Below, in pieces: positions 1 to 60,796 of a stretch of DNA of 60,796 nt. Position 1 is the stretch's first letter, and every line of letters starts with the position of its first letter. The DNA is from a virus. Lineage: Duplodnaviria > Caudoviricetes. The translations under genes and the position numbers were made by a program. The DNA lies in the IMG/VR virus record IMGVR_UViG_3300033143_007105, positions 1-60,796 of that record. The stretch is one strand, 5' to 3'. The notes beneath the pieces are model-generated. The model was not told where the DNA came from. It did not search any database and worked only from the letters and a program-made list of their open reading frames with translations.

Positions 1-159
1 AAAAAATAATGGAAATAATAATAGATGAAAAAAGAATAAAAGAAGAAACACAAGAATATGTTGATAAATAGGTAAGGGATTTTGTTGATGATAAATTAAA
101 ACATATGATTAGATTGTTGGAGATGTAATATTGAAGATTAAATAAGAGGAGTAAAAGTA

Positions 160-1830
160 ATGGAACTAACACAAGAACAAAAACTTATAATTCAGAAAGA
201 TTTGTATGATAGAGAAATTATGAAAATTAATGCTTATGCCGGGGTGGGAAAAACTTCTACTCTCTATGAATATGCTAAAGTAAGGCCATATCAAAAGTTT
301 CTTTATGTTGCATTTAATAAATCAGTTCAAGAAGAAGCAAAGAGTAAATTTCCACCTAATGTTGAATGTAGAACATCTCATTCATTGGCATGGTGGGGTT
401 TTGGATCTGAATATCAACATAAATTAGTAACAAACATAAAAGCTAATGAAATAAGAAGATTGTTTAACTTGGATAACTACAGGATAGCTAAAGATATTTT
501 GGATACTGTAAACAAATATATAGTATCAGCAGATACTTCCATTTCTTCAATCCATTTTCCTGTTTCAGTAAATATTGAGTTAAAAAAATTAGTACCAATT
601 GAACTAAAGAAAGCACTCAGTGAAGCTAAAACAGAAGAGAGAAAAAAAGATGTTAATGAGATTATCCAAAGAGGTATGAATAAAGAAGCTGAAAAGGTGA
701 TTTCATATGCAAATGAGTTGTGGAATATAATGTGTGATAAAGAAAATACTCAGATTGGTATGATTCATGACGGTTATTTGAAACTTTTTGCATTATCAAG
801 TCCTAATTTGTATAAATATGATTCAATATTATTTGATGAATTTCAGGACGCAAATGCAGTGACGGTAGATTTTGTTATGCAGCAAAGAGCTTCAAAAATC
901 TGTATCGGGGATTTTTTTCAACAAATTTATCAATTTCGTGGAGCAGTAAACGCTTTAGAGAGGATTAACGCTGATTATGATTTTTATCTTACTAATTCAT
1001 TCAGATTAGGGCAACCTATAGCTAATCTTGCAAACAACCTTTTATCCACTTTCAAAAAGGAAACTCATAAAATTATAGGGAAAAATACTACTGGAGAATT
1101 GGGATATGTTGATGGTAAACATACAATCATTAGTAGGACTAATGCCAATCTTTTTAAAAATGCTATTAGAAATCTTGGTAAAAAACTTGGTTTTGTTGGT
1201 GGTGTTTATGGTTATAAGTTTGATCTTTTAGAAGATACTTATTATTTGGAATGTGGTGAACACAGTTCAATAAAGAATGGATATATAAGAAGTTTCAGTT
1301 CATTTGAAGATTTTGAAAGTTTTGCAAAGGATACTCAAGATGCTGAATTGTTAATGAGGATCAGGATTGTCAAAGAATTTGGATCAGAGATACCTATATT
1401 GATAAAAAGAATACAAAAACAAACACAGAGAGATATTAAAGATGCTGATATAATTTTTACTACTGCACATAAATCAAAAGGTTTGGAATTTGATAATGTA
1501 AAACTTTCTAATGATTTTACAAGTCTTATAACAGATACTAATCAGATTGATTTAAAATTACCTCCAGAGGAGTTGAATTTGATTTATGTTGCTTTGACCA
1601 GGACATTGAAAATACTTCAAATTAATCAGAAATTAGATGATTTTTTGAATTTTAAAGAAGGTGTTGTAAAAGAGAAAGTAAAGATTAGGGATAGGTTTAT
1701 AAAAAATGAGAAAAGATTTCAAAGAGAGTATTTAGAGGATGATTATAAAGAAAGATCATCTGATGATAGAAAACCGGATCATTTTTTAGGAAATTATTTT
1801 GATAGATATGATGAAGATGATGATTATTGA
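160..1830 (+). CDS. UvrD/Rep-family (SF1, FBH1-like) DNA helicase
   Basis: Walker A AYAGVGKTST, AFNK, TSHSLA, Walker B FDEFQD, GD..QQIYQFRGA, TAHKSKGLEFDNV, motif VI NLIYVALTR; RBS GAGGAG upstream. Confidence 0.9.
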   Translation: MELTQEQKLIIQKDLYDREIMKINAYAGVGKTSTLYEYAKVRPYQKFLYVAFNKSVQEEAKSKFPPNVECRTSHSLAWWGFGSEYQHKLVTNIKANEIRRLFNLDNYRIAKDILDTVNKYIVSADTSISSIHFPVSVNIELKKLVPIELKKALSEAKTEERKKDVNEIIQRGMNKEAEKVISYANELWNIMCDKENTQIGMIHDGYLKLFALSSPNLYKYDSILFDEFQDANAVTVDFVMQQRASKICIGDFFQQIYQFRGAVNALERINADYDFYLTNSFRLGQPIANLANNLLSTFKKETHKIIGKNTTGELGYVDGKHTIISRTNANLFKNAIRNLGKKLGFVGGVYGYKFDLLEDTYYLECGEHSSIKNGYIRSFSSFEDFESFAKDTQDAELLMRIRIVKEFGSEIPILIKRIQKQTQRDIKDADIIFTTAHKSKGLEFDNVKLSNDFTSLITDTNQIDLKLPPEELNLIYVALTRTLKILQINQKLDDFLNFKEGVVKEKVKIRDRFIKNEKRFQREYLEDDYKERSSDDRKPDHFLGNYFDRYDEDDDY

Positions 1831-1936
1831 AAGGAATAAATGGGAATAAATAAGATACATACTTGTTTTAAATGTAATTGTAAATTAGTTTTTATTAAAT
1901 CTTACAATAAGGGATATTCATGGACTAATAAGGATT

Positions 1937-2347
1937 TTGAATTATGGAAATGCCCTAAATGTAATGAAGAGTGGGAGTATTAAAATGGATCTTAAAAATA
2001 AATTTGAAATTGAGTGGAAAAAATTAATCAAAGAAGTATTTTTTACAACAGGTGTTTCAAATAAACTTCCTGCTATAATTCCTATTTCTTTCTGTGAAGA
2101 ACTTAGTAAGAATAGTTGTAAACAATGTAATGGAAAAGGGTTTTTTGAAATTAATAGAAATGTTATATATAGAAATTCTAAAACTCAGGAAAAAACAAAT
2201 AAACCAGAGAAAGTAATAAGTATTTGTACTTGTGTAGAGAAAAAATTTAAAAAGATGGATGATTCTAAAAAAATAGAATTTTTTAAAAGAATTAAGGATC
2301 ATTATTTTAAAGCTTATGAAGAAGAATTTGAATCAAAAAATAGATAA
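1937..2347 (+). CDS. hypothetical protein with a DnaJ-type zinc-finger-like motif
   Basis: CKQCNGKG ... CTC; real start may be a downstream ATG. Confidence 0.5.
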   Translation: MNYGNALNVMKSGSIKMDLKNKFEIEWKKLIKEVFFTTGVSNKLPAIIPISFCEELSKNSCKQCNGKGFFEINRNVIYRNSKTQEKTNKPEKVISICTCVEKKFKKMDDSKKIEFFKRIKDHYFKAYEEEFESKNR

Positions 2348-2378
2348 ATAAGAAAAAAGAGAGTAAGAGGTAATTGAT

Positions 2379-4358
2379 ATGAATTTTAAAATTTATACTA
2401 ATGATAGGAAAATTGTTTATCTCCAAAATTGTAATTGTTCAATTGCGGATTTTAAACCAGATCAAAAAACAATTCAATGTCCTATATGTCAGATTTTTTT
2501 TCTCAAATATGATAAAGAGAAATGTGATAAAGCATATTCAAAAGGTGATTCTATAATTAGTGATAATTTATATGATGAATTATTTGGTATTCAAGCTACT
2601 GGAGAATATTTAGATCAGGATTCTCCCTGGGAAAAATTCAAACACATTTATCCTGGTTGTGGTATTAGTCTTTCAAAAGTTGAATTATTTGATAAAAAAG
2701 GGGATATTTTTTGGGATAATGTTGAAAAGTGGTTAATAAATAATCCTGATAAAGAAGGATATCTTTTACCTTGGAAGTATGATGGTCTTAGTATTACTTT
2801 ATATTATAAGAATGGAAATTTTACTAATGCTGTGACAAAAGGTAAAAATGGGATAGGAGAGGATATATTAAGAAATGTCCTTAAGATGAAGAATGTAAAA
2901 ACCCATATTGAAGGTTTTACTGGAGCATTAAAAGCAGAAATTATGATTACTATTCCAGTTTTTGAGAAAGAAATTAAACAAATCAAAGAAAAAATATATA
3001 AAAATCCAAGAAATGCTGCTGCTGGTATTGCAAGAAAGTTTAAAGGTAAAATATATGCTAAATTTTGTTCTTTGAAGTATCATGGTGTTTTTTCAGATTG
3101 TAATATTAAATTTAGTAGTGAAATTGAAAAATTCAGGTGGTTAAAATCATTAGGTTTTGAAGTTGATATGCCAGTTTATATTAATAACATTGAGCAATTG
3201 AAAACAGTTTATTTTAATAGGCAAAAAAAGAGAGATAAACTTAAATTTGAAGTTGATGGTTTGGTACTTATTTCTAATTCAGAAAGTGGTGGTATGCCAG
3301 ATTTTGCAACTGCTTTGAAATTTCCTGCTGTTAGAAAAGAATCAACAGTAGAAAATATCATTCTCCAAGGTGGAAGAACAGGTAGATGGAATCCAGTAGC
3401 AAAGATTGAACCTGTTGAAATTGGAGGTGTGACAGTCAGAAGTGCTACTCTGTGTAGTGTTGATGAAATGAATAGACTTGAGATTAAAATAGGAGATAGG
3501 ATCATTGTTTCAAGAGCAGGGGACACCATACCAAAAATTGAAGAATCTTTAACCAAACATGATGATTATAAAGTTGAATTTCCAGATAATTGTCCAATGT
3601 GTGGACAAAAACTTGAGATTTATGGAGCTTTTCTTGTTTGTTTTAATGAAGAATGTGATTCCCGGAAAATAGGTAATTTAAAAAGATGGGTTGAGGTTCT
3701 AAAAGAAGAGTTTGGTTTTAGAAGCCTTGGAGAAAAGAGAATTGAAGAAATGTATGAAAGAAAGTTAGTGGTTAATATTGCTGATTTTTACAAACTTACT
3801 CCAGAAATTTTAATGAAGAATCTTAAAAATGTGAAAGAGAAAAGTGCTGAGAAGATACTTGTTTTTAAAAAATATAAAGAGTGGACTGTTTCAGTGTTTT
3901 TTGGAGCATTAAGTATTCCTTATATCTCAAAGAAAATTTTTAAATTGATAACTGATGCAGGATATAATTCTATTGATGCAATTATGGGTATTTCAGTAGA
4001 ACAATTAAAAGAAATAAAAGGGATTAAAAAGGAAAGAGCTGGGGTTATTGTTGATTGGCTTGAGAAGAAAATATCCACAATCAATGAAGCATCAAAATAT
4101 ATTAACATTATTCCAGAAAAAGAACCATCTTCAAATAAATTACAAGGGAAAACATTTTGCGTAACAGGTACACTTACAAAAGATCGTGATGAATTTAAAG
4201 TTATTATTGAGGATAATGGAGGTAAATTTAGAACAAGTGTTTCCGGGAAACTTGATTATTTGATTGTTGGAGAAGGTGGTGGTGGAAAGAGAAGCAAAGC
4301 AGAAGGTTTAGGTGTAAAAGTAATAAATGAAAATGAATTTATGGAGATGATAAAATGA
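2379..4358 (+). CDS. ligA: NAD-dependent DNA ligase
   Basis: Domain Ia-like AYSKGDSIISDNLYDEL, adenylation motif KYDG, NPRNAAAG, EVDGLV, GRTG..NPVAKIEPVEIGG, RAGDTIPKI, Zn finger CPMC..C..C, C-terminal BRCT (GKTFCVTGTL...SVSGKLDYLIVG). Confidence 0.95.
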   Translation: MNFKIYTNDRKIVYLQNCNCSIADFKPDQKTIQCPICQIFFLKYDKEKCDKAYSKGDSIISDNLYDELFGIQATGEYLDQDSPWEKFKHIYPGCGISLSKVELFDKKGDIFWDNVEKWLINNPDKEGYLLPWKYDGLSITLYYKNGNFTNAVTKGKNGIGEDILRNVLKMKNVKTHIEGFTGALKAEIMITIPVFEKEIKQIKEKIYKNPRNAAAGIARKFKGKIYAKFCSLKYHGVFSDCNIKFSSEIEKFRWLKSLGFEVDMPVYINNIEQLKTVYFNRQKKRDKLKFEVDGLVLISNSESGGMPDFATALKFPAVRKESTVENIILQGGRTGRWNPVAKIEPVEIGGVTVRSATLCSVDEMNRLEIKIGDRIIVSRAGDTIPKIEESLTKHDDYKVEFPDNCPMCGQKLEIYGAFLVCFNEECDSRKIGNLKRWVEVLKEEFGFRSLGEKRIEEMYERKLVVNIADFYKLTPEILMKNLKNVKEKSAEKILVFKKYKEWTVSVFFGALSIPYISKKIFKLITDAGYNSIDAIMGISVEQLKEIKGIKKERAGVIVDWLEKKISTINEASKYINIIPEKEPSSNKLQGKTFCVTGTLTKDRDEFKVIIEDNGGKFRTSVSGKLDYLIVGEGGGGKRSKAEGLGVKVINENEFMEMIK

Positions 4359-4615
4359 AGAGAGCATTGGATAATTATTATCTTAATTCTATAATACAGG
4401 TGATAAAGAAAAATAATTCTTTAGAACCAACTACATCTGATAATTATGGGGATGAAGTTTTAATATTAAAAGGAAAACATAAAGGAAAGATTGGGGTATA
4501 TGATGGGGATGAAGGTATAAATGCAATTATTCTTTTAGAAAATGAAAAAGATTTATATATTCCAAGTAAATATTTAATACTTTGGGAGAGAAAACATGCC
4601 ACAAATAATCAATAA
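4355..4615 (+). CDS. hypothetical protein, KOW/SH3-like motif
   Basis: GDEVLILKGKHKGKIG resembles a KOW motif; ATGA overlap with ligase stop. Confidence 0.45.
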   Translation: MKRALDNYYLNSIIQVIKKNNSLEPTTSDNYGDEVLILKGKHKGKIGVYDGDEGINAIILLENEKDLYIPSKYLILWERKHATNNQ

Positions 4616-4751
4616 CCATACTATTTCTGTGTCAGAAATGATAATTGATGTTTTTGAATTTTACGATAAAAAAATTAAAGCACTAGAAGCTGAAAGCACA
4701 ATGAGAGAAGTTGAAAGCACAATGAGAGAAGTTGAAAGAAGAGGAATATAA
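4596..4751 (+). CDS. small hypothetical protein (51 aa, not in ORF track)
   Basis: GGAG upstream; MPQIINNH...ESTMREVESTMREVERRGI; stop abuts next ATG. Confidence 0.4.
   Translation: MPQIINNHTISVSEMIIDVFEFYDKKIKALEAESTMREVESTMREVERRGI
4691..4738 (+). repeat. 21-bp in-frame tandem duplication (2.3 copies)
   Basis: TGAAAGCACAATGAGAGAAGT x2 plus TGAAAG. Confidence 0.9.
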
Positions 4752-4988
4752 ATGAAATGGTCAGGTGAATTTTGTAAAAAATGTGGTAGGGAACAGAGGA
4801 TTGCCTGGAGTGTTACCAATAGTGTTTGGTTTCGGGTTATACCATTGCTATATAATAATCAAGTTATTTGTTTAGAGTGTTTTTTGAAGTATTGTGATAA
4901 AAATAAAATTAATATTTCTAAAACTGATTTTTTATTTTTTGGTATGATTGGGGATAGTTTTAAAGGGGTTATATTAATTGATAAATAA
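4752..4988 (+). CDS. small zinc-ribbon-like hypothetical protein
   Basis: CKKC...W....ICLEC; GAGG RBS. Confidence 0.55.
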   Translation: MKWSGEFCKKCGREQRIAWSVTNSVWFRVIPLLYNNQVICLECFLKYCDKNKINISKTDFLFFGMIGDSFKGVILIDK

Positions 4989-5183
4989 AACAATTATAAA
5001 TGATATAAAAAGAAATGGTGGAAATTTTGGGTAAATTTAAAAATCTTCAAATATTGAATATGAAACACAAAATACGTAAATTTTATTATAAGATATTTGG
5101 ACACAATTGTTTAGACAGTGATTTAATATTTGTTTCTGAGAATAAAGCAGTAAGAACCAACAACAGAAGAAAATACTGATAAT

Positions 5184-5483
5184 ATGGATTTTTCAAAGAC
5201 ATTCAATAAGATAAAGGAGAATAAAATGATTATAAAAAAACAATGGGAAAATTATTTTAAATTAACTTTTAAGGGTGGAAATTATGGAACAGGATTTTCA
5301 GATATTCAAATTGATGAATGTAGAAAAGTATTTTATGCAGCATATGGATCAGCTTTAATTTATTTTAGGAATGATCTTGTTGAATTATCTGAAGGGGAAA
5401 GTGTAAAAATATTACAAAACATGGTGGATGAAGTTGAAAGATTTTTTGAAGATGAAGTTAAAAAGTATAATAAAAATGGATAA
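5184..5483 (+). CDS. hypothetical phage protein
   Basis: ORF; likely start at second ATG (5226) after AAGGAG. Confidence 0.55.
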   Translation: MDFSKTFNKIKENKMIIKKQWENYFKLTFKGGNYGTGFSDIQIDECRKVFYAAYGSALIYFRNDLVELSEGESVKILQNMVDEVERFFEDEVKKYNKNG

Positions 5484-5521
5484 TTACAAAAATTTTTAGA
5501 AAATAGTAATATATTAGGGAA

Positions 5522-5821
5522 ATGGAGGAAATAATGGGAGCATATATAAATTCTGAGGATCAAGAGAATGAACGGTGGTTGGGAGATAATGGTATTAGAA
5601 TTAATTATGAAGATGCTATTAGATATGATGATTATGAGGATTGTTTTTTGGTTGTATTAATTCACAATTTTATGTTTACCACAGCAGGAATTGCTTTTAA
5701 CCAAGAAGAAAGAGATTATTTTTTAGATGGAAATGATATGAAAATAAAGACTTATTATATAGTTGAGAAGGAAAAATTATTACCTGTTAGTAATTTAGAA
5801 CATTATTTGAAAAGGAAATAA
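5522..5821 (+). CDS. hypothetical phage protein
   Basis: ORF; GGAGG precedes the internal ATG at 5534. Confidence 0.55.
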   Translation: MEEIMGAYINSEDQENERWLGDNGIRINYEDAIRYDDYEDCFLVVLIHNFMFTTAGIAFNQEERDYFLDGNDMKIKTYYIVEKEKLLPVSNLEHYLKRK

Positions 5822-5842
5822 GATTAAAAAAGGATAATAAAA

Positions 5843-6526
5843 ATGGATAATTACAAAAAATTTTATGAAAAAGTGGAAAAACAATTAGAAACAATTATTC
5901 CAGAAAATCATCAAGTGAATGTACTTAAATCTCACTTACTTGAAATTAAGGATCTTCTTTTTGAATATAGGAATATAGATGATTATGAATTACTTGATCC
6001 TGAATATCTTGGTTTGTTGTTGATGATGAGAAAAAATCTTGATTCTATTAAAGAAGTAAAATTTGAGAATAGTGACTTTCCAAAACACGAGTATACTAAT
6101 GTAGGTTTTGGTAAGAAATATGCTTTGTCTAATATAGGTTTTTGTAATAAAGATTATTTTATTACAAACAGGAAAGGACAAGTAAAGCGTTTAAAAGATC
6201 ATCAAAGATGTCCTTTAGATATGAGAAAAGAAATAAAAGATGTTGGGTTGAGTTGTTTTCTCAATTGTAAATTGTTTCAAAAAAATTTAACTGATATTGA
6301 AGAAATCAAAAAGTTGTATGACGAACAAATTAAATATTTCAAAGAGGAAATGAGAAAAAAGAGTCCTATTGTTAAAACCAGCAATACTCTGATTAAAACT
6401 TGTAAAGTTTGTCATTATTATGAAAAGGATTTTGAAACTTATGTTGAGGGTTATAAATTTGGTTGTATAATGCAGTTTCATCTTGGAAAAGAGAAAGGTT
6501 TTGAAAAAGAACCTTCTGATTTTTAA
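5843..6526 (+). CDS. hypothetical protein (Cys-containing)
   Basis: 227-aa ORF with AAGGA RBS. Confidence 0.55.
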   Translation: MDNYKKFYEKVEKQLETIIPENHQVNVLKSHLLEIKDLLFEYRNIDDYELLDPEYLGLLLMMRKNLDSIKEVKFENSDFPKHEYTNVGFGKKYALSNIGFCNKDYFITNRKGQVKRLKDHQRCPLDMRKEIKDVGLSCFLNCKLFQKNLTDIEEIKKLYDEQIKYFKEEMRKKSPIVKTSNTLIKTCKVCHYYEKDFETYVEGYKFGCIMQFHLGKEKGFEKEPSDF

Positions 6527-6690
6527 TTACCAGCAGATTGTCCAAATCTAGGAAAATATGAGATTTTAAAGACAATTTGGGAAAAGAAGAAGTAATAGAA
6601 TACAGCCTGAGAGTTTCTATATGTACTCAGGTTAAGTTTAAATTGGTTAATAAGGTGTTTGGGTTAGAAATAGTAAAATGGAGGTTTTAA

Positions 6691-6888
6691 ATGTCTGATG
6701 ATAATAAAAAACCGGATAAAATAACTTGTTTTTTATACGTATTAATGAAGGACTATCTTCCAGCAGGAAAAATTGAGGAAATAATTGAAGACAGAATTAT
6801 GCCTGGAGTAAAGTCAAATTGGTTTTCAAATCCACATATATATCAATATGCTAAGGAATTAGCTGATAAATTGAAAAAAGAAGATTAA
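6691..6888 (+). CDS. hypothetical phage protein
   Basis: GGAGG RBS; FLYVLMKDYLPAGKIEEI motif. Confidence 0.6.
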   Translation: MSDDNKKPDKITCFLYVLMKDYLPAGKIEEIIEDRIMPGVKSNWFSNPHIYQYAKELADKLKKED

Positions 6889-6909
6889 TTTTGTTTCTTG
6901 AATTTTTAT

Positions 6910-6918
6910 TGCTATAAT
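6910..6918 (+). promoter_or_regulatory. candidate extended -10 promoter
   Basis: TGCTATAAT (TGnTATAAT) in the intergenic gap upstream of ORF 6944. Confidence 0.4.
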
Positions 6919-6943
6919 GATATTAAATATTTAGTGGGGATAA

Positions 6944-7072
6944 ATGAGTGATCTTGGTAAAAAACCTGTTCCGGGTATTTCTACAAAAGACAAGAAGAAA
7001 TCCAGGGCAAGGGAGATATTTGATTTAATTAAAAATTGGAAATTAGTAAATAAACAGGAGAAAAAACAATGA
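6944..7072 (+). CDS. small ORF (42 aa) carrying a class-A leader-like motif internally
   Basis: MSDLGKKPVPGISTKDKKK-SRAREIFDLIKNW...; GGGGA RBS; ATGA overlap with next gene. Confidence 0.45.
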   Translation: MSDLGKKPVPGISTKDKKKSRAREIFDLIKNWKLVNKQEKKQ

Positions 7073-7326
7073 ATGGTAAAGATTCAAGAGCAGTAGAAAT
7101 ATTGAAAAAATTGAAAGATGGGAATCAGGAAACTAATGAAGCTGTAGATGCAAAGAAAATTATCAAGGAGCTGATAGAAACGGGATGGTCAGGCTCAGAC
7201 AAGGAACAAGGTAAAGCCGTGCAATTACTTCGTGGGCTTGCTTTTTCAGAGGAAGAGGTTTCTAATAAATTTATGAAAAAAATTGATGAATTTACATCTT
7301 CTTTAGATCCAAAAGATTTTGAGTAA
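7069..7326 (+). CDS. putative internal head protein (class-A leader variant)
   Basis: MNGKD-SRAVEILKKLK...TNE; AGGAG RBS. Confidence 0.5.
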   Translation: MNGKDSRAVEILKKLKDGNQETNEAVDAKKIIKELIETGWSGSDKEQGKAVQLLRGLAFSEEEVSNKFMKKIDEFTSSLDPKDFE

Positions 7327-7596
7327 TTTAAAATGAGAACAAAAAAAGACAATAAATGTCCTTTTTGTGGATTAGTTGGAAAGCATATAAGGAACTGTCA
7401 TTTTTTCATAAAGGTTCCTCCAGAAAAGAAAATCAAACAAGAATCCCTAAAGAACAAAAGAGCAATAATCTTAGACACTGATACCAAATAATTCTCTTGT
7501 TAATTTAATCTTAATAACTTATAACTTAATGCGTTATTTTACTGAAAAAATATTGACTAATAATAATATATATATTAGAAATAAAGAAATAATTAT

Positions 7597-8004
7597 TTGA
7601 TAGAAATCATGATAACAATATTTACAGGATCAAGACATATTACTGATTATGAATTCTTTAAACAAACTGAAATTGTAGAAGGTGAATGTTGGGGTGTTGA
7701 TCTTTTAGCAAAAAAGTATGGATGGGAAAATAATATTTCAGTGATCCCTTTTCCTGCTGATTGGGAAAATTTCTCTCATTCAGATGCAATTATTAGAACA
7801 AATAAATATGGAAAACATTATGATGTAATGGCAGGGATGAGAAGAAATAGAAAAATGGGTGATTTTGTAGTATCTCAAGGTGGAGGTGGTTTAATTGCTG
7901 TTTGGGATGGTAAGAGTAAAGGTACTCGGAATATAATAATTTATGCTAAAGAAATAGGTTTGAAGGTATATTTGGAAATTTATAAAGGGAAACAAAATGT
8001 CTAA
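7597..8004 (+). CDS. SLOG-family (DUF2493/YspA-like) protein
   Basis: TGSRHITDY, EGECWGVD, FPADW, AGMRRNRKM, LIAVWDGKSKGT. Confidence 0.8.
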   Translation: MIEIMITIFTGSRHITDYEFFKQTEIVEGECWGVDLLAKKYGWENNISVIPFPADWENFSHSDAIIRTNKYGKHYDVMAGMRRNRKMGDFVVSQGGGGLIAVWDGKSKGTRNIIIYAKEIGLKVYLEIYKGKQNV

Positions 8005-8551
8005 AGAAATCATTTTTAATAATCTTATGAAATATGTAGTAGAGGATTATGGACAAGAAAATGTGGATAAGTTTGTTAATTGGATAAAGACTGATACATA
8101 TTATCTAACAGCTCCAGCTTCAACAAGATATCATAATAATTTTGAAGGTGGTTTATTAAAACATTGTATAAATGTTACTAATCTTCTTATTAAACATAAT
8201 GCAATCCTTGGAAAACCTTTTAAGATGTCTGATGTTGTAATTGCAGGATTATTTCATGATCTTGGTAAAGGACATAAAGAATATTATATTAAAACTAAAA
8301 CTGGAAAATATAAATATGGTCCTATTGTCAAAGAAGTTCAACATGCTGTTTTATCAAAAGAAGCATTGGAGAATCATTTTCCAGTGAAACTTAGTGATGA
8401 ATTATTAGAAGCTGTCTTAATTCATAATGGGATGTATACAAACGATGGTTATATGATATTTAAGAATCATAAACATTCCTTATTGGCTTGGGTATTACAT
8501 AGTTGTGATATGATTTCTTTAAAAATAGAGAAGGTGGAAAAGGATGGTTAA
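7997..8551 (+). CDS. HD-domain phosphohydrolase (YhaM-like)
   Basis: APASTRYHNNFEGGLLKH, LFHDLGK, H, HNG, HSCD. Confidence 0.88.
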   Translation: MSKEIIFNNLMKYVVEDYGQENVDKFVNWIKTDTYYLTAPASTRYHNNFEGGLLKHCINVTNLLIKHNAILGKPFKMSDVVIAGLFHDLGKGHKEYYIKTKTGKYKYGPIVKEVQHAVLSKEALENHFPVKLSDELLEAVLIHNGMYTNDGYMIFKNHKHSLLAWVLHSCDMISLKIEKVEKDG

Positions 8552-8846
8552 ATTTATTTTTAAAAAAGGTGATATGTTAGACCCAAATAATATAAATCAT
8601 CTGGATATTTTTCTTCATGTTTGTAATGCACAAGGTAAATGGGGTGCAGGTATAGCAAAACAATTTAAAAAAATATTCCCTCAAGCTTTTCTATATTACA
8701 TGTCATATCAGAATAAACATGGACAAAAGGTGCTATCAAAAAAGCATGTTATGAAGTTAATGAAAAGCATGTTACTTGGTATGTCTGGAGTTTATGAAAA
8801 TGTTATTATTATATTATACAGATTACAGGGAAAGGGAAAAGCATGA
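8544..8846 (+). pseudogene. truncated macrodomain (Poa1p-like ADP-ribose processing) protein
   Basis: KKGDML, LHVCNAQGKWGAGIAKQFKKIFP; C-terminal half of the fold is not recognisable. Confidence 0.6.
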
Positions 8847-8863
8847 AAAGGAGTTAATGAGAT

Positions 8864-9175
8864 ATGATAACTAAGAAAGAATTTAAACATAAGATTAAAG
8901 AGAGGATTAAGGATTTCTTCAAAGTATCAGATCTTCCTTATATTTTAAGAGGTAGGATAACTGCATTTGAGGATGTTTTAAGATGGTTGGAAGATTTGGA
9001 GTGGACAGGTAGTGAATTGAAGGAATATGCAAGTAAATTTGAGAGATGCAAAGGTTGTGATTTACCAACTATTCAAGGTAGTGATGATTGTTTTAAGGAT
9101 GATTGCCCTAGACATTGGGATATAGAAAAGATTGATAAAATAATTAAAGGTGGATTAAATAAAAAAATTAACTAA
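8864..9175 (+). CDS. hypothetical protein
   Basis: ORF with CxxC...C...C. Confidence 0.5.
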   Translation: MITKKEFKHKIKERIKDFFKVSDLPYILRGRITAFEDVLRWLEDLEWTGSELKEYASKFERCKGCDLPTIQGSDDCFKDDCPRHWDIEKIDKIIKGGLNKKIN

Positions 9176-9314
9176 TGAGCAATTAACTGAATTAGTTGAC
9201 TATGAGGATCATGTTATTGTAGTTACTCCTGAAAGAGTGTTTAAAGTTGAAGATTTAACAGATCATAAGGGAATTTAACAATTTCAAAATTATGAAAATT
9301 AGGGGTTTGTAGTT

Positions 9315-9566
9315 ATGGAACATAAAGAATTGTTTGATAAATTTATAAAAGAAAATGAAATTAACGTGGAGTTGTCTGACTATGAATTGATAGTTATGGT
9401 ATGGGAGAGGGTGGAATATATATATGAAAAAAGAACTTGTGAGAATTGTAAATATTCATTGGATTTTTGTACTGAGAATTTGGAATGTAAAAAAGGTGTT
9501 GATGAACTTAAATTTTCGGAAAGAGGTATAGTGTCAAGAGGGTTTTGTTGTAATAAGTGGGGATAG
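9315..9566 (+). CDS. hypothetical Cys-rich phage protein
   Basis: RTCENCKY...C...FCCNKW. Confidence 0.55.
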   Translation: MEHKELFDKFIKENEINVELSDYELIVMVWERVEYIYEKRTCENCKYSLDFCTENLECKKGVDELKFSERGIVSRGFCCNKWG

Positions 9567-9603
9567 TGAAAGTTTAAAAATATAAATTAATTAGGAATGT
9601 ATT

Positions 9604-10065
9604 ATGAACGAATGGAAAAAATTATATGAAATTGAGAACTGGGAAAAGAAACAAATAGAAACAACAGCCAATCAAAAAAACAGAAGGGAGACAATAGATT
9701 TTAGCAAAGGCGTAATTCACAATCAAGATGTAAGAGATAAAATAGCTCATTATTTTGACAAACCTGTTTGGCGTGAAATAGAAACAGAATTACCAAGTTT
9801 TGTGGAATATGATAAAAAACATTATGCTGCCCCTACTCGAAAAGATTTACTACACCGCTATATTGAGCATCTTGCAGGAATTGTTGGAAAAGGGGTTTTT
9901 GTTATACTATATGATACAGATAAAAAAGAATTTGTGCCTGTATACTCAAGCACAATGCTTTCAAGCGAATCACGGTTTATATCTGGAAAAGCTGCACAGC
10001 GTGTAATAAACCATGCGAATAAAGAACTCAAAGAACTTTATGGAGTTAAAAAAAATGATAATTGA
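9604..10065 (+). CDS. hypothetical protein
   Basis: 153-aa ORF, AGGA RBS. Confidence 0.55.
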   Translation: MNEWKKLYEIENWEKKQIETTANQKNRRETIDFSKGVIHNQDVRDKIAHYFDKPVWREIETELPSFVEYDKKHYAAPTRKDLLHRYIEHLAGIVGKGVFVILYDTDKKEFVPVYSSTMLSSESRFISGKAAQRVINHANKELKELYGVKKNDN

Positions 10066-10190
10066 AAATGAAGAAGAATACAAAAATCTTATATACGTTA
10101 GGGATAATTGTGAAAATAAAAAAACTGATGCGTGTGATGATTGTCATTTCAGGCACTATTTAGTGTCTTGCATGAAGGAGAATACTGAAA

Positions 10191-11096
10191 ATGAATATTA
10201 CTCTTTATACTCCGGATATTGGTATTAAGACAAAATTACCAATGTTTCAGAATTTGGCATTAATGAAGATATCTGCTTTTTATAAGCAAAGAGGTTGTAG
10301 TGTTGAGTGGTATAATACAGATAAAAAATATGATAAAGTTTATACTTCATCAGTTTTTACATTTTCTAATAAATCAAAAGTTCCAGAAAATTCTATTTGT
10401 GGAGGATCAGCATTTGATTTTAAGTTAAAATTACCTTTAATAATTGATAATACTAAACCAGATTATACACTTTATCCAAACATTAAGACAGATTTGGGAT
10501 ATCTCACAAGGGGTTGTATAAGAAAATGTTCAACTTGTATTGTTCCTCAAATAGAAGGTGATATTTATCCATATAGAGATATTGAACAAGTCATAAAAAG
10601 AAAAGATGGTGTTGTTCTTTTAGATAATAATATATTAGCTTCAGAATATGGAATACATCAAATTGAAAAAATTGTTAAATTGAAAATTAGAGTTGATTTT
10701 AACCAGGGATTAGATGCAAGATTAATTGATGATTCTATTGCAAAATTACTATCAAAAGTTAAATGGTTATCTCCCTTAAGAATGGCCTGTGATTCTTTAA
10801 AGATGATTGAACCAATAAGAAAAGCTACTGAATTATTAAGGTGGTATAATACTGTCCCAAGTCAATTTTTCGTATATGTACTTTTAAAGGATAGTTTGGA
10901 TGATGTTATTGAGATAGTAAGATTTTTAAAAGGGATGAGACTTGACCCTTTTGTTCAACCTTATAGGGATAGAAATAACACCAAACCCCCTAAATTACAT
11001 AAAAGATTTGCAAGGTGGGTGAATTGGAAACCAGAATTTAGAAAACAAACTTGGGAAGAATATTATAAAAGAATGTGTGAACATTTAGAGGAGTAA
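10191..11096 (+). CDS. radical SAM protein
   Basis: NLALMKISA N-terminus, TRGCIRKCSTC (CxxxCxxC), LLDNNILA, DFNQGLDAR, PFVQPY; AAGGAG RBS. Confidence 0.85.
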   Translation: MNITLYTPDIGIKTKLPMFQNLALMKISAFYKQRGCSVEWYNTDKKYDKVYTSSVFTFSNKSKVPENSICGGSAFDFKLKLPLIIDNTKPDYTLYPNIKTDLGYLTRGCIRKCSTCIVPQIEGDIYPYRDIEQVIKRKDGVVLLDNNILASEYGIHQIEKIVKLKIRVDFNQGLDARLIDDSIAKLLSKVKWLSPLRMACDSLKMIEPIRKATELLRWYNTVPSQFFVYVLLKDSLDDVIEIVRFLKGMRLDPFVQPYRDRNNTKPPKLHKRFARWVNWKPEFRKQTWEEYYKRMCEHLEE

Positions 11097-11100
11097 AATT

Positions 11101-11382
11101 ATGAGTTGGGGAGAAAGAAGTTGTAAAAATAAACCTTGTCCAATACCTGATAAATGTACTTATGAAACTTGTGATGTAGATTGTCCTAGATATCAATGGG
11201 ATGGGAAAACGAAACCTGATTCTGTATCAAAAAACAGATTGAATAATACTTGTAATGAAAACGCAAATGCTAATTTGGAGGATTTTATAAGACAACAGCG
11301 AATGGAGGAAAACAAGAAGAAGTCTATTCCTAAAAATTGGAGAAAGATAGTAAAAAAAGGTACATTGAAGAGGAAAAAATGA
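11101..11382 (+). CDS. hypothetical Cys-rich protein
   Basis: ORF, GAGGAG RBS. Confidence 0.55.
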   Translation: MSWGERSCKNKPCPIPDKCTYETCDVDCPRYQWDGKTKPDSVSKNRLNNTCNENANANLEDFIRQQRMEENKKKSIPKNWRKIVKKGTLKRKK

Positions 11383-11522
11383 TATCTAATATTATGGAAA
11401 AATTAGAAAAAGAAGTATTGGGATTTGAGAAAAAGTGTGGCGTGTTTATGATAAGTGATATAGAGATAAAGTTGTTTGGAAATATAAGAAAGTTAATAAT
11501 TAGATAAAATGAGGGGTGTGTT

Positions 11523-12338
11523 ATGAAGAAAAAGAAAACAATAAAGAAAAAGAAAACAATAAAGAAAGTTAATAAGAACTTAACAGAAGCTCTAAATTTC
11601 TTTGAGAAAAAGAAAACTGTTAAGAAGAAGAAAATTGTAAGAAAACATACTAAGAAGATATTGAAAAAGAATAAAGTAGTATCTAATGAAATAGTTAATA
11701 ATAACAAAGAAATAACTAAAGAAAATAATAAGATATTAAAGCCTTTAGTGCCACAACAACAATCATTTTGTAATCATTTTGTAGAGAATTTCAATGCAAC
11801 AAAGTCAGCAAAATTAGCAGGTTACAGTGAGAAGAGTGCAGGAGTGCAGGGTTGTTCTTTACTTAAGATACCTAAGGTTAAAGAGGAAATCAAACGTCTG
11901 AAGAAAATTAAATTAGATGAATTGGGTGTTACTAAGGAATCAGTATTAAAAAGACTTTATGATATTGGTTTTGGTAATATAGGAGATTATGTTGATTGGG
12001 AAAATGATCCTAAGTTAGAAAAAGAACATGGTGTCAAAAAAGGTGTTGTTTCATTGAAACCGGGTGATTCTTTATCTGATCATCAAAAATCTTTGGTAAA
12101 TGAGATATCCCAAACAAAGGAAGGATGGAAACTAAAATTAAAGGATTCATTAAAAGCATTGGAAATGTTAGGTAGACACTTTGGTATGTTTATTGAAAAA
12201 CATGAAGTTTCTGGAAGAGATGGAGAACCTATTCAACATTCAACACAAATTGATCTTGATAAACTGAATATAGATCAACTAAGGTTGTTAAAATCAGTAT
12301 TTAATGTTGGTAAGATAAAGGATAATAAAAAAGATTAA
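11523..12338 (+). CDS. terS: terminase small subunit with Lys-rich N-terminal extension
   Basis: QQQSFCNHFVENFNATKSAKLAGYSEKSA...LLKIPKV (HTH), KLKDSLKALEMLGRHFGMF, EVSGRDGEPI. Confidence 0.88.
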   Translation: MKKKKTIKKKKTIKKVNKNLTEALNFFEKKKTVKKKKIVRKHTKKILKKNKVVSNEIVNNNKEITKENNKILKPLVPQQQSFCNHFVENFNATKSAKLAGYSEKSAGVQGCSLLKIPKVKEEIKRLKKIKLDELGVTKESVLKRLYDIGFGNIGDYVDWENDPKLEKEHGVKKGVVSLKPGDSLSDHQKSLVNEISQTKEGWKLKLKDSLKALEMLGRHFGMFIEKHEVSGRDGEPIQHSTQIDLDKLNIDQLRLLKSVFNVGKIKDNKKD

Positions 12339-12520
12339 AGATGGTATTTGAAAATGAATAAAAAAACTTGTCATACTTGTAAACATAAAAGAAATAAGTA
12401 TATTAGAAAAGGTAATTATGATATTTTTGCTAAATTTGGATGTTCTTTTTATGGTAGAAATAGATTTAGATCAATATCAAATTGTCCGTATTGGCAAGGG
12501 TTAAAGAATAAGGAGATTGG

Positions 12521-12817
12521 ATGAAAGTAAATTTACATGAAGTAATACATGAATTAGAAGAGTGTTTTAAAATCACAGATAATAATAGACATAAATATGA
12601 AGCAATGTATCAAAGATTAGGGAGTCTTTTCAGTGATGAGAAGACATTTGGTGATGGGGTGCTTTATTCTGTATGTAGAATTGTTGAGATAGCTAATGAA
12701 CCTGGACTAGCCGCAGAAATTCTTTCAACAGCAATGAATGTGGAAGATTTAAGTTTAAAATTAGTAGATATAAGTGACAGAAAATTTATGAAAAAAATAT
12801 TGAAGGAAATAAAATGA
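12521..12817 (+). CDS. hypothetical protein
   Basis: AAGGAG RBS, overlap with next gene. Confidence 0.55.
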   Translation: MKVNLHEVIHELEECFKITDNNRHKYEAMYQRLGSLFSDEKTFGDGVLYSVCRIVEIANEPGLAAEILSTAMNVEDLSLKLVDISDRKFMKKILKEIK

Positions 12818-13485
12818 ATCCATACAGAGAATACACTGATAAACTAGGGTTTATTCATCTTTATAAGAACCCACAAGGACCAAGTGATAATGCTAGATTA
12901 TACACTGCACAAGCTTATATGTTGGATATATTGAATAAAGAGTTTTTATTCAATGATCAGGAAAGAATATTAAACTATGGAAGTGTTGATTTTGGATTGT
13001 TTGATAAATATCCCGGACTTAACAAGTTGAATTCACATGATAATCAAATAGGTTATCTCTCTACTGCAAAGATTTTAAGGAAAAAATCTATGATAAGGGG
13101 TGTTTATACTTATGGTGAAATGTTTGGGTATTGTTATAACAATTTAAAACCTGGAAAATTTGATATTAAAGCACAGAGACAGGGTAACTTTGTTGCATTT
13201 TGTAAGATGTGTTATCATAAAATACCTAACCTTTGGTTATTATTGTGGTTTTATGGTGCAATTACTGTTTCAATTTATAAGTGGAAAAAGAGGAAGGAAA
13301 CATCAACAGCTATTCTTTCAAAAATGATGTTGATAGTTTTAGATAAGTGGCATACAAAACTCTTTGAAAAATTATTTGATTGGTTGGTTGATTTTAAAAA
13401 GGTAGTAAACATATACTATCCCAAGAATCATCCATTAATTGCAGCTTGGGAAAAATATATAATGAGGAAAAATGATAACATTTAA
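12814..13485 (+). CDS. hypothetical protein
   Basis: 223-aa ORF, translationally coupled. Confidence 0.6.
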   Translation: MNPYREYTDKLGFIHLYKNPQGPSDNARLYTAQAYMLDILNKEFLFNDQERILNYGSVDFGLFDKYPGLNKLNSHDNQIGYLSTAKILRKKSMIRGVYTYGEMFGYCYNNLKPGKFDIKAQRQGNFVAFCKMCYHKIPNLWLLLWFYGAITVSIYKWKKRKETSTAILSKMMLIVLDKWHTKLFEKLFDWLVDFKKVVNIYYPKNHPLIAAWEKYIMRKNDNI

Positions 13486-14238
13486 AGAGTTTCAAAAAGA
13501 AATTATGGTTGATGATTCTGGAGCATATATAACTCCAGATATTTTTGAAAATCTTACAAAGAGAGTATATGAACTTTATGTAGAAAAAGAAAAATTAGAT
13601 AAACAGATAGTTTCTTTGGAATATGATATTGAAACATTAAAAAGTATGACATAGGGGTGTATATGAATGAATTAAATAATTTTTTAGAAGAAATGGAAGA
13701 AGATAAAGAATTTGCTAAACAGGAAAGGCTTCAGGAGAGTCGTGCAAGTAATTATGAAGCCGGAGCTTATGAATTTGATTATGATGAAGAAGATGAGTGT
13801 GATGAAGATTATGATTATGATAGTGAATATGAAGAGGATGAATGACTAAACAAAAGAGAATAAATAAGATAATAGACTTATCTTATAAATTACAAAGAGC
13901 TGAAGCTTATCTTAAATATTATAATAAAAGTAAGGCAATAGAGGATGTTATTAGAATTTCAAAGACAATAAAACAATTTAAAAAAACTATTGCACAACAT
14001 GAAAAAATTTATACAAGAGAATTTGGAGAAGTGGAATTATAATATGGAAGCTGAAAATTATAAAAGTAGGTCATTTTGTAGAAAAATTAATTGTCCTGCA
14101 CAAAAGGAAATTGATATTGCTGATACACCTTCATTAAAAGAAATAATTAAAAATAAGAGATGTGTTGATTGTATGGCACACAGATTTCATCAATTTTTAA
14201 AAGAAGAAGGTTATATGGTTATTAGAGAAGAGATATAG
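13472..14238 (+). other. run of four small hypothetical ORFs (13472-13654, 13657-13845 acidic, 13842-14042, about 14044-14238)
   Basis: Tightly packed or overlapping ORFs with RBS-like sequences. Confidence 0.5.
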
Positions 14239-14274
14239 AGAGTAAATTATGATTTATTGTGATTTAATAAAATA

Positions 14275-16383
14275 ATGAATGAATCAAAAATACCAATTTC
14301 AGAACATCAACTTGATATTCGTATTGCTAGAAATAATCTTCTTGATTTCACTACATTCACAAAACATGATTATGAAGTAAATTGGCATCATGCAAAACTT
14401 TGTCATTATCTTGATAAATTTATAGCCGGAGAAATAAAGAGATTATTAGTATTCATGCCCGTTCGAACAGGTAAGCAAATAGCTGATTCTACTATTATTT
14501 TAACAACTAAAGGTTGGAGAAAGCACGGAGGGTTAAAAGTAAATGATTATGTTTTTGGTTCTGATGGGAAACCTACAAAAATTATAGCTTTATCCCCTAA
14601 ATCAGTTTCTAAAATGAAAGTAATATTTGGTGATGGAGAAGAAATTTTATGTCATGAGAATCATGAATGGAAAGTTTATGATAGAAAAGATAAAAAGATA
14701 AAATTATTGGAGACTAAGGAAATTTTTGAGAATTTTTCAAAAATGGATATTTTTAAAAAAGAAGCAGTTGGGAGATTTTTAATTCTTACTGAACCATATG
14801 GTGTGCCAAAAAATTATAGTTTTTATAAGGTTAAAGACTTTACTACTGAGTTAAAAGAGCTTCCAAAATTCGGTTTTTTGGCAGGAACTAGAATAATAAA
14901 AAATGTAAAACATCTTATATATTCTAAAGAGCAGGGAAATTGTATACAAGTTGATAATAAAGATGGATTATACTTGGTAGGAAAAAAATTAATACCAACA
15001 CATAATTCTGAACTTGTTTCCAGGAGACTTCCAGCTTTTTTATTTGGAAAAGATCCTAATGCCAGTATTATTTCAACTTCCTATGGAGCTACCTTAGCAT
15101 CAAGAATGAATAGGGATGTTCAAAGAATAATTGAATCAAAAGAATATCAACAACTTTTTCCTGATACTAAACTTTTTGGTAAAAATGTTCAAACCCTCGC
15201 AGATGGGACATATCTTAAAAATTCAGAGATATTTGAGATTGTAGATCATAAAGGTTATTATATATCAGCAGGGATTGGAGGAGCAATAACTGGAAGTGGT
15301 GGAAAATATCTTTTGTGTGATGATCCTATTAAGAACAGAAAAGAAGCTAACTCTAAAACTTACAGAGAAGCTATTTGGGAATGGTATGGTTCAACTTTCT
15401 ATACTAGACAGGAAAAGGATGCATCTATTCTCATAACTCAAACCAGATGGCATGAGGATGATATGTCAGGTAGGTTGTTAGAAAAATCATTATCAGATGA
15501 GGATGCAGATCAGTGGACTGTTATTAATTTTCCTGCTATTAAAGATCAAGAAGATCCATACATTAGATTTCAACCAGAAGGTTTTGAAGATCCTAGAGAA
15601 GATGGTGAAGCTCTTTGGGAGAATAAATATTCCAGAAAGAAATTAAAAGCTATTAGAGCATCCATTTCATCAAAGGATTGGAACTCTATTTTTCAACAAA
15701 GACCTAAACCAGACAAAGGTGATATCATTCACAGGGAGTGGTATAGATTTTACAGGGTTGTTCCAGGAGATCTTGAAACAATTACTCTTAGTTGGGATAT
15801 GAATTTTAAAGAGAGTGTTAATTCATCTTTTGTTGAAGGTCAGGTTTGGGGTAAAAAGGGAGCAAATAGATATCTTCTTGATGAATTTAGAGAACAGGTA
15901 GGTTTTGTTCAGACTATAAAGGCTATGATTTCCTTTAATAAAAAATGGGATAAATTATCAAGGGTGATATTAAAGAATTCAGATTCTTCTTTTATTAGAG
16001 AAAATATTGTTGAAGAAAAAGCTAATGGTTCTGCTGTCATTGACACATTAAAAACAAAAATACCAGGACTTATTCCTTATAATCCAACAGAAAGCAAGGA
16101 AGCAAGAATGAATGCTGTAGCTCCACAAATTGCAGCAGGGAATGTTTTTCTACCTGATCCTAATGTTGACCACGAACACACTGATATGGATGTCCATGAT
16201 TTCATTGAGGAGACTGTAGGCTTTCCATCAGCAAAGTTTTCTGATAGATGTGATGCAATGAGTCAACTTTTGATAAGATTGAGAGAAACAACTTGGTTGG
16301 ATATTTTGGAAAGTGATGAAGATGAAAATGATTCTGGGATGAGTGATGATTTAAAAGAATTATTTTGGGGGGATAAATTTTGA
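14275..16383 (+). CDS. terL: terminase large subunit, intein-containing
   Basis: Walker A MPVRTGK|SELVS once the intein is removed, GIGGAITGSG, Walker B LLCDDPIKN, QTRWHEDD, nuclease SWDMNFK, VEEKANG, DRCDAMSQ. Confidence 0.95.
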   Translation: MNESKIPISEHQLDIRIARNNLLDFTTFTKHDYEVNWHHAKLCHYLDKFIAGEIKRLLVFMPVRTGKQIADSTIILTTKGWRKHGGLKVNDYVFGSDGKPTKIIALSPKSVSKMKVIFGDGEEILCHENHEWKVYDRKDKKIKLLETKEIFENFSKMDIFKKEAVGRFLILTEPYGVPKNYSFYKVKDFTTELKELPKFGFLAGTRIIKNVKHLIYSKEQGNCIQVDNKDGLYLVGKKLIPTHNSELVSRRLPAFLFGKDPNASIISTSYGATLASRMNRDVQRIIESKEYQQLFPDTKLFGKNVQTLADGTYLKNSEIFEIVDHKGYYISAGIGGAITGSGGKYLLCDDPIKNRKEANSKTYREAIWEWYGSTFYTRQEKDASILITQTRWHEDDMSGRLLEKSLSDEDADQWTVINFPAIKDQEDPYIRFQPEGFEDPREDGEALWENKYSRKKLKAIRASISSKDWNSIFQQRPKPDKGDIIHREWYRFYRVVPGDLETITLSWDMNFKESVNSSFVEGQVWGKKGANRYLLDEFREQVGFVQTIKAMISFNKKWDKLSRVILKNSDSSFIRENIVEEKANGSAVIDTLKTKIPGLIPYNPTESKEARMNAVAPQIAAGNVFLPDPNVDHEHTDMDVHDFIEETVGFPSAKFSDRCDAMSQLLIRLRETTWLDILESDEDENDSGMSDDLKELFWGDKF
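14476..15006 (+). mobile_element. mini-intein (177 aa), class-3-like, no homing endonuclease
   Basis: Starts QIADSTIILTTKGW..GGLKVNDYVFGSDGKPT; block B CHENHEW; block F CIQVD; ends LIPTHN followed by Ser; inserted directly after the Walker A Lys. Confidence 0.9.
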
Positions 16384-16385
16384 TT

Positions 16386-16547
16386 AAACATAATAATATT
16401 CATGGATTAAAATCTTAAAATATCCTATTTACTATAGTGTCATTATAATTATTTGTATTCATTATATTATTCACTTTTGTATTGACAAAATTATTGAATT
16501 ATGTTAAGATTAAGACATAATAAGGAAAAGGAGAAAATGTTATGAAA
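16386..16547 (+). repeat. 162-bp promoter/RBS direct repeat, copy 1
   Basis: Near-identical to 16851-17012 (offset 465 bp). Confidence 0.92.
16482..16510 (+). promoter_or_regulatory. sigma70-type promoter
   Basis: TTGACA-17 bp-TAAGAT with TGn extension; AAGGAG RBS before ATG 16542. Confidence 0.8.
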
Positions 16548-16781
16548 TATTTATTAATAAGAAATGATCGCTGTTTCGGAGTAACAGAGACTGAAGATAA
16601 TATCAAAAATTGTAGTGTAAATTACGGAAAATTTATTAATGGTGGTCCTAGGCTTCATCAATTTGGTAGAGCAACAGCAAGAGCAATCAACAAAACAAAT
16701 TTAAAGAAATTTCTTGGTGGACACAGTACTAAAGAAAGAGAATGGCTGCTCTTAAATAAAGATTATTATGATGTTAATTAA
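16542..16781 (+). CDS. hypothetical protein (promoter cassette 1)
   Basis: Directly follows repeat copy 1 RBS. Confidence 0.7.
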   Translation: MKYLLIRNDRCFGVTETEDNIKNCSVNYGKFINGGPRLHQFGRATARAINKTNLKKFLGGHSTKEREWLLLNKDYYDVN

Positions 16782-16850
16782 GAAAAAGGGTTTATTATGA
16801 AAAAAGAAAAAATAGAAAAATATCTTATTTACTATTTGATAATTTCAATC

Positions 16851-17012
16851 AAACATAATAATATGCATGAATTAAAATTTTAAACTGTTCTATTTATTAT
16901 AGTGTCATTACAACCATTTGTATTCATTATATTATTCATTTTTGTATTGACAAAATTATTGAATTATGTTAAGATTAAGATATAATAAGGAAAAGGAGAT
17001 AATGTTATGAAA
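16851..17012 (+). repeat. 162-bp promoter/RBS direct repeat, copy 2
   Basis: Near-identical to 16386-16547. Confidence 0.92.
16947..16975 (+). promoter_or_regulatory. sigma70-type promoter
   Basis: TTGACA-17 bp-TAAGAT, identical to copy 1. Confidence 0.8.
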
Positions 17013-17402
17013 ATATGTGAAATTTGTGGAGAAGATCACAGCTTAGAGCGAATTTGTGATAGTCAAGATATTTGTATAGATTGTTATAATAATCTGGAGA
17101 TGAAAACATGTGATGAACAGATGAAAAATATTTTTAGTTTTTCCCCGGATTATATCAATGAAATTCCAGTAGAAAATTGTGACAAAGTAACAGCAGAATA
17201 TGGGAAATCTTGGTTCAGGGACGAGGTGAGAGAATATTATTTTGATCCACACAATCCAGTTTGGGACATAGTTTTTCATGATCCCACAAGCGGGGAATGG
17301 TGGAAAATGAAAAAAAGTGAACAGAAAAAACTCGATGAAATTTTGTTATCTATAGATAGCATGTTGGAATGGAGGAGAAAATGTTATGAAAAAATATTAT
17401 AA
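17007..17402 (+). CDS. hypothetical protein with N-terminal zinc ribbon (promoter cassette 2)
   Basis: CEICG...ICIDC; AAGGAG RBS. Confidence 0.7.
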   Translation: MKICEICGEDHSLERICDSQDICIDCYNNLEMKTCDEQMKNIFSFSPDYINEIPVENCDKVTAEYGKSWFRDEVREYYFDPHNPVWDIVFHDPTSGEWWKMKKSEQKKLDEILLSIDSMLEWRRKCYEKIL

Positions 17403-17580
17403 AATTGATGATAAATACACAGAATGGTGCTTAGAATCCTGGGTATATGTAAACAAGAAAGGGATAAAACGCATAAAAACATATCGTGCTAACGGGAGCG
17501 GTTTTAAAGAAACAAAATATTTCAATTTTGAGGATCTAACGCATGAAGATCAACTTTTTTGGACTAGCAGATTAAAATAA
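17386..17580 (+). CDS. hypothetical protein
   Basis: GGAGGAG RBS followed by aaaatgttatgaaa, matching the repeat's start context. Confidence 0.6.
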   Translation: MKKYYKIDDKYTEWCLESWVYVNKKGIKRIKTYRANGSGFKETKYFNFEDLTHEDQLFWTSRLK

Positions 17581-17591
17581 GGAAATAAATT

Positions 17592-17768
17592 ATGAACAAG
17601 AAAGAAATATTAAAACAAATTAAAAACCAGAAAATTACTCGTATTCGTGCTGGGTTTTTTCTGAATGAAGATTTGTTAAAAGAATTTAAAACAAAGTGTG
17701 ACAAGTTGGAAGTCTCACAATCTGTACTTTTAGAAATTATTATGAAAGATTTTCTCAGTTTAAAATAA
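17592..17768 (+). CDS. ribbon-helix-helix DNA-binding protein (58 aa, not in ORF track)
   Basis: RIRAGFFLNEDLLKEFKTKCDKLEVSQSVLLEIIMKDFL has the RHH strand-helix-helix pattern; AAGGA RBS. Confidence 0.65.
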   Translation: MNKKEILKQIKNQKITRIRAGFFLNEDLLKEFKTKCDKLEVSQSVLLEIIMKDFLSLK

Positions 17769-17904
17769 TCCTTTAACTTACTTTAATTAATAAATATCCT
17801 ATTTATTATTGTTGACTTTTGTGTTACTTTATTAATAGTATTATTTGTTTGATAAAGAGTTCTAAAGTAATTTCTTTTAAAAACATAATATTTGGAGATA
17901 TATT

Positions 17905-18615
17905 ATGAGTAAAGCAACAGAATTATTAGAAAAGATAAGGGAATTAAAAGAATCAGTTGTTAAAGTTAGAATGATTGATGATAAAATTGCTGTTGAATCA
18001 CCTTATAATTCTGATTTTGTTAAGAAAGCAAGACAGATGCAGGGCAAATGGGATTCCAAAAATAAAGTATGGGTTTTTGATAATGAAGATAGGAGTTTAG
18101 TTTTAGATATACTTCGTTCAGTTTATGGTTATGAGGAAAGTGGTGAGTTAGTTACAGTGGAAGTAGGGGGTGATGCTCTTAAATCTGGTGATAAATACGA
18201 TCATATTGTTTTATTTGGACAGGATTTAGCAAAACGGTGGGATAGGGATAGTGAGGTTAAATTGCCAAAAAATGTAAGAGTGATTAAAGGTGATTTTGCT
18301 TCTAGTGGTGGTTCTAGGAAAAGTCCTGCTATTGGAGATATTGTTGGAGTGGTTTTAAAAGTAAAAGATGTGTCAAAGATGAAAGCAGAAGAACTTTTAA
18401 ATGAATATCCAAAAGATGTTAAAATTATTACAAAACTTGCTCCTATTATCAAAAAGAATGACTTAAAAAAAGCAGGTGTTTGGGATGATTTAATTAAGGA
18501 AATAAAATCATTATCGGATAAATATGATATTGCTTTTTCTGGTAAGATTACTATTGGTAAAATTAAACCTAAATATGTAATAGATCAGAATACTGGAAAT
18601 ATTTCATTTGAATAA
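17905..18615 (+). CDS. putative internal head/cargo protein (class-A leader)
   Basis: MSKATELLEKIRELKE; cargo SPYNSDFVKKARQMQGKWD...WVF...VYG. Confidence 0.7.
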   Translation: MSKATELLEKIRELKESVVKVRMIDDKIAVESPYNSDFVKKARQMQGKWDSKNKVWVFDNEDRSLVLDILRSVYGYEESGELVTVEVGGDALKSGDKYDHIVLFGQDLAKRWDRDSEVKLPKNVRVIKGDFASSGGSRKSPAIGDIVGVVLKVKDVSKMKAEELLNEYPKDVKIITKLAPIIKKNDLKKAGVWDDLIKEIKSLSDKYDIAFSGKITIGKIKPKYVIDQNTGNISFE

Positions 18616-18650
18616 TATATCTAAAACAACTATTAACATTTAAGGAAAAT

Positions 18651-20393
18651 ATGGGATTTTTAGATTCTTTACAATTTTGGAAAAGTAAAAATATTACATT
18701 GAATCAAGCACAAGCTACCTTACTTGAGAAAATGTTTCCAGGTTTTAAAAACATTAAATCTGAAGAGGATCTTAATAAATTATCTGAAAGGGTTATTGCA
18801 GGGGTGAACGATACTGATGCAATGGATGATTTCAGAGAAGCTATTAAGGAAAATCTCCAATCCGGTAATCTTAAAAATTATCATGTTGCTGCTGCTTTGT
18901 CTGCTGTTTATACAAAAGTTTCTCGGTATTGGAAGGATATAATAAGAGAAATTGATAAAGTTAGGAACAACTATTTAGTTGATCTTATTATTAATCAGAT
19001 TACAGAGGATGCTCTTGCTCCGGATGTATCAACCGGGGAAATATTAAATGTTTTTTCTAAGAATACAAAAATCAATAAAGAATTAAAATATTTAGATGAG
19101 AAATTTAAGTTTGATGATTTTGTTGCTGATTTTACTCCGGACCTTTGTGCTTATGGTGAACAAACATTTTCAACTAAAATAAGGACAAAGAATAATAAAG
19201 AGAAACAAGAATCCATTACTGAAAAAATGAGGAAGAAGTTTGAAAAGGATTCTAATATAAATGAGGAAAAATCTGAATTAGATAATAATGAGGAGGAAGG
19301 CAGTTTAGGTTTAGTTGAACTGAATGATGATGTTCCTCATGGAACTGTTATTGGAATTTCAAAAGGTATTGAAATTGATGGATATTTAGTTATTAATGAT
19401 AAAGATAAAATAGAGAAAAGATCAAATTGGGATTATGTTAAATTCAGGCTTGGTAAATCTAAAATAAGAATTGATCTACATCAAGAGTTTGCTCATGCAA
19501 ATAAGAATTTAAAACAGGCAATGAAAGATATTCCTAGATTTGTTAGAATTGGGAAAGGTTTTATATATCCTATTATTGCAAAACTCAAAGAATTAGAACT
19601 TTTAGAAGTTCTTGTTCCAGCAACAAAAATCAATAAACTTTCATCAGGTACTTTAATTGGAATGAACGTACCTTCAGGAACAAAAATTGAAGATGCTATG
19701 AAAGCATCAAGGAAATTAGAAGGGATAATAAATAAGAAAGTTGGTATTGATACACAGAAAGAGGAGATATCACTTGTCAATATAATGTCCTCAGCAGGAA
19801 GGGTAAAAATAGTTCCTCAGTTTGGTGAAAAAGGCAGTCTTTCAAAATTAGATCATCATTCTGAGGAACCTGATGATTTGTTAAGTTCTATCAGGGATAT
19901 TAGAGAAGTAGTATCAACAACAATTGGTATTCCTTTTGAAATCTTATTTCTTTCTGATACCGATAAAAAAGTTGAGATCTTAAAACGCTATGCAAGATAT
20001 ATAAGGAAATTGAAAAGTGTCCAGAAAGCAATTTCTGATGGTATCAGACAAATTATCTATGTTCATCTTGTCAATGTTGGTATTTCATTTACTCCAAAAG
20101 ATATTGAAATTGAATTTAGGAATAAATTAGTTGAAGTGGATCAATTAGATAAATTGGAATTTGCCGACACTGTTGTTAGTATGTTGGGTAATATAAAGAG
20201 CTTCTTTTATGAATTAGCAGAAGAGGATTCTCCACTTGCAGGATATGTTAATTTTGAAGGGTTAGTAAAAGTGTTAAACGAGTATTTGAAAAGTATTGGA
20301 TTATCAGGAGCAATAAGAGATAAACCACTAAAAGAACCTGAAACTGTACCGGATGAAGAGGATGATGAAGAAGAAACTCAAAGAAAAGTTTAA
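18651..20393 (+). CDS. portal protein (T4 gp20-like position and size)
   Basis: 580 aa, downstream of TerL and upstream of the protease; IINQITEDAL, DLCAYGE, IGIPFEIL, RYARYIRKLKSVQKAISDG pattern. Confidence 0.7.
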   Translation: MGFLDSLQFWKSKNITLNQAQATLLEKMFPGFKNIKSEEDLNKLSERVIAGVNDTDAMDDFREAIKENLQSGNLKNYHVAAALSAVYTKVSRYWKDIIREIDKVRNNYLVDLIINQITEDALAPDVSTGEILNVFSKNTKINKELKYLDEKFKFDDFVADFTPDLCAYGEQTFSTKIRTKNNKEKQESITEKMRKKFEKDSNINEEKSELDNNEEEGSLGLVELNDDVPHGTVIGISKGIEIDGYLVINDKDKIEKRSNWDYVKFRLGKSKIRIDLHQEFAHANKNLKQAMKDIPRFVRIGKGFIYPIIAKLKELELLEVLVPATKINKLSSGTLIGMNVPSGTKIEDAMKASRKLEGIINKKVGIDTQKEEISLVNIMSSAGRVKIVPQFGEKGSLSKLDHHSEEPDDLLSSIRDIREVVSTTIGIPFEILFLSDTDKKVEILKRYARYIRKLKSVQKAISDGIRQIIYVHLVNVGISFTPKDIEIEFRNKLVEVDQLDKLEFADTVVSMLGNIKSFFYELAEEDSPLAGYVNFEGLVKVLNEYLKSIGLSGAIRDKPLKEPETVPDEEDDEEETQRKV

Positions 20394-20610
20394 TAAAACA
20401 ATGAATGATATAGTTGATAAAGTAAAAGAGAATAATATAAAACTTGATAATTGTTCTAGGCATAATTTTGTTTGTGTTAGTTCAGATCAAAATACATTTA
20501 AAAGATATCAATGTTTAAATTGTGGAGGATTTGTTTCCAATTCCGATAAGACTTGGTACGAAAAAGGTTTAGAACATGGATTAAAAACAGGGGAGAATGG
20601 AGATGATTAA
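20353..20610 (+). CDS. small zinc-binding hypothetical protein
   Basis: CSRHNF...CLNCGG...WYEKGLEHG. Confidence 0.55.
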   Translation: MKRMMKKKLKEKFNKTMNDIVDKVKENNIKLDNCSRHNFVCVSSDQNTFKRYQCLNCGGFVSNSDKTWYEKGLEHGLKTGENGDD

Positions 20611-20857
20611 TACAAAAGAGATGATTGATTTTTTGGATGAAAAATCTAGTACAGACAAATGGGTTGATAAACATCTTAAGGAAATAAAGCCAAATGAAAA
20701 TGAAATTGATGATGTTACGTATGTATTGGATCTTATAAAGAAAGGTTCAGTAAGAATTTCTTTTAGTAAAAATATTGAGAAATATCGGGATATTCTTTTA
20801 AAAATTGGAAAAAAGGAAATTCCTAATTTAGTTTTTGTTGGACAAGAGACAAAATAG
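20597..20857 (+). CDS. putative internal head/cargo protein (class-B leader)
   Basis: MINTKEMIDFLDE (start probably 20603). Confidence 0.65.
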   Translation: MEMINTKEMIDFLDEKSSTDKWVDKHLKEIKPNENEIDDVTYVLDLIKKGSVRISFSKNIEKYRDILLKIGKKEIPNLVFVGQETK

Positions 20858-20906
20858 TAGATTTTTATTTTAATTAAAAAGAGGTGGATTTTCAGGGAAA
20901 GTAAGG

Positions 20907-21320
20907 ATGATTAATAAATTAAAAATTATTACTTCAAGAGAAATGCTTTTATTTTTAGAAGCTAAAGATAAATATATTTTAGTAATGGAAGATGAAGATG
21001 GTATTTTAGATCTATTGAAAATTTATCTTAGTAAATACAAAGCATTAAAGGTTGAAGTTTTTTCTCAATTTAAGGAGGGTTTGTTTTTTCTTGCAGAGTA
21101 TTTTAAGAAGGTTGAATTAGTCATTGTGGATGGCATTGGTCCAGGTGATCCTAGAATTAGTCAAAAAATTTATTTATTGTGTAAAGATAAAGAAATTCCT
21201 GTTATTTATTCTACGGGTTCAAGCAGACCAAAATTTGTTGATGAAGAGGATTATTTAGGAAAACCTTTTAAGAGCAAAGATTTAATTTCATTAATAAAGA
21301 CAAAGAATATAGAGGTATAA
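20907..21320 (+). CDS. response-regulator receiver (CheY-like) domain with class-B leader
   Basis: ITSREMLLFLE leader; ILVMEDE, LVIVD phosphoacceptor, IPVIYSTG, YLGKPF. Confidence 0.8.
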   Translation: MINKLKIITSREMLLFLEAKDKYILVMEDEDGILDLLKIYLSKYKALKVEVFSQFKEGLFFLAEYFKKVELVIVDGIGPGDPRISQKIYLLCKDKEIPVIYSTGSSRPKFVDEEDYLGKPFKSKDLISLIKTKNIEV

Positions 21321-21511
21321 ATATGAAAACAGCAAAAAAGACACTTTAGAGAGATTGAGGGATATGAGTCCAGGATCATTAAAAGAATGTTATACAGAGG
21401 AATCTAGGATGTCTCAGATGCTATCTGAATCCTTTAAGAAAAGAAAAGAGAATATAAAGAGTAGTGCAATGGATTTAATGGAATCTATGAGCTAAGTTAT
21501 TGGAGAAGATG

Positions 21512-21955
21512 ATGATTACTTCAAAAGAAATGCTTTTATTTTTAGAAGGAAAGATAAAGAGTTTGCTTAACAAAGAACTTGATATAAATATAATAGGTTT
21601 CACTAAACTTAAAAAATGGAAGCTTGAAAAGAATGTTCATAATATTTATTGGCTTCAATCTCAAGATAAAAAAGATGTAAGGTTTCCGGTAATAGATGGA
21701 GAGGTTTTTGGTTTAAAAGAAAAAAGGAATACAGCTACTTTTATTATTCTCACTATTCCAGAAAATTTGAAAAACATTACTGCTAATATGAGAGGTCCAA
21801 TTATTATGGATCTTGATTCTATGTCTGCTGACCAGAGTGAAACAATAAATAAGAAAGCTGAATCTAGTTTCAAAGCTTATGATATTCTTATAAAACATTA
21901 TGAGAAACAAGGTAAAGAAGGGGAAGAAATTTTAAGGATTTTAAATAAGAAATAA
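21512..21955 (+). CDS. fliW: FliW-like protein with class-B leader
   Basis: MITSKEMLLFLE leader; IIGF, YWLQSQD...RFPVID, FIILTIPE...TANMRGPIIMD....ADQ match FliW motifs. Confidence 0.72.
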   Translation: MITSKEMLLFLEGKIKSLLNKELDINIIGFTKLKKWKLEKNVHNIYWLQSQDKKDVRFPVIDGEVFGLKEKRNTATFIILTIPENLKNITANMRGPIIMDLDSMSADQSETINKKAESSFKAYDILIKHYEKQGKEGEEILRILNKK

Positions 21956-21968
21956 GGAGATAGGTACA

Positions 21969-22346
21969 ATGTCTAAGGCAACAGAATTGTTGGAAAAGAT
22001 AAGGGAATTGAAGGAAGAAAACACTGATAATGATAAAGCTGAATTTCAGAAATATTTAGATGATTTTGAAAAAGAGTTGTCTAAAAAAGGTTTTGATAAA
22101 AATATTAAAATGGAACCAAGATACAGTTTACCAGTTGGTAATTTCAGTATTGATATTAGTAGTATCAAGTATCCGGAAACATCTGTTACAGTTTATAAAA
22201 AGGGTTGGAGTGTTAGTATTTCTCTTACACAAGGAAAAATGAGAGGTGGCCTTGTTATGGATAGGGGGGAATTTAGATCTAGGAAATTAAAAAATGTTCC
22301 CAAAATGTTGAAGCATGTATTAGATTTTGTGAAAGAAAAAATTTAA
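21969..22346 (+). CDS. putative internal head/cargo protein (class-A leader)
   Basis: MSKATELLEKIRELKEE. Confidence 0.65.
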   Translation: MSKATELLEKIRELKEENTDNDKAEFQKYLDDFEKELSKKGFDKNIKMEPRYSLPVGNFSIDISSIKYPETSVTVYKKGWSVSISLTQGKMRGGLVMDRGEFRSRKLKNVPKMLKHVLDFVKEKI

Positions 22347-22366
22347 GAAATGAGGAGAATAACAAT

Positions 22367-22990
22367 ATGTCTAAAGCAAGAGAAATCTTAGAAAAAATAA
22401 AAGATTTTAAAGCTTTAATAGAAAGTAAATCTATTAATGACATAACAACCTTGGATGATTTAAAAAATATTGATTATAATAATTTAACAATCTTAAATAA
22501 GATTGTTAAATGTCAAGAAGTTGAAAGTATGATTTCTCCTAGAACTGTTGAAAAATTTTATAATATAAAAAACATACTACTGGACAAAGGTGAGGTTGTT
22601 CAAAAACACAAGGGATTATATTCATATTATTTAGTTATTAAATATAAAGGAGATCTTTTTCATAAACCAGTGAGTGAGAGTGAGTATAATTTATATAGCG
22701 TACCATCAGGTTCATTAAAAACTGGATTGAAATTTTTTCTTAGCAGTGTTAGTGGTAACACAAAAGATAAAATTGAAATAATTAAAGGGAAATTGAAAAA
22801 ATTTATTAGTTCTCATGATTCTAAGATTAAATCCATAAAAATAATACCAAGGAAGAATAAAGCTAAAAAAATGGTAAAAGAATTAGGTGATGTAGCTAAA
22901 TTAATAAAAGATGATGGTTTGGATTATGTTTTAGAATTTCCAGGAAAAATTTTTAAGAGAATAGATAAAAAACAAATAAAGATATTATAG
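22367..22990 (+). CDS. putative internal head/cargo protein (class-A leader)
   Basis: MSKAREILEKIKDFKALIE. Confidence 0.65.
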   Translation: MSKAREILEKIKDFKALIESKSINDITTLDDLKNIDYNNLTILNKIVKCQEVESMISPRTVEKFYNIKNILLDKGEVVQKHKGLYSYYLVIKYKGDLFHKPVSESEYNLYSVPSGSLKTGLKFFLSSVSGNTKDKIEIIKGKLKKFISSHDSKIKSIKIIPRKNKAKKMVKELGDVAKLIKDDGLDYVLEFPGKIFKRIDKKQIKIL

Positions 22991-23002
22991 GAGAATAACA
23001 AT

Positions 23003-23749
23003 ATGTCTAAGGCAAAAGAAATTTCAAAAAAGATACATGAATTTTGGGACGGAGATACTTCCATCATTCCAATAAAACCAAACAATGTTAAAAAAGCTTT
23101 TCAAAAAAGATTAGCATATTTTGAAATGGATGGAGTATCAGTTGATGAAGTTGATATTGATCTGGAAGGGAATATTAGGGTAACTTTCTCTGATTATGAA
23201 GATGATGTTATGGAAGTTCTTTTTGGTTATGATGAGGATAATGATGAAGGTTCCTACGCAATGATTCTTGGTGAAGATGATGATGAAGATTATTTCATTA
23301 TGGATCTTGATCCTATGAATCCAGTAATTCTTCAAACTGAACAATTTGGAAAGTATGTAAACCTTACTGATCTATCTTGGGTTAATAAAAGTATGTTTGC
23401 TTCTATGTTCTCAATTGGTGAGATTGATTTTTTCACAGAGAGTAAAGTAAGGGAAGGTTATGAAGGAAATTTATCTGATGATTTTAAGGGGTATGAGAAG
23501 ATCAAGGATGAAGCATTTAAGACAGTTGTGAGGGGAGGTAAAAAGATTAAACTTCCAGTTGTAAGAAGAAAAAGGAAAAAAGTATTAACATCAAAACAGA
23601 GAGCAGGGATTGTAAGGGCAAAGAGAAAAAGAAAAATGACTATGAAAAAAAGTTCAACAAAATTAAAAAGAGCCAAATCGTTAAAGATCAGGAAGAGGTT
23701 AGGGTTGAAGAAAAAGAGTCTTCCTAAAGGGTACAAAGTGAGAAGATGA
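23003..23749 (+). CDS. prohead core protein (T4 gp68-like) with class-A leader
   Basis: Acidic N-terminal half, very basic C-terminus LTSKQRAGIVRAKRK...KRAKSLKIRKRLGL resembling gp68; leader MSKAKEISKKIHE. Confidence 0.6.
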   Translation: MSKAKEISKKIHEFWDGDTSIIPIKPNNVKKAFQKRLAYFEMDGVSVDEVDIDLEGNIRVTFSDYEDDVMEVLFGYDEDNDEGSYAMILGEDDDEDYFIMDLDPMNPVILQTEQFGKYVNLTDLSWVNKSMFASMFSIGEIDFFTESKVREGYEGNLSDDFKGYEKIKDEAFKTVVRGGKKIKLPVVRRKRKKVLTSKQRAGIVRAKRKRKMTMKKSSTKLKRAKSLKIRKRLGLKKKSLPKGYKVRR

Positions 23750-24987
23750 TTACTTCAGAAGAAATGTTGGATTTCTTAGATGAAAAACAAATAGAGGAGG
23801 GACAAGTAATTTCATATAAGACTATCCTTAAATGGAAGCAAGATTTGAATACTATTATTAAAGGTATTCGGCAAACAAGATATAAGAACATCAAGGATGC
23901 TATATCAGATTATTCAAAAATAGAGAAAATGATTAATGTCTATTTTAAGAATCTTAAGGAATTCTTGGAACGTGATTTAGGTTTCATATTTGATGCAAAG
24001 GACTATCACACACTCCGGGGAATTCCAAAGATTGAGAGGATAATTGATAATTATAGAAAATTGAGAACTGCTTTTTCACAAGGTCTATCTGATCCTGAGC
24101 ATTGGATTAGTTCTTATAACTTAGATGCAGAAATAAATAAAAAACGGCTTGATAATGAGGAGGAGATTGATTGTGGAGAATATGGAATGGTTAAGGCTAT
24201 TGATTACTATGTGAATGGGAGGTATAGAGATTTTGGAAAAACACTTTCCAAACAACAACAATTTAATCCAGAAACAAGAAGGTGGGGTAAAGATAAAAGT
24301 ATTGAAGAAATAGCAGAACAGCTTTGGACAGTAATTAGGGATTGGATAAAAAAACATTCTAAAGATGGGGACAAAAAAGAATTTGATAATCCTATTACTG
24401 CTCCACTAAAGTATACATTGGGGAAATTGATATTTGTAAATTCCATGAAGCTCGGTATTGGTAGTCTCAAAAACATAATGAAAGGTATTAAACCTGCTAT
24501 TGCTAAACTAAAAAGAGTTCTTCCAGAGGTTCTTTATGGTGATGTTTATATAACTGAGAAACCGGAAAGAGAGATAACCATTAAAGTTACTGGAAGAAAA
24601 TCAGGAGTAGCAGGGATATATAATATAGCAAAGGATAATGTTAGTCTTTATTTTAAAAAGCTTTCAATGAGTGAAATTGCCTATGTTGAAAATGTATTAA
24701 TACATGAGCTTGCTCACAGGTATTATTACAAGTTTATGGACTCATCCAAAAGACAACAATGGGAGCATTTCTTTCAGGACCTAAGAAAAGAAGGAGTATC
24801 TGATTATAGTTCTCAGAACCCTGCTGAGGATTTTGCTGAAACCATGATGGATTATATTATGAAGAAAGGCCAATTGAAACAAAAGGATGCTAGAGATAGA
24901 CTTAAGGTAATATTAAAGGGAAAGAAATATTTTGAAAGTAAAGCAAAAGAAATACTATATAAAATACAGGAATTAAGGGAGATTTAA
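23746..24987 (+). CDS. zincin metallopeptidase-domain cargo protein (class-B leader)
   Basis: MITSEEMLDFLDE; AGIY, VLIHELAH, VSDYSSQNPAEDFAE. Confidence 0.75.
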   Translation: MITSEEMLDFLDEKQIEEGQVISYKTILKWKQDLNTIIKGIRQTRYKNIKDAISDYSKIEKMINVYFKNLKEFLERDLGFIFDAKDYHTLRGIPKIERIIDNYRKLRTAFSQGLSDPEHWISSYNLDAEINKKRLDNEEEIDCGEYGMVKAIDYYVNGRYRDFGKTLSKQQQFNPETRRWGKDKSIEEIAEQLWTVIRDWIKKHSKDGDKKEFDNPITAPLKYTLGKLIFVNSMKLGIGSLKNIMKGIKPAIAKLKRVLPEVLYGDVYITEKPEREITIKVTGRKSGVAGIYNIAKDNVSLYFKKLSMSEIAYVENVLIHELAHRYYYKFMDSSKRQQWEHFFQDLRKEGVSDYSSQNPAEDFAETMMDYIMKKGQLKQKDARDRLKVILKGKKYFESKAKEILYKIQELREI

Positions 24988-24988
24988 T

Positions 24989-26539
24989 ATGATTACTTCA
25001 AAGGAGATGTTAGATTTTCTTGAACAACAAATGTCTATAGATACTGCTTTAGATTTTCTTGATCTAACAGCAGATGATTTAGGAGATGTTGATAAAATTA
25101 AAAAAGCATACAAAAAAGCAGCAGTAAAAAATCATCCGGATCATGGTGGATCTGATGATGCTATGAAGAATGTTAATCTTGCCTATGAACTTTTAAAAGC
25201 TTCTAAGGTTTCATTTGTTAAACATGAATATGATTTTGATAAGATGAATAAGGAGTATCAAGAACTTGGAAAAAAGGTTAAAGATGAACTTGTCAATGCT
25301 TTTAGACCAGAAATATTTACAAGTTATTTTCAAGATATTTTTAAGAAGGAATTCAAAGGAGAAATCACATCTACTTTTCCCAAGGAAAGTCAAAGAAATC
25401 CTACTAATGCTGGTTTTAGTGCTGAAATATTCACTTTGGACAAGAGAATAGTTTTTAGTATATATGTGTCAGTTTATCTTGTTGATGTTAAATATGGCCA
25501 GTCTCTTGGTGGAGGTTCTGGGGGAATAGATTATACAGTGGATGTTACAGCTCATGGTTTATATGACAGAAGAAAGCAAAAGATCTCTAGGAGAGATTAT
25601 AAAAGAATATCAAACCAAGTGGTATTACTTGATCCAAAGGTTATTTTTCCAAAAGCAAAGATTACAAAAATAGTTAAAGAACCAAAAAGAAAATCTTTCA
25701 AAAGAAGGGATATGTATTTATCTCTTCAAAAAGAACTCAAAGCAAAGACTGTTGATGAATGGGTTTATATCCCTTTAAATGATAAAGGATGGGAGCTTGT
25801 TATCTTTAGAATGACTTTTCGCAGAGTTGCAGGTTGGATGATTAATGGACTATATCTGAGGACAGGTAAATTGGGTAGCAGTTCAAGAAAATATCAGCTT
25901 AAGACAAAATCTTTCCCAGAAAAGGAAGAACTTATTGAATTTATAAAAGAACTTCAAAAGAAATCAAAAAATCTTGAAGATAAAAAACTTGCTGGTATGT
26001 TAGATAAGGAAATCCAAGCAAAGGAAATAAAACATGATGAGGGGTTTAATATGAGTAGAGCAAGAGAAGTGTTAGAAAAAATAAGGGAATTAAAAGAATC
26101 CTCTTATCCAACATACAAAAAAGGAGATTGGAAAAAGAATCCTCCAGATACAATTTATTTTGATAAGGAATTTGGTGTGTGTATGGCTTATAAAGATTTT
26201 CTTTATCAACCAGGAACAGGTGGTACTATGAATTATCAAACTCCTGGAGGAAAATTCAAGTATGTTAAAGTTAAATCAGATGATGATTTTAAAAAAATGA
26301 TTGATAAGGGAGAAATCAAAGAATCTCTAACAGAAGCAAACTTTAAAACAGCAAATATGGTTGAACTTGCAAAAGATATTGAAGTTAAAGGTAGGAAGTT
26401 TTTAAAAGGAACTGTACTTGATATTCTCAAAGTTGATACTTCTCCAAAGGAAGTGATAATATCAGTGGAATCCCCCGGAGGAATAAAATTTGATTTGAAA
26501 TGTAAATCTGAAAAGGATTTTGAACATAAGTTGTTTTAA
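24989..26539 (+). CDS. J-domain (DnaJ-like) cargo protein, fused in frame to a second leader-tagged unit starting at 26051
   Basis: MITSKEMLDFLE; IKKAYKKAAVKNHPDHGGS...VNLAYELLK (HPD motif); internal GAGGGG + ATG MSRAREVLEKIRELKES. Confidence 0.8.
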   Translation: MITSKEMLDFLEQQMSIDTALDFLDLTADDLGDVDKIKKAYKKAAVKNHPDHGGSDDAMKNVNLAYELLKASKVSFVKHEYDFDKMNKEYQELGKKVKDELVNAFRPEIFTSYFQDIFKKEFKGEITSTFPKESQRNPTNAGFSAEIFTLDKRIVFSIYVSVYLVDVKYGQSLGGGSGGIDYTVDVTAHGLYDRRKQKISRRDYKRISNQVVLLDPKVIFPKAKITKIVKEPKRKSFKRRDMYLSLQKELKAKTVDEWVYIPLNDKGWELVIFRMTFRRVAGWMINGLYLRTGKLGSSSRKYQLKTKSFPEKEELIEFIKELQKKSKNLEDKKLAGMLDKEIQAKEIKHDEGFNMSRAREVLEKIRELKESSYPTYKKGDWKKNPPDTIYFDKEFGVCMAYKDFLYQPGTGGTMNYQTPGGKFKYVKVKSDDDFKKMIDKGEIKESLTEANFKTANMVELAKDIEVKGRKFLKGTVLDILKVDTSPKEVIISVESPGGIKFDLKCKSEKDFEHKLF

Positions 26540-26650
26540 TGAAAAGGAAAAAGGTAATTTGTCCTAAATGTGGAAAAGAAACATTTATTAATTATGAATA
26601 TAGTGATAAAGAATTTGTAATGCTTGGTTGTGAATGTGAGGTTAAAATAA

Positions 26651-26887
26651 GTGACATTAAAGAAGAAAAAAGTAAATGAAGAGGAAGAAAAGGAAAGCTT
26701 ACAAAAAAGAATTGTAAGACAGATTATCCGGATCTCTTCTCAGTATTTAATAGCAAAAGAAGAGAAAAGGAAAGTTGATCTTAATACTTCATTAGTCCTT
26801 CTTCAATCAGCTTTACAAATAACTGATGATAGACAAGCTGATAGAGTTTTAAAAACAGCGTTAAAGATAGAGAGGAAAAGAAAATGA
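26651..26887 (+). CDS. hypothetical protein
   Basis: GTG start with GAGG; stop overlaps next ATG. Confidence 0.5.
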   Translation: MTLKKKKVNEEEEKESLQKRIVRQIIRISSQYLIAKEEKRKVDLNTSLVLLQSALQITDDRQADRVLKTALKIERKRK

Positions 26888-27063
26888 TTAAAGCACAAGA
26901 AATGTTAAAATTTTTGGGTGAGAAAGGGCAATATAGTCCGGATATAGAGGGACTTGATTCTTTAGTGGATGATTTGGGTATGGATTTAGCCACATTAGAA
27001 TTTAAATTGTCTAAAGAATTTTCAGGGGATAAAAGGAAAAAGATTTTTATGCAAAATTTTTAA
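26884..27063 (+). CDS. small class-B-leader ORF (59 aa, not in ORF track; possibly frameshifted, continuing to about 27140)
   Basis: MIKAQEMLKFLGE... Confidence 0.55.
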   Translation: MIKAQEMLKFLGEKGQYSPDIEGLDSLVDDLGMDLATLEFKLSKEFSGDKRKKIFMQNF

Positions 27064-27142
27064 GCACTTTGATTGGTTATGCTGTAAGAATAGGGGAAAT
27101 AAAAAGTCAAATAGATAAGGATTATAAAAGGATAAAATAAAA

Positions 27143-27844
27143 ATGATATTTCAAACTGACCAGGATGCAAAACTTTTTTGTATTGAGATTGGTAAACCTG
27201 AACTTATAGAAAAAGCAAATAAAGATTGGAAACCAGAATCTAGTCATATCAAGCTTTTTGTTAAGAAGAGAAAAGATCTTGTTGGTAAATTAAAGAATTT
27301 TAGGAAATCTCAAAACACAAAAGCAGAGTGGAGAAAATACAGATATAAACTTATGAAGGGGATTAGACGTTTTCATAAATCCACTAAAGGGAAACGGTTT
27401 CATAGAAATCTTGGAAAGTTTTTAATTAGGCATATTGTTGATAAAGGAGAAGCATCAAAAAAAAGTAAAGATAATAGATATGAATCCTTGTATAGTGGAA
27501 GTGCTATATATGAAGTTTTAAAATCTCTTTCTAGTATTAAAACTCATTTTTATATTGAACAACAATATTATATGCCTATTAGTGAAGAAGTTGAATTTTC
27601 TTTTCTTTTTGAGGAGGTGAGAGAGTCTATAGAGGAGGTTGAGAGATCTATTTTAGTGAAAAATAATAATTTTAAAGAAAAAAATATTTTTTGGTTATCA
27701 GAAGTAGTTGAAAAAGACAACCTCCTTAAAACTATAAGTGAATTGTTAGGAAAAGAACTTGAAGAAGTTGAAAAAAGGTATAATATTTTAGAAAAAAATG
27801 ATTTAAGTGTTATTGAAATTTTAAGAAAACTGTTAAAGAAATGA
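27143..27844 (+). CDS. hypothetical basic head-region protein
   Basis: RKSQNTKAEWRKYRYKLMKGIRRFHKSTKGKRFHRNLG. Confidence 0.6.
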   Translation: MIFQTDQDAKLFCIEIGKPELIEKANKDWKPESSHIKLFVKKRKDLVGKLKNFRKSQNTKAEWRKYRYKLMKGIRRFHKSTKGKRFHRNLGKFLIRHIVDKGEASKKSKDNRYESLYSGSAIYEVLKSLSSIKTHFYIEQQYYMPISEEVEFSFLFEEVRESIEEVERSILVKNNNFKEKNIFWLSEVVEKDNLLKTISELLGKELEEVEKRYNILEKNDLSVIEILRKLLKK

Positions 27845-28242
27845 ATAAAAATAATATTTGTAAGATTTGTGGTTATATTGGTGCTGAGGTTGGAGGTGAT
27901 ATTTCTTATCATGTTAAAAAAATCCATAAACTAAAACCACATGATTATTTTGATAAGTTTATTCTTGAAAATAAAATTCCAACTTGTATGAAACAAGGTT
28001 GTGAAATTAATTTACCTTATAGGAAAAGATATACTCCTGATTTTTATTTACCAGATTTTGATTTTTGGATAGAAGTAAAACCTTTTTGTTTTCAGGATAA
28101 TATGATGGATTTTATAATGAGTATGCAAAGATGCCATCATAAACAACTTATATATCTGGACAAAAAACAATTTGAATATTTTTTGTGGAGTTTATTAGAT
28201 GCTCAAAGCGAAGGAAATGTTGGAGTTTTTAGGAATAAATGA
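27841..28242 (+). CDS. Zn-finger + PD-(D/E)XK endonuclease, short (probably degenerate) copy
   Basis: CKICG...HVKKIH...YFDKF; YTPDFYLPDFDFWIEVK. Confidence 0.65.
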   Translation: MNKNNICKICGYIGAEVGGDISYHVKKIHKLKPHDYFDKFILENKIPTCMKQGCEINLPYRKRYTPDFYLPDFDFWIEVKPFCFQDNMMDFIMSMQRCHHKQLIYLDKKQFEYFLWSLLDAQSEGNVGVFRNK

Positions 28243-28432
28243 AACATCAGCATTGGTAAATGATTTTGCTGATAAGACAGGGAAGAGTGTTGAAGAAATT
28301 GAAAATATGTGGAAAGCAATAAAAGCAAGTTTAATAAAACAGGGCAATGATGAAGAAAGTCCTAATTTTTATAGATTACTTGTTGGGATAATGAAAAAGA
28401 ATCTAGGTTTAATAAAAAATAAGGGGAAATAA
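28199..28432 (+). CDS. putative internal head/cargo protein (class-B leader)
   Basis: MLKAKEMLEFLGINE; ADKTGKSVEEIENMW. Confidence 0.65.
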   Translation: MLKAKEMLEFLGINETSALVNDFADKTGKSVEEIENMWKAIKASLIKQGNDEESPNFYRLLVGIMKKNLGLIKNKGK

Positions 28433-28436
28433 AATT

Positions 28437-28697
28437 ATGAAAACAAAAGCACAAGAAATGTTGGATTTTTTGGATGAGAAAGAGTTTCCTAAATTTGGAG
28501 ATGATGTTAAAAAAGCTTTAAAATCTTTAGTGGGGGAAACTGAAGATGATTTGGGTGTGCTTGTGAATCTTGAGGCAAGGATGGATGATGAAGATTTTGA
28601 TTCAACAAAAGAAAAAGATATTAGAAAATATTTATTAAAGTATAAAATAGATAAAAATATAATTGATAAATATATCAAAGCTTGGAAAAAGATATAA
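28437..28697 (+). CDS. putative internal head/cargo protein (class-B leader)
   Basis: MKTKAQEMLDFLDE. Confidence 0.65.
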   Translation: MKTKAQEMLDFLDEKEFPKFGDDVKKALKSLVGETEDDLGVLVNLEARMDDEDFDSTKEKDIRKYLLKYKIDKNIIDKYIKAWKKI

Positions 28698-28804
28698 AAT
28701 AACATTTTTTGCTTGCTGCATTATAATAATATTGATAAATTAATAAATGCTTGATAAGATTAGAAATAATGATATAAATATTTATAAGAAATGAGGATGG
28801 TAAT

Positions 28805-29176
28805 ATGAAAACTAAAGCACAGGAAATGTTGGATTTTTTGAATGAAGATAAACATGAACAAAAATTGGGTGATTCTTTAGTATTTTTTGATATTAAGGAT
28901 TTAACTTTTTTATCTAAGGATATTTTGGAAATAGAAGAAGGTTTTGCAGATACTTGGGATTCTAAATGGACACCACCTGAAGGTTTGTCAGATAAAAAAG
29001 CAGGGACAATAGCAAAAATAATAGCTGCTACTGGTAAAACATTAAAAAATGCTACTGATAAATTAAATTTTTTTATTAACAGGGCAGGTAATAAGATGGA
29101 TCCGGACAAATTGATAAAAATGAAACGTGTTCTTGATATTTTGAGTGATATGAAAAAATTTAAAAAGAAAAAATAA
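28805..29176 (+). CDS. DUF3175-like cargo protein (class-B leader)
   Basis: MKTKAQEMLDFLNE; KWTPPEGL...IAKII...LNFFINRAGNKM. Confidence 0.6.
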   Translation: MKTKAQEMLDFLNEDKHEQKLGDSLVFFDIKDLTFLSKDILEIEEGFADTWDSKWTPPEGLSDKKAGTIAKIIAATGKTLKNATDKLNFFINRAGNKMDPDKLIKMKRVLDILSDMKKFKKKK

Positions 29177-29203
29177 TATTTTATAAGGAATGGAGATTTA
29201 GAT

Positions 29204-30580
29204 TTGGAAAATAAACCTATACCAGTACAGGATATTTTTGAACCAGATGTAAGTTTTGTTATTGAAGAAGCATCCGGTGAAGTTGATGGTATTCATATAC
29301 TTGCTAAAATCTCAGGAACCTTTTTTGTACCTGATGGAATTTCCAGAAATAAAAGGCATTATTCAGAATCTCTTTGGAAAAAACAATTAGCAAGAAAAGA
29401 AATAAAAGAACTTCTTGAGTCCAGAAGAATGTTTGGAACTATTTCCCATGAACAAGAACTTAATGATAAGGCTTTGCTTGAGGGTAAAGTTTCTCATATT
29501 ATAACTAAACTATCCATTAATGAAAAAGATGGAAAAAAACAGGGATATGGTGAAGCACTTATTCTAAATACTCCTGCTGGACAACTTTTAAATACTTATT
29601 ACCGGGCTGGATCAAAACTGTTTACATCTTCTCGCGCAGGTGGAACTTTTAAAGGCACACACTCAGGAATACCTTCTGTAGATGAAGATACTTATAGATT
29701 AAAAACATTTGATTTTATTGGTGATCCTGGTTTTTTAGAAGCTAATCCAGATCTTGTTGAAAGTTATAATGAAATTTTTAAACCTAAATTAAATGAAAAT
29801 TCCAATGAGGAGGAAAACGATATGGATAAGGAAATGACTGATCTACTTAGTAAATCAATGAATGAAAATTCTACTTTACAGGCTGATCTAAAAAATACTT
29901 TGAATGAAGTTGAAACTCTTAAGGGTAATAATACTGTACTTACAGAAGAGAATACTCACATCAAAGGTGAGATTGAAAATCTTAAAAAAATAAATGAAAA
30001 CATCAAGGTTTATGAGGAGCTTGGAAAAGCTGATGAATTAAAAGAAAAACTTGCAAAAAATGAAGAACTTTTAAAAAAGTTTGAAAATCTTGGTACTCCT
30101 GAAGCTATTGGTAAAGTTTTTGAAGAATGCAAAACAAAGGTTACAAGTTTGGAAGAGGAGCTTAACAATTTCAAAAAGATTGGAACATTTGAAGAAATTC
30201 AAAATGTTTTTGAAAAATCTAAAGAAGAGATTGGAAAGTATCGTCCCCTTGGTACACCGGAAGAAATTGAAGAAACTAATAATGAAATTGTTACTGTTAT
30301 TGATGATATGAAAAAAAGCAAGAATTCTGTTAGAATCAAAGCACTTGCAGAGGAATTAAAGATTCCAGAAGAAAAAATCGAAAAAATCTATGAGACAATG
30401 AAAGATGAAGAAGAGATCAAAGAATTTTTCAAAGATCTTTCTGAATCTTCTAAGATAAAAAAGAAATTCCAAAAAACTAATGAAGATGTAAATGGTGACA
30501 ACAAAGATGGAAATACAGAAGATGAAAATCCATTTGCAAACAAGACATCTGCTGAAAGTTTGATGGAACAATTTAACTAA
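29204..30580 (+). CDS. prohead protease (T4 gp21-like) fused to coiled-coil scaffold
   Basis: GTFFVPDGISRNKRHY, MFGTISH, VSHIIT, GEALILNTPAG, TSSRAGG, TFDFIGDPGF; E/K-rich C-terminal half. Confidence 0.88.
   Translation: MENKPIPVQDIFEPDVSFVIEEASGEVDGIHILAKISGTFFVPDGISRNKRHYSESLWKKQLARKEIKELLESRRMFGTISHEQELNDKALLEGKVSHIITKLSINEKDGKKQGYGEALILNTPAGQLLNTYYRAGSKLFTSSRAGGTFKGTHSGIPSVDEDTYRLKTFDFIGDPGFLEANPDLVESYNEIFKPKLNENSNEEENDMDKEMTDLLSKSMNENSTLQADLKNTLNEVETLKGNNTVLTEENTHIKGEIENLKKINENIKVYEELGKADELKEKLAKNEELLKKFENLGTPEAIGKVFEECKTKVTSLEEELNNFKKIGTFEEIQNVFEKSKEEIGKYRPLGTPEEIEETNNEIVTVIDDMKKSKNSVRIKALAEELKIPEEKIEKIYETMKDEEEIKEFFKDLSESSKIKKKFQKTNEDVNGDNKDGNTEDENPFANKTSAESLMEQFN
29822..30580 (+). 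CDS. nested scaffold protein (internal in-frame start)
   Basis: GAGGAGG 8 nt upstream of in-frame ATG 29822; repeated (Y/F)xxLGTPExI units. Confidence 0.6.
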   Translation: MDKEMTDLLSKSMNENSTLQADLKNTLNEVETLKGNNTVLTEENTHIKGEIENLKKINENIKVYEELGKADELKEKLAKNEELLKKFENLGTPEAIGKVFEECKTKVTSLEEELNNFKKIGTFEEIQNVFEKSKEEIGKYRPLGTPEEIEETNNEIVTVIDDMKKSKNSVRIKALAEELKIPEEKIEKIYETMKDEEEIKEFFKDLSESSKIKKKFQKTNEDVNGDNKDGNTEDENPFANKTSAESLMEQFN

Positions 30581-30661
30581 AAAATATTTGAACCTGTAAT
30601 TTCTGCACTTCAGATCTTACCATTAATTTTTAAAACAACTTAAAAAGAGAGGTATATTACT

Positions 30662-32098
30662 ATGACTAATGAAGAAAAACTTGCTCTACAGGAAAGCAAT
30701 ATGAACAAAGGTGCAGAAAAATTATATGAAAAATATCGTCCACAAATGGATGCTCTTTCAAAATCTCCACTTGTAAAAGCAAGAAAAAGGCTTTTACCAG
30801 TGGATGTTTATTCTTTGGGGAAACAACTTGAACAATTTGAAGCATATCGTGATTTCCAAGAAGACGCAGGAAATTTGAATCAATTAGGTAAATTACCTAC
30901 AATTGCCCTTGATGTTATTACCGCTACTATGGGTGTTAGTATTCTTCCTTTAATTGCATTAACACAACCACTTGAAGAAGAGGAAGGGATTGTTTGGTAT
31001 AAGAATGTAAGATCAGCTACAACCCGAGGATCTCAAACAGCAGGTGATGTTGTTATTAATCCAATAACAGGTATTGTAACTCCACAAGGTTATGCATCAA
31101 ACAAAATGGAAAATGTTGATATAGGTGATACTGGTGGAACCCCTGTAACTCATTATGAATTTACACTTCCAGCTTCAGCTATTCCAATTAGATCTGAAAG
31201 TCTAAAAATTTGGGTAGCAGATGCTCCATTGATTTATTGTCAAGATATTGGTGGTGTTGGTATTGGTCAATTATTAGGTGCTGGTGTTTCTGGAACAGTT
31301 AATTATCTTACAGGTGATGTTATTATTGATTTTGCAGTAGCTCCAACAGCAAGTAAGGATATTTTAGGTAGTTGGCAACAAAATTATGAACTTTCAACCG
31401 ATATTCCAAAAATTGATTTTTACTTAGCTCATAAATCAATCAAATGCCATACTTATGCTCTTAAGACTGAAATTAGTATGTTGCAAAATTTTGGCCTTAA
31501 AAAGAGATTTGGTATGAACTTAGATGATGAAGCTGGTAAAGATTTGGTACAGGAAATTAACCGGGAAATTGGTGGAGATTTAGTAAGAAAAGTTAAAGCT
31601 GCTGCAATGGGAGTAACCCAATTTGATATTAAACAACCTCAGTATATTTCTGAATCAGATCATCGTAGAGCTTACAAAAACAGACTTGCTGATGCTGAAG
31701 CTATCTTGGTTGGTAATGCAGGGCGTGGAACAGTTAATCTTATTATTGCTGGTACAGAACAGAGTGCTATTATTTCAACTCTTCCAGGATTTGAAAAAAT
31801 CTTTGATGGAAATTCATTAGGTGCTCATGTTTTTGGTACTTTGGATGGTACAGTTGTTATCCGAGTAAATGAAACTGCAATTCTTCCTTCAAAGGAAGGT
31901 ATTGTTCTTTGGAAAGGTAAAGGAATCTTTGAGGGTCCAGCAAGTTATTGTCCATATATGCCACTTGTTATGACTGACAAACTTCCTGTTAGTCCTAATC
32001 CACTTGGATCACAAAAAGCTGTTGCTGTTATGGCTGGAGTAGAAGCACTTGTTCCTGAATTTATTTCTAAATTAGATATTATTGATACTACTCCATAA
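30662..32098 (+). CDS. major capsid protein (T4 gp23-like HK97 fold)
   Basis: Follows protease/scaffold; TQPLEEEEGIVWY, LVQEINREI, GAHVFGTLDG, YCPYMPL; followed by a strong terminator. Confidence 0.88.
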   Translation: MTNEEKLALQESNMNKGAEKLYEKYRPQMDALSKSPLVKARKRLLPVDVYSLGKQLEQFEAYRDFQEDAGNLNQLGKLPTIALDVITATMGVSILPLIALTQPLEEEEGIVWYKNVRSATTRGSQTAGDVVINPITGIVTPQGYASNKMENVDIGDTGGTPVTHYEFTLPASAIPIRSESLKIWVADAPLIYCQDIGGVGIGQLLGAGVSGTVNYLTGDVIIDFAVAPTASKDILGSWQQNYELSTDIPKIDFYLAHKSIKCHTYALKTEISMLQNFGLKKRFGMNLDDEAGKDLVQEINREIGGDLVRKVKAAAMGVTQFDIKQPQYISESDHRRAYKNRLADAEAILVGNAGRGTVNLIIAGTEQSAIISTLPGFEKIFDGNSLGAHVFGTLDGTVVIRVNETAILPSKEGIVLWKGKGIFEGPASYCPYMPLVMTDKLPVSPNPLGSQKAVAVMAGVEALVPEFISKLDIIDTTP

Positions 32099-32114
32099 AA
32101 GTAGTTAAGTTTTT

Positions 32115-32142
32115 AAGGGGGGGTAACCCCCCTTTGTTTTTT
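32115..32142 (+). terminator. rho-independent terminator
   Basis: AAGGGGGG-GTAA-CCCCCCTT hairpin (GNRA loop) followed by TGTTTTTT. Confidence 0.88.
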
Positions 32143-32165
32143 AAACAGAAAAAGGAGAAAAAACA

Positions 32166-32504
32166 ATGTATGCTAAGATCACTAGTCTTAGAGATGGAAA
32201 TATCACATTAAGTACATTAGGTGCTAAGAGAATCCCTTTAGAGAAAAAAGGTTCTTTTCATGAGTTTAATACTGCTGAAGATTATAAGAGATTTCAAGCT
32301 GTAATTGAAAGATATAGAATTAAACAAAGTATCAAACTTGAAATTTTTGGTAAAAAAGGACAAGAAAATAAACCAGTACCGGAAAAAACTAAAGTGGTTA
32401 ATAAACCTGTACCTGAGAAACTAAAAACTGATAGTAAACCAGTATTAGAACCGGAAAAACCAAAAGTAATTGATAATAAGAAGAAAAAGAAAAAATTTCT
32501 TTAG
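32166..32504 (+). CDS. hypothetical virion-associated protein
   Basis: AAGGAG RBS; KPVPEK repeats in C-terminus. Confidence 0.6.
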   Translation: MYAKITSLRDGNITLSTLGAKRIPLEKKGSFHEFNTAEDYKRFQAVIERYRIKQSIKLEIFGKKGQENKPVPEKTKVVNKPVPEKLKTDSKPVLEPEKPKVIDNKKKKKKFL

Positions 32505-32517
32505 GGAGTAAAGCCTT

Positions 32518-33183
32518 GTGAATATAAAGGATATGTTTGAAAAGGTTTTATTGGATTCAGGGCAATTTTTTATTGATGATGGTAATGTTGAAATTAATCC
32601 GGATAAATTTGTTATTATTGTTAAGAGTGTTTTAGCTTTATATAGTAATCATTATCCTCATGATTTAAAATTCAATATTGATATTTCTAATAAAATGTTT
32701 GAATTTACTGAAATCAGTAAGACAGTTTTAGGAGCCAACACAGGTATTCCCACTTGGATATCTGATGTTATTCCTATAAGAATTTCAGGTGTTTATCCAT
32801 ATCAATTATTTAAAACATCCCCTAATACAGAATTATCAGATAAAAAACAATATATTTGGGAGTATAGGAAACCAAATCTTTATATTCCTATACCCGGAGT
32901 ACATGAAATTCATGCAGTATTTAAACATACAATTATTGAAGAGGAAGTTGAAAGTAAGAAATCATATAGAGTAGACACTGTTGATTATGAAGATGTTATA
33001 TTCTTCCAACTCCTTCAGGCTGCATTTTTAAAAGGAGTTGGTAGGTCAAGGAGGGCTTTTACCTTAGAAGCTCTCCCATTAGCTACAGACGCTTCTGAAT
33101 TGATAGGGGAAGCTGAGTCCTTAGAAGAAAGAGCAAGAGAAGATTTGGAAGAAAAGCATGATAAATGGTGGTTAGCTTTTTAA
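32518..33183 (+). CDS. putative head-tail adaptor/neck protein
   Basis: Position after MCP; GRSRRAFTL..LP...DASELIGEA C-terminus resembles gp13-like adaptors. Confidence 0.5.
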   Translation: MNIKDMFEKVLLDSGQFFIDDGNVEINPDKFVIIVKSVLALYSNHYPHDLKFNIDISNKMFEFTEISKTVLGANTGIPTWISDVIPIRISGVYPYQLFKTSPNTELSDKKQYIWEYRKPNLYIPIPGVHEIHAVFKHTIIEEEVESKKSYRVDTVDYEDVIFFQLLQAAFLKGVGRSRRAFTLEALPLATDASELIGEAESLEERAREDLEEKHDKWWLAF

Positions 33184-33196
33184 TAGGAGTAATAAT

Positions 33197-33598
33197 ATGT
33201 CTAAAGCAAGGGAAATATTGGAAAAGATAAGGAACTTTAAAATTAATGAAGTTTTAAAATGGGGTTTTGATCTTACTGGTTTTAAAAGTGCTGAAGATTG
33301 GAAAAAGGTTCTTAAATCTGTAGGAATTTCTGATGAAGGTAAACTTACCACAGAGAAAGTATCAGGAATTGAAAATGTTTATTGGGTATGGAAAGGTAAA
33401 GGTATTACAATTTATACTGGTAATAATCCGGTTACAGGTGAATATCTTTATCCTAAGAGAAGAGAACCTGAAGTTGGTTATGCAAGTTACATTGGAATTG
33501 AGGGGAATGAAGATAAAGTTAAAAAAGTTGTTAAGACAATTAAATCACTTACAAATGATATAAAAGCTGAATCTCCAAATAAAAGGGATTTTATATAA
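33197..33598 (+). CDS. putative internal head/cargo protein (class-A leader)
   Basis: MSKAREILEKIRNFKINE. Confidence 0.65.
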   Translation: MSKAREILEKIRNFKINEVLKWGFDLTGFKSAEDWKKVLKSVGISDEGKLTTEKVSGIENVYWVWKGKGITIYTGNNPVTGEYLYPKRREPEVGYASYIGIEGNEDKVKKVVKTIKSLTNDIKAESPNKRDFI

Positions 33599-33610
33599 AA
33601 AATAAAATGT

Positions 33611-34243
33611 ATGGCAACATTACTAAAATATATAAAAACAGACCTACAGAAGTTTGGAAGAAATGTTACTGGTTATCCAAAGTATCCAGTGACAAATCTA
33701 ACAACAATGGCTTCTGTTGGGATAAAAAGTATAACGTATAAAGGTGTTGTAAAAGGGGAAGATGGAAATTATATTGTTTTTGTTCAATTTTTTGATGTTA
33801 AGTTTTCAAAGAAAAAAGTTGAAGGTTGGCACCCTATTAAAGTTGAAAGAAAACTTTGGTATTATAAAACTCCAACTGTGAGGTTTAATCCAGTGAAAAT
33901 GCGCTGTCAATGTTTAGATTTTCGTATGAGATTTGAGCGAGAATTGTTTATGGATAAGGCTCTTATAGGAAATTGGAGAAGATATGATGCAAGGAAAATT
34001 GACAAAGGAACAGATATTGATATTAAGGATAGAATAAAAGATCCTAGAACACAGGATTATTTTCCTTTGGGAAAAAGTTATGTTAGGAAAACACCACCCC
34101 CAGGAAGAACAGTTTTTGGTAAGAAAAGTGGAAGGTGGATCAAGGGTAGGGAGTTTGTTAACCCCTTGGAATACCGAGGGATATGCAAACATGTGTGGAG
34201 TTTTCTCTGGTATTTAAGAGGTGCTAAGCTTTTAGTAAGCTAA
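33611..34243 (+). CDS. SWIM-type zinc-finger protein
   Basis: VKMRCQCLDF ... NP....GICKH. Confidence 0.65.
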   Translation: MATLLKYIKTDLQKFGRNVTGYPKYPVTNLTTMASVGIKSITYKGVVKGEDGNYIVFVQFFDVKFSKKKVEGWHPIKVERKLWYYKTPTVRFNPVKMRCQCLDFRMRFERELFMDKALIGNWRRYDARKIDKGTDIDIKDRIKDPRTQDYFPLGKSYVRKTPPPGRTVFGKKSGRWIKGREFVNPLEYRGICKHVWSFLWYLRGAKLLVS

Positions 34244-34256
34244 TAGGAGATATATC

Positions 34257-34475
34257 ATGAGTAAAGCAACAGAAATTTTAAAGAAGTTAAAGGAATCAAA
34301 AACAAATAAAGAAAAAATCAATGAAGATTTTATTAAAGATGTGAAAAAGATTATTGATGATTCTACTAAAATATATATCCTTCTTGATACAATAGGTGGA
34401 ATTGTTGAAGATCAAAAAATTGTTAAAATTATTTTGAAAGCAGCAAGAGATCTTGAGAAGATTGAAAAGGGATAA
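34257..34475 (+). CDS. putative internal head/cargo protein (class-A leader)
   Basis: MSKATEILKKLKE. Confidence 0.6.
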   Translation: MSKATEILKKLKESKTNKEKINEDFIKDVKKIIDDSTKIYILLDTIGGIVEDQKIVKIILKAARDLEKIEKG

Positions 34476-34476
34476 T

Positions 34477-34512
34477 ATGTCTAAAGCAAAAGAGGTATTA
34501 ACAGGAATATAA
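34477..34512 (+). pseudogene. leader-only remnant (MSKAKEVLTGI*)
   Basis: ATGTCTAAAGCAAAAGAGGTATTAACAGGAATATAA after AAGGGA. Confidence 0.5.
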
Positions 34513-34547
34513 AAGAATTTTATTATAATAAATAGGAGAATAAAATC

Positions 34548-34883
34548 ATGACTACTAAAGCACAAGGAATGTTAAAATTTTTGAATGAAGGTAAACTTAA
34601 AATTAACCTGGAATCTGCTGAAAAGATTGTAGCTTTACTTAAGAAGAATGGTTATAGTAATGCTTCTTATGATACAGAATATGGTTTTAGTGGAATATAT
34701 AACCAAAGCAGATATGCTCAGCTTACATCTGATAACAAGGGGTTTTGTTGTTCTCTGAGAGGTTGTAGTGGTCTTAATAATTTGATTATGAATTCTGCTG
34801 AAGTTAATATTTTGACTGAAGAAATAAATGAAGTGAAAAAGATCCTTGATGGAATTAGGGGTGTTGATTCAACTTTAGTATAG
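34548..34883 (+). CDS. putative internal head/cargo protein (class-B leader)
   Basis: MTTKAQGMLKFLNE. Confidence 0.62.
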   Translation: MTTKAQGMLKFLNEGKLKINLESAEKIVALLKKNGYSNASYDTEYGFSGIYNQSRYAQLTSDNKGFCCSLRGCSGLNNLIMNSAEVNILTEEINEVKKILDGIRGVDSTLV

Positions 34884-34895
34884 AGGGATAAAAAT

Positions 34896-35090
34896 ATGAA
34901 AACAGCAAAAGAGATGTTGGATTTTTTGGATGAAGGTGAAGATAAGGAAGCTCTTTTCAAAAAGAAATTCAAGGAACTTGAGTATTGGGATTCAAGAAAT
35001 ACAACAACAAGTGTTCAATGTGATAATTTGAAAAGAGCCAAAGCTATTATTAAAAATTCAGGTATTGAACAGACAATAAAGGAAGTATGA
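34896..35090 (+). CDS. putative internal head/cargo protein (class-B leader)
   Basis: MKTAKEMLDFLDE. Confidence 0.6.
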   Translation: MKTAKEMLDFLDEGEDKEALFKKKFKELEYWDSRNTTTSVQCDNLKRAKAIIKNSGIEQTIKEV

Positions 35091-35094
35091 AAAT

Positions 35095-35526
35095 ATGAAA
35101 ACTAAAGCACAAGAAATGTTAAAATTTTTAGAAATGAGAGGACAAGGTACAGGACCAGAAGGTATGGCTGGTACATCCTTGTGTATTTGTCCTTCATGTA
35201 AGCATGAAGTTTCTCACAATAGAGGAGTTCCTTGTAATGAAATGAAATGTCCTAAATGTCAAACTCCAATGACAGGTAAAGGAACTGTTGGATCAAAAGT
35301 TGGAGATGAGAGTAAAGCACAAGAAATATTAGATAAGTTGAATAGGGTTGAAGAAAAAGTTAAAATAGGTTCTGTTGCTGCAACAATTAATGGTATTGTC
35401 AGTAAAATAGAAAAAGAAAAAATACCAGAACAAGAAAAAATTGGAAATAAAGATACTGTAAAAGCTTTAAAGGATGCAGTTAAATTTTTGGATAAAGCTA
35501 CTGATATATTATTTGATATATCTTAA
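35095..35526 (+). CDS. class-B-leader cargo with Cys-rich metal-binding module and a second internal leader
   Basis: MKTKAQEMLKFLE; GQGTGPEG..CICPSC...HNRGVPC...CPKC; internal SKAQEILDKLNRVEE. Confidence 0.65.
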   Translation: MKTKAQEMLKFLEMRGQGTGPEGMAGTSLCICPSCKHEVSHNRGVPCNEMKCPKCQTPMTGKGTVGSKVGDESKAQEILDKLNRVEEKVKIGSVAATINGIVSKIEKEKIPEQEKIGNKDTVKALKDAVKFLDKATDILFDIS

Positions 35527-35535
35527 AAGTAAACT

Positions 35536-35931
35536 ATGCCAACTTTTTATGAAGAAATTGAACAACACATTAAGAACAACAACCATGTTTTTCTTAAGAC
35601 TCTAATAAAGAGATATGGTATTTGGGTTAAGGTTTATGAGATTCAGAAAAACCGATATAGTAAGGTTTATGGTAGCCAATCAGGAGAGGTTAAAGAGAAG
35701 AATCCAAAGAAGCTTAAAGTTATTGTTATTGGTGATGATTTCTTTCCTAGTGGACAAGCTTTTCAAGAAGGATGGTTGTATACAACTTCTGATTATATAA
35801 AGGTAGGTCAAACAATTGAAATAATAAGAAAAGATGATATAATAAGAAGGTATAAAATTGATACTTCTGATATTATAGGAACAACCGATACAGTATTTAA
35901 ACGCTGGAAACTTTCAGCATTGGGGAGTTAA
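35536..35931 (+). CDS. putative head-closure/neck protein
   Basis: Position, size and beta-rich pattern only. Confidence 0.35.
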   Translation: MPTFYEEIEQHIKNNNHVFLKTLIKRYGIWVKVYEIQKNRYSKVYGSQSGEVKEKNPKKLKVIVIGDDFFPSGQAFQEGWLYTTSDYIKVGQTIEIIRKDDIIRRYKIDTSDIIGTTDTVFKRWKLSALGS

Positions 35932-35933
35932 AA

Positions 35934-36320
35934 ATGATTAATACAAAAGAAATGTTGGATTTTTTGAATGAGGGTAAACATCCAATGCTTGATGATTATT
36001 TAGTTTCTGCATTATGGTCTTCCAGTGATGATGAGGGTAATCCTTTAGATGATGATTATGATGTTTCTGATGTAAGTAAAGAAGCAATTAAGAAATCTGA
36101 AAAAGATTTAAAAGATTTTGAGAAAAAGGCTGGAAAGTTATTAGATGGATTAGATCCAAAACAAATAGCACATGATTTTTGGTTGACTAGAAATGGTCAT
36201 GGTGCAGGTTTTTTGGATAGGGATTATGATGGTAAGGAAAAGAAGTTGGATAAAATTGCGAGTTCTTTTGGTAGTGTGATGGCTTATGTTGGGGATGATA
36301 AAAAGATTTATATGGATTAA
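35934..36320 (+). CDS. conserved phage protein with class-B leader
   Basis: MINTKEMLDFLNE; YLVSALWSS...AHDFWLTRNGHGAGF.DR. Confidence 0.7.
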   Translation: MINTKEMLDFLNEGKHPMLDDYLVSALWSSSDDEGNPLDDDYDVSDVSKEAIKKSEKDLKDFEKKAGKLLDGLDPKQIAHDFWLTRNGHGAGFLDRDYDGKEKKLDKIASSFGSVMAYVGDDKKIYMD

Positions 36321-36326
36321 TAAACA

Positions 36327-36974
36327 ATGTCTAAAGCAGGAAAAGAAACAATAGGGAATTTTGCTATAGTAATAGAGAAGTTCCTTGATAATCTCAATAC
36401 TCATATGCCTAATATGCAATATGTGTATTGTGAGAAATTGGATTATGAATCAGTATTGAAAAAATTCAAAGCTGATAATAATATGAATGAAAATGAAGAA
36501 GTTCCTTTTCCTCTTTTTTCATTTAAAAGATCAGTCCTAAGACATTCAGATCATGGAATGTCAAGAAGGGCAGTAACACAAAGGGTTTTAAAGAAACAGG
36601 ATGATGATTATACAGCAGTATATAAAATGGTTTATGGTGAGTTTGATATTGATTTTCTTTTTATTGTCAAGGAAGCTCATGAATCAGAAATCTTTGAAAT
36701 CAATTACTTAGCTGAAGAAGGTATAGCAAGCCAAAAAGAAATAAAAGTTACTCTTGGTGATTTGGGAGAATTTCCTTATCAATTTCAATATGAACCTTTG
36801 ACTGACAAGGAAATGGAAAAAGAAATTAATTATTATAAGGGAATTACTGGAAGTGTTAGAGCATCTGGTTTATACTTTATCCATGATTCAGTTAAACCAC
36901 ATATCAAACATATTAATTTTATGATTAAAAATTTTAATGATAAAGTTTTAAGACAAAAAACAATAGAGTTATAA
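36327..36974 (+). CDS. putative tail terminator/sheath stabiliser (gp15-like)
   Basis: Just upstream of the sheath; FPLFSFKR motif. Confidence 0.45.
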   Translation: MSKAGKETIGNFAIVIEKFLDNLNTHMPNMQYVYCEKLDYESVLKKFKADNNMNENEEVPFPLFSFKRSVLRHSDHGMSRRAVTQRVLKKQDDDYTAVYKMVYGEFDIDFLFIVKEAHESEIFEINYLAEEGIASQKEIKVTLGDLGEFPYQFQYEPLTDKEMEKEINYYKGITGSVRASGLYFIHDSVKPHIKHINFMIKNFNDKVLRQKTIEL

Positions 36975-36988
36975 AGGAGAAATAAATT

Positions 36989-37273
36989 ATGTCAAAGGTA
37001 AATGGAAAAGACAAAGAGAAAATAACTGAAAAACCTTCTGTTATTCCTCCTATAAAGACAAATGATAAAAAGAAAAAATACAGCAAGATAACTGATATTC
37101 CAGCTTTTAAACAAGCTGATAGACCAAAACCAGGATTGCTTATCTCAAGACTTCCCCAACCCGTTGAAATTCCTTACAATGGAGCATCACTTATGCTTCC
37201 TTCCAGGGGTAGGAAAACAATACCAAATAGGGATAAATTGGGTGCAATTCCTCATGGAGTCTTTTTAAAATAA
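36989..37273 (+). CDS. hypothetical virion protein
   Basis: AAGGAG RBS. Confidence 0.55.
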   Translation: MSKVNGKDKEKITEKPSVIPPIKTNDKKKKYSKITDIPAFKQADRPKPGLLISRLPQPVEIPYNGASLMLPSRGRKTIPNRDKLGAIPHGVFLK

Positions 37274-37310
37274 ATAATAAATTGATTTTATATCATATTG
37301 GAGGTGTTTA

Positions 37311-39293
37311 ATGGAGGGTAGTGCAGGTGTAAACCGAAAAGAAGTAGATTTATCTACAAGAATACCAAGCTTTCCTGGAGTTTATGGAGGTATGCCAATA
37401 CCAGCAGTAAAGGGTATTCCTTTTAAACCAAGACTAGTTACAGATGAGAGTGATTTATTAAAATATTTTACTCAGGATGAAAGAATAGAAATTGGATATG
37501 ATAATGCTTATTTTTCAGCTCTTGCTTTTCTCCAAAAGTCAAATAAACTTTGGGTTGTTAGAGCTTGTCTTAATGCACTATATGGTGGTTTAGTAGTAAA
37601 GAGTTCAACATCAAGTTACGATAATTTCTCTCTTCCCGTGGGCATGAGTGATCCCACAGCTTATGTTTTTGATGAATTACCTGATGTTCCAGGAGTTAAG
37701 GAAAAAACAGAAGCTAAACAACCTGCTGGTACTTCGCTTGATGGAAAATATTGGGAGCTTTGGGGTTATAATTCTGGAGAAAAAGAATATTATGTTTGGT
37801 TTAATACTGGATCTTCCACAGAACCAACACATACAGGAACAGGGATTGAAGTAGCAGTTCTTGTTGGAGATACTGCTATTCAAGTTGCAACAAAAGTAAA
37901 AACAGCTATTGATTTAGTTGTTGATTTTGGAGCAACAATAAAAACAGGTGAAGAAGATACTGTAGTTATTGAAAATGCTAAGGTGGGGTTGGTAACTGAT
38001 GCAGTTGATGGAGATGCTGGGGTAACAATTGATGTAATAACTCAAGGTGTCAATCCTATTTCAGACACAGATGATTGTTTATTGATTTATGGTTCCAATC
38101 CTGGAAATCATAATAATGATATTAGACTTAAGATTGTTACATATGAAGATGAGCCTGATATTGTAAAAGAAGAGGATGCTTTTTTGGTTTATGTTTATAA
38201 GAGTGCAAATCTTAATGTTCCAATTGAAGATCCTTGGTTATGTTCAAGGAAACAAAAGAAAGATGGATATGGTAAAAATATTTATGTTGAAGATGTTTTA
38301 GAAGGTTCAAATTATATAAGAGCAATTGATAATGTTCTTATTGATGAAAGTGTCTATCCAAAAACTCAAACAATTGCTCCATTAGCTTTTGTTGGTGGTG
38401 ATGATGGTGATGTTGTAACAGACACAGAAATGATCCTTGCAGCAGAGAAATTAAGCAATGTTGATGATCTCAACCTTACTGTTCTTATGGATGGTGGCTG
38501 GACAACTCCAGCATATCAGAAAGCTTTAGATACAATTGTTAAAACAAGAGGGGATAGTGTAGTATTAGATTCAATTCCTTATTCAGCAGAAGCAAGTAAT
38601 GATTATCTAAATGAAATTGTAGATTACAGAAAAATAACTCTTAATTTGAATTCAAGTTATTCTGCAATTTATACACCACATGCTAAAGTGTATGATAAAT
38701 TTAATAATAGAAATCTTTATGTTTCTCCAGATGGATATGCAGGTGCAGCAATAAGTCTAAGTGCATCAAATTTTGAGATTTGGTATCCTCCTGCTGGATG
38801 GACTAGAGGGAAGATGAATGTACTGGATCTTAGAAGAAGATTTAAGAAGGGTGAGAGGGATATTCTTTATGATGCAGGTATTAATCCAAATAGATTTAAA
38901 CCTGGAAAGGGGATTGCTATTTGGGGACAAAAAAATATGCTTACTAGACCTTCTCTTCTTAATAGATTAAATGTAAGATTGTTAATGTGTGTAATTGGTC
39001 CAGCTAATGAAGCTGCATTAGATGATTATACTTTTGATCTTAATGATAAAGCGTCAAGAAGTCTCGCAACGTCAAAGATTAGAAGTTATATGGATAAAAT
39101 TGTTGCAAAAAGAGGTTGTACTGATTTTAGACCTGTGAGTGATAAAACAAATAATAGTGATGCTGATATTGATGCACATAAAATGAATGTTTGGTTGTTT
39201 GTTAAACCAACTCCTTCACTTGAGGAAATTCCATTTAGTATTATAATCACTTCAACAGGTACATCATTTGAATTAGCAGAACAATTATTGTAA
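37311..39293 (+). CDS. contractile tail sheath protein
   Basis: SAGVNRKEVDLS, LWVVRA, GGDDG, WYPPAGWTRG, LYDAGINP, IWGQK, RLNVRLL, VKPTPSLEEI. Confidence 0.95.
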   Translation: MEGSAGVNRKEVDLSTRIPSFPGVYGGMPIPAVKGIPFKPRLVTDESDLLKYFTQDERIEIGYDNAYFSALAFLQKSNKLWVVRACLNALYGGLVVKSSTSSYDNFSLPVGMSDPTAYVFDELPDVPGVKEKTEAKQPAGTSLDGKYWELWGYNSGEKEYYVWFNTGSSTEPTHTGTGIEVAVLVGDTAIQVATKVKTAIDLVVDFGATIKTGEEDTVVIENAKVGLVTDAVDGDAGVTIDVITQGVNPISDTDDCLLIYGSNPGNHNNDIRLKIVTYEDEPDIVKEEDAFLVYVYKSANLNVPIEDPWLCSRKQKKDGYGKNIYVEDVLEGSNYIRAIDNVLIDESVYPKTQTIAPLAFVGGDDGDVVTDTEMILAAEKLSNVDDLNLTVLMDGGWTTPAYQKALDTIVKTRGDSVVLDSIPYSAEASNDYLNEIVDYRKITLNLNSSYSAIYTPHAKVYDKFNNRNLYVSPDGYAGAAISLSASNFEIWYPPAGWTRGKMNVLDLRRRFKKGERDILYDAGINPNRFKPGKGIAIWGQKNMLTRPSLLNRLNVRLLMCVIGPANEAALDDYTFDLNDKASRSLATSKIRSYMDKIVAKRGCTDFRPVSDKTNNSDADIDAHKMNVWLFVKPTPSLEEIPFSIIITSTGTSFELAEQLL

Positions 39294-39325
39294 ATTAAAC
39301 TATTAATAGATAGAGAGGGTATAAA

Positions 39326-39850
39326 ATGGCAAGACCAACAATGGATAATGTAAGAACCCTTCCAAATAAAACTCAACTTTTTAGATGGAAGTTATATTTT
39401 TCAAAATTTCCAACCGCAGTAGGGGGATTTAATTCTGATGATTTGGATTTACGCTGTGAATCAACAACTCTTCCAAAGAAAACTTCTGAAATTGTAGAAA
39501 CTGTAATAAGAGGGCATACAGTAAGGGAAAATGGAAGAATGACAGTTGAAGGAACTTTAACTTTAAATTTTATAGAAGCTGTTGATTATCTTGCGAGTCA
39601 ATTTATTGACCAATGGCAAAAAGCTTGTTGGGAATTTAAAACAGGCAAAAGTAAAAACAAGGAAGAGATTGAAGCTGAACTTAAACTTCATCTTTTGGAT
39701 AATCAAGATGAGCCTGTATGGGAATATGATATTGTTGGAGTTATTTTTCAAGATGAAGATCCAGGTGGTTCTCCTGATGGAGCTACTTCTGATCCATTGA
39801 AACCTGTATTAACACTTGCATATGATGATTTTGATAAAAGAAAAATTTAA
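39326..39850 (+). CDS. tail tube protein
   Basis: Follows the sheath; RWKLYF, RCESTTLP, GTLTLNF, LTLAYD. Confidence 0.8.
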   Translation: MARPTMDNVRTLPNKTQLFRWKLYFSKFPTAVGGFNSDDLDLRCESTTLPKKTSEIVETVIRGHTVRENGRMTVEGTLTLNFIEAVDYLASQFIDQWQKACWEFKTGKSKNKEEIEAELKLHLLDNQDEPVWEYDIVGVIFQDEDPGGSPDGATSDPLKPVLTLAYDDFDKRKI

Positions 39851-39949
39851 AGAATAGTACATATCTTAAAGGGAAAAAAGAAAAATAAGATAAATTCATT
39901 TCATTTCACTTTCCCTTTTTTATTAAAATATTTATAAGAAGAGATAATA

Positions 39950-40483
39950 ATGCCTGGTTTAAAAGATATTAATCAAATTAGAGCTGTAAATTTTGGCCGG
40001 GGATATCTTTGGGATATATTTTTTGAGAATATTGATGATCCAAACCATCCAAAATTACCTGATCCTTGGAATGAATGGCTCCCTGCTAATGATATTGAAG
40101 AGGGGGTAGCTAATCTTACCCATTACAAGTTTAATACATTCCTGAGTACATTTAGTATCCCACAGAGTACAAATATTAAAGAGTTAAAGATGACTTTTGT
40201 TGATGATGCTGCATATACTCTTTTTTCTTTCTTTGACCAGTGGATAAACAAAACTATTTTAAACAATGAACAATATGTTTCCACTTTATCAGAATGTATT
40301 AAAATGATTCATATTCATAAATTAAACAAACAAAAAGAAGTAACTATTACTTCTTCATATTGGGTTGTTCCAGAAGGTGATCTTACATTTCATGGTTCCA
40401 GTGCATCAGATCCTCATAATTATTCAATATCATTAGTAATAGTTGGAACAGTTGAAAAAAATGAAGGTTTAAATTTATTATAA
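39950..40483 (+). CDS. second tube-like protein (tube initiator, gp54/gp48-like)
   Basis: YLWDIFF, LKMTFVDD, FFDQWIN; tube-fold pattern. Confidence 0.55.
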   Translation: MPGLKDINQIRAVNFGRGYLWDIFFENIDDPNHPKLPDPWNEWLPANDIEEGVANLTHYKFNTFLSTFSIPQSTNIKELKMTFVDDAAYTLFSFFDQWINKTILNNEQYVSTLSECIKMIHIHKLNKQKEVTITSSYWVVPEGDLTFHGSSASDPHNYSISLVIVGTVEKNEGLNLL

Positions 40484-40504
40484 AAAAGAAAGGAAAGTAA
40501 AACA

Positions 40505-41341
40505 ATGGCAAAATTCATTCCCAAATCAAAAGGAGATAATAATACTAGTAACAATGTTAGTGATAATAAGCATTTACCAGAAACTAATATTGAAGTAAAA
40601 GCTTTACCATCAAAATCTATTCCTTATCCAAAAGATTGTGTGATTAAACATAGACCTTATACTTTTGGAGAAATTAAAACAATTGCTCAATCAAAATTAA
40701 ATGTTAAAGATAAATTTGATAGAGTTCTCAAAGGAATAGATACAAGTTTTGATAAATTAGATTTAACTGTTCCTGATCTAATTTATCTTGCTTTTTTAAG
40801 GAAGATTTCAACTTTTGGTGTAACTGATCTAAAAATCTCAACTAAATGTCCTGTATGCAATGGTAATGTTGATTTTAAGATATCATTAGAAGATTTTGAT
40901 TTTAATGAATTAAAAGCTCCTAAACTTCCTGTTATTGTACCAATAAAAAATGAAGATTACATGTTCAAACCTATTTCAATTGGAAAGTATTTTCAGCTCT
41001 TAGACAAGAAAAAAGAAGATGATGAAATTGCACTTATGGCAATGTGTTGTATTAGTAAAAAGTTTGAAGATGCTTATGATTACTTTTATAATGCTGTTCC
41101 AGGTGAGGTTATTGTTTTGCAGGAAGTTGATAAATATCTGGATCATGGCCTAAAACCTATTGAAGAAATAGCTGATCCAAAAGATTCAAAGAAGAGGATT
41201 AAACTTAGGTGTCAAAATAAAGTTAAAGGTAAATTATGTAATACAAAGTTATCAGTTGAGCTTGATGGAGGTCAAGCTCTTATGCTTCCTTTTCGCAAAC
41301 ATAGGGAATCTTCTGGATATGGAATTCGTTTTGGCAATTAA
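40505..41341 (+). CDS. baseplate hub/tail assembly chaperone (T4 gp26-like)
   Basis: LPSKSIPY, RPYTFGE, DLIYLAFLRKIS, CPVC. Confidence 0.65.
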   Translation: MAKFIPKSKGDNNTSNNVSDNKHLPETNIEVKALPSKSIPYPKDCVIKHRPYTFGEIKTIAQSKLNVKDKFDRVLKGIDTSFDKLDLTVPDLIYLAFLRKISTFGVTDLKISTKCPVCNGNVDFKISLEDFDFNELKAPKLPVIVPIKNEDYMFKPISIGKYFQLLDKKKEDDEIALMAMCCISKKFEDAYDYFYNAVPGEVIVLQEVDKYLDHGLKPIEEIADPKDSKKRIKLRCQNKVKGKLCNTKLSVELDGGQALMLPFRKHRESSGYGIRFGN

Positions 41342-41438
41342 GAATATAGTTAATATCCATGATATCAATTATATTGATTATGCCGAGATTAAACATCAAT
41401 ATGATGAATTGGTGAAATTTATGAAAGGTAAAAAATAG
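41256..41438 (+). CDS. small tail assembly protein (gp51/GT-like position)
   Basis: Overlaps the chaperone 3' end in the +1 frame; stop overlaps the tape measure start. Confidence 0.45.
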   Translation: MSLMEVKLLCFLFANIGNLLDMEFVLAIKNIVNIHDINYIDYAEIKHQYDELVKFMKGKK

Positions 41439-43756
41439 TGGCAATAGAATTATCAAAGACAAAATCTTTAATTGGGAAAATAAAGGGTACTTTTTCAAGT
41501 AAAGAAGAAACTCCGGAGGAATTAGATATAAGAAGAACTATGATAAAAATTGGTGCTCAACAAGCTACTACAACTAATATCCTCATGGAAAATATTGATG
41601 AAATTCAAAATCTTGCTAATGAAGGGGATCAAAGAGCTGCTAGTTTAGTTGAGTTATTACATAGTGATGAAGCAAAAAGAGCAAAAGAAATCCAGGACCA
41701 GATTAATCAAGGAAAAGAGGTAAATCAAGAACAAGCAAAATTCCTAATTGATTTCCTGGAGAAATCCACTTCTGCTACAAAAGGATTGGAATTAAAATTA
41801 GATGCCAGGTTATCTACTGTTGCTACTCACATATCTGATCTTGTTATGAATGAAAATCTTGGTAGAGAAGATAGAAGGAAAATGTTGAATGAACTTGTCA
41901 CTATTTCCAAGGAAACTCATGATACTGCTGAAGCTACAAAAGAAGGTACAGGTTTAAGTCAAGAAACATTAGAAGCTCTTGATAAAATTGAAGAAATTAA
42001 TAAAAAAGAAGGTAATTTTACCAGGGATGAATTAAATGAACTTCAAGGATATATGGAAAAAGTAGCTGATCCTGTTTCAAAGGCAAAACTTAGAGGTACA
42101 CTTGATGAATTAGAAAATCGAATGGAATCAAGTATTATTACTGATAGAAATTTGAATGAATCCCTTGAAGAACAAATGGAGTCAGGATTATCTTTAAAAG
42201 ATCAATTTTCTAAAATGGGACTTGGTGAAGCTGGTAGGACAGTAAAAGGTGGATTGATTGATATGCTTGCAGGACAAGTTGGTCTTGGTGGAATGGGTAT
42301 TGGGGCGGCACTTACTCCGTTATTGGATAAGGGATTAGATAAATTTAAGAGTGGTATAAGTACAGCCATGGGTTTTGCTTTAACAGGTTCAAAGAAACTT
42401 TTAACAAAATTAACTGGAGGTATTAGTTCTCTTGTTAAAAATATGGGTGCTGAGATGTTATCCAAGACTAGCTCAGTTTTGGGAAAAGTTGGAAAAATGA
42501 CAATGACAGGATTATCATCAATAGTAGGAGGAGTTTCAAAATTAGCATCAAAAGCGTTTTTGGCAATATCATCCGGGTTATCATCTGTAATAGCAAAAAT
42601 AGGAGCTATGGGATTAGCGCAAAAAGCACAAGCGGCATGGACAGGAGTTGTTACAGCAGCGCAATGGTTGTGGAATGCTGCAATGACAGCTAATCCAATT
42701 GGGTTAATTGTTACTGCTGTTGGCGCATTAATAGCAGCCGGAGTTCTTCTTTATAAAAATTGGGATAAGGTATCTGCTGCATTAGAGGTTGGTTGGGAGT
42801 GGATGAAGAAAATAGGTACAATAATATGGGACAATTTGATTGGCGCATTTACAAAAGTATGGGAATGGATCAAGGTTATATCAGATAAACTAGGTAATTG
42901 GAAAATACTTATTGGTGTATTAATGGGACCAATAGGTTGGTTGGTTACGGCTGGAGTTCTTCTTTATAAAAATTGGAATAAAGTAATTGGTGTATTTGAA
43001 AATCTATGGGAGTGGGTGAAGAAAATAACAACAATAGGTTGGGAATCTATTACGTCTCTTCCTGAGAAGATTATAGAAGGAGTATCTGGTTTATTTGGAG
43101 GAATTAATGAATGGTTGGAAAAATATTTGGGTGAATTTTGGACTGGAATAAAAGCAGCTTTTTCTACTATATTTGATTATTCAATTTTAGGAGCAATTTT
43201 TGATCCTTCTGCATTTTGGGATAGGATAAAAACATTACCTGGAAAAATTCTTGATGGGATAACTGGTTTGTTTACTGGTATTTCAGAATTTTTATTTGGT
43301 GAAGAAGGTATGCTTTCATTGAAAAACCTTAAAAAAGCTGCAAAAATAATCTTAAAATCTATTCCTGGTATTGGAAAAATTTTCAGTTTCTTTGGAGGGG
43401 ATGAAGAGGAAACTAAAACAGCGAAAAAAATAAAAGAGAAGAGTGAAACTTTATTGCCAAGTACTTTCACATCCACAGTTCCAAAAGAAATAACTGAAAT
43501 TCCTACTAAAATAGAAAAAGTATCTGCAAAAGAAATAACTGAAACCCCTGCTAAAATATCTCAGGAAGGGAAAACTTTAGCTTTAGAAGAAAGTAAATTA
43601 ATGAAAGCTGCTGCTGCAAAAACAATGGAAGAAAAAGGACCGGAAAAACCAATCATTGTAATTCCAGAAACAAAAGAAACAGCAGCTCCGAATAGAAATC
43701 CACAAATTGATGATTATGGAATTGCTTTTATGAATTCAATGTCAATGGGAGTCTAA
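41438..43756 (+). CDS. tape measure protein
   Basis: AQWLWNAAMTANPIGLIVTAVGALIAAGVLLYKNWDKV and 11-residue W/F periodicity. Confidence 0.88.
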   Translation: MAIELSKTKSLIGKIKGTFSSKEETPEELDIRRTMIKIGAQQATTTNILMENIDEIQNLANEGDQRAASLVELLHSDEAKRAKEIQDQINQGKEVNQEQAKFLIDFLEKSTSATKGLELKLDARLSTVATHISDLVMNENLGREDRRKMLNELVTISKETHDTAEATKEGTGLSQETLEALDKIEEINKKEGNFTRDELNELQGYMEKVADPVSKAKLRGTLDELENRMESSIITDRNLNESLEEQMESGLSLKDQFSKMGLGEAGRTVKGGLIDMLAGQVGLGGMGIGAALTPLLDKGLDKFKSGISTAMGFALTGSKKLLTKLTGGISSLVKNMGAEMLSKTSSVLGKVGKMTMTGLSSIVGGVSKLASKAFLAISSGLSSVIAKIGAMGLAQKAQAAWTGVVTAAQWLWNAAMTANPIGLIVTAVGALIAAGVLLYKNWDKVSAALEVGWEWMKKIGTIIWDNLIGAFTKVWEWIKVISDKLGNWKILIGVLMGPIGWLVTAGVLLYKNWNKVIGVFENLWEWVKKITTIGWESITSLPEKIIEGVSGLFGGINEWLEKYLGEFWTGIKAAFSTIFDYSILGAIFDPSAFWDRIKTLPGKILDGITGLFTGISEFLFGEEGMLSLKNLKKAAKIILKSIPGIGKIFSFFGGDEEETKTAKKIKEKSETLLPSTFTSTVPKEITEIPTKIEKVSAKEITETPAKISQEGKTLALEESKLMKAAAAKTMEEKGPEKPIIVIPETKETAAPNRNPQIDDYGIAFMNSMSMGV

Positions 43757-43759
43757 AGA

Positions 43760-44485
43760 ATGTCTGTAAACGCAAGATTAGATATTGAAAAATTAGCAAA
43801 TAATCCTAATGCTTTAATGGTAATTGCAGGATTAGCAGGGGGAAAACCATTAAAGGCATTTATCCAAAGTGAAATTACTATATCTGGAGGTAATGAATAT
43901 AATTCTCCATTTGAATCAGAGAGACAAAGCAGTTTAAGTACATTGTTTACTAAAATTCAAACAGCAGCAGGCAAATGGTTTGATATGGGTCAATTTAATC
44001 TTAAATCTTTTGCTCAAACAGCAATGTCCTGGACAAGCAGCCAAAAACCAACATTCAATATGAATATGACTTTTGTTGCATTAAATCCTGAAGATGATGT
44101 GACAAAAGATGTAGAAACTATAATGAGTGCTGTTTATCCAGGAGAAGCTAGAGGAGAGGTGGATATACCTATAGCTGGAAAATTTAGTGCAGGTATTATG
44201 AAAGCTCCTCTTGGTTATGGTTTTGGCATGGATATTAGAACAGGTAAATTAACAAAAGTTAGAGGAACATTAGCAATTGGAGTTGGTAAATGGTTCAGGG
44301 CAAGACAACAAATAATAAGAACGGCAAATTTTACATTTTCAAAAGAGGTAATTGGATCAGGGAAACCTTTATTTGCTTCTGGAAGTATTTCATTTGAACC
44401 TTTTAGAGCAATAACATATTGGGAATTAAAACAGTATTTTAGACTTCATGCAGGTTCTCCACTTGAAAAATCTTTAGGATATTAA
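43760..44485 (+). CDS. baseplate/tube-initiator protein
   Basis: Position after tape measure; WTSSQKPTFNMNMTF. Confidence 0.5.
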   Translation: MSVNARLDIEKLANNPNALMVIAGLAGGKPLKAFIQSEITISGGNEYNSPFESERQSSLSTLFTKIQTAAGKWFDMGQFNLKSFAQTAMSWTSSQKPTFNMNMTFVALNPEDDVTKDVETIMSAVYPGEARGEVDIPIAGKFSAGIMKAPLGYGFGMDIRTGKLTKVRGTLAIGVGKWFRARQQIIRTANFTFSKEVIGSGKPLFASGSISFEPFRAITYWELKQYFRLHAGSPLEKSLGY

Positions 44486-44833
44486 ATGAGTCAATTTTTT
44501 ATAAATTTAGATTTAGAGACTGAAAAAAGATTTGATATGTCTAAATTTTTGGAATTTACTGATAATTATGATTCTTTAACTTCAAAATTTTTACTTGATC
44601 TTAAAAAACTAAAACCGATATTTACTTTTGTTATTACTCATGAAGAGAAAAAACCTGATCTAATTAGTCAATTAATTTATGGAGATACTCAATATTGGTG
44701 GATTATTTTATATTATAATGACATTACTGAAATTGATGAATTGGTATCTGGGAAAATTCTCCAATATCCAAGTTTAGAGGATTTGGAAGATTTGTATTTT
44801 TCACTAAGATCCGAAGAGGTAGCTACAGAATAA
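44486..44833 (+). CDS. baseplate wedge protein (T4 gp53-like, LysM-like)
   Basis: KPDLISQLIYGDTQYWWIILYYN...G..L.YP. Confidence 0.8.
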   Translation: MSQFFINLDLETEKRFDMSKFLEFTDNYDSLTSKFLLDLKKLKPIFTFVITHEEKKPDLISQLIYGDTQYWWIILYYNDITEIDELVSGKILQYPSLEDLEDLYFSLRSEEVATE

Positions 44834-45966
44834 TGATTGGATTAGAAAATCAATATTTATTTAAGTTTAGTATTGCAGACAAACATGATTTTATTCAAGA
44901 AGGTGATTTAACTCTTTTTAAGATTGTTGAAGAAGCTGGAAATACATTACCAAAATTTGAACTCATCTTCTCCACTCAAGATGAAAAGGTTTTTGGTTGT
45001 CTAAATGAAGGAAATGTTCTTAAAATATCTTATGGTAAAGATAAAAATGATTTAATAGATAGTTCATTAATAATTGCAAGTAGTAATGGAGCTAGAAGTG
45101 GTCAAAAGAAAAGGCAAATAAGGTTAGTTGGGTTGTTAGCAAAAACAGGTTATATTTCTGATACCAAAAAGAAGATTACAGATAAGATCTCAGGAATAGA
45201 AGCTCTGAAAGAAACTGTTGAACCTTATTTTAAAACTGATTTCAATATAGAAAAATCTAATGATTCTCAGTATTGGATACAACCAAACACTACAGATAAA
45301 ATGTTTGTAAATGATTGTTGGTTACATAGCAATCTAAATAAATCTTTTCCTGTTTGTGGAATTACAATGGATGGTATATTTATTCTAAAGGATCTCAAAA
45401 AGGATTTAAAGAATAAATTTAAATGGAGATTCATTTCTACTCCGTCAGCTTCCAATGACATTAGATATGATGAAGATTTCGGTATTGATATAAATTCAGG
45501 TTTTCTAAACAATCTTATTGGTTATGGGAGGGAAAAATTAATTTATAATTTTGAGGAAGGTACAGAAGAATATAAAGTAGAAGAAATGACTTCTATTCTT
45601 GCTCTTACAAAGAAATTGGGGAGAAGAAAAGATGCAATAAATAGATTTTCCTCAATTGGTATACATAATGAGAATAAGCATGAAAATTATGAAAATACTT
45701 ATCTTAAAAACCTAACACATCTTGCCATGTTTGGTAGTTTAAAAATTTCAGTATCATTCCAGAATAATTTTGTTCCAATAAAAATATTGGATTCTGTAAT
45801 GTTTAAAGATGATGATGTTAATGAGAACAATAATGCTTCTTCTGAATATCATTCAGGATTATATTATGTTGGATTGGTGGCAAGAATACTACAACATAAA
45901 CAATTTGTAACTACAGTCCATTTAGGTAGAGAATCTTTGAATCAATTAAAAGGAGATTTAAAATAA
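44833..45966 (+). CDS. baseplate hub protein (gp27-like)
   Basis: Position and size; WIQPNTTD, SGLYYV. Confidence 0.6.
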   Translation: MIGLENQYLFKFSIADKHDFIQEGDLTLFKIVEEAGNTLPKFELIFSTQDEKVFGCLNEGNVLKISYGKDKNDLIDSSLIIASSNGARSGQKKRQIRLVGLLAKTGYISDTKKKITDKISGIEALKETVEPYFKTDFNIEKSNDSQYWIQPNTTDKMFVNDCWLHSNLNKSFPVCGITMDGIFILKDLKKDLKNKFKWRFISTPSASNDIRYDEDFGIDINSGFLNNLIGYGREKLIYNFEEGTEEYKVEEMTSILALTKKLGRRKDAINRFSSIGIHNENKHENYENTYLKNLTHLAMFGSLKISVSFQNNFVPIKILDSVMFKDDDVNENNNASSEYHSGLYYVGLVARILQHKQFVTTVHLGRESLNQLKGDLK

Positions 45967-45967
45967 T

Positions 45968-46462
45968 ATGATTACTTCAAATGAGATGTTAATTTTTTTG
46001 AATGAAGGTAAAAATATAGCTAAAATTATTATCCATAAATTTTTATTTAATACACAATTACCGGAGGCTAATTTTTTAAGGAAAGTAGTTCATGAAGAGA
46101 TATTGAAAGGAAAAATAGATCAATCTTTTATAAAGAAGAATAGGATTGCTAAAATATCTTTTGTTGATGAAAATTTAGATAAATATATAGAAGATACTTA
46201 TAATATTAATATTAATGATTTAAAAAAAGATATAATAAAAATTTATGAAAAAAACCAAAAAAAATTAAAAAAAGAATTTCCTGAAAAAATAAAACTGTAC
46301 AGAGGATCTCAAAGTAAAATTGATGATACAATATCTTTTTGGACAACAAAAGAATCTGTTGCTAAAACTTTTGGTGGTATAGTAAGTATGATACTTACTT
46401 GTTATAAAATTAATAAAGAGATGGTAAAAGAACATGAAGAATATTTGGTTATATCTAAATAA
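45968..46462 (+). CDS. ADP-ribosyltransferase-like cargo protein (class-B leader)
   Basis: MITSNEMLIFLNE; KLYRG, SFWTT..SVA..F, EHEEYLV (R-S-E type motifs). Confidence 0.6.
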   Translation: MITSNEMLIFLNEGKNIAKIIIHKFLFNTQLPEANFLRKVVHEEILKGKIDQSFIKKNRIAKISFVDENLDKYIEDTYNININDLKKDIIKIYEKNQKKLKKEFPEKIKLYRGSQSKIDDTISFWTTKESVAKTFGGIVSMILTCYKINKEMVKEHEEYLVISK

Positions 46463-46487
46463 ATAGGAGTATCTTATTTTTATAAAA

Positions 46488-47612
46488 TTGATGGAATTTT
46501 TAAAAAAGGAAGCAAATCTCAATGTCCCATACCGGGGGATAGTTGTAGTAAATGATGATCCTAGAGAAATTGGAAGAGTTAAATGTATTATTCAGGGACT
46601 TATGGAAGAAACAGATTATAACAAGCTTCCCTGGTTAGGAAGAAAATCTTCTGCTTTTCCCTTATTTTATGTTCCTGAGATTAATTCTGAATTAGAGATC
46701 CAATTTCCTTTTAATGGTGATACCTATTCAGGACAATATACAGGGTGTTGGGAATCAGATACTACACATCAAGGTATTTTTAATGAAGATTATCCTGAAT
46801 CCTATGGTTTTCGAGATTCACAAAATACTTATTTTAAAGTTAATAAAAAGAAAAAATACATGGAGTTGCATCATACTTCAGGTTCAAGTTTAAAATTTTT
46901 AAGTCAGGGAGAAATAGAATTAAGAGGAAAGAAATATATAAAATTTATATCCGAGGATGGAAAAACTGAAATTAATTTTGATATGAATACTGGAGCAATT
47001 AATTTAAATCCAAAAGAAGGGGTAACAACAGGAGGATCACAAACATTTATTAATTCTAAGAAATTAAAAATTGATGTTTCCAGTAAAGATGAAAGGATTA
47101 AGGGTTCCTCTGAATCAAACATAGGTGGGGGGAGAAAAGTAAAAATTGGAGGAGGGGATTCATTATCAGTTGTTGGTAATAGAGCTATTTCTACAGGGGG
47201 GGATAAATCTGAACTTATTGCAGGAGAAACAGAAATTACTTATGGTTCAGGGCAAAAAGAACAAGTTGTTCTAGGTGATCTTGTAAGAGAGATAATTAAA
47301 GGGAATTTTAAAGTTGATATTGTGGCAGGGAATATTATATTAAAAACTACTTTGGGTGATTTAAATATAGGAAACTCAATGGCAGGGATTGGTATTTCAA
47401 AAATAGGTAGTATTGATATGGAATCAATGATGAGTACAAATATCAAGGCTTCTATGAACGCTACTGTTCAAGCTTCTATTGTAGCTACTTTAAAGGGTGC
47501 ATTGACAAAGATAGGACCAGGAATGTTTCCGAATGTAACAATAGGATCAGATCCTATTGAAGATTTTGTGACGGGAAAAATCAAAGTTGGACAATGTTCT
47601 GTACTTTCATAA
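46488..47612 (+). CDS. baseplate central spike (gp5/VgrG OB-fold + beta-helix)
   Basis: YRGIVVVNDDPREIGRVKC, LPW, VPEINSE; Gly-rich beta repeats. Confidence 0.85.
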   Translation: MMEFLKKEANLNVPYRGIVVVNDDPREIGRVKCIIQGLMEETDYNKLPWLGRKSSAFPLFYVPEINSELEIQFPFNGDTYSGQYTGCWESDTTHQGIFNEDYPESYGFRDSQNTYFKVNKKKKYMELHHTSGSSLKFLSQGEIELRGKKYIKFISEDGKTEINFDMNTGAINLNPKEGVTTGGSQTFINSKKLKIDVSSKDERIKGSSESNIGGGRKVKIGGGDSLSVVGNRAISTGGDKSELIAGETEITYGSGQKEQVVLGDLVREIIKGNFKVDIVAGNIILKTTLGDLNIGNSMAGIGISKIGSIDMESMMSTNIKASMNATVQASIVATLKGALTKIGPGMFPNVTIGSDPIEDFVTGKIKVGQCSVLS

Positions 47613-47676
47613 TATTGACTTTTTTGGAAAGGTGTAGTAGATGCATACTTATAAAACAATTATTTTAGGAGTTTTT

Positions 47677-48765
47677 ATGAGTATTCTTATTTGTCAGATT
47701 TGTAGTAAAGAGTGTAAAAATTTAATGAGACATATTCAACAACATGGAATTTCCAAGAAAGATTATTATGATAAATATTTGAAAAAACCAAAAGAGGGTA
47801 TTTGTAAAAGGTGTGGAAAAGAGACAAAATGGAATGATAGAAAAACTATATATACAATTTATTGTTCTAAAGCTTGTGGCATTGCTTCCAGAAATGAAAT
47901 TTATTGGCAAAATCCAGAAAATAAACAAAAACAAAAAGAATTTTTTAAAACAAAAGAATACATAAATAAACACAAAGAGGGGTTGAAAAACTATCATTCC
48001 AATCCTGAGAATAAAAAAGCTTTTTCTCAAAGTTTAAAAAATAGTTGGAAAGATGAAGGAAGAAAAGAAGAAATTAAGGAGAGAATGATAAAACGTCATA
48101 AGGATAATCCTGAAATTGGAAAAAAACTTTCTATTGATACAAGTAAGAGGAACAGAGAAAATTGGAAAAAACCTGAGTACCGAGAAAGAATGACAAAAAT
48201 TTTTAATGAAACTCAAGCTAAGTTAAAATCTGATCCTGGATATGTGAAAAATCAAAAAGAACGAGCAAGTAGACATATGAAAAATTTTTGGGAGAATGAG
48301 AATTTTAAAGAAGAAAGGGAGAAAAGACTTAAAAATTATTATAAAGGGATAAAAAATTATTGGGATAAGGATGATAGTATTGAAAAAGCATCATTAAAAG
48401 CAGTTTCACAGAATAAAGATCCAAAAAATAAATTTGGTAATAGAATGTTGAGAAAAGATTATATTTATAAAAATATTCAAATGAAATCTATATATGAAAT
48501 TGTCTTTGCAAAATTGTGTAACAAAAATAAGATAGAATGGCTATATGAACCTAGAACTTTTCAGATAAATTTATCTTATAGGAAAAGATATACTCCTGAT
48601 TTTTATTTAACTGAATTAGATTTATGGATTGAGATTAAATTAAAAACTTATAAAACTAAAAAAATACTGGAATTAAAACATAAATTTAAAGAAATTACTA
48701 ACAATGATTTAATAGTTATTCCAAGTAATAGGATAACTAATTTTTTTGAACATTTAATAGGTTAA
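47677..48765 (+). CDS. free-standing putative homing endonuclease (Zn finger + helical repeats + PD-(D/E)XK)
   Basis: CQIC...HIQQH...YYDKY, CKRC, YCSKAC, W-spaced basic repeats, MKSIYE, YEPRTF..YTPDFYL...IEIK; AGGAG before ATG 47677. Confidence 0.72.
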   Translation: MSILICQICSKECKNLMRHIQQHGISKKDYYDKYLKKPKEGICKRCGKETKWNDRKTIYTIYCSKACGIASRNEIYWQNPENKQKQKEFFKTKEYINKHKEGLKNYHSNPENKKAFSQSLKNSWKDEGRKEEIKERMIKRHKDNPEIGKKLSIDTSKRNRENWKKPEYRERMTKIFNETQAKLKSDPGYVKNQKERASRHMKNFWENENFKEEREKRLKNYYKGIKNYWDKDDSIEKASLKAVSQNKDPKNKFGNRMLRKDYIYKNIQMKSIYEIVFAKLCNKNKIEWLYEPRTFQINLSYRKRYTPDFYLTELDLWIEIKLKTYKTKKILELKHKFKEITNNDLIVIPSNRITNFFEHLIG

Positions 48766-48768
48766 TCA

Positions 48769-48942
48769 ATGGATAATAATTGGACAAAACCAAAATTTCA
48801 AAAGCTTGAAAGGATTAGTAAAACTTTTCAGGAGATTGTTGATTTAGAATTTGAAAAAGATAAAAGAAAATTGGATAAAATAAAACTTATTTTAGAATTA
48901 AAAAAGAAGAAGAAAGATGAGCTGGAAAAAACAAACCCTTAG
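48769..48942 (+). CDS. small hypothetical protein (57 aa, not in ORF track)
   Basis: MDNNWTKPKFQK...; fills the gap before 48917. Confidence 0.35.
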   Translation: MDNNWTKPKFQKLERISKTFQEIVDLEFEKDKRKLDKIKLILELKKKKKDELEKTNP

Positions 48943-49861
48943 ATTTCCAATACCAAAAGAAGTAACATCCATAGTGGATACTGTTGGAATAATCCCTACA
49001 ACGTTATCTCCTATCCTCTCTGTAGTATCTTCCCTTCTCACAGTTGCTAAATTTATTTATGGTGGATCTTTTGATCTTTTTAAGAAATTGGTTGGTGGTC
49101 TTATTGGAGAGTTAGAAGATTTGATTAATGATCTTTTTGGTACTGGGATGTTTATGTTGGTTGTTCAACCTTTTGATGCAGAGGGTAAACTTACATATGA
49201 TAGTGAGGGGATACCAATAATAACTCCAGCGCAAGCTATAAAAACAGCGCAAGATTCATTTGATGATTTAGGGGATGAAAATAGACCAATTTTTTCTGAT
49301 GATGCTGTAGTTGTTGGATTTGGTTTTTTAATTACAGCTCCAGACCTTCCAACATTTAAATATACTCTTGATTCAGTATTAAATATTTTTGATATTCCAC
49401 AACTTAGATTTACTCTTAAAAAATTTGAAGAAACAGAACCTACACCAAAACCACCATCAGTAAAACCAGATTGGGATGGTTTAAAATTTAATTCAATTGA
49501 TGGTCTAAAAGAAGTTCAAGAGAAACTTTTAGGTGTAGTTGGATTGCTTAATGGGATGATGGTAACTCCAGATGATAATGTAAATGATCTTATTGATTCT
49601 ATTGGTGAAAAAGTAACAAATTTACAAAATACAGTTGATGAATTTCAGGCTTTACTTGACCAACTAAAAGGTAGTATAAATATTGATGGATTATATATGT
49701 GGAGTGCTGATAAATTAAGTGGTGGTACTAATTACTTAAAAGAACAATTAAGTAGTTCTAAAATGAATGAAATTAAAGATACTTATTCTGCAATGGTACT
49801 TTTTGTTGGAGGAGGGCCAAGTTTGATTCCAGTTAATGCCATGAAAGAATTAATAATGTGA
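48917..49861 (+). CDS. hypothetical baseplate-region protein
   Basis: 314-aa ORF within the tail operon. Confidence 0.6.
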   Translation: MSWKKQTLRFPIPKEVTSIVDTVGIIPTTLSPILSVVSSLLTVAKFIYGGSFDLFKKLVGGLIGELEDLINDLFGTGMFMLVVQPFDAEGKLTYDSEGIPIITPAQAIKTAQDSFDDLGDENRPIFSDDAVVVGFGFLITAPDLPTFKYTLDSVLNIFDIPQLRFTLKKFEETEPTPKPPSVKPDWDGLKFNSIDGLKEVQEKLLGVVGLLNGMMVTPDDNVNDLIDSIGEKVTNLQNTVDEFQALLDQLKGSINIDGLYMWSADKLSGGTNYLKEQLSSSKMNEIKDTYSAMVLFVGGGPSLIPVNAMKELIM

Positions 49862-49870
49862 GGAGGTAAT

Positions 49871-50224
49871 ATGAGTGTTACTTGGGTTTGTGATATTTGT
49901 GGTAAACAAACTTTTATCAATCCTCCAGTAGAATTTCTTACTGAAGAAAAAGAATTCAAAACAAAGGATGAAAAAGGGAAAACAAAAAAGATTAAACAAA
50001 CTGTTCCAAAAATGGCAACAATGAAAAGACAAAATTCTCAAACTGGAAAAATTGAAGATGTTCCAATTCAAGATATGAAAGATCTTAAACCAAGAACATA
50101 TATTGTAAGGCTTGAAATTGGAAGAGAATTAATACAAAAGGATTTTTGTAAAGAATGTTTAGGCAAAGTTCTTCCAGAGATAAAACAACTATGGAATAAA
50201 TTAGAAAGTATAAAGAGTAAATAA
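49871..50224 (+). CDS. zinc-ribbon hypothetical protein
   Basis: CDICG ... DFCKEC; GAGGAGG RBS. Confidence 0.6.
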   Translation: MSVTWVCDICGKQTFINPPVEFLTEEKEFKTKDEKGKTKKIKQTVPKMATMKRQNSQTGKIEDVPIQDMKDLKPRTYIVRLEIGRELIQKDFCKECLGKVLPEIKQLWNKLESIKSK

Positions 50225-50824
50225 ATGAGCTTATCAGGGTCAAGGCAAGGTTTAGAGCTTAAAAGTAATCTTGAAGGAAAAGGTATGGTAGGTAGTGATC
50301 TTGGAAAATTCTGTAATGCGATAGGAAATGGCAGTGAGAAGAGCGTTGTTGGTAAAACCTTTACTACTATGGATGTTGGATTATTACCAGGTGCAGGGGT
50401 GGGAGTAGGTTCAGGTCTTACAGGCATTGTTTCTGCAATTATTTCCTCAGCTATTATTTCTGCTGGAATTAGTATGGGTTTGGTGGGATCTGATTTTCCA
50501 AAAATAGCTGATGCTGCTGCAATAACATTAGAACAAGAAATGTTACAAGCAACTTTAAGTTCAACACATACTCCTATTTTTGAAGGAATAGGGAATATTG
50601 TTCCTGGTTCTATACCTGTTCAATTGGAAGAATGGGCAAATAATATAAATACTGAAGGTATTAAATCTGGTTTTGTAGGTCAAGATTGGAATAAAGTAGC
50701 TAAAGCAATTGCTACAGGATTTATTAATGGATTTTTAACAGCAACAGGACAAGTAACAATAACAGGGACTTGTTCTTTTATACCTTTTAGTGGAACAGGT
50801 GTTGGTTCAGGTGTAATAAGTTGA
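50225..50824 (+). CDS. Gly/Ala-rich baseplate-region structural protein
   Basis: Internal repeats of G(M/L/F)VG(S/Q)D..K...A. Confidence 0.55.
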   Translation: MSLSGSRQGLELKSNLEGKGMVGSDLGKFCNAIGNGSEKSVVGKTFTTMDVGLLPGAGVGVGSGLTGIVSAIISSAIISAGISMGLVGSDFPKIADAAAITLEQEMLQATLSSTHTPIFEGIGNIVPGSIPVQLEEWANNINTEGIKSGFVGQDWNKVAKAIATGFINGFLTATGQVTITGTCSFIPFSGTGVGSGVIS

Positions 50825-50843
50825 TTAAAAGGATAGAAAAGTA

Positions 50844-51212
50844 ATGACTGTACTTATTTCAGATATTAATCAATATTCTCCTACAATTAAACCTATGTTG
50901 AAAAATATTGAAGTAATTTTTCAATCATTGCACAATATTCTTGTAACAAAAAAAGGGGAATGTTCTTTTAATTTAGATTATGGTATTGATTTTGAAGATT
51001 CATTGTTTGAATTAATAGATGAAATAAATGCTGTTGAAATTTTTAGAGTAGTAACTGAGGAAATTGAAATTCAGGAACCAAGAATTGAAATTGACGCATC
51101 TGAGACTGATATATTTCCTGATCCGGATAACAACAAATACGAATTAAAATTAGTTTTTAGACTCAAGGGAGAAGAAGAAAAGCAATTATTTGAAGGGAGT
51201 ATTACAAAGTGA
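50844..51212 (+). CDS. baseplate wedge/sheath initiator (gp25-like)
   Basis: NILVTKKGECSFNLDYG, LFELID, QEPRI. Confidence 0.85.
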   Translation: MTVLISDINQYSPTIKPMLKNIEVIFQSLHNILVTKKGECSFNLDYGIDFEDSLFELIDEINAVEIFRVVTEEIEIQEPRIEIDASETDIFPDPDNNKYELKLVFRLKGEEEKQLFEGSITK

Positions 51213-54200
51213 GTTTTATAATTGACACAAACTTAGTTTCTTTTGAAGCAATAAGAGATAAGCTTAATACATTTATTGATTCTAGTCCGGATGAAGCAAA
51301 ATGGAAGGGTTTTTTCAATTCTCCAGTAGGTATGAAGGTTGTTGAATTAATCGCTGCTCTAGGAACATATGGAGCCTTTCAGAACATAACTGCAAGAAGG
51401 GAGACATATCATCAGTATTCACTAAAAAGAAGTTCAAAAATAGCTAATTCTCAAAATTTAGGATATTCAGTTTTTCGTGGTCTAAATGAAAGATTAAAAT
51501 TTACAATTGTTCCGGATTTCACAGGTATTTTTGAAAAGTATCAGATTGTTGGTTCAGTAAAAGATCAAGATCTTATAATATTAGAAGAAACTCCTGTAAA
51601 TGTTGGTATTGAAACAGATATTGAAATCACTTTTGGTAAGCTGAAAGAAGAAGAAATAACAATAAGTAGTGAAGATCCAGGGAGATTCAGGTTTAGTATA
51701 GACAATATCTCAGAAGATATTAGAATTTTCTTAAACAATATTGAAGTTGAAAAATCTAATATTATATTAGATCTTATAAATGATAAATTTACAATATTAA
51801 CAAATGTTTATGGTTCAATTGATGTTTTTTCTTTAAATCGTGAAACAGCAAATATCAAATATATGACAAATGATAAAATTAAGGCTGTTGCAATTGAACT
51901 TAATAATCTTGATTATGAAACAAAACATCTTATTTTTGATTATGGAACTATAAATAATATTGAAAAATTAACTGATTATCAAATACCTGAAACAAAAGAA
52001 CAAATAACAATAAATGCCCCACTTTATCATGAAACACAATCTTTAATTAAGGCCAGGGAAGATTATGCAAAAGTTTTCAAACTTCTTGATACTTCCATTG
52101 TTGATACTAATTGGAGAAGCATAACTGCTGCTGTTTTAGAGTTAGTCTATGTTAGGTTAAAGAGACAAGTATTTACAAGTACAGAAATTGATAATTTAAA
52201 AACTTTACTTAGTAACCAAAGAACAATGGGTTTAAAACCTCCAACAATTACATATCCAATTAGAAATTTATTAAAATTAAAAATTATTTTAAAACTTTTA
52301 ACTAATGGCAATTCTATATTGGATATTGAAAATATAATTGTGGATTATGAAAAGGTTTTAGAACAGGAACTTGATTTTAGTACTCTTGAAAATTTAATTG
52401 AAGCTTTAAGCTACGTAAAAACAGCAAGATTGGAAATTAAAGGAGATGTTTGGGAAAGTGAAGGGGTTTATGAAAAAGGTCAATTCTTAGTACCGACAGA
52501 AGGTAATGAAACAGATTTTATATATCAAATAACAAAGTTTTTAAGAAAATCAGGAGAATTAGAACCTGATTGGGATTTAGATAGTAATCCAGGAAATAAC
52601 AATAGTACAACTTCAGTGAATGTTTCAGTTTCAACAATAATAGTGGGTAGTGGGATTCATAATGAAGTTCAAAAAATATCTTTTGATTTATTGCCGGGTG
52701 TTGGAAATTGGAAATTAAAATTTGATACTGAAACAACTTCATCTTTATCCTATAATGCTCCATCAAGTGAAATTAAAACAGCTCTTGAGTTATTAAGTAA
52801 CATTAGTGTTAATGATGTTTTGGTTACTGGTAATTATATTGATGGGTTTTCAATTGCTTTTCAGGGAAATTTAGGCAATTTAGATGTTTCTGAACTTGAA
52901 ATAATTGACAACACTCTTTTACATTATAACACTCCTGCTATTGGTGATTTGTTTACTGATTCTTTTCTGCAATGGGAGTGTATTCAACTTCCAGACAATT
53001 ACACAATGGATGAAATCAATGAATGGGAACCAGAAAAACATTATGATATTGATGGATTAATTAAACCTGGACCATTATTTATTGGAATAAACTCTAATAA
53101 AATTTTTAAGGTAAAAAAGTATTACAACTTTTCTTATGCAGTATCAGAAATTCAAAAAATAATATTTGATTCCTTACCAGCATTAGGAAAGTGGAGAATT
53201 GATTTTGATACTAAAATTACAGAGGAACTTGATTTCAATGCTCCAGCAAGTGAAATTAAATTAAAATTAGAAGTTCTTGAAAATATTGGTATTGGAAATA
53301 TTGATGTAAGTGGTGATTATATTAATGGTTTTATTGTTAAATTTATTAATGAATTAAAGAATAGAACAATTTCACCATTAGATTTTCTTTTTTCAGGAAT
53401 TAATGAAGTACAAAAAATATCTTTTGACTTTGAACCTGAAGTAGGGGGATGGAAAATTAATTATGATGGTCAAATAACTACAATTCTTTCATATAATACA
53501 ATAGTTTCTGAAATTCAAACTGCATTGGAAGATTTAAATAATATTGGAGTTGGGAATGTTTTGGTTACTGGTAATTATTTGGATGGAATAGCAATAACTT
53601 TTCAAAACAATCTTGGTAAACGTGAAATTGTACCATTATTGGTTGTTGATAGTACATTAATTAATACTAATGCAGAAGTATCTGGAGAAGTAAGTACAAC
53701 AATAGAAGGAAAAATTGATATTTTAGATCAAAATGAAATTCAAAAAATTGAATTTAGTTTGGTCCCAAATAAAGGTTATTGGAGTATTTTATTTGATGGG
53801 AAAGTTACTGATCTTTTATTATTTGATGCTTCTATTGATGAAATTAAAACAGCACTTGAAGATTTACCAAATATTAACACTAATGATATTTCAATTATAG
53901 GAAATTATACAGATGGGTTCTCAGTTGAGTTTAAAGGTACATTAGAGAACAAACCTGTGATTGAATTAAGTGCATCATATAATTCATTAGAATATGATAA
54001 AATAATTGGTCAAATAATTGAACCTAATATTTCTACAATACAAAAAGGCAGTAATGGAGCTAAAAATGAAATCCAACATTTAGGATTTACTTTAGTTCCT
54101 GACAATGGTAATTGGAAATTAAAATTTGAGGGAGAAACAACAAATACTTTTGCTTATAATCTACCAGCAAGTAATATAAAAACAGAATTAGAAAATTTAT

Positions 54201-55780
54201 CCTCCATTGGTGTTGGCAATGTTAATGTTGCTGGAAATTATACAAATGGTTTTATTGTCGAATTTAAGGGTATTTTAAGCAATTTTGATGTATCTCAACT
54301 TGTAGTTATTGATAATTTCTTATATCAGGGTGTTACAAAAGTTGAAATAATGACAGGTAATGAAGTTCAGAAAGCAAATTTTAATATTTCTCCTGTCAGT
54401 GGTGATTGGAAATTAAGATTTAAAGGAGAAACAACAACAGCAATTCCATATAATGCTTCTTCAAATAATATTAAAACAGCTCTTGAGTTATTGAATACAA
54501 TTGGCAATGGAAATATCTTTGTTACAGGTAATTATGATGTAGAAAAAGAATTTTATTTTATTTTTCAAGGTGATTTAGAAAATATTCAAGTACCTGAATT
54601 GGAAGTAATAGATAATAATTTATCACCTACAACAAGTATAACAATATCTACAATAACACAATATGGTAGTGATGATACATATAATGAAATTCAAAAAATT
54701 GATTTTTTGGAAGTACCAACTGAGGGTTTATGGAGTATCATTTTTGATGATGAAGTTACAACTCCAATTTATTACAATGCTACAACTGTGATAATTCAAG
54801 AAGTTTTAGAAAATTTATCAAATATTGGTGTTAATGATGTTTTGGTTACTGGTAGTTATACAAATGGATTTTCTATTGAATTTAAAAATGCTCTTGGCAA
54901 TAAGGATCTTCCACAAATAACAATAACAAAGAATAGTTTGAAATATAAAGGTGGTACATCACAATTGGTTAATTTATCAGTTTCAACAACACAAGAAGGA
55001 CAAGCTGCTGCTCTTGGTAATAATGAAATTCAAAAAATAACATTTCAAACTGTTCCGGATAGTGGAACTTTTAAAATTAAATTTGATACAGAAACAACAA
55101 ATGCTATTCCCTATGATACTTTGGTAGGTAATATAAAAACAGAATTGGAATTTTTTTCAAGTATTGGTGTTGGAAATATTAATGTGAGTGGTGATTTCTC
55201 CACTGGTTTTTCCTTGGAATTTATTGGAAGTCTTGCAAAACAAGATATTCAAAATGAATTTGAAATTGTTGATAATTTATTATTTAGAACTAATGCTCCG
55301 GTAAGTGTGGAGATAATAGAAGAACTTAAAGGAACTTCTTCAGCAAATACTTTAAGGGATGCTGGAGGTGATATTGTTAACATCACTTCTGAAACATTGA
55401 TTGATGCTGAAAATCCTGAACCTGTTTGGCCTACAGTGGAAAATGAATTGATTAAAGATAACCAAATTTTATGGTTGTCTGTTCCTATTAATGGAACACC
55501 TCCATATTGGAAATCCAATCAAAATTATGAAATAGGTGAATATGTTGTACCAAGTGATCCTGAAGTTGCTGAAGGTTTAATGTTTCAGTGTGTTGGTTTC
55601 ACCTCAAAAGCAGCAAAAAATGAACCTGGAATTAATGGAGAAGATGAATGGACTGAAGTTTTAGATAAAAGTTTAAATAATGGTGATTTGGAATTGACTG
55701 CAAGAGATCCACAATCAAATCCAACTAAATTGGATTTTAATGAATATTATGAAATAGAACAAGATATTGAAGTGATTTAA
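51209..55780 (+). CDS. baseplate wedge subunit (gp6/J-like) with large repeat extension
   Basis: SFEAIRDKL, LIAALG, ARRETY...S....QNLGYS, LIKAREDY; follows gp25. Confidence 0.78.
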   Translation: MSFIIDTNLVSFEAIRDKLNTFIDSSPDEAKWKGFFNSPVGMKVVELIAALGTYGAFQNITARRETYHQYSLKRSSKIANSQNLGYSVFRGLNERLKFTIVPDFTGIFEKYQIVGSVKDQDLIILEETPVNVGIETDIEITFGKLKEEEITISSEDPGRFRFSIDNISEDIRIFLNNIEVEKSNIILDLINDKFTILTNVYGSIDVFSLNRETANIKYMTNDKIKAVAIELNNLDYETKHLIFDYGTINNIEKLTDYQIPETKEQITINAPLYHETQSLIKAREDYAKVFKLLDTSIVDTNWRSITAAVLELVYVRLKRQVFTSTEIDNLKTLLSNQRTMGLKPPTITYPIRNLLKLKIILKLLTNGNSILDIENIIVDYEKVLEQELDFSTLENLIEALSYVKTARLEIKGDVWESEGVYEKGQFLVPTEGNETDFIYQITKFLRKSGELEPDWDLDSNPGNNNSTTSVNVSVSTIIVGSGIHNEVQKISFDLLPGVGNWKLKFDTETTSSLSYNAPSSEIKTALELLSNISVNDVLVTGNYIDGFSIAFQGNLGNLDVSELEIIDNTLLHYNTPAIGDLFTDSFLQWECIQLPDNYTMDEINEWEPEKHYDIDGLIKPGPLFIGINSNKIFKVKKYYNFSYAVSEIQKIIFDSLPALGKWRIDFDTKITEELDFNAPASEIKLKLEVLENIGIGNIDVSGDYINGFIVKFINELKNRTISPLDFLFSGINEVQKISFDFEPEVGGWKINYDGQITTILSYNTIVSEIQTALEDLNNIGVGNVLVTGNYLDGIAITFQNNLGKREIVPLLVVDSTLINTNAEVSGEVSTTIEGKIDILDQNEIQKIEFSLVPNKGYWSILFDGKVTDLLLFDASIDEIKTALEDLPNINTNDISIIGNYTDGFSVEFKGTLENKPVIELSASYNSLEYDKIIGQIIEPNISTIQKGSNGAKNEIQHLGFTLVPDNGNWKLKFEGETTNTFAYNLPASNIKTELENLSSIGVGNVNVAGNYTNGFIVEFKGILSNFDVSQLVVIDNFLYQGVTKVEIMTGNEVQKANFNISPVSGDWKLRFKGETTTAIPYNASSNNIKTALELLNTIGNGNIFVTGNYDVEKEFYFIFQGDLENIQVPELEVIDNNLSPTTSITISTITQYGSDDTYNEIQKIDFLEVPTEGLWSIIFDDEVTTPIYYNATTVIIQEVLENLSNIGVNDVLVTGSYTNGFSIEFKNALGNKDLPQITITKNSLKYKGGTSQLVNLSVSTTQEGQAAALGNNEIQKITFQTVPDSGTFKIKFDTETTNAIPYDTLVGNIKTELEFFSSIGVGNINVSGDFSTGFSLEFIGSLAKQDIQNEFEIVDNLLFRTNAPVSVEIIEELKGTSSANTLRDAGGDIVNITSETLIDAENPEPVWPTVENELIKDNQILWLSVPINGTPPYWKSNQNYEIGEYVVPSDPEVAEGLMFQCVGFTSKAAKNEPGINGEDEWTEVLDKSLNNGDLELTARDPQSNPTKLDFNEYYEIEQDIEVI
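52661..55278 (+). repeat. eight ~85-aa NEVQ-type protein repeats
   Basis: (N/S)E(V/I)QKI.F...P..G.W...F....T..L.YNA....IKTALE.L.NIG..NV.VTG.Y..GF.I.F...L repeated 8 times. Confidence 0.88.
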
Positions 55781-56367
55781 TGAGTAATGATATTTTTAAA
55801 AATATAGATTTATTTATTCCTGAAGATTTAAGGGAACTTGAGTTTTATCCAAAACTTGTTTCAATGCTTGAATTTATTATGGATGGTGTGGTTAATGATT
55901 TAAAGGATGTAAAATATAAATATGCTGATCCTAGTCAGCTCAGTGAAGATGCAATAACAGAAACAATCAATGAATATGGGTTTAGTTATATTTCAGAATT
56001 AATGGGAACTCTTACTGATATTGAAATTGATACTCTTGTTTATTTTCTTGGTTTGATTCATTATTTGAAGGGACATAGAACAGGATTAGAGCTTGTACTT
56101 AAAATTCTTGGTTTGGAAACTTCAATTACAGAATGGTGGGAGACTGATCCCAAGGGTGAACCTATGAGTTTTTGTATGGTTGTTTTCATGGATGAAAATG
56201 TAAAAAATATATATTTAACACTTGATAAAATTAAAAAATTTGTTAGACATTATGTTTATCCTAGATTTGAAAAAGTAGAAATTACATTCACTTTTCCTTT
56301 AGCTGAAAAAAATATAATTGTTGCAGGTTTTGTTGATAAAATTTACTATGGAACAATAACGGGGTAA
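55780..56367 (+). CDS. baseplate wedge protein (gp7/P2 gpI-like)
   Basis: LKGHRTGLELVLKILG...ITEWWE. Confidence 0.7.
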   Translation: MSNDIFKNIDLFIPEDLRELEFYPKLVSMLEFIMDGVVNDLKDVKYKYADPSQLSEDAITETINEYGFSYISELMGTLTDIEIDTLVYFLGLIHYLKGHRTGLELVLKILGLETSITEWWETDPKGEPMSFCMVVFMDENVKNIYLTLDKIKKFVRHYVYPRFEKVEITFTFPLAEKNIIVAGFVDKIYYGTITG

Positions 56368-56372
56368 TTAAG

Positions 56373-56798
56373 ATGATTGGTATTTTTACAAATATCTGTA
56401 AAATTTGTAAACAAAAAACTATAGATTCCTGCGGTAGAAATATTATTGGTTCCCATGTAAAAGAAAAACATAATCTTTCAAGACAACAATATTATGATCT
56501 TTATTTCAAAAAAAGAAAAGATGGATTATGTAAAATCTGTGAAGAAAAAAAGATAAAATGGAAATATGAACCAAAACGATTTTCCTTACAAAATTGCCGG
56601 AAATTAAATTATTTACCTGATTTTTATTTGCCTAAGCATAAACTCTATATAGAAATTAAACCAAAAAAATTCATAACAAAAGAATTATTTGATATTAAAA
56701 AATGTTTTAAACAACAACATAAAAAAACATTAGAAATATTATCTCTTGAAAATTTTCAAGATTTTTTTAATAATTTATTAAAAAGGAATTTAAAATGA
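56373..56798 (+). CDS. Zn-finger + PD-(D/E)XK endonuclease, short (probably degenerate) copy
   Basis: CKIC...HVKEKH...YYDLY; WKYEPKRF..YLPDFYLP...YIEIKP. Confidence 0.65.
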   Translation: MIGIFTNICKICKQKTIDSCGRNIIGSHVKEKHNLSRQQYYDLYFKKRKDGLCKICEEKKIKWKYEPKRFSLQNCRKLNYLPDFYLPKHKLYIEIKPKKFITKELFDIKKCFKQQHKKTLEILSLENFQDFFNNLLKRNLK

Positions 56799-59419
56799 TA
56801 GGCATCCTAACCGATATAGGTGTTGCTCAGTCAATAACTGCTCAGAACAATGAAGGTTTTTTCATATACCCATATACTTTTGGGGTTTCTAATATTAAAG
56901 GGACAATTACTCCTCCAGATGGTCCAGCAAGGACTGGAGCTAATGCAGGACTTTGGTATCAGGCAGCAGTAAGTAGTAGACTTAAAATTAATAATAACAC
57001 AGTTGAGTTTATTTGTACTATTCCTCCAAATGTCCCTGAAGCTGGAGGAAATTTTCAGGATATTGAAGAAATTTATATTTGGGGTAGAACAGATCCATTA
57101 AATCCTGCCACTGAATTTTTACTTGCAATTGGTCAACCTCAACCAACTAAAATTGAATACAGGCCATTAACCGGAGCTGTAACCTTCAAGCTTCAGTTGT
57201 CTCTTACAAATGTTGATTTAAGTGCTCAATATATATTTGCATATACACAAGCTTTTGAAATATCAGAACATAATGTTGATCCCAATGCACATCCGGAAAT
57301 TATAGATGTTGCAAATAAAGCAGGATTATTTCTTGATGCAGGAGGAAAACCCTTTAGTTATATGGGTCAAGGATTTGATGATAAAGCTGCTTTTGATTCA
57401 GTAATTGAAAATGGAGAACTTGGATATTGGAATGAATCTGAAAAACGATTTGAAAGAGCTTTAGCTGATGGGACAGTAAAACAAAAAGTAGTTGGGGTAA
57501 TTGAAATTACTGATACTACAAATCATAAGGGTATTGTAAGAACTAATGGTTTAATTAATGTTTCCTTTGTTAAATTTGAAACTGGAACTGTTTTAGATGC
57601 AGGTACTAGGCTTTATTTATCTTCAACAAATGCAGGAAAGTTCACAGATAAGATAACCAATATTCCAATAGGTAGAATTATAACAAAAGGGAATTATCCA
57701 TCCTATCCTGATTATTTATTATTATCATTAGAAGCATCAGATCATAATATTGATTCTCACGCTCACCCAAATCTAAATAAACTTTTTATAGGATCTCAAT
57801 TTAGTTTTAAAGGTGGTGGGTTAGTTGATTTCATATCAAATGACTTAACGTGGACAGAAGAATTTTATTTAGTCAATCCCTTTTATGGGGAATACAAAAT
57901 TGATCCGGGGAGTTTACTTAATTTTGCTAATGCTGATCTTTTGTATACCAATATCTATAAATCCCATAAATTTCTCACTGATGGTGATGTTACGGGAGAA
58001 ATTCAACTTGTTAATATTTCAGATTTTAATGATAATGATTTAGTTACTATTGGTGATAAAAACTCTAATAAAATAACAGGTTATATTAAAGGAACACCTT
58101 CTGGAAATAATATTATTGTTGATGATGGTGTTGGTAATGTTCTTGATCTAAGCAGTTTTACTTTAGATCAAGGTTCATGGATAATGCGATTAAATACTTC
58201 ACTAAAGAAAGATAGAGTCAATAAAGGAGAATTAAGACCTGATGAAGAGGGCAATATTAATTCATCTGTTTTTGTAGTTGGGGTTTGTGTTTCCAATTCT
58301 ATTTTTCTAATTGATGGGAGGGAGATTACAAAAAGATGGATTTATGAAGAATCAGTGCAAACAATCACTGATATTAATCCAGGTGATAATATTGTGATTC
58401 CTGTAGATTCAAGAAATGGTGATGCTGAAAAGAAATACAGGAATGGGACCGGAGATTTTGAATTATCAATTGATGGAGAGGAACAAGAAAGATATAAGAT
58501 AGAAATTATTTCTTCATTTCAACCAACATCCTATACTTCTGGAACTGGGGTTGTGTCAATACCGGATTCAGTTGATTTATCAAAAATCGGTAGAGGATGT
58601 TGGTTTGTTGATTTAGATGGAAATGATTTTATAATAATTGGTGATGTTTCTAATGAAACTGGAAATAAACAATTTAGAATTGCAACAGGTCAAACAGTTA
58701 ATCTTGGGGATGGTGCAACAATTTGTTACCAGGATTATGAAGAAACTGGAAGTTTTCATGATTTTAGAAACAATATAACATCAAAAAAGTATATTCCTGC
58801 TGGAGCAATCTTAAAATTTAAGATATATCCTCTTATTGGTGGTTCAGGTAGTGGTGGGGGTGGTTCAGGTGAAATAAATACTGCTATAAATATTGGTGAT
58901 TCTGGATTGGGAGTATATCATCAAAAAAGTGGAGTTCAATTTCAATTTAAGAAAATTAAATCTGGAACAAATGTAAGTATAGTTGAAACACCAAGTCATG
59001 AACTTGAAATTAATGCAAGTGGAGGTGGTAGTGGTGTTGGAGTTGATTTTAAAATACAATTAGGTAGTGGTAATACTATTACAGATAAAGTTTCAAATGC
59101 TCCTGTTGGGGGTGTTCCTAGTGGGTGGACTATTGTTGACTCAACGCATGGTCTAGTTCATGCTCAATTATCTGGAAATCTTGACGATATAGTATTTATA
59201 CATGGTCAAAATAAAATAGCAGTTATAGCAGGTTTGGTGTCTCAAAGTGCTTTTGGTGGTTATGAGCATAAAATCCCTAGTGGAGCTGATACTTTTCAAC
59301 CTGCTGATATTAAAACTGAAGATGAAAATGCAAATCAAACTCGAATTAAAAATTTTAATACTTTGGTTGGTAATCAAAAATCTTGGATTTGGATTAAATT
59401 ATTACCAATTTTATCATAA
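56795..59419 (+). CDS. tail fibre protein
   Basis: GILTDIG N-terminus, HNVDPNAH/HNIDSHAH motifs, GTRLYLSSTNAG, GSGGGG linkers, GEINTAINIG. Confidence 0.75.
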   Translation: MIGILTDIGVAQSITAQNNEGFFIYPYTFGVSNIKGTITPPDGPARTGANAGLWYQAAVSSRLKINNNTVEFICTIPPNVPEAGGNFQDIEEIYIWGRTDPLNPATEFLLAIGQPQPTKIEYRPLTGAVTFKLQLSLTNVDLSAQYIFAYTQAFEISEHNVDPNAHPEIIDVANKAGLFLDAGGKPFSYMGQGFDDKAAFDSVIENGELGYWNESEKRFERALADGTVKQKVVGVIEITDTTNHKGIVRTNGLINVSFVKFETGTVLDAGTRLYLSSTNAGKFTDKITNIPIGRIITKGNYPSYPDYLLLSLEASDHNIDSHAHPNLNKLFIGSQFSFKGGGLVDFISNDLTWTEEFYLVNPFYGEYKIDPGSLLNFANADLLYTNIYKSHKFLTDGDVTGEIQLVNISDFNDNDLVTIGDKNSNKITGYIKGTPSGNNIIVDDGVGNVLDLSSFTLDQGSWIMRLNTSLKKDRVNKGELRPDEEGNINSSVFVVGVCVSNSIFLIDGREITKRWIYEESVQTITDINPGDNIVIPVDSRNGDAEKKYRNGTGDFELSIDGEEQERYKIEIISSFQPTSYTSGTGVVSIPDSVDLSKIGRGCWFVDLDGNDFIIIGDVSNETGNKQFRIATGQTVNLGDGATICYQDYEETGSFHDFRNNITSKKYIPAGAILKFKIYPLIGGSGSGGGGSGEINTAINIGDSGLGVYHQKSGVQFQFKKIKSGTNVSIVETPSHELEINASGGGSGVGVDFKIQLGSGNTITDKVSNAPVGGVPSGWTIVDSTHGLVHAQLSGNLDDIVFIHGQNKIAVIAGLVSQSAFGGYEHKIPSGADTFQPADIKTEDENANQTRIKNFNTLVGNQKSWIWIKLLPILS

Positions 59420-59431
59420 AAGGATTATAAA

Positions 59432-60325
59432 ATGTTAAATATCCCAATTGGTATATTAAACCCTTCATCTCTTGGTGGAGGACAATATCAAATTTCATTA
59501 TATTTTCAAGATGGTGTAAAAGCAAAATATTTGAGAGTTGGAGATTTTGTAAAAGCAAATAATGATAATGAATATGAAGTAGTTTCATGGGTAGGATTAC
59601 CTGATGATTTTGTTTCTGGTAATAATGTAATTGTCAGTTATATTACAGAGGATTCTATACCCCCTGCTGATGGAGGGTATTTTTCTTTGGTATATACTCC
59701 GGATCAAAAAAACTATGAACCTGAACTACAAACATCCGGTCAAATTGGTAATATTTCTCAGTATTCTGGACAAGATTATGAATATACACTAGAAGGTTCT
59801 TGGAATGATAGCATACAAGCTTTACAAGCAATTGTTGGTGATAAAATAGCAGATTCTAATGGAAAAGAGTTTGAAATTACTTATATGACTGTCAATAAGT
59901 TTGATGATCTTTTCAGGGTTAATGAAGTTGAAAAGATTGGACAACCCCCTTCTGCTGGAGAAGCCACTTTATATAGATCAACTAAGGATTATAACTTTTA
60001 TCAAGGCTCTGTACTTACACATCAAGCAAGAACAAATATTTTTAATAGGGATAAGATTTTAATTGATGAATATTTAGCTCTTAGTTTAGAATCAGGTACG
60101 TGGAATGTTGAGGAAAGGGTTATTACTTCAGGTGAGGAAATAGCAGAAGAATTAACACTTGCTAAAACTCCAAAAGTATCAGATAAAGTAATAGCTGATG
60201 TTATTGAAGGGACAACACAGATAAATGGAGAAGATTTCACTGTTTCAGGAAACACTTTTTCTTGGAGTGGTTTAGGTTTAGGGCTTTCTGAGGGGGATTG
60301 TATTAGAATAGCCTATTTTTATTAA
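59432..60325 (+). CDS. putative tail/fibre-associated structural protein
   Basis: Tail operon; C-terminal LTLAKTP...Q..GEDFTVSG....GD.I.IAY. Confidence 0.55.
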   Translation: MLNIPIGILNPSSLGGGQYQISLYFQDGVKAKYLRVGDFVKANNDNEYEVVSWVGLPDDFVSGNNVIVSYITEDSIPPADGGYFSLVYTPDQKNYEPELQTSGQIGNISQYSGQDYEYTLEGSWNDSIQALQAIVGDKIADSNGKEFEITYMTVNKFDDLFRVNEVEKIGQPPSAGEATLYRSTKDYNFYQGSVLTHQARTNIFNRDKILIDEYLALSLESGTWNVEERVITSGEEIAEELTLAKTPKVSDKVIADVIEGTTQINGEDFTVSGNTFSWSGLGLGLSEGDCIRIAYFY

Positions 60326-60347
60326 ACAATAAACAGGAGAAAGAACA

Positions 60348-60796
60348 ATGAAACAAATTAGTTCAAAATGGTTACAGGATTCTGTGGTAACAGAAGCTAA
60401 AATTAACGCCGCTGCTGTAACAGCAGAGAAAATTGGAGCTTTGGCTGTTACTGATGCAAAAATGAATGATTCTGCTAAACAAGCTGCACTTCAACACAAA
60501 CTTTATCCATCAAGGACAGGGGTTTTGAATTTTAGTGTATCTAATGATTCAAGTGATGCTGTAACAACTGAAGTAAATGGAGCTGCAACAGATGATACTC
60601 CAAGAGATGATCTTACTACTGGAAAGGGTATTTATAAGGGTGCTGTCTCAGGTGCAATAGATCCTAAGAAAGTTCTTATCAGGGATGCAGGAACAGACAA
60701 TGGTATAGATGATGATAGTGGTGATGAAGTTTATGGTGTTTTAAGCTGGGCTGCTGATGTTTTTACATTATCATACAAGAAAGCTAATGGTAATGC
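60348..60796 (+). CDS. tail fibre-like protein, truncated by window end
   Basis: AGGAG RBS; MKQISSKWLQDSVVTEAKINAAAVTAEKIGALAVTDAKM (AVTxxK repeats); open to the window end. Confidence 0.6.
   Translation, partial: MKQISSKWLQDSVVTEAKINAAAVTAEKIGALAVTDAKMNDSAKQAALQHKLYPSRTGVLNFSVSNDSSDAVTTEVNGAATDDTPRDDLTTGKGIYKGAVSGAIDPKKVLIRDAGTDNGIDDDSGDEVYGVLSWAADVFTLSYKKANGN

Follow-up and report, generated by a model that had tools for sequence, protein, structure and literature searches.

Candidate T4-like capsid-targeting leaders on 20 genes around the head module of a Caudoviricetes phage

Introduction

The targeting of unrelated proteins to a phage capsid by a short N-terminal tag is a concept already established for T-even phages, as set out in passages of PMC3012670, PMC9026906 and PMC12373910. 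In phage T4 (NC_000866), the propeptides of ipII and ipIII read MKTYQEFIAE before A, that of gp24 reads MAKINELLRE before S, and that of alt reads MELITELFDE before D. According to passages of PMC9026906, residues 4 and 7 of the T4 leader serve targeting, residues 8 and 10 serve processing, and the propeptides of internal proteins (Ips) are 10–19 residues long; a passage of PMC12373910 speaks of "at least 10 reported" Ips across T-even phages. The related prohead protease of SPN3US cuts after Glu (A-X-E), and in the giant phages SPN3US and phiKZ a gp21-related protease removes N-terminal propeptides of head-packaged proteins, as proposed below for the phage studied here; however, these propeptides are mostly long (111–254 residues) and are not described as a common short tag (PMC10052503). 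The T4 record annotates the enzyme Alt as a capsid-borne protein that enters along with the DNA. Another phage route for capsid-borne effector domains is that of MuF-family head proteins, whose toxin domain lies at the C-terminus; there, the effector forms one chain with the structural head protein and has no cleavable leader. In encapsulins and in the Dar system of phage P1, short peptides or adaptors load diverse cargo into a shell of the HK97 fold; the signals of encapsulins lie at the C-terminus and stay on the cargo, P1 relies on adaptor proteins, and neither system has a gp21-type protease.

The window, i.e., the whole stretch of DNA analysed, was a record of 60,796 nt (IMGVR_UViG_3300033143_007105) from an uncultivated phage of the T4 type. 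As in the T4 capsid-targeting sequence (CTS) of IPI, IPII and IPIII, short N-terminal leaders ending in (L/I)-x-E stand here on unrelated proteins, the hydrophobic positions 4, 7 and 8 match, a gp21-family protease and a gp20/gp23-type head are encoded, and the tagged gene set is variable and accessory-looking. The leaders resemble the T4 CTS over about 10 residues, a likeness that carries no significance value. In contrast to T4, the leader is 13–19 residues long (10 in IPII and IPIII), 20 genes are tagged on this one genome fragment (three Ips in T4), two leader dialects coexist, the tagged genes are embedded in the head and tail modules instead of occupying ip loci of their own, the cargo has recognisable regulatory and chaperone domains, and the lineage is distant, the best named relatives of the capsid protein being Rhizobium phages of Kleczkowskaviridae (42% identity). 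The likeness to encapsulins and P1 Dar lies in the loading of diverse cargo by a peptide or adaptor, whereas the gp21-type protease sets this phage apart from them.

Results

Leaders of 13–19 residues started 20 ORFs of the plus strand between positions 17905 and 46462 (Table 1). All ORF starts named in a preceding sequence-only reading were recovered with their leaders, together with an 11-codon leader remnant. Six leaders belonged to class A (MSKAxE[ILV]...; proteins of 72–248 aa) and 14 to class B, which had an [EG]M[LI]xFL core. Translation of all six frames gave 14 matches to the class B pattern, all on the plus strand and each 5–22 residues past a stop, against 0.05–0.22 expected from shuffles, and SKAxE[ILV] was observed nine times in the window, against 0.07–0.10 in shuffles. 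Such leader counts greatly exceed chance, and the matches are bound to ORF starts. When all six frames of the window were scanned with an HMM, no additional members came up, and the leader "variant" proposed at 7069 was weak (whole-sequence E 0.0039 against 93 proteins, but E 0.35 for the best stretch).

The motif [LI]xE began at residues 7–18 in 16 of the 20 leader genes and in 16 of the 73 other called genes (Fisher p 3e-6, with the leaders being non-independent), and FLE ended four leaders (20907, 21512, 24989 and 35095); both observations agree with the earlier description. The 20 tagged genes encode about 3,270 aa in total (sum of protein lengths). BLASTP comparison of the 20 leader proteins with one another, from residue 21 onwards, gave nothing better than E = 0.01, and the portions past the leader are mutually unrelated, as had been claimed. 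Several better-scoring matches among the leader proteins were due to extra class A copies. Some points of the sequence-only reading required revision. First, the leader motif is not strictly N-terminal, because three internal or C-terminal copies, overlooked earlier, exist in addition to the 20 ORF starts. Second, both class patterns were real, but their separateness was not: a profile from the leaders of relatives matched class B at offset +2 relative to class A, and class B is a shifted variant of class A, the two being dialects of one leader.

Table 1. Leader-bearing genes, extra leader copies and head-module genes of the window (positions in nt; aa, amino acids).
Feature	Position	Strand	Length	Remarks
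Class A leader gene	17905..18615	+	236 aa	MSKATELLEKIRELKE followed by S; cargo matches phrog_18108, HARP-like lead
Portal protein, T4 gp20 type	18651..20393	+		Pfam Portal_T4 25.2 bits (cut-off 22.9)
Class B leader gene	20603..20857	+	84 aa	MINTKEMIDFLDE followed by K
Class B leader gene	20907..21320	+	137 aa	Longer leader MINKLKIITSREMLLFLEA; single CheY-like receiver domain
Class B leader gene	21512..21955	+	147 aa	FliW-like cargo
Class A leader gene	21969..22346	+	125 aa	Leader protein the same as that of 17905
Class A leader gene	22367..22990	+	207 aa	
Class A leader gene	23003..23749	+	248 aa	Leader, acidic middle, very basic C-terminal tail
Class B leader gene	23746..24987	+	413 aa	HELAH at residue 320
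Extra class A-like copy, C-terminus of 23746	24934..24984			
Class B leader gene	24989..26539	+	516 aa	J-domain, HPD at residues 49–51
Extra class A copy within 24989	26051..26092			Residues 355–368, preceded by Met
Class B leader gene	26884..27063	+	59 aa	
Conserved head-module protein	27143..27844	+		Position of T4 gp68; no class A/B leader
HNH-like endonuclease gene	27841..28242	+		phrog_9019, phrog_22215; between 27143 and 28199
Class B leader ORF	28199..28432	+	77 aa	Duplicate C-terminal domain, 27143 family
Class B leader gene	28437..28697	+	86 aa	MKTKAQEMLDFLDE followed by K
Class B leader gene	28805..29176	+	123 aa	Relatives' orthologues each have their own genome's leader type
Prohead protease (S77, gp21 family)–scaffold fusion	29204..30580	+	458 aa	Peptidase_S77, phrog_207
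Major capsid protein, T4 gp23 family	30662..32098	+		Pfam Gp23 58.4 bits; N-terminus MTNEEKLALQE followed by S
Class A leader gene	33197..33598	+	133 aa	
Class A leader gene	34257..34475	+	72 aa	
Class A leader remnant	34477..34512	+	11 codons	MSKAKEVLTGI, then stop
Class B leader gene	34548..34883	+	111 aa	
Class B leader gene	34896..35090	+	64 aa	
Class B leader gene	35095..35526	+	143 aa	Zinc-ribbon-like cargo
Extra class A-like copy within 35095	35308..35355			
Class B leader gene	35934..36320	+	128 aa	Cargo matches phrog_1915
Class B leader gene	45968..46462	+	164 aa	Among baseplate genes; ADP-ribosyltransferase-like cargo (lead)

The cargo of 21512 matched Pfam FliW with 59.3 bits (cut-off 25) and NCBIfam FliW at E 6e-12, and that of 24989 matched DnaJ with 30.3 bits (cut-off 27.8). 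The receiver-like cargo of 20907 reached 21.8 bits for Response_reg, which is under the cut-off of 30.2, and E 4e-5 for NCBIfam response regulators; the metalloprotease-like cargo of 23746 had a SprT-like match under the cut-off. The domain matches started at residue 24 (receiver), residue 33 (J-domain, model position 13) and residues 26–27 (FliW), i.e., after the leader, which is an add-on placed before complete domains. A Pfam search of 45968 gave no match, so that its ADP-ribosyltransferase-like (ART-like) label stays a lead and no family is assigned. The 45968 domain has a distant homologue, P0124, at the C-terminal end of an intein-containing, MuF-like head protein (24 bits against Phage_Mu_F, under the cut-off of 29.6). 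Two of the tagged genes do not fit the earlier effector reading well. ORF 28199, with 53% identity across 75 aa to residues 173–247 of protein L026_+7733, is a duplicate of the domain that forms the C-terminus of a conserved head protein and not an independent effector. The 23003 family is conserved clade-wide (its homologues being 21 proteins from related loci); with its basic tail, 23003 resembles a core or internal DNA-binding protein more than a variable effector and more likely binds packaged DNA.

The head module is of the T4 type: its portal is gp20-like, its protease belongs to S77 and its capsid protein is gp23-like. The gp21-like protease previously suggested at 29204 was confirmed by matches to Peptidase_S77 (27.6 bits, cut-off 27) and phrog_207 (E 4e-26), and its best PDB match was 5JBL (E 7e-4). 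Residues H82 and S142 were invariant across 31 homologues and aligned with H85 and S140 of T4 gp21; with the catalytic His and Ser kept, the protease is apparently active. The capsid protein had LQE at residues 9–11, as noted before. Members of the 27143 family in relatives had an internal, class B-like [DE][DE]LxFLxRLVE motif. Homing-endonuclease-like genes were present in the region at 27841, 47641 and 56373.

At the DNA level, no conservation was found upstream of the leader genes except for the ribosome-binding site. AGT and TCT were both used for Ser in the leaders, 17905 and 21969 had identical leaders over 16 residues with six synonymous and no non-synonymous codon differences, and codon pairs of the class B core were identical in 300 cases, synonymous in 154 and non-synonymous in 92. 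The synonymous differences and the unconserved upstream DNA indicate that selection acts on the leader protein and not on the DNA.

Leaders of the M[SN][KR]A-x-x-[LIF]-[LI] type and local variants of it were found on many genes around the capsid gene of metagenomic relatives. Among 1,911 distinct ORF products from the window and the loci around relatives of the capsid gene, the commonest N-terminal 4-mers were MSKA (35), MNKA (17) and MSRA (14). A profile built from 78 leaders of relatives, none of them from the window, matched five of the six class A leaders of the window at whole-sequence E 2e-6 to 1.4e-4 and that of 23003 at 0.017, and, shifted by +2, matched the class B leaders with E values between 1e-3 and 0.5 (E<=0.05 in 7 of 14). 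In a motif-free search of 97 sources of at least 9 kb, a few of which were the same contig from two collections, at least three unrelated genes with a common N-terminal 12-mer were found in 22 sources. The orthologues of 35095 in five other loci each had the leader of their own genome, and in five of the six orthologues the leader was nearer to those of unrelated genes of the same genome than to the leader of any orthologue. The leader follows the genome, not the cargo. An M[SN][KR]A-type leader was not found near the capsid gene in three capsid-gene relatives from genome assemblies, and the Rhizobium phage relative had one such leader at most. The leader is not private to this phage; it is distributed across the clade. 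The distance to the Glu was not constant in all leaders, E being at position 12 in 22 and at position 13 in 23 of the 78 leaders of relatives. For most cargo, no function could be assigned: of 75 leader proteins of relatives, 69 lacked a Pfam match at 1e-4, and one was EncFtn- or rubrerythrin-like (L029:1620-1907).

The cultured relative YerA41 has a local leader, MS[RK]IS.[LM]N.KFE[AS], that was confined to the gene cluster lying immediately upstream of the head genes. The GenBank label "structural protein", which may not equal detection by mass spectrometry, was given to 5 of the 6 leader genes and to 35 of the 207 other CDS; in the late region alone, the proportions were 5 of 6 and 14 of 30 (p 0.18), so the enrichment is confounded by position. 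LC-MS/MS of YerA41 had revealed 63 particle-associated proteins (PMC7354516).

Discussion

The leaders are probably T4-like capsid-targeting propeptides that are cut after Glu. The core of the earlier idea, namely, a tag of the T4 CTS kind acting together with a gp21-like protease, is indirectly supported by the head module, the selection at the protein level, the clade-wide leaders that follow the genome and the YerA41 labels. Tagged proteins would be late products of infection that bear at their N-terminus a short amphipathic helix (position 4 small or hydrophobic; positions 7, 8 and 11 hydrophobic; Glu at about 12–16), which would bind the scaffolding core of the assembling prohead, putatively composed of the protease–scaffold fusion 29204 and the conserved core proteins 23003 and 27143. 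The S77 protease would then cut after the Glu at the leader end, setting the cargo free within the shell, and the packaged cargo would be injected together with the DNA when the next host is infected. The basic tail of 23003 would fit such packaging, as would the leader-tagged, ART-like 45968, since T4 Alt is an ADP-ribosyltransferase with an N-terminal propeptide, although Alt is much longer (682 aa vs. 164 aa). The capsid targeting known from T4 works on a much smaller scale than the one proposed here for 20 tagged genes.

It is also conceivable, although unlikely, that the tag loads and is cut in the prohead as described, whereas most of the cargo consists of assembly or DNA-condensing parts that are retained or degraded there and are not effectors for the next host. 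This would agree with the clade-wide conservation and strongly basic tail of 23003, the derivation of 28199 from a conserved head protein, a pI of at least 8.7 for the mature part of 13 of the 20 leader proteins, and the presence of such propeptides on the T4 structural proteins gp24, gp22 and gp67. However, the tagged set varies strongly among relatives, the FliW, receiver, J-domain (with HPD) and ART-like cargo domains have obvious cellular targets, and the leader remnant and gene fusions suggest a rapid turnover of tagged genes, which is typical of accessory genes.

It is quite improbable that the leader serves as a helix for docking to one common non-capsid partner (such as a chaperone or AAA ATPase of the phage, the lumen of the tail or a hub of the host) or is a pro-sequence that silences toxic proteins until it is cut. 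An amphipathic helix is a generic interaction element, the motif also occurs internally, 45968 lies among baseplate genes, and AAA ATPases with a leader are adjacent to or fused with the 23003 family in relatives; against this, the tagged genes are tightly grouped near the genes for portal, protease and capsid, here as well as in relatives, and their leaders look like the propeptides of T4 and have at their end the P1 Glu preferred by gp21-family proteases. MSK and MKT protein starts are generally good for expression, and the homing-endonuclease-like genes, the remnant and the fused leaders suggest recombination at or near the leaders, but a nucleic-acid origin of the shared 5′ ends (recombination joints of cassettes, a translational-regulator site or a translation-enhancing coding start) is hardly credible and largely refuted by the identical peptides encoded by different codons, synonymous differences as common as non-synonymous ones, the unconserved upstream DNA and the same peptide motif at 31–47% G+C in relatives vs. 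28% in the window.

If the leaders are indeed capsid-targeting propeptides, the FliW-like, CheY-like, J-domain, SprT-like and ART-like cargo would target regulation, chaperones and motility of the host just as the phage enters.

Leader Sequences in the Window

The shared N-terminal leader is a genuine, statistically overwhelming feature of the window. All ORF starts named in the sequence-only reading exist with the leaders ascribed to them, and they comprise six class A genes (MSKAxE[ILV]...), 14 class B genes (core [EG]M[LI]xFL) and one class A remnant of 11 codons. The class B core occurs 14 times in the six-frame translation, in all 14 cases on the + strand and 5–22 residues past a stop codon, while SKAxE[ILV] occurs nine times in the window; the expectations from codon-block or proteome shuffles were 0.05–0.22 and 0.07–0.10, respectively. 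The HMM scan proposed in the earlier reading, run over six frames, added no new member, but three class A copies had been overlooked, namely, one in frame within ORF 24989 (residues 355–368, preceded by a Met), another within ORF 35095 and a third that forms the C-terminal end of ORF 23746. The parts following the leader had been described as unrelated, and the 20 proteins without their first 20 residues indeed showed no pairwise similarity better than E = 0.01. The proposed [LI]xE motif is present at residues 7–18 in 16 of the 20 leaders versus 16 of the 73 other genes, and four leaders have the FLE ending. The class A sequences contain two candidate cleavage sites, after E9 and after the later [LI]xE Glu (E13–E19, e.g., E16 in 17905).

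Coordinates of leader genes and other features in the window and in related loci
Feature	Position	Strand	Basis
Class A leader genes	17905, 21969, 22367, 23003, 33197, 34257	+	
Class A remnant	34477	+	
Class B leader genes	20603, 20907, 21512, 23746, 24989, 26884, 28199, 28437, 28805, 34548, 34896, 35095, 35934, 45968	+	
Replication/nucleotide block	0.1–11 kb		profile searches
Terminase subunits	11523, 14275	+	profile searches
Large terminase (702 aa)	14275–16383		
T4-type head module: Portal_T4	18651	+	profile searches
T4-type head module: Peptidase_S77	29204	+	profile searches
T4-type head module: Gp23	30662	+	profile searches
Direct repeat, 172 nt, 91% identity	16376–16547, 16841–17012		
27-nt motif AAAATnnnAAAATATCCTATTTACTAT	16409, 16809, 16874, 17783		
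46-aa ORF between 20907 and 21512	21355–21495		
HNH/homing-endonuclease-like genes	27841–28242, 47641–48765, 56373–56798		phrog_22215, phrog_9019
GC-rich hairpin and T-run	32114–32136		
23003 orthologue, duplicated leader	L026:4886–5554		
Ferritin-like leader protein (96 aa)	L029:1620–1907		
AAA ATPase with leader and intein	L092:2431–5274		

Conservation of the Leader at the Protein Level

The leaders vary at synonymous sites, including AGT versus TCT for serine. In the leaders of genes 17905 and 21969, 16 residues are identical and six codons differ, all six synonymously, and among the codon pairs of the class B core 300 were identical, 154 synonymous and 92 non-synonymous. The DNA preceding the start codons has nothing in common among the leader genes apart from the ribosome-binding site. 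A promoter, an RNA element or the scar of a recombination event does not account for these features. The leader precedes complete domains: the receiver domain of 20907 begins at residue 24 and the FliW match of 21512 at residue 26–27, and the J-domain match of 24989 begins at residue 33 (model position 13), with HPD at residues 49–51.

Relationship of the Two Leader Classes

A leader profile was built from 78 distinct M[SNTG][KR]A leaders taken only from loci around relatives of the capsid gene, and it was searched against the 93 proteins of the window. Positions 1–4 of these leaders were fixed by the selection criterion, but conservation extends to positions that it left free: position 7 was L/I/F/V/M in 73 of the 78 leaders, position 8 was L/I/V in 72 and position 11 was L/V/I/F in 55. 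The top places were taken by five of the six class A leaders (whole-sequence E from 2 × 10−6 to 1.4 × 10−4), together with 35095 (7 × 10−6) and 24989 (8 × 10−5), whose scores were due to their internal class A copies; the sixth, the conserved clade-wide leader protein 23003, had E = 0.017. Class B aligned to the same profile, displaced by two residues in leaders of the MKTKAQEML type. An E ≤ 0.05 was reached by seven of the 14 class B genes, by the leader alone in 28805, 28437, 26884, 34548 and 28199 (10−3 to 0.05); 34896 and 35934 had E-values of 0.28 and 0.49, and no leader match to this profile was found in the remaining five class B genes. Among the 73 non-leader proteins, only that of gene 7069, previously listed as a variant of class A, scored below 0.3, and its leader is weak (whole-sequence E = 0.0039). 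Both sequence types described earlier are present, but the profile of the relatives aligns with both, and class A and class B are one leader.

Genome-Specific Leader Dialects

In a set of 1911 distinct products of ORFs from the window and from the related loci, the commonest N-terminal 4-mers were MSKA (35), MNKA (17) and MSRA (14), with MNRA found eight times. Single loci of ~15–22 kb contained 11 of 31, 10 of 27, 9 of 31 and 8 of 37 genes marked by the profile, counts which are partly circular because the profile was built from the same loci. A motif-free search, in which at least 7 of 12 identical N-terminal residues and an unrelated remainder were required and clusters of at least three genes were accepted, gave clusters in 22 of the 97 sources of at least 9 kb, where some sources represent one contig in two collections. 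The lineage consensuses obtained in this way were MNKAQKLLxxIE, MxLIxELNQLLE, MTLAREVLDLLNE and xLLxLLEN, as well as MS[RK]ISxLNKKFEA in the cultured Yersinia phage YerA41.

Orthologous cargo bears the local leader dialect of its own genome. In the 35095 family, the leader matched those of unrelated genes of the same genome at 10, 8, 6, 8, 5 and 6 of 12 positions versus 4, 5, 4, 6, 6 and 5 positions for the leader of the best orthologue, i.e., the own-genome match was higher in five of the six cases. Judging from these sequences, such concerted genome-specific evolution would be the expected outcome of a recognition partner shared within each phage. In an orthologue of 23003 from a related locus, the gene's own leader segment is tandemly duplicated (KAKSLLEQLSKLIPYS twice).

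No leader of the M[SN][KR]A type was found near the capsid gene in three of its relatives from genome assemblies. When viral contigs were searched with a degenerate nucleotide pattern of class B, two matches were obtained, both in contigs of 50% G+C; the match in locus L002 lies inside a reading frame, reads KEMFDFLDE and was rejected as unrelated.

In the full record of YerA41 (145,577 bp), the local leader was confined to six small genes that immediately precede the head genes. Five of these six are labelled "structural protein" in GenBank, versus 35 of the 207 other CDS by hand count (Fisher p = 0.001), and within the late region alone the label is on five of six versus 14 of 30 (p = 0.18). 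For the putative removal of the leader by the prohead protease and ejection of the cargo into the host, this labelling is the one indirect line of support. LC-MS/MS identified 63 proteins associated with YerA41 particles, and N-termini are not discussed in the accessible part of that report (PMC7354516). According to the authors of another study, the 131-nm head of this phage (MW570730) would have room for a genome much longer than 145.6 kb, and its DNA layers lie 33–36 Å apart, for which they credit DNA modification (PMC9023294); a large load of internal proteins could also contribute to this spacing.

Genomic Context

The window (60,796 bp, ~28% G+C) has all its sizeable ORFs on the + strand and represents a piece of a larger genome, since ORFs overrun both ends and no terminal repeat is present. 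The replication/nucleotide block contains a UvrD-like helicase, an NAD-dependent ligase, an HD hydrolase and a radical SAM protein, and the head module is followed downstream by sheath, tube, tape measure and baseplate genes identified in profile searches. In the large terminase, the T4-type N- and C-terminal domains begin only at about residue 245, and the first ~240 residues separately match other terminase profiles. The closest named relatives of the capsid protein were Rhizobium phages of Kleczkowskaviridae (42% identity), with YerA41 among the more distant ones (27%); many metagenomic relatives had 41–56% identity, on contigs of up to ~200 kb. Megablast of the segment 28000–36500 against the phage collection gave no match, and a search of viral contigs with the single protease protein confirmed no related locus.

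Each copy of the 172-nt direct repeat includes a promoter-like site TTGACA-17-TAAGAT, and the last copy of the 27-nt motif precedes the first leader gene by ~95 nt. The strong GC-rich hairpin with a T-run lies directly 3' of the capsid gene and is the best terminator-like site in 16.3–36.3 kb. The T4 late-promoter motif, TATAAATA, was not enriched (15 matches against 12.65 expected), and a sigma-70-like scan of 16300–36299 gave 111 matches versus 101.9 expected.

Head Assembly Proteins and T4 Propeptides

The gp21-like protease reported earlier at 29204 was recovered with Peptidase_S77 (27.6 bits versus a cut-off of 27), and the Portal_T4 and Gp23 matches also exceeded their cut-offs. Residues H82 and S142 of 29204, which we take to be the catalytic pair (H85 and S140 in T4 gp21), are invariant. 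They align with those residues in the T4 record (NC_000866). The protease is fused to a scaffold-like C-terminal half, an arrangement kept in 31 aligned homologues, whose profile had the T4 gp21 structure 5JBL as its best PDB match (E = 7 × 10−4).

According to the T4 record, the propeptides are MKTYQEFIAE followed by A (IPII, IPIII), MKTFKEF...ITE followed by A (IPI), MAKINELLRE followed by S (gp24), MELITELFDE followed by D (Alt) and MLKEQLIAE followed by A (gp22), with the cuts at what we take to be gp21 sites. The leaders MKTKAQEMLDFLDE|K and MSKATELLEKIRELKE|S of the window match the pattern of the T4 capsid-targeting sequence (CTS) at positions 4, 7 and 8 and in the closing Glu, and the hydrophobic pattern of MKTYQEFIAE and MAKINELLRE is common to MKTKAQEMLDFLDE and MSKATELLEKIRELKE, the peptides being too short for statistics. 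In the consulted part of a T4 review, residues 4 and 7 of the CTS are assigned to targeting and residues 8 and 10 to processing, and "the core" is given as its partner, with no specific receptor protein (PMC9026906). A relative of the protease in phage SPN3US is described as cutting after Glu, at A-X-E (PMC10052503).

Two conserved head-module proteins also have the motif. Nearly all of the 17 aligned relatives in the 23003 family begin with a leader-like segment, which precedes an acidic central part and a highly basic tail. Relatives of the second protein, 27143, which occupies the position of T4 gp68, have an internal [DE][DE]LxFLxRLVE motif resembling class B. The LQE noted earlier in the capsid protein is present and is followed by S; of the 31 aligned capsid proteins, 6, the closest ones including that of the window, have [LM]xE at the end of the first 9–12 residues, with S or A as the next residue. 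A predicted complex of the protease-scaffold protein with the 72-aa class A protein 34257 scored 0.01, which gives no answer either way.

Cargo Proteins

Matches above the Pfam cut-offs were obtained for FliW (21512) and the J-domain (24989), and matches below them, with signature residues present, for the receiver domain (20907) and a SprT-like HELAH protein (23746). The CheY-like and FliW-like pair suggests interference of the phage with flagellar or CsrA control and, in addition, a host with a FliW-CsrA system. These two genes, both with leaders, are ~190 bp apart, and only one small ORF lies between them.

The product of 45968 is ADP-ribosyltransferase-like, a lead that came from Atlas searches, where the structure search gave a TM of 0.67 to a DRAT cluster, "under the bar". 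R-S-E ADP-ribosyltransferases are recognized by an Arg, a Ser-x-Ser/Thr motif and a [QE]-x-E motif in an ART fold. The protein contains LYRG, SFWTT and EHEEY, with Y111, R112, G113, W125 and E158 invariant in four sequences; the motifs YRG, S-x-W-T and E-Y-V are shared with three distant homologues, and one of these, in P0124, makes up the C-terminal domain of a MuF-like protein with an intein. No Pfam match was found for 45968, a word-based homologue search recovered only the protein itself, and the AlphaFold2 model from the four-row alignment was unusable (mean pLDDT of 42).

PADLOC gave weak matches only for the 20 cargo proteins (E = 0.002–0.006). The 75 leader proteins of relatives included four AAA ATPases, one EncFtn-/rubrerythrin-like protein and one sub-threshold methyltransferase match, and the other 69 had no Pfam match at 10−4. 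The ferritin-like protein matched the EncFtn-like, rubrerythrin and COQ7 ferritin-like families, all above cut-offs; such cargo in a phage head would be a parallel to encapsulin cargo. One leader-bearing AAA ATPase is fused to a 23003-family domain and contains an intein, which, like that of P0124, has Hint and homing-endonuclease domains.

Turnover of Leader Genes

Cassettes appear to be gained, lost and fused frequently at leaders, as indicated by the class A remnant (34477), the internal leader read in frame within 24989 and the orphan leader at the C-terminal end of 23746. Likewise, 28199, an extra copy of the C-terminal domain of the neighbouring head gene (27143) that adjoins an HNH gene, points to cassette turnover. 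It is regarded as an extra copy because 27143 covers the whole family length; for the same reason, the interpretation of 28199 as the C-terminal half of a gene split by HNH insertion was rejected. HNH/homing-endonuclease-like genes are found in the structural modules at three sites, and the succession of the first of them and 28199 looks like a trace of endonuclease-driven gene conversion.

Discussion

As originally proposed, the leader is most likely a tag for capsid targeting and processing of the T4 kind; here, the tagged set has grown to 20 genes, and the leader is spread through a clade. The principle of capsid targeting is already known from T-even phages (PMC3012670, PMC12373910). Among the literature matches listed, including PMC7354516, PMC9023294 and PMC4621102, the portions available contain no account of this leader, nor of a tagged set enlarged to this extent in phages other than the T-even ones.

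Tentatively, and with slightly less than even confidence, a broader picture may be proposed, in which a large, mostly uncultivated T4-related clade would use a genome-specific capsid "address label" on up to a third of the genes in the head-module area of some members. Within each lineage, this label would undergo concerted evolution on every cargo gene, and the whole injected proteome would therefore be readable from sequence. The two dialects found here might include one that arose from a motif inside a conserved core protein, and the proteins delivered at the instant of infection would have as their targets the control of motility (CheY-like, FliW-like), the chaperone DnaK (J-domain) and protein modification (ART-like).

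Proteins injected with phage DNA act ahead of any phage gene expression, and they are hard to find because they have only a tag in common. In T4, the injected proteins are anti-restriction factors (PMC12373910). Should the leader be a tag of this kind, the injected repertoire of an entire uncultivated phage clade could be listed with a simple profile, and candidate proteins for counter-defence and host takeover would be at hand. The leaders would then also be a source of diverse natural peptides with which foreign proteins could be loaded into capsids, a use to which the T4 CTS has already been put (PMC9026906). The genome-specific co-variation of the leader offers, in turn, a route to locating its receptor in the scaffolding core.
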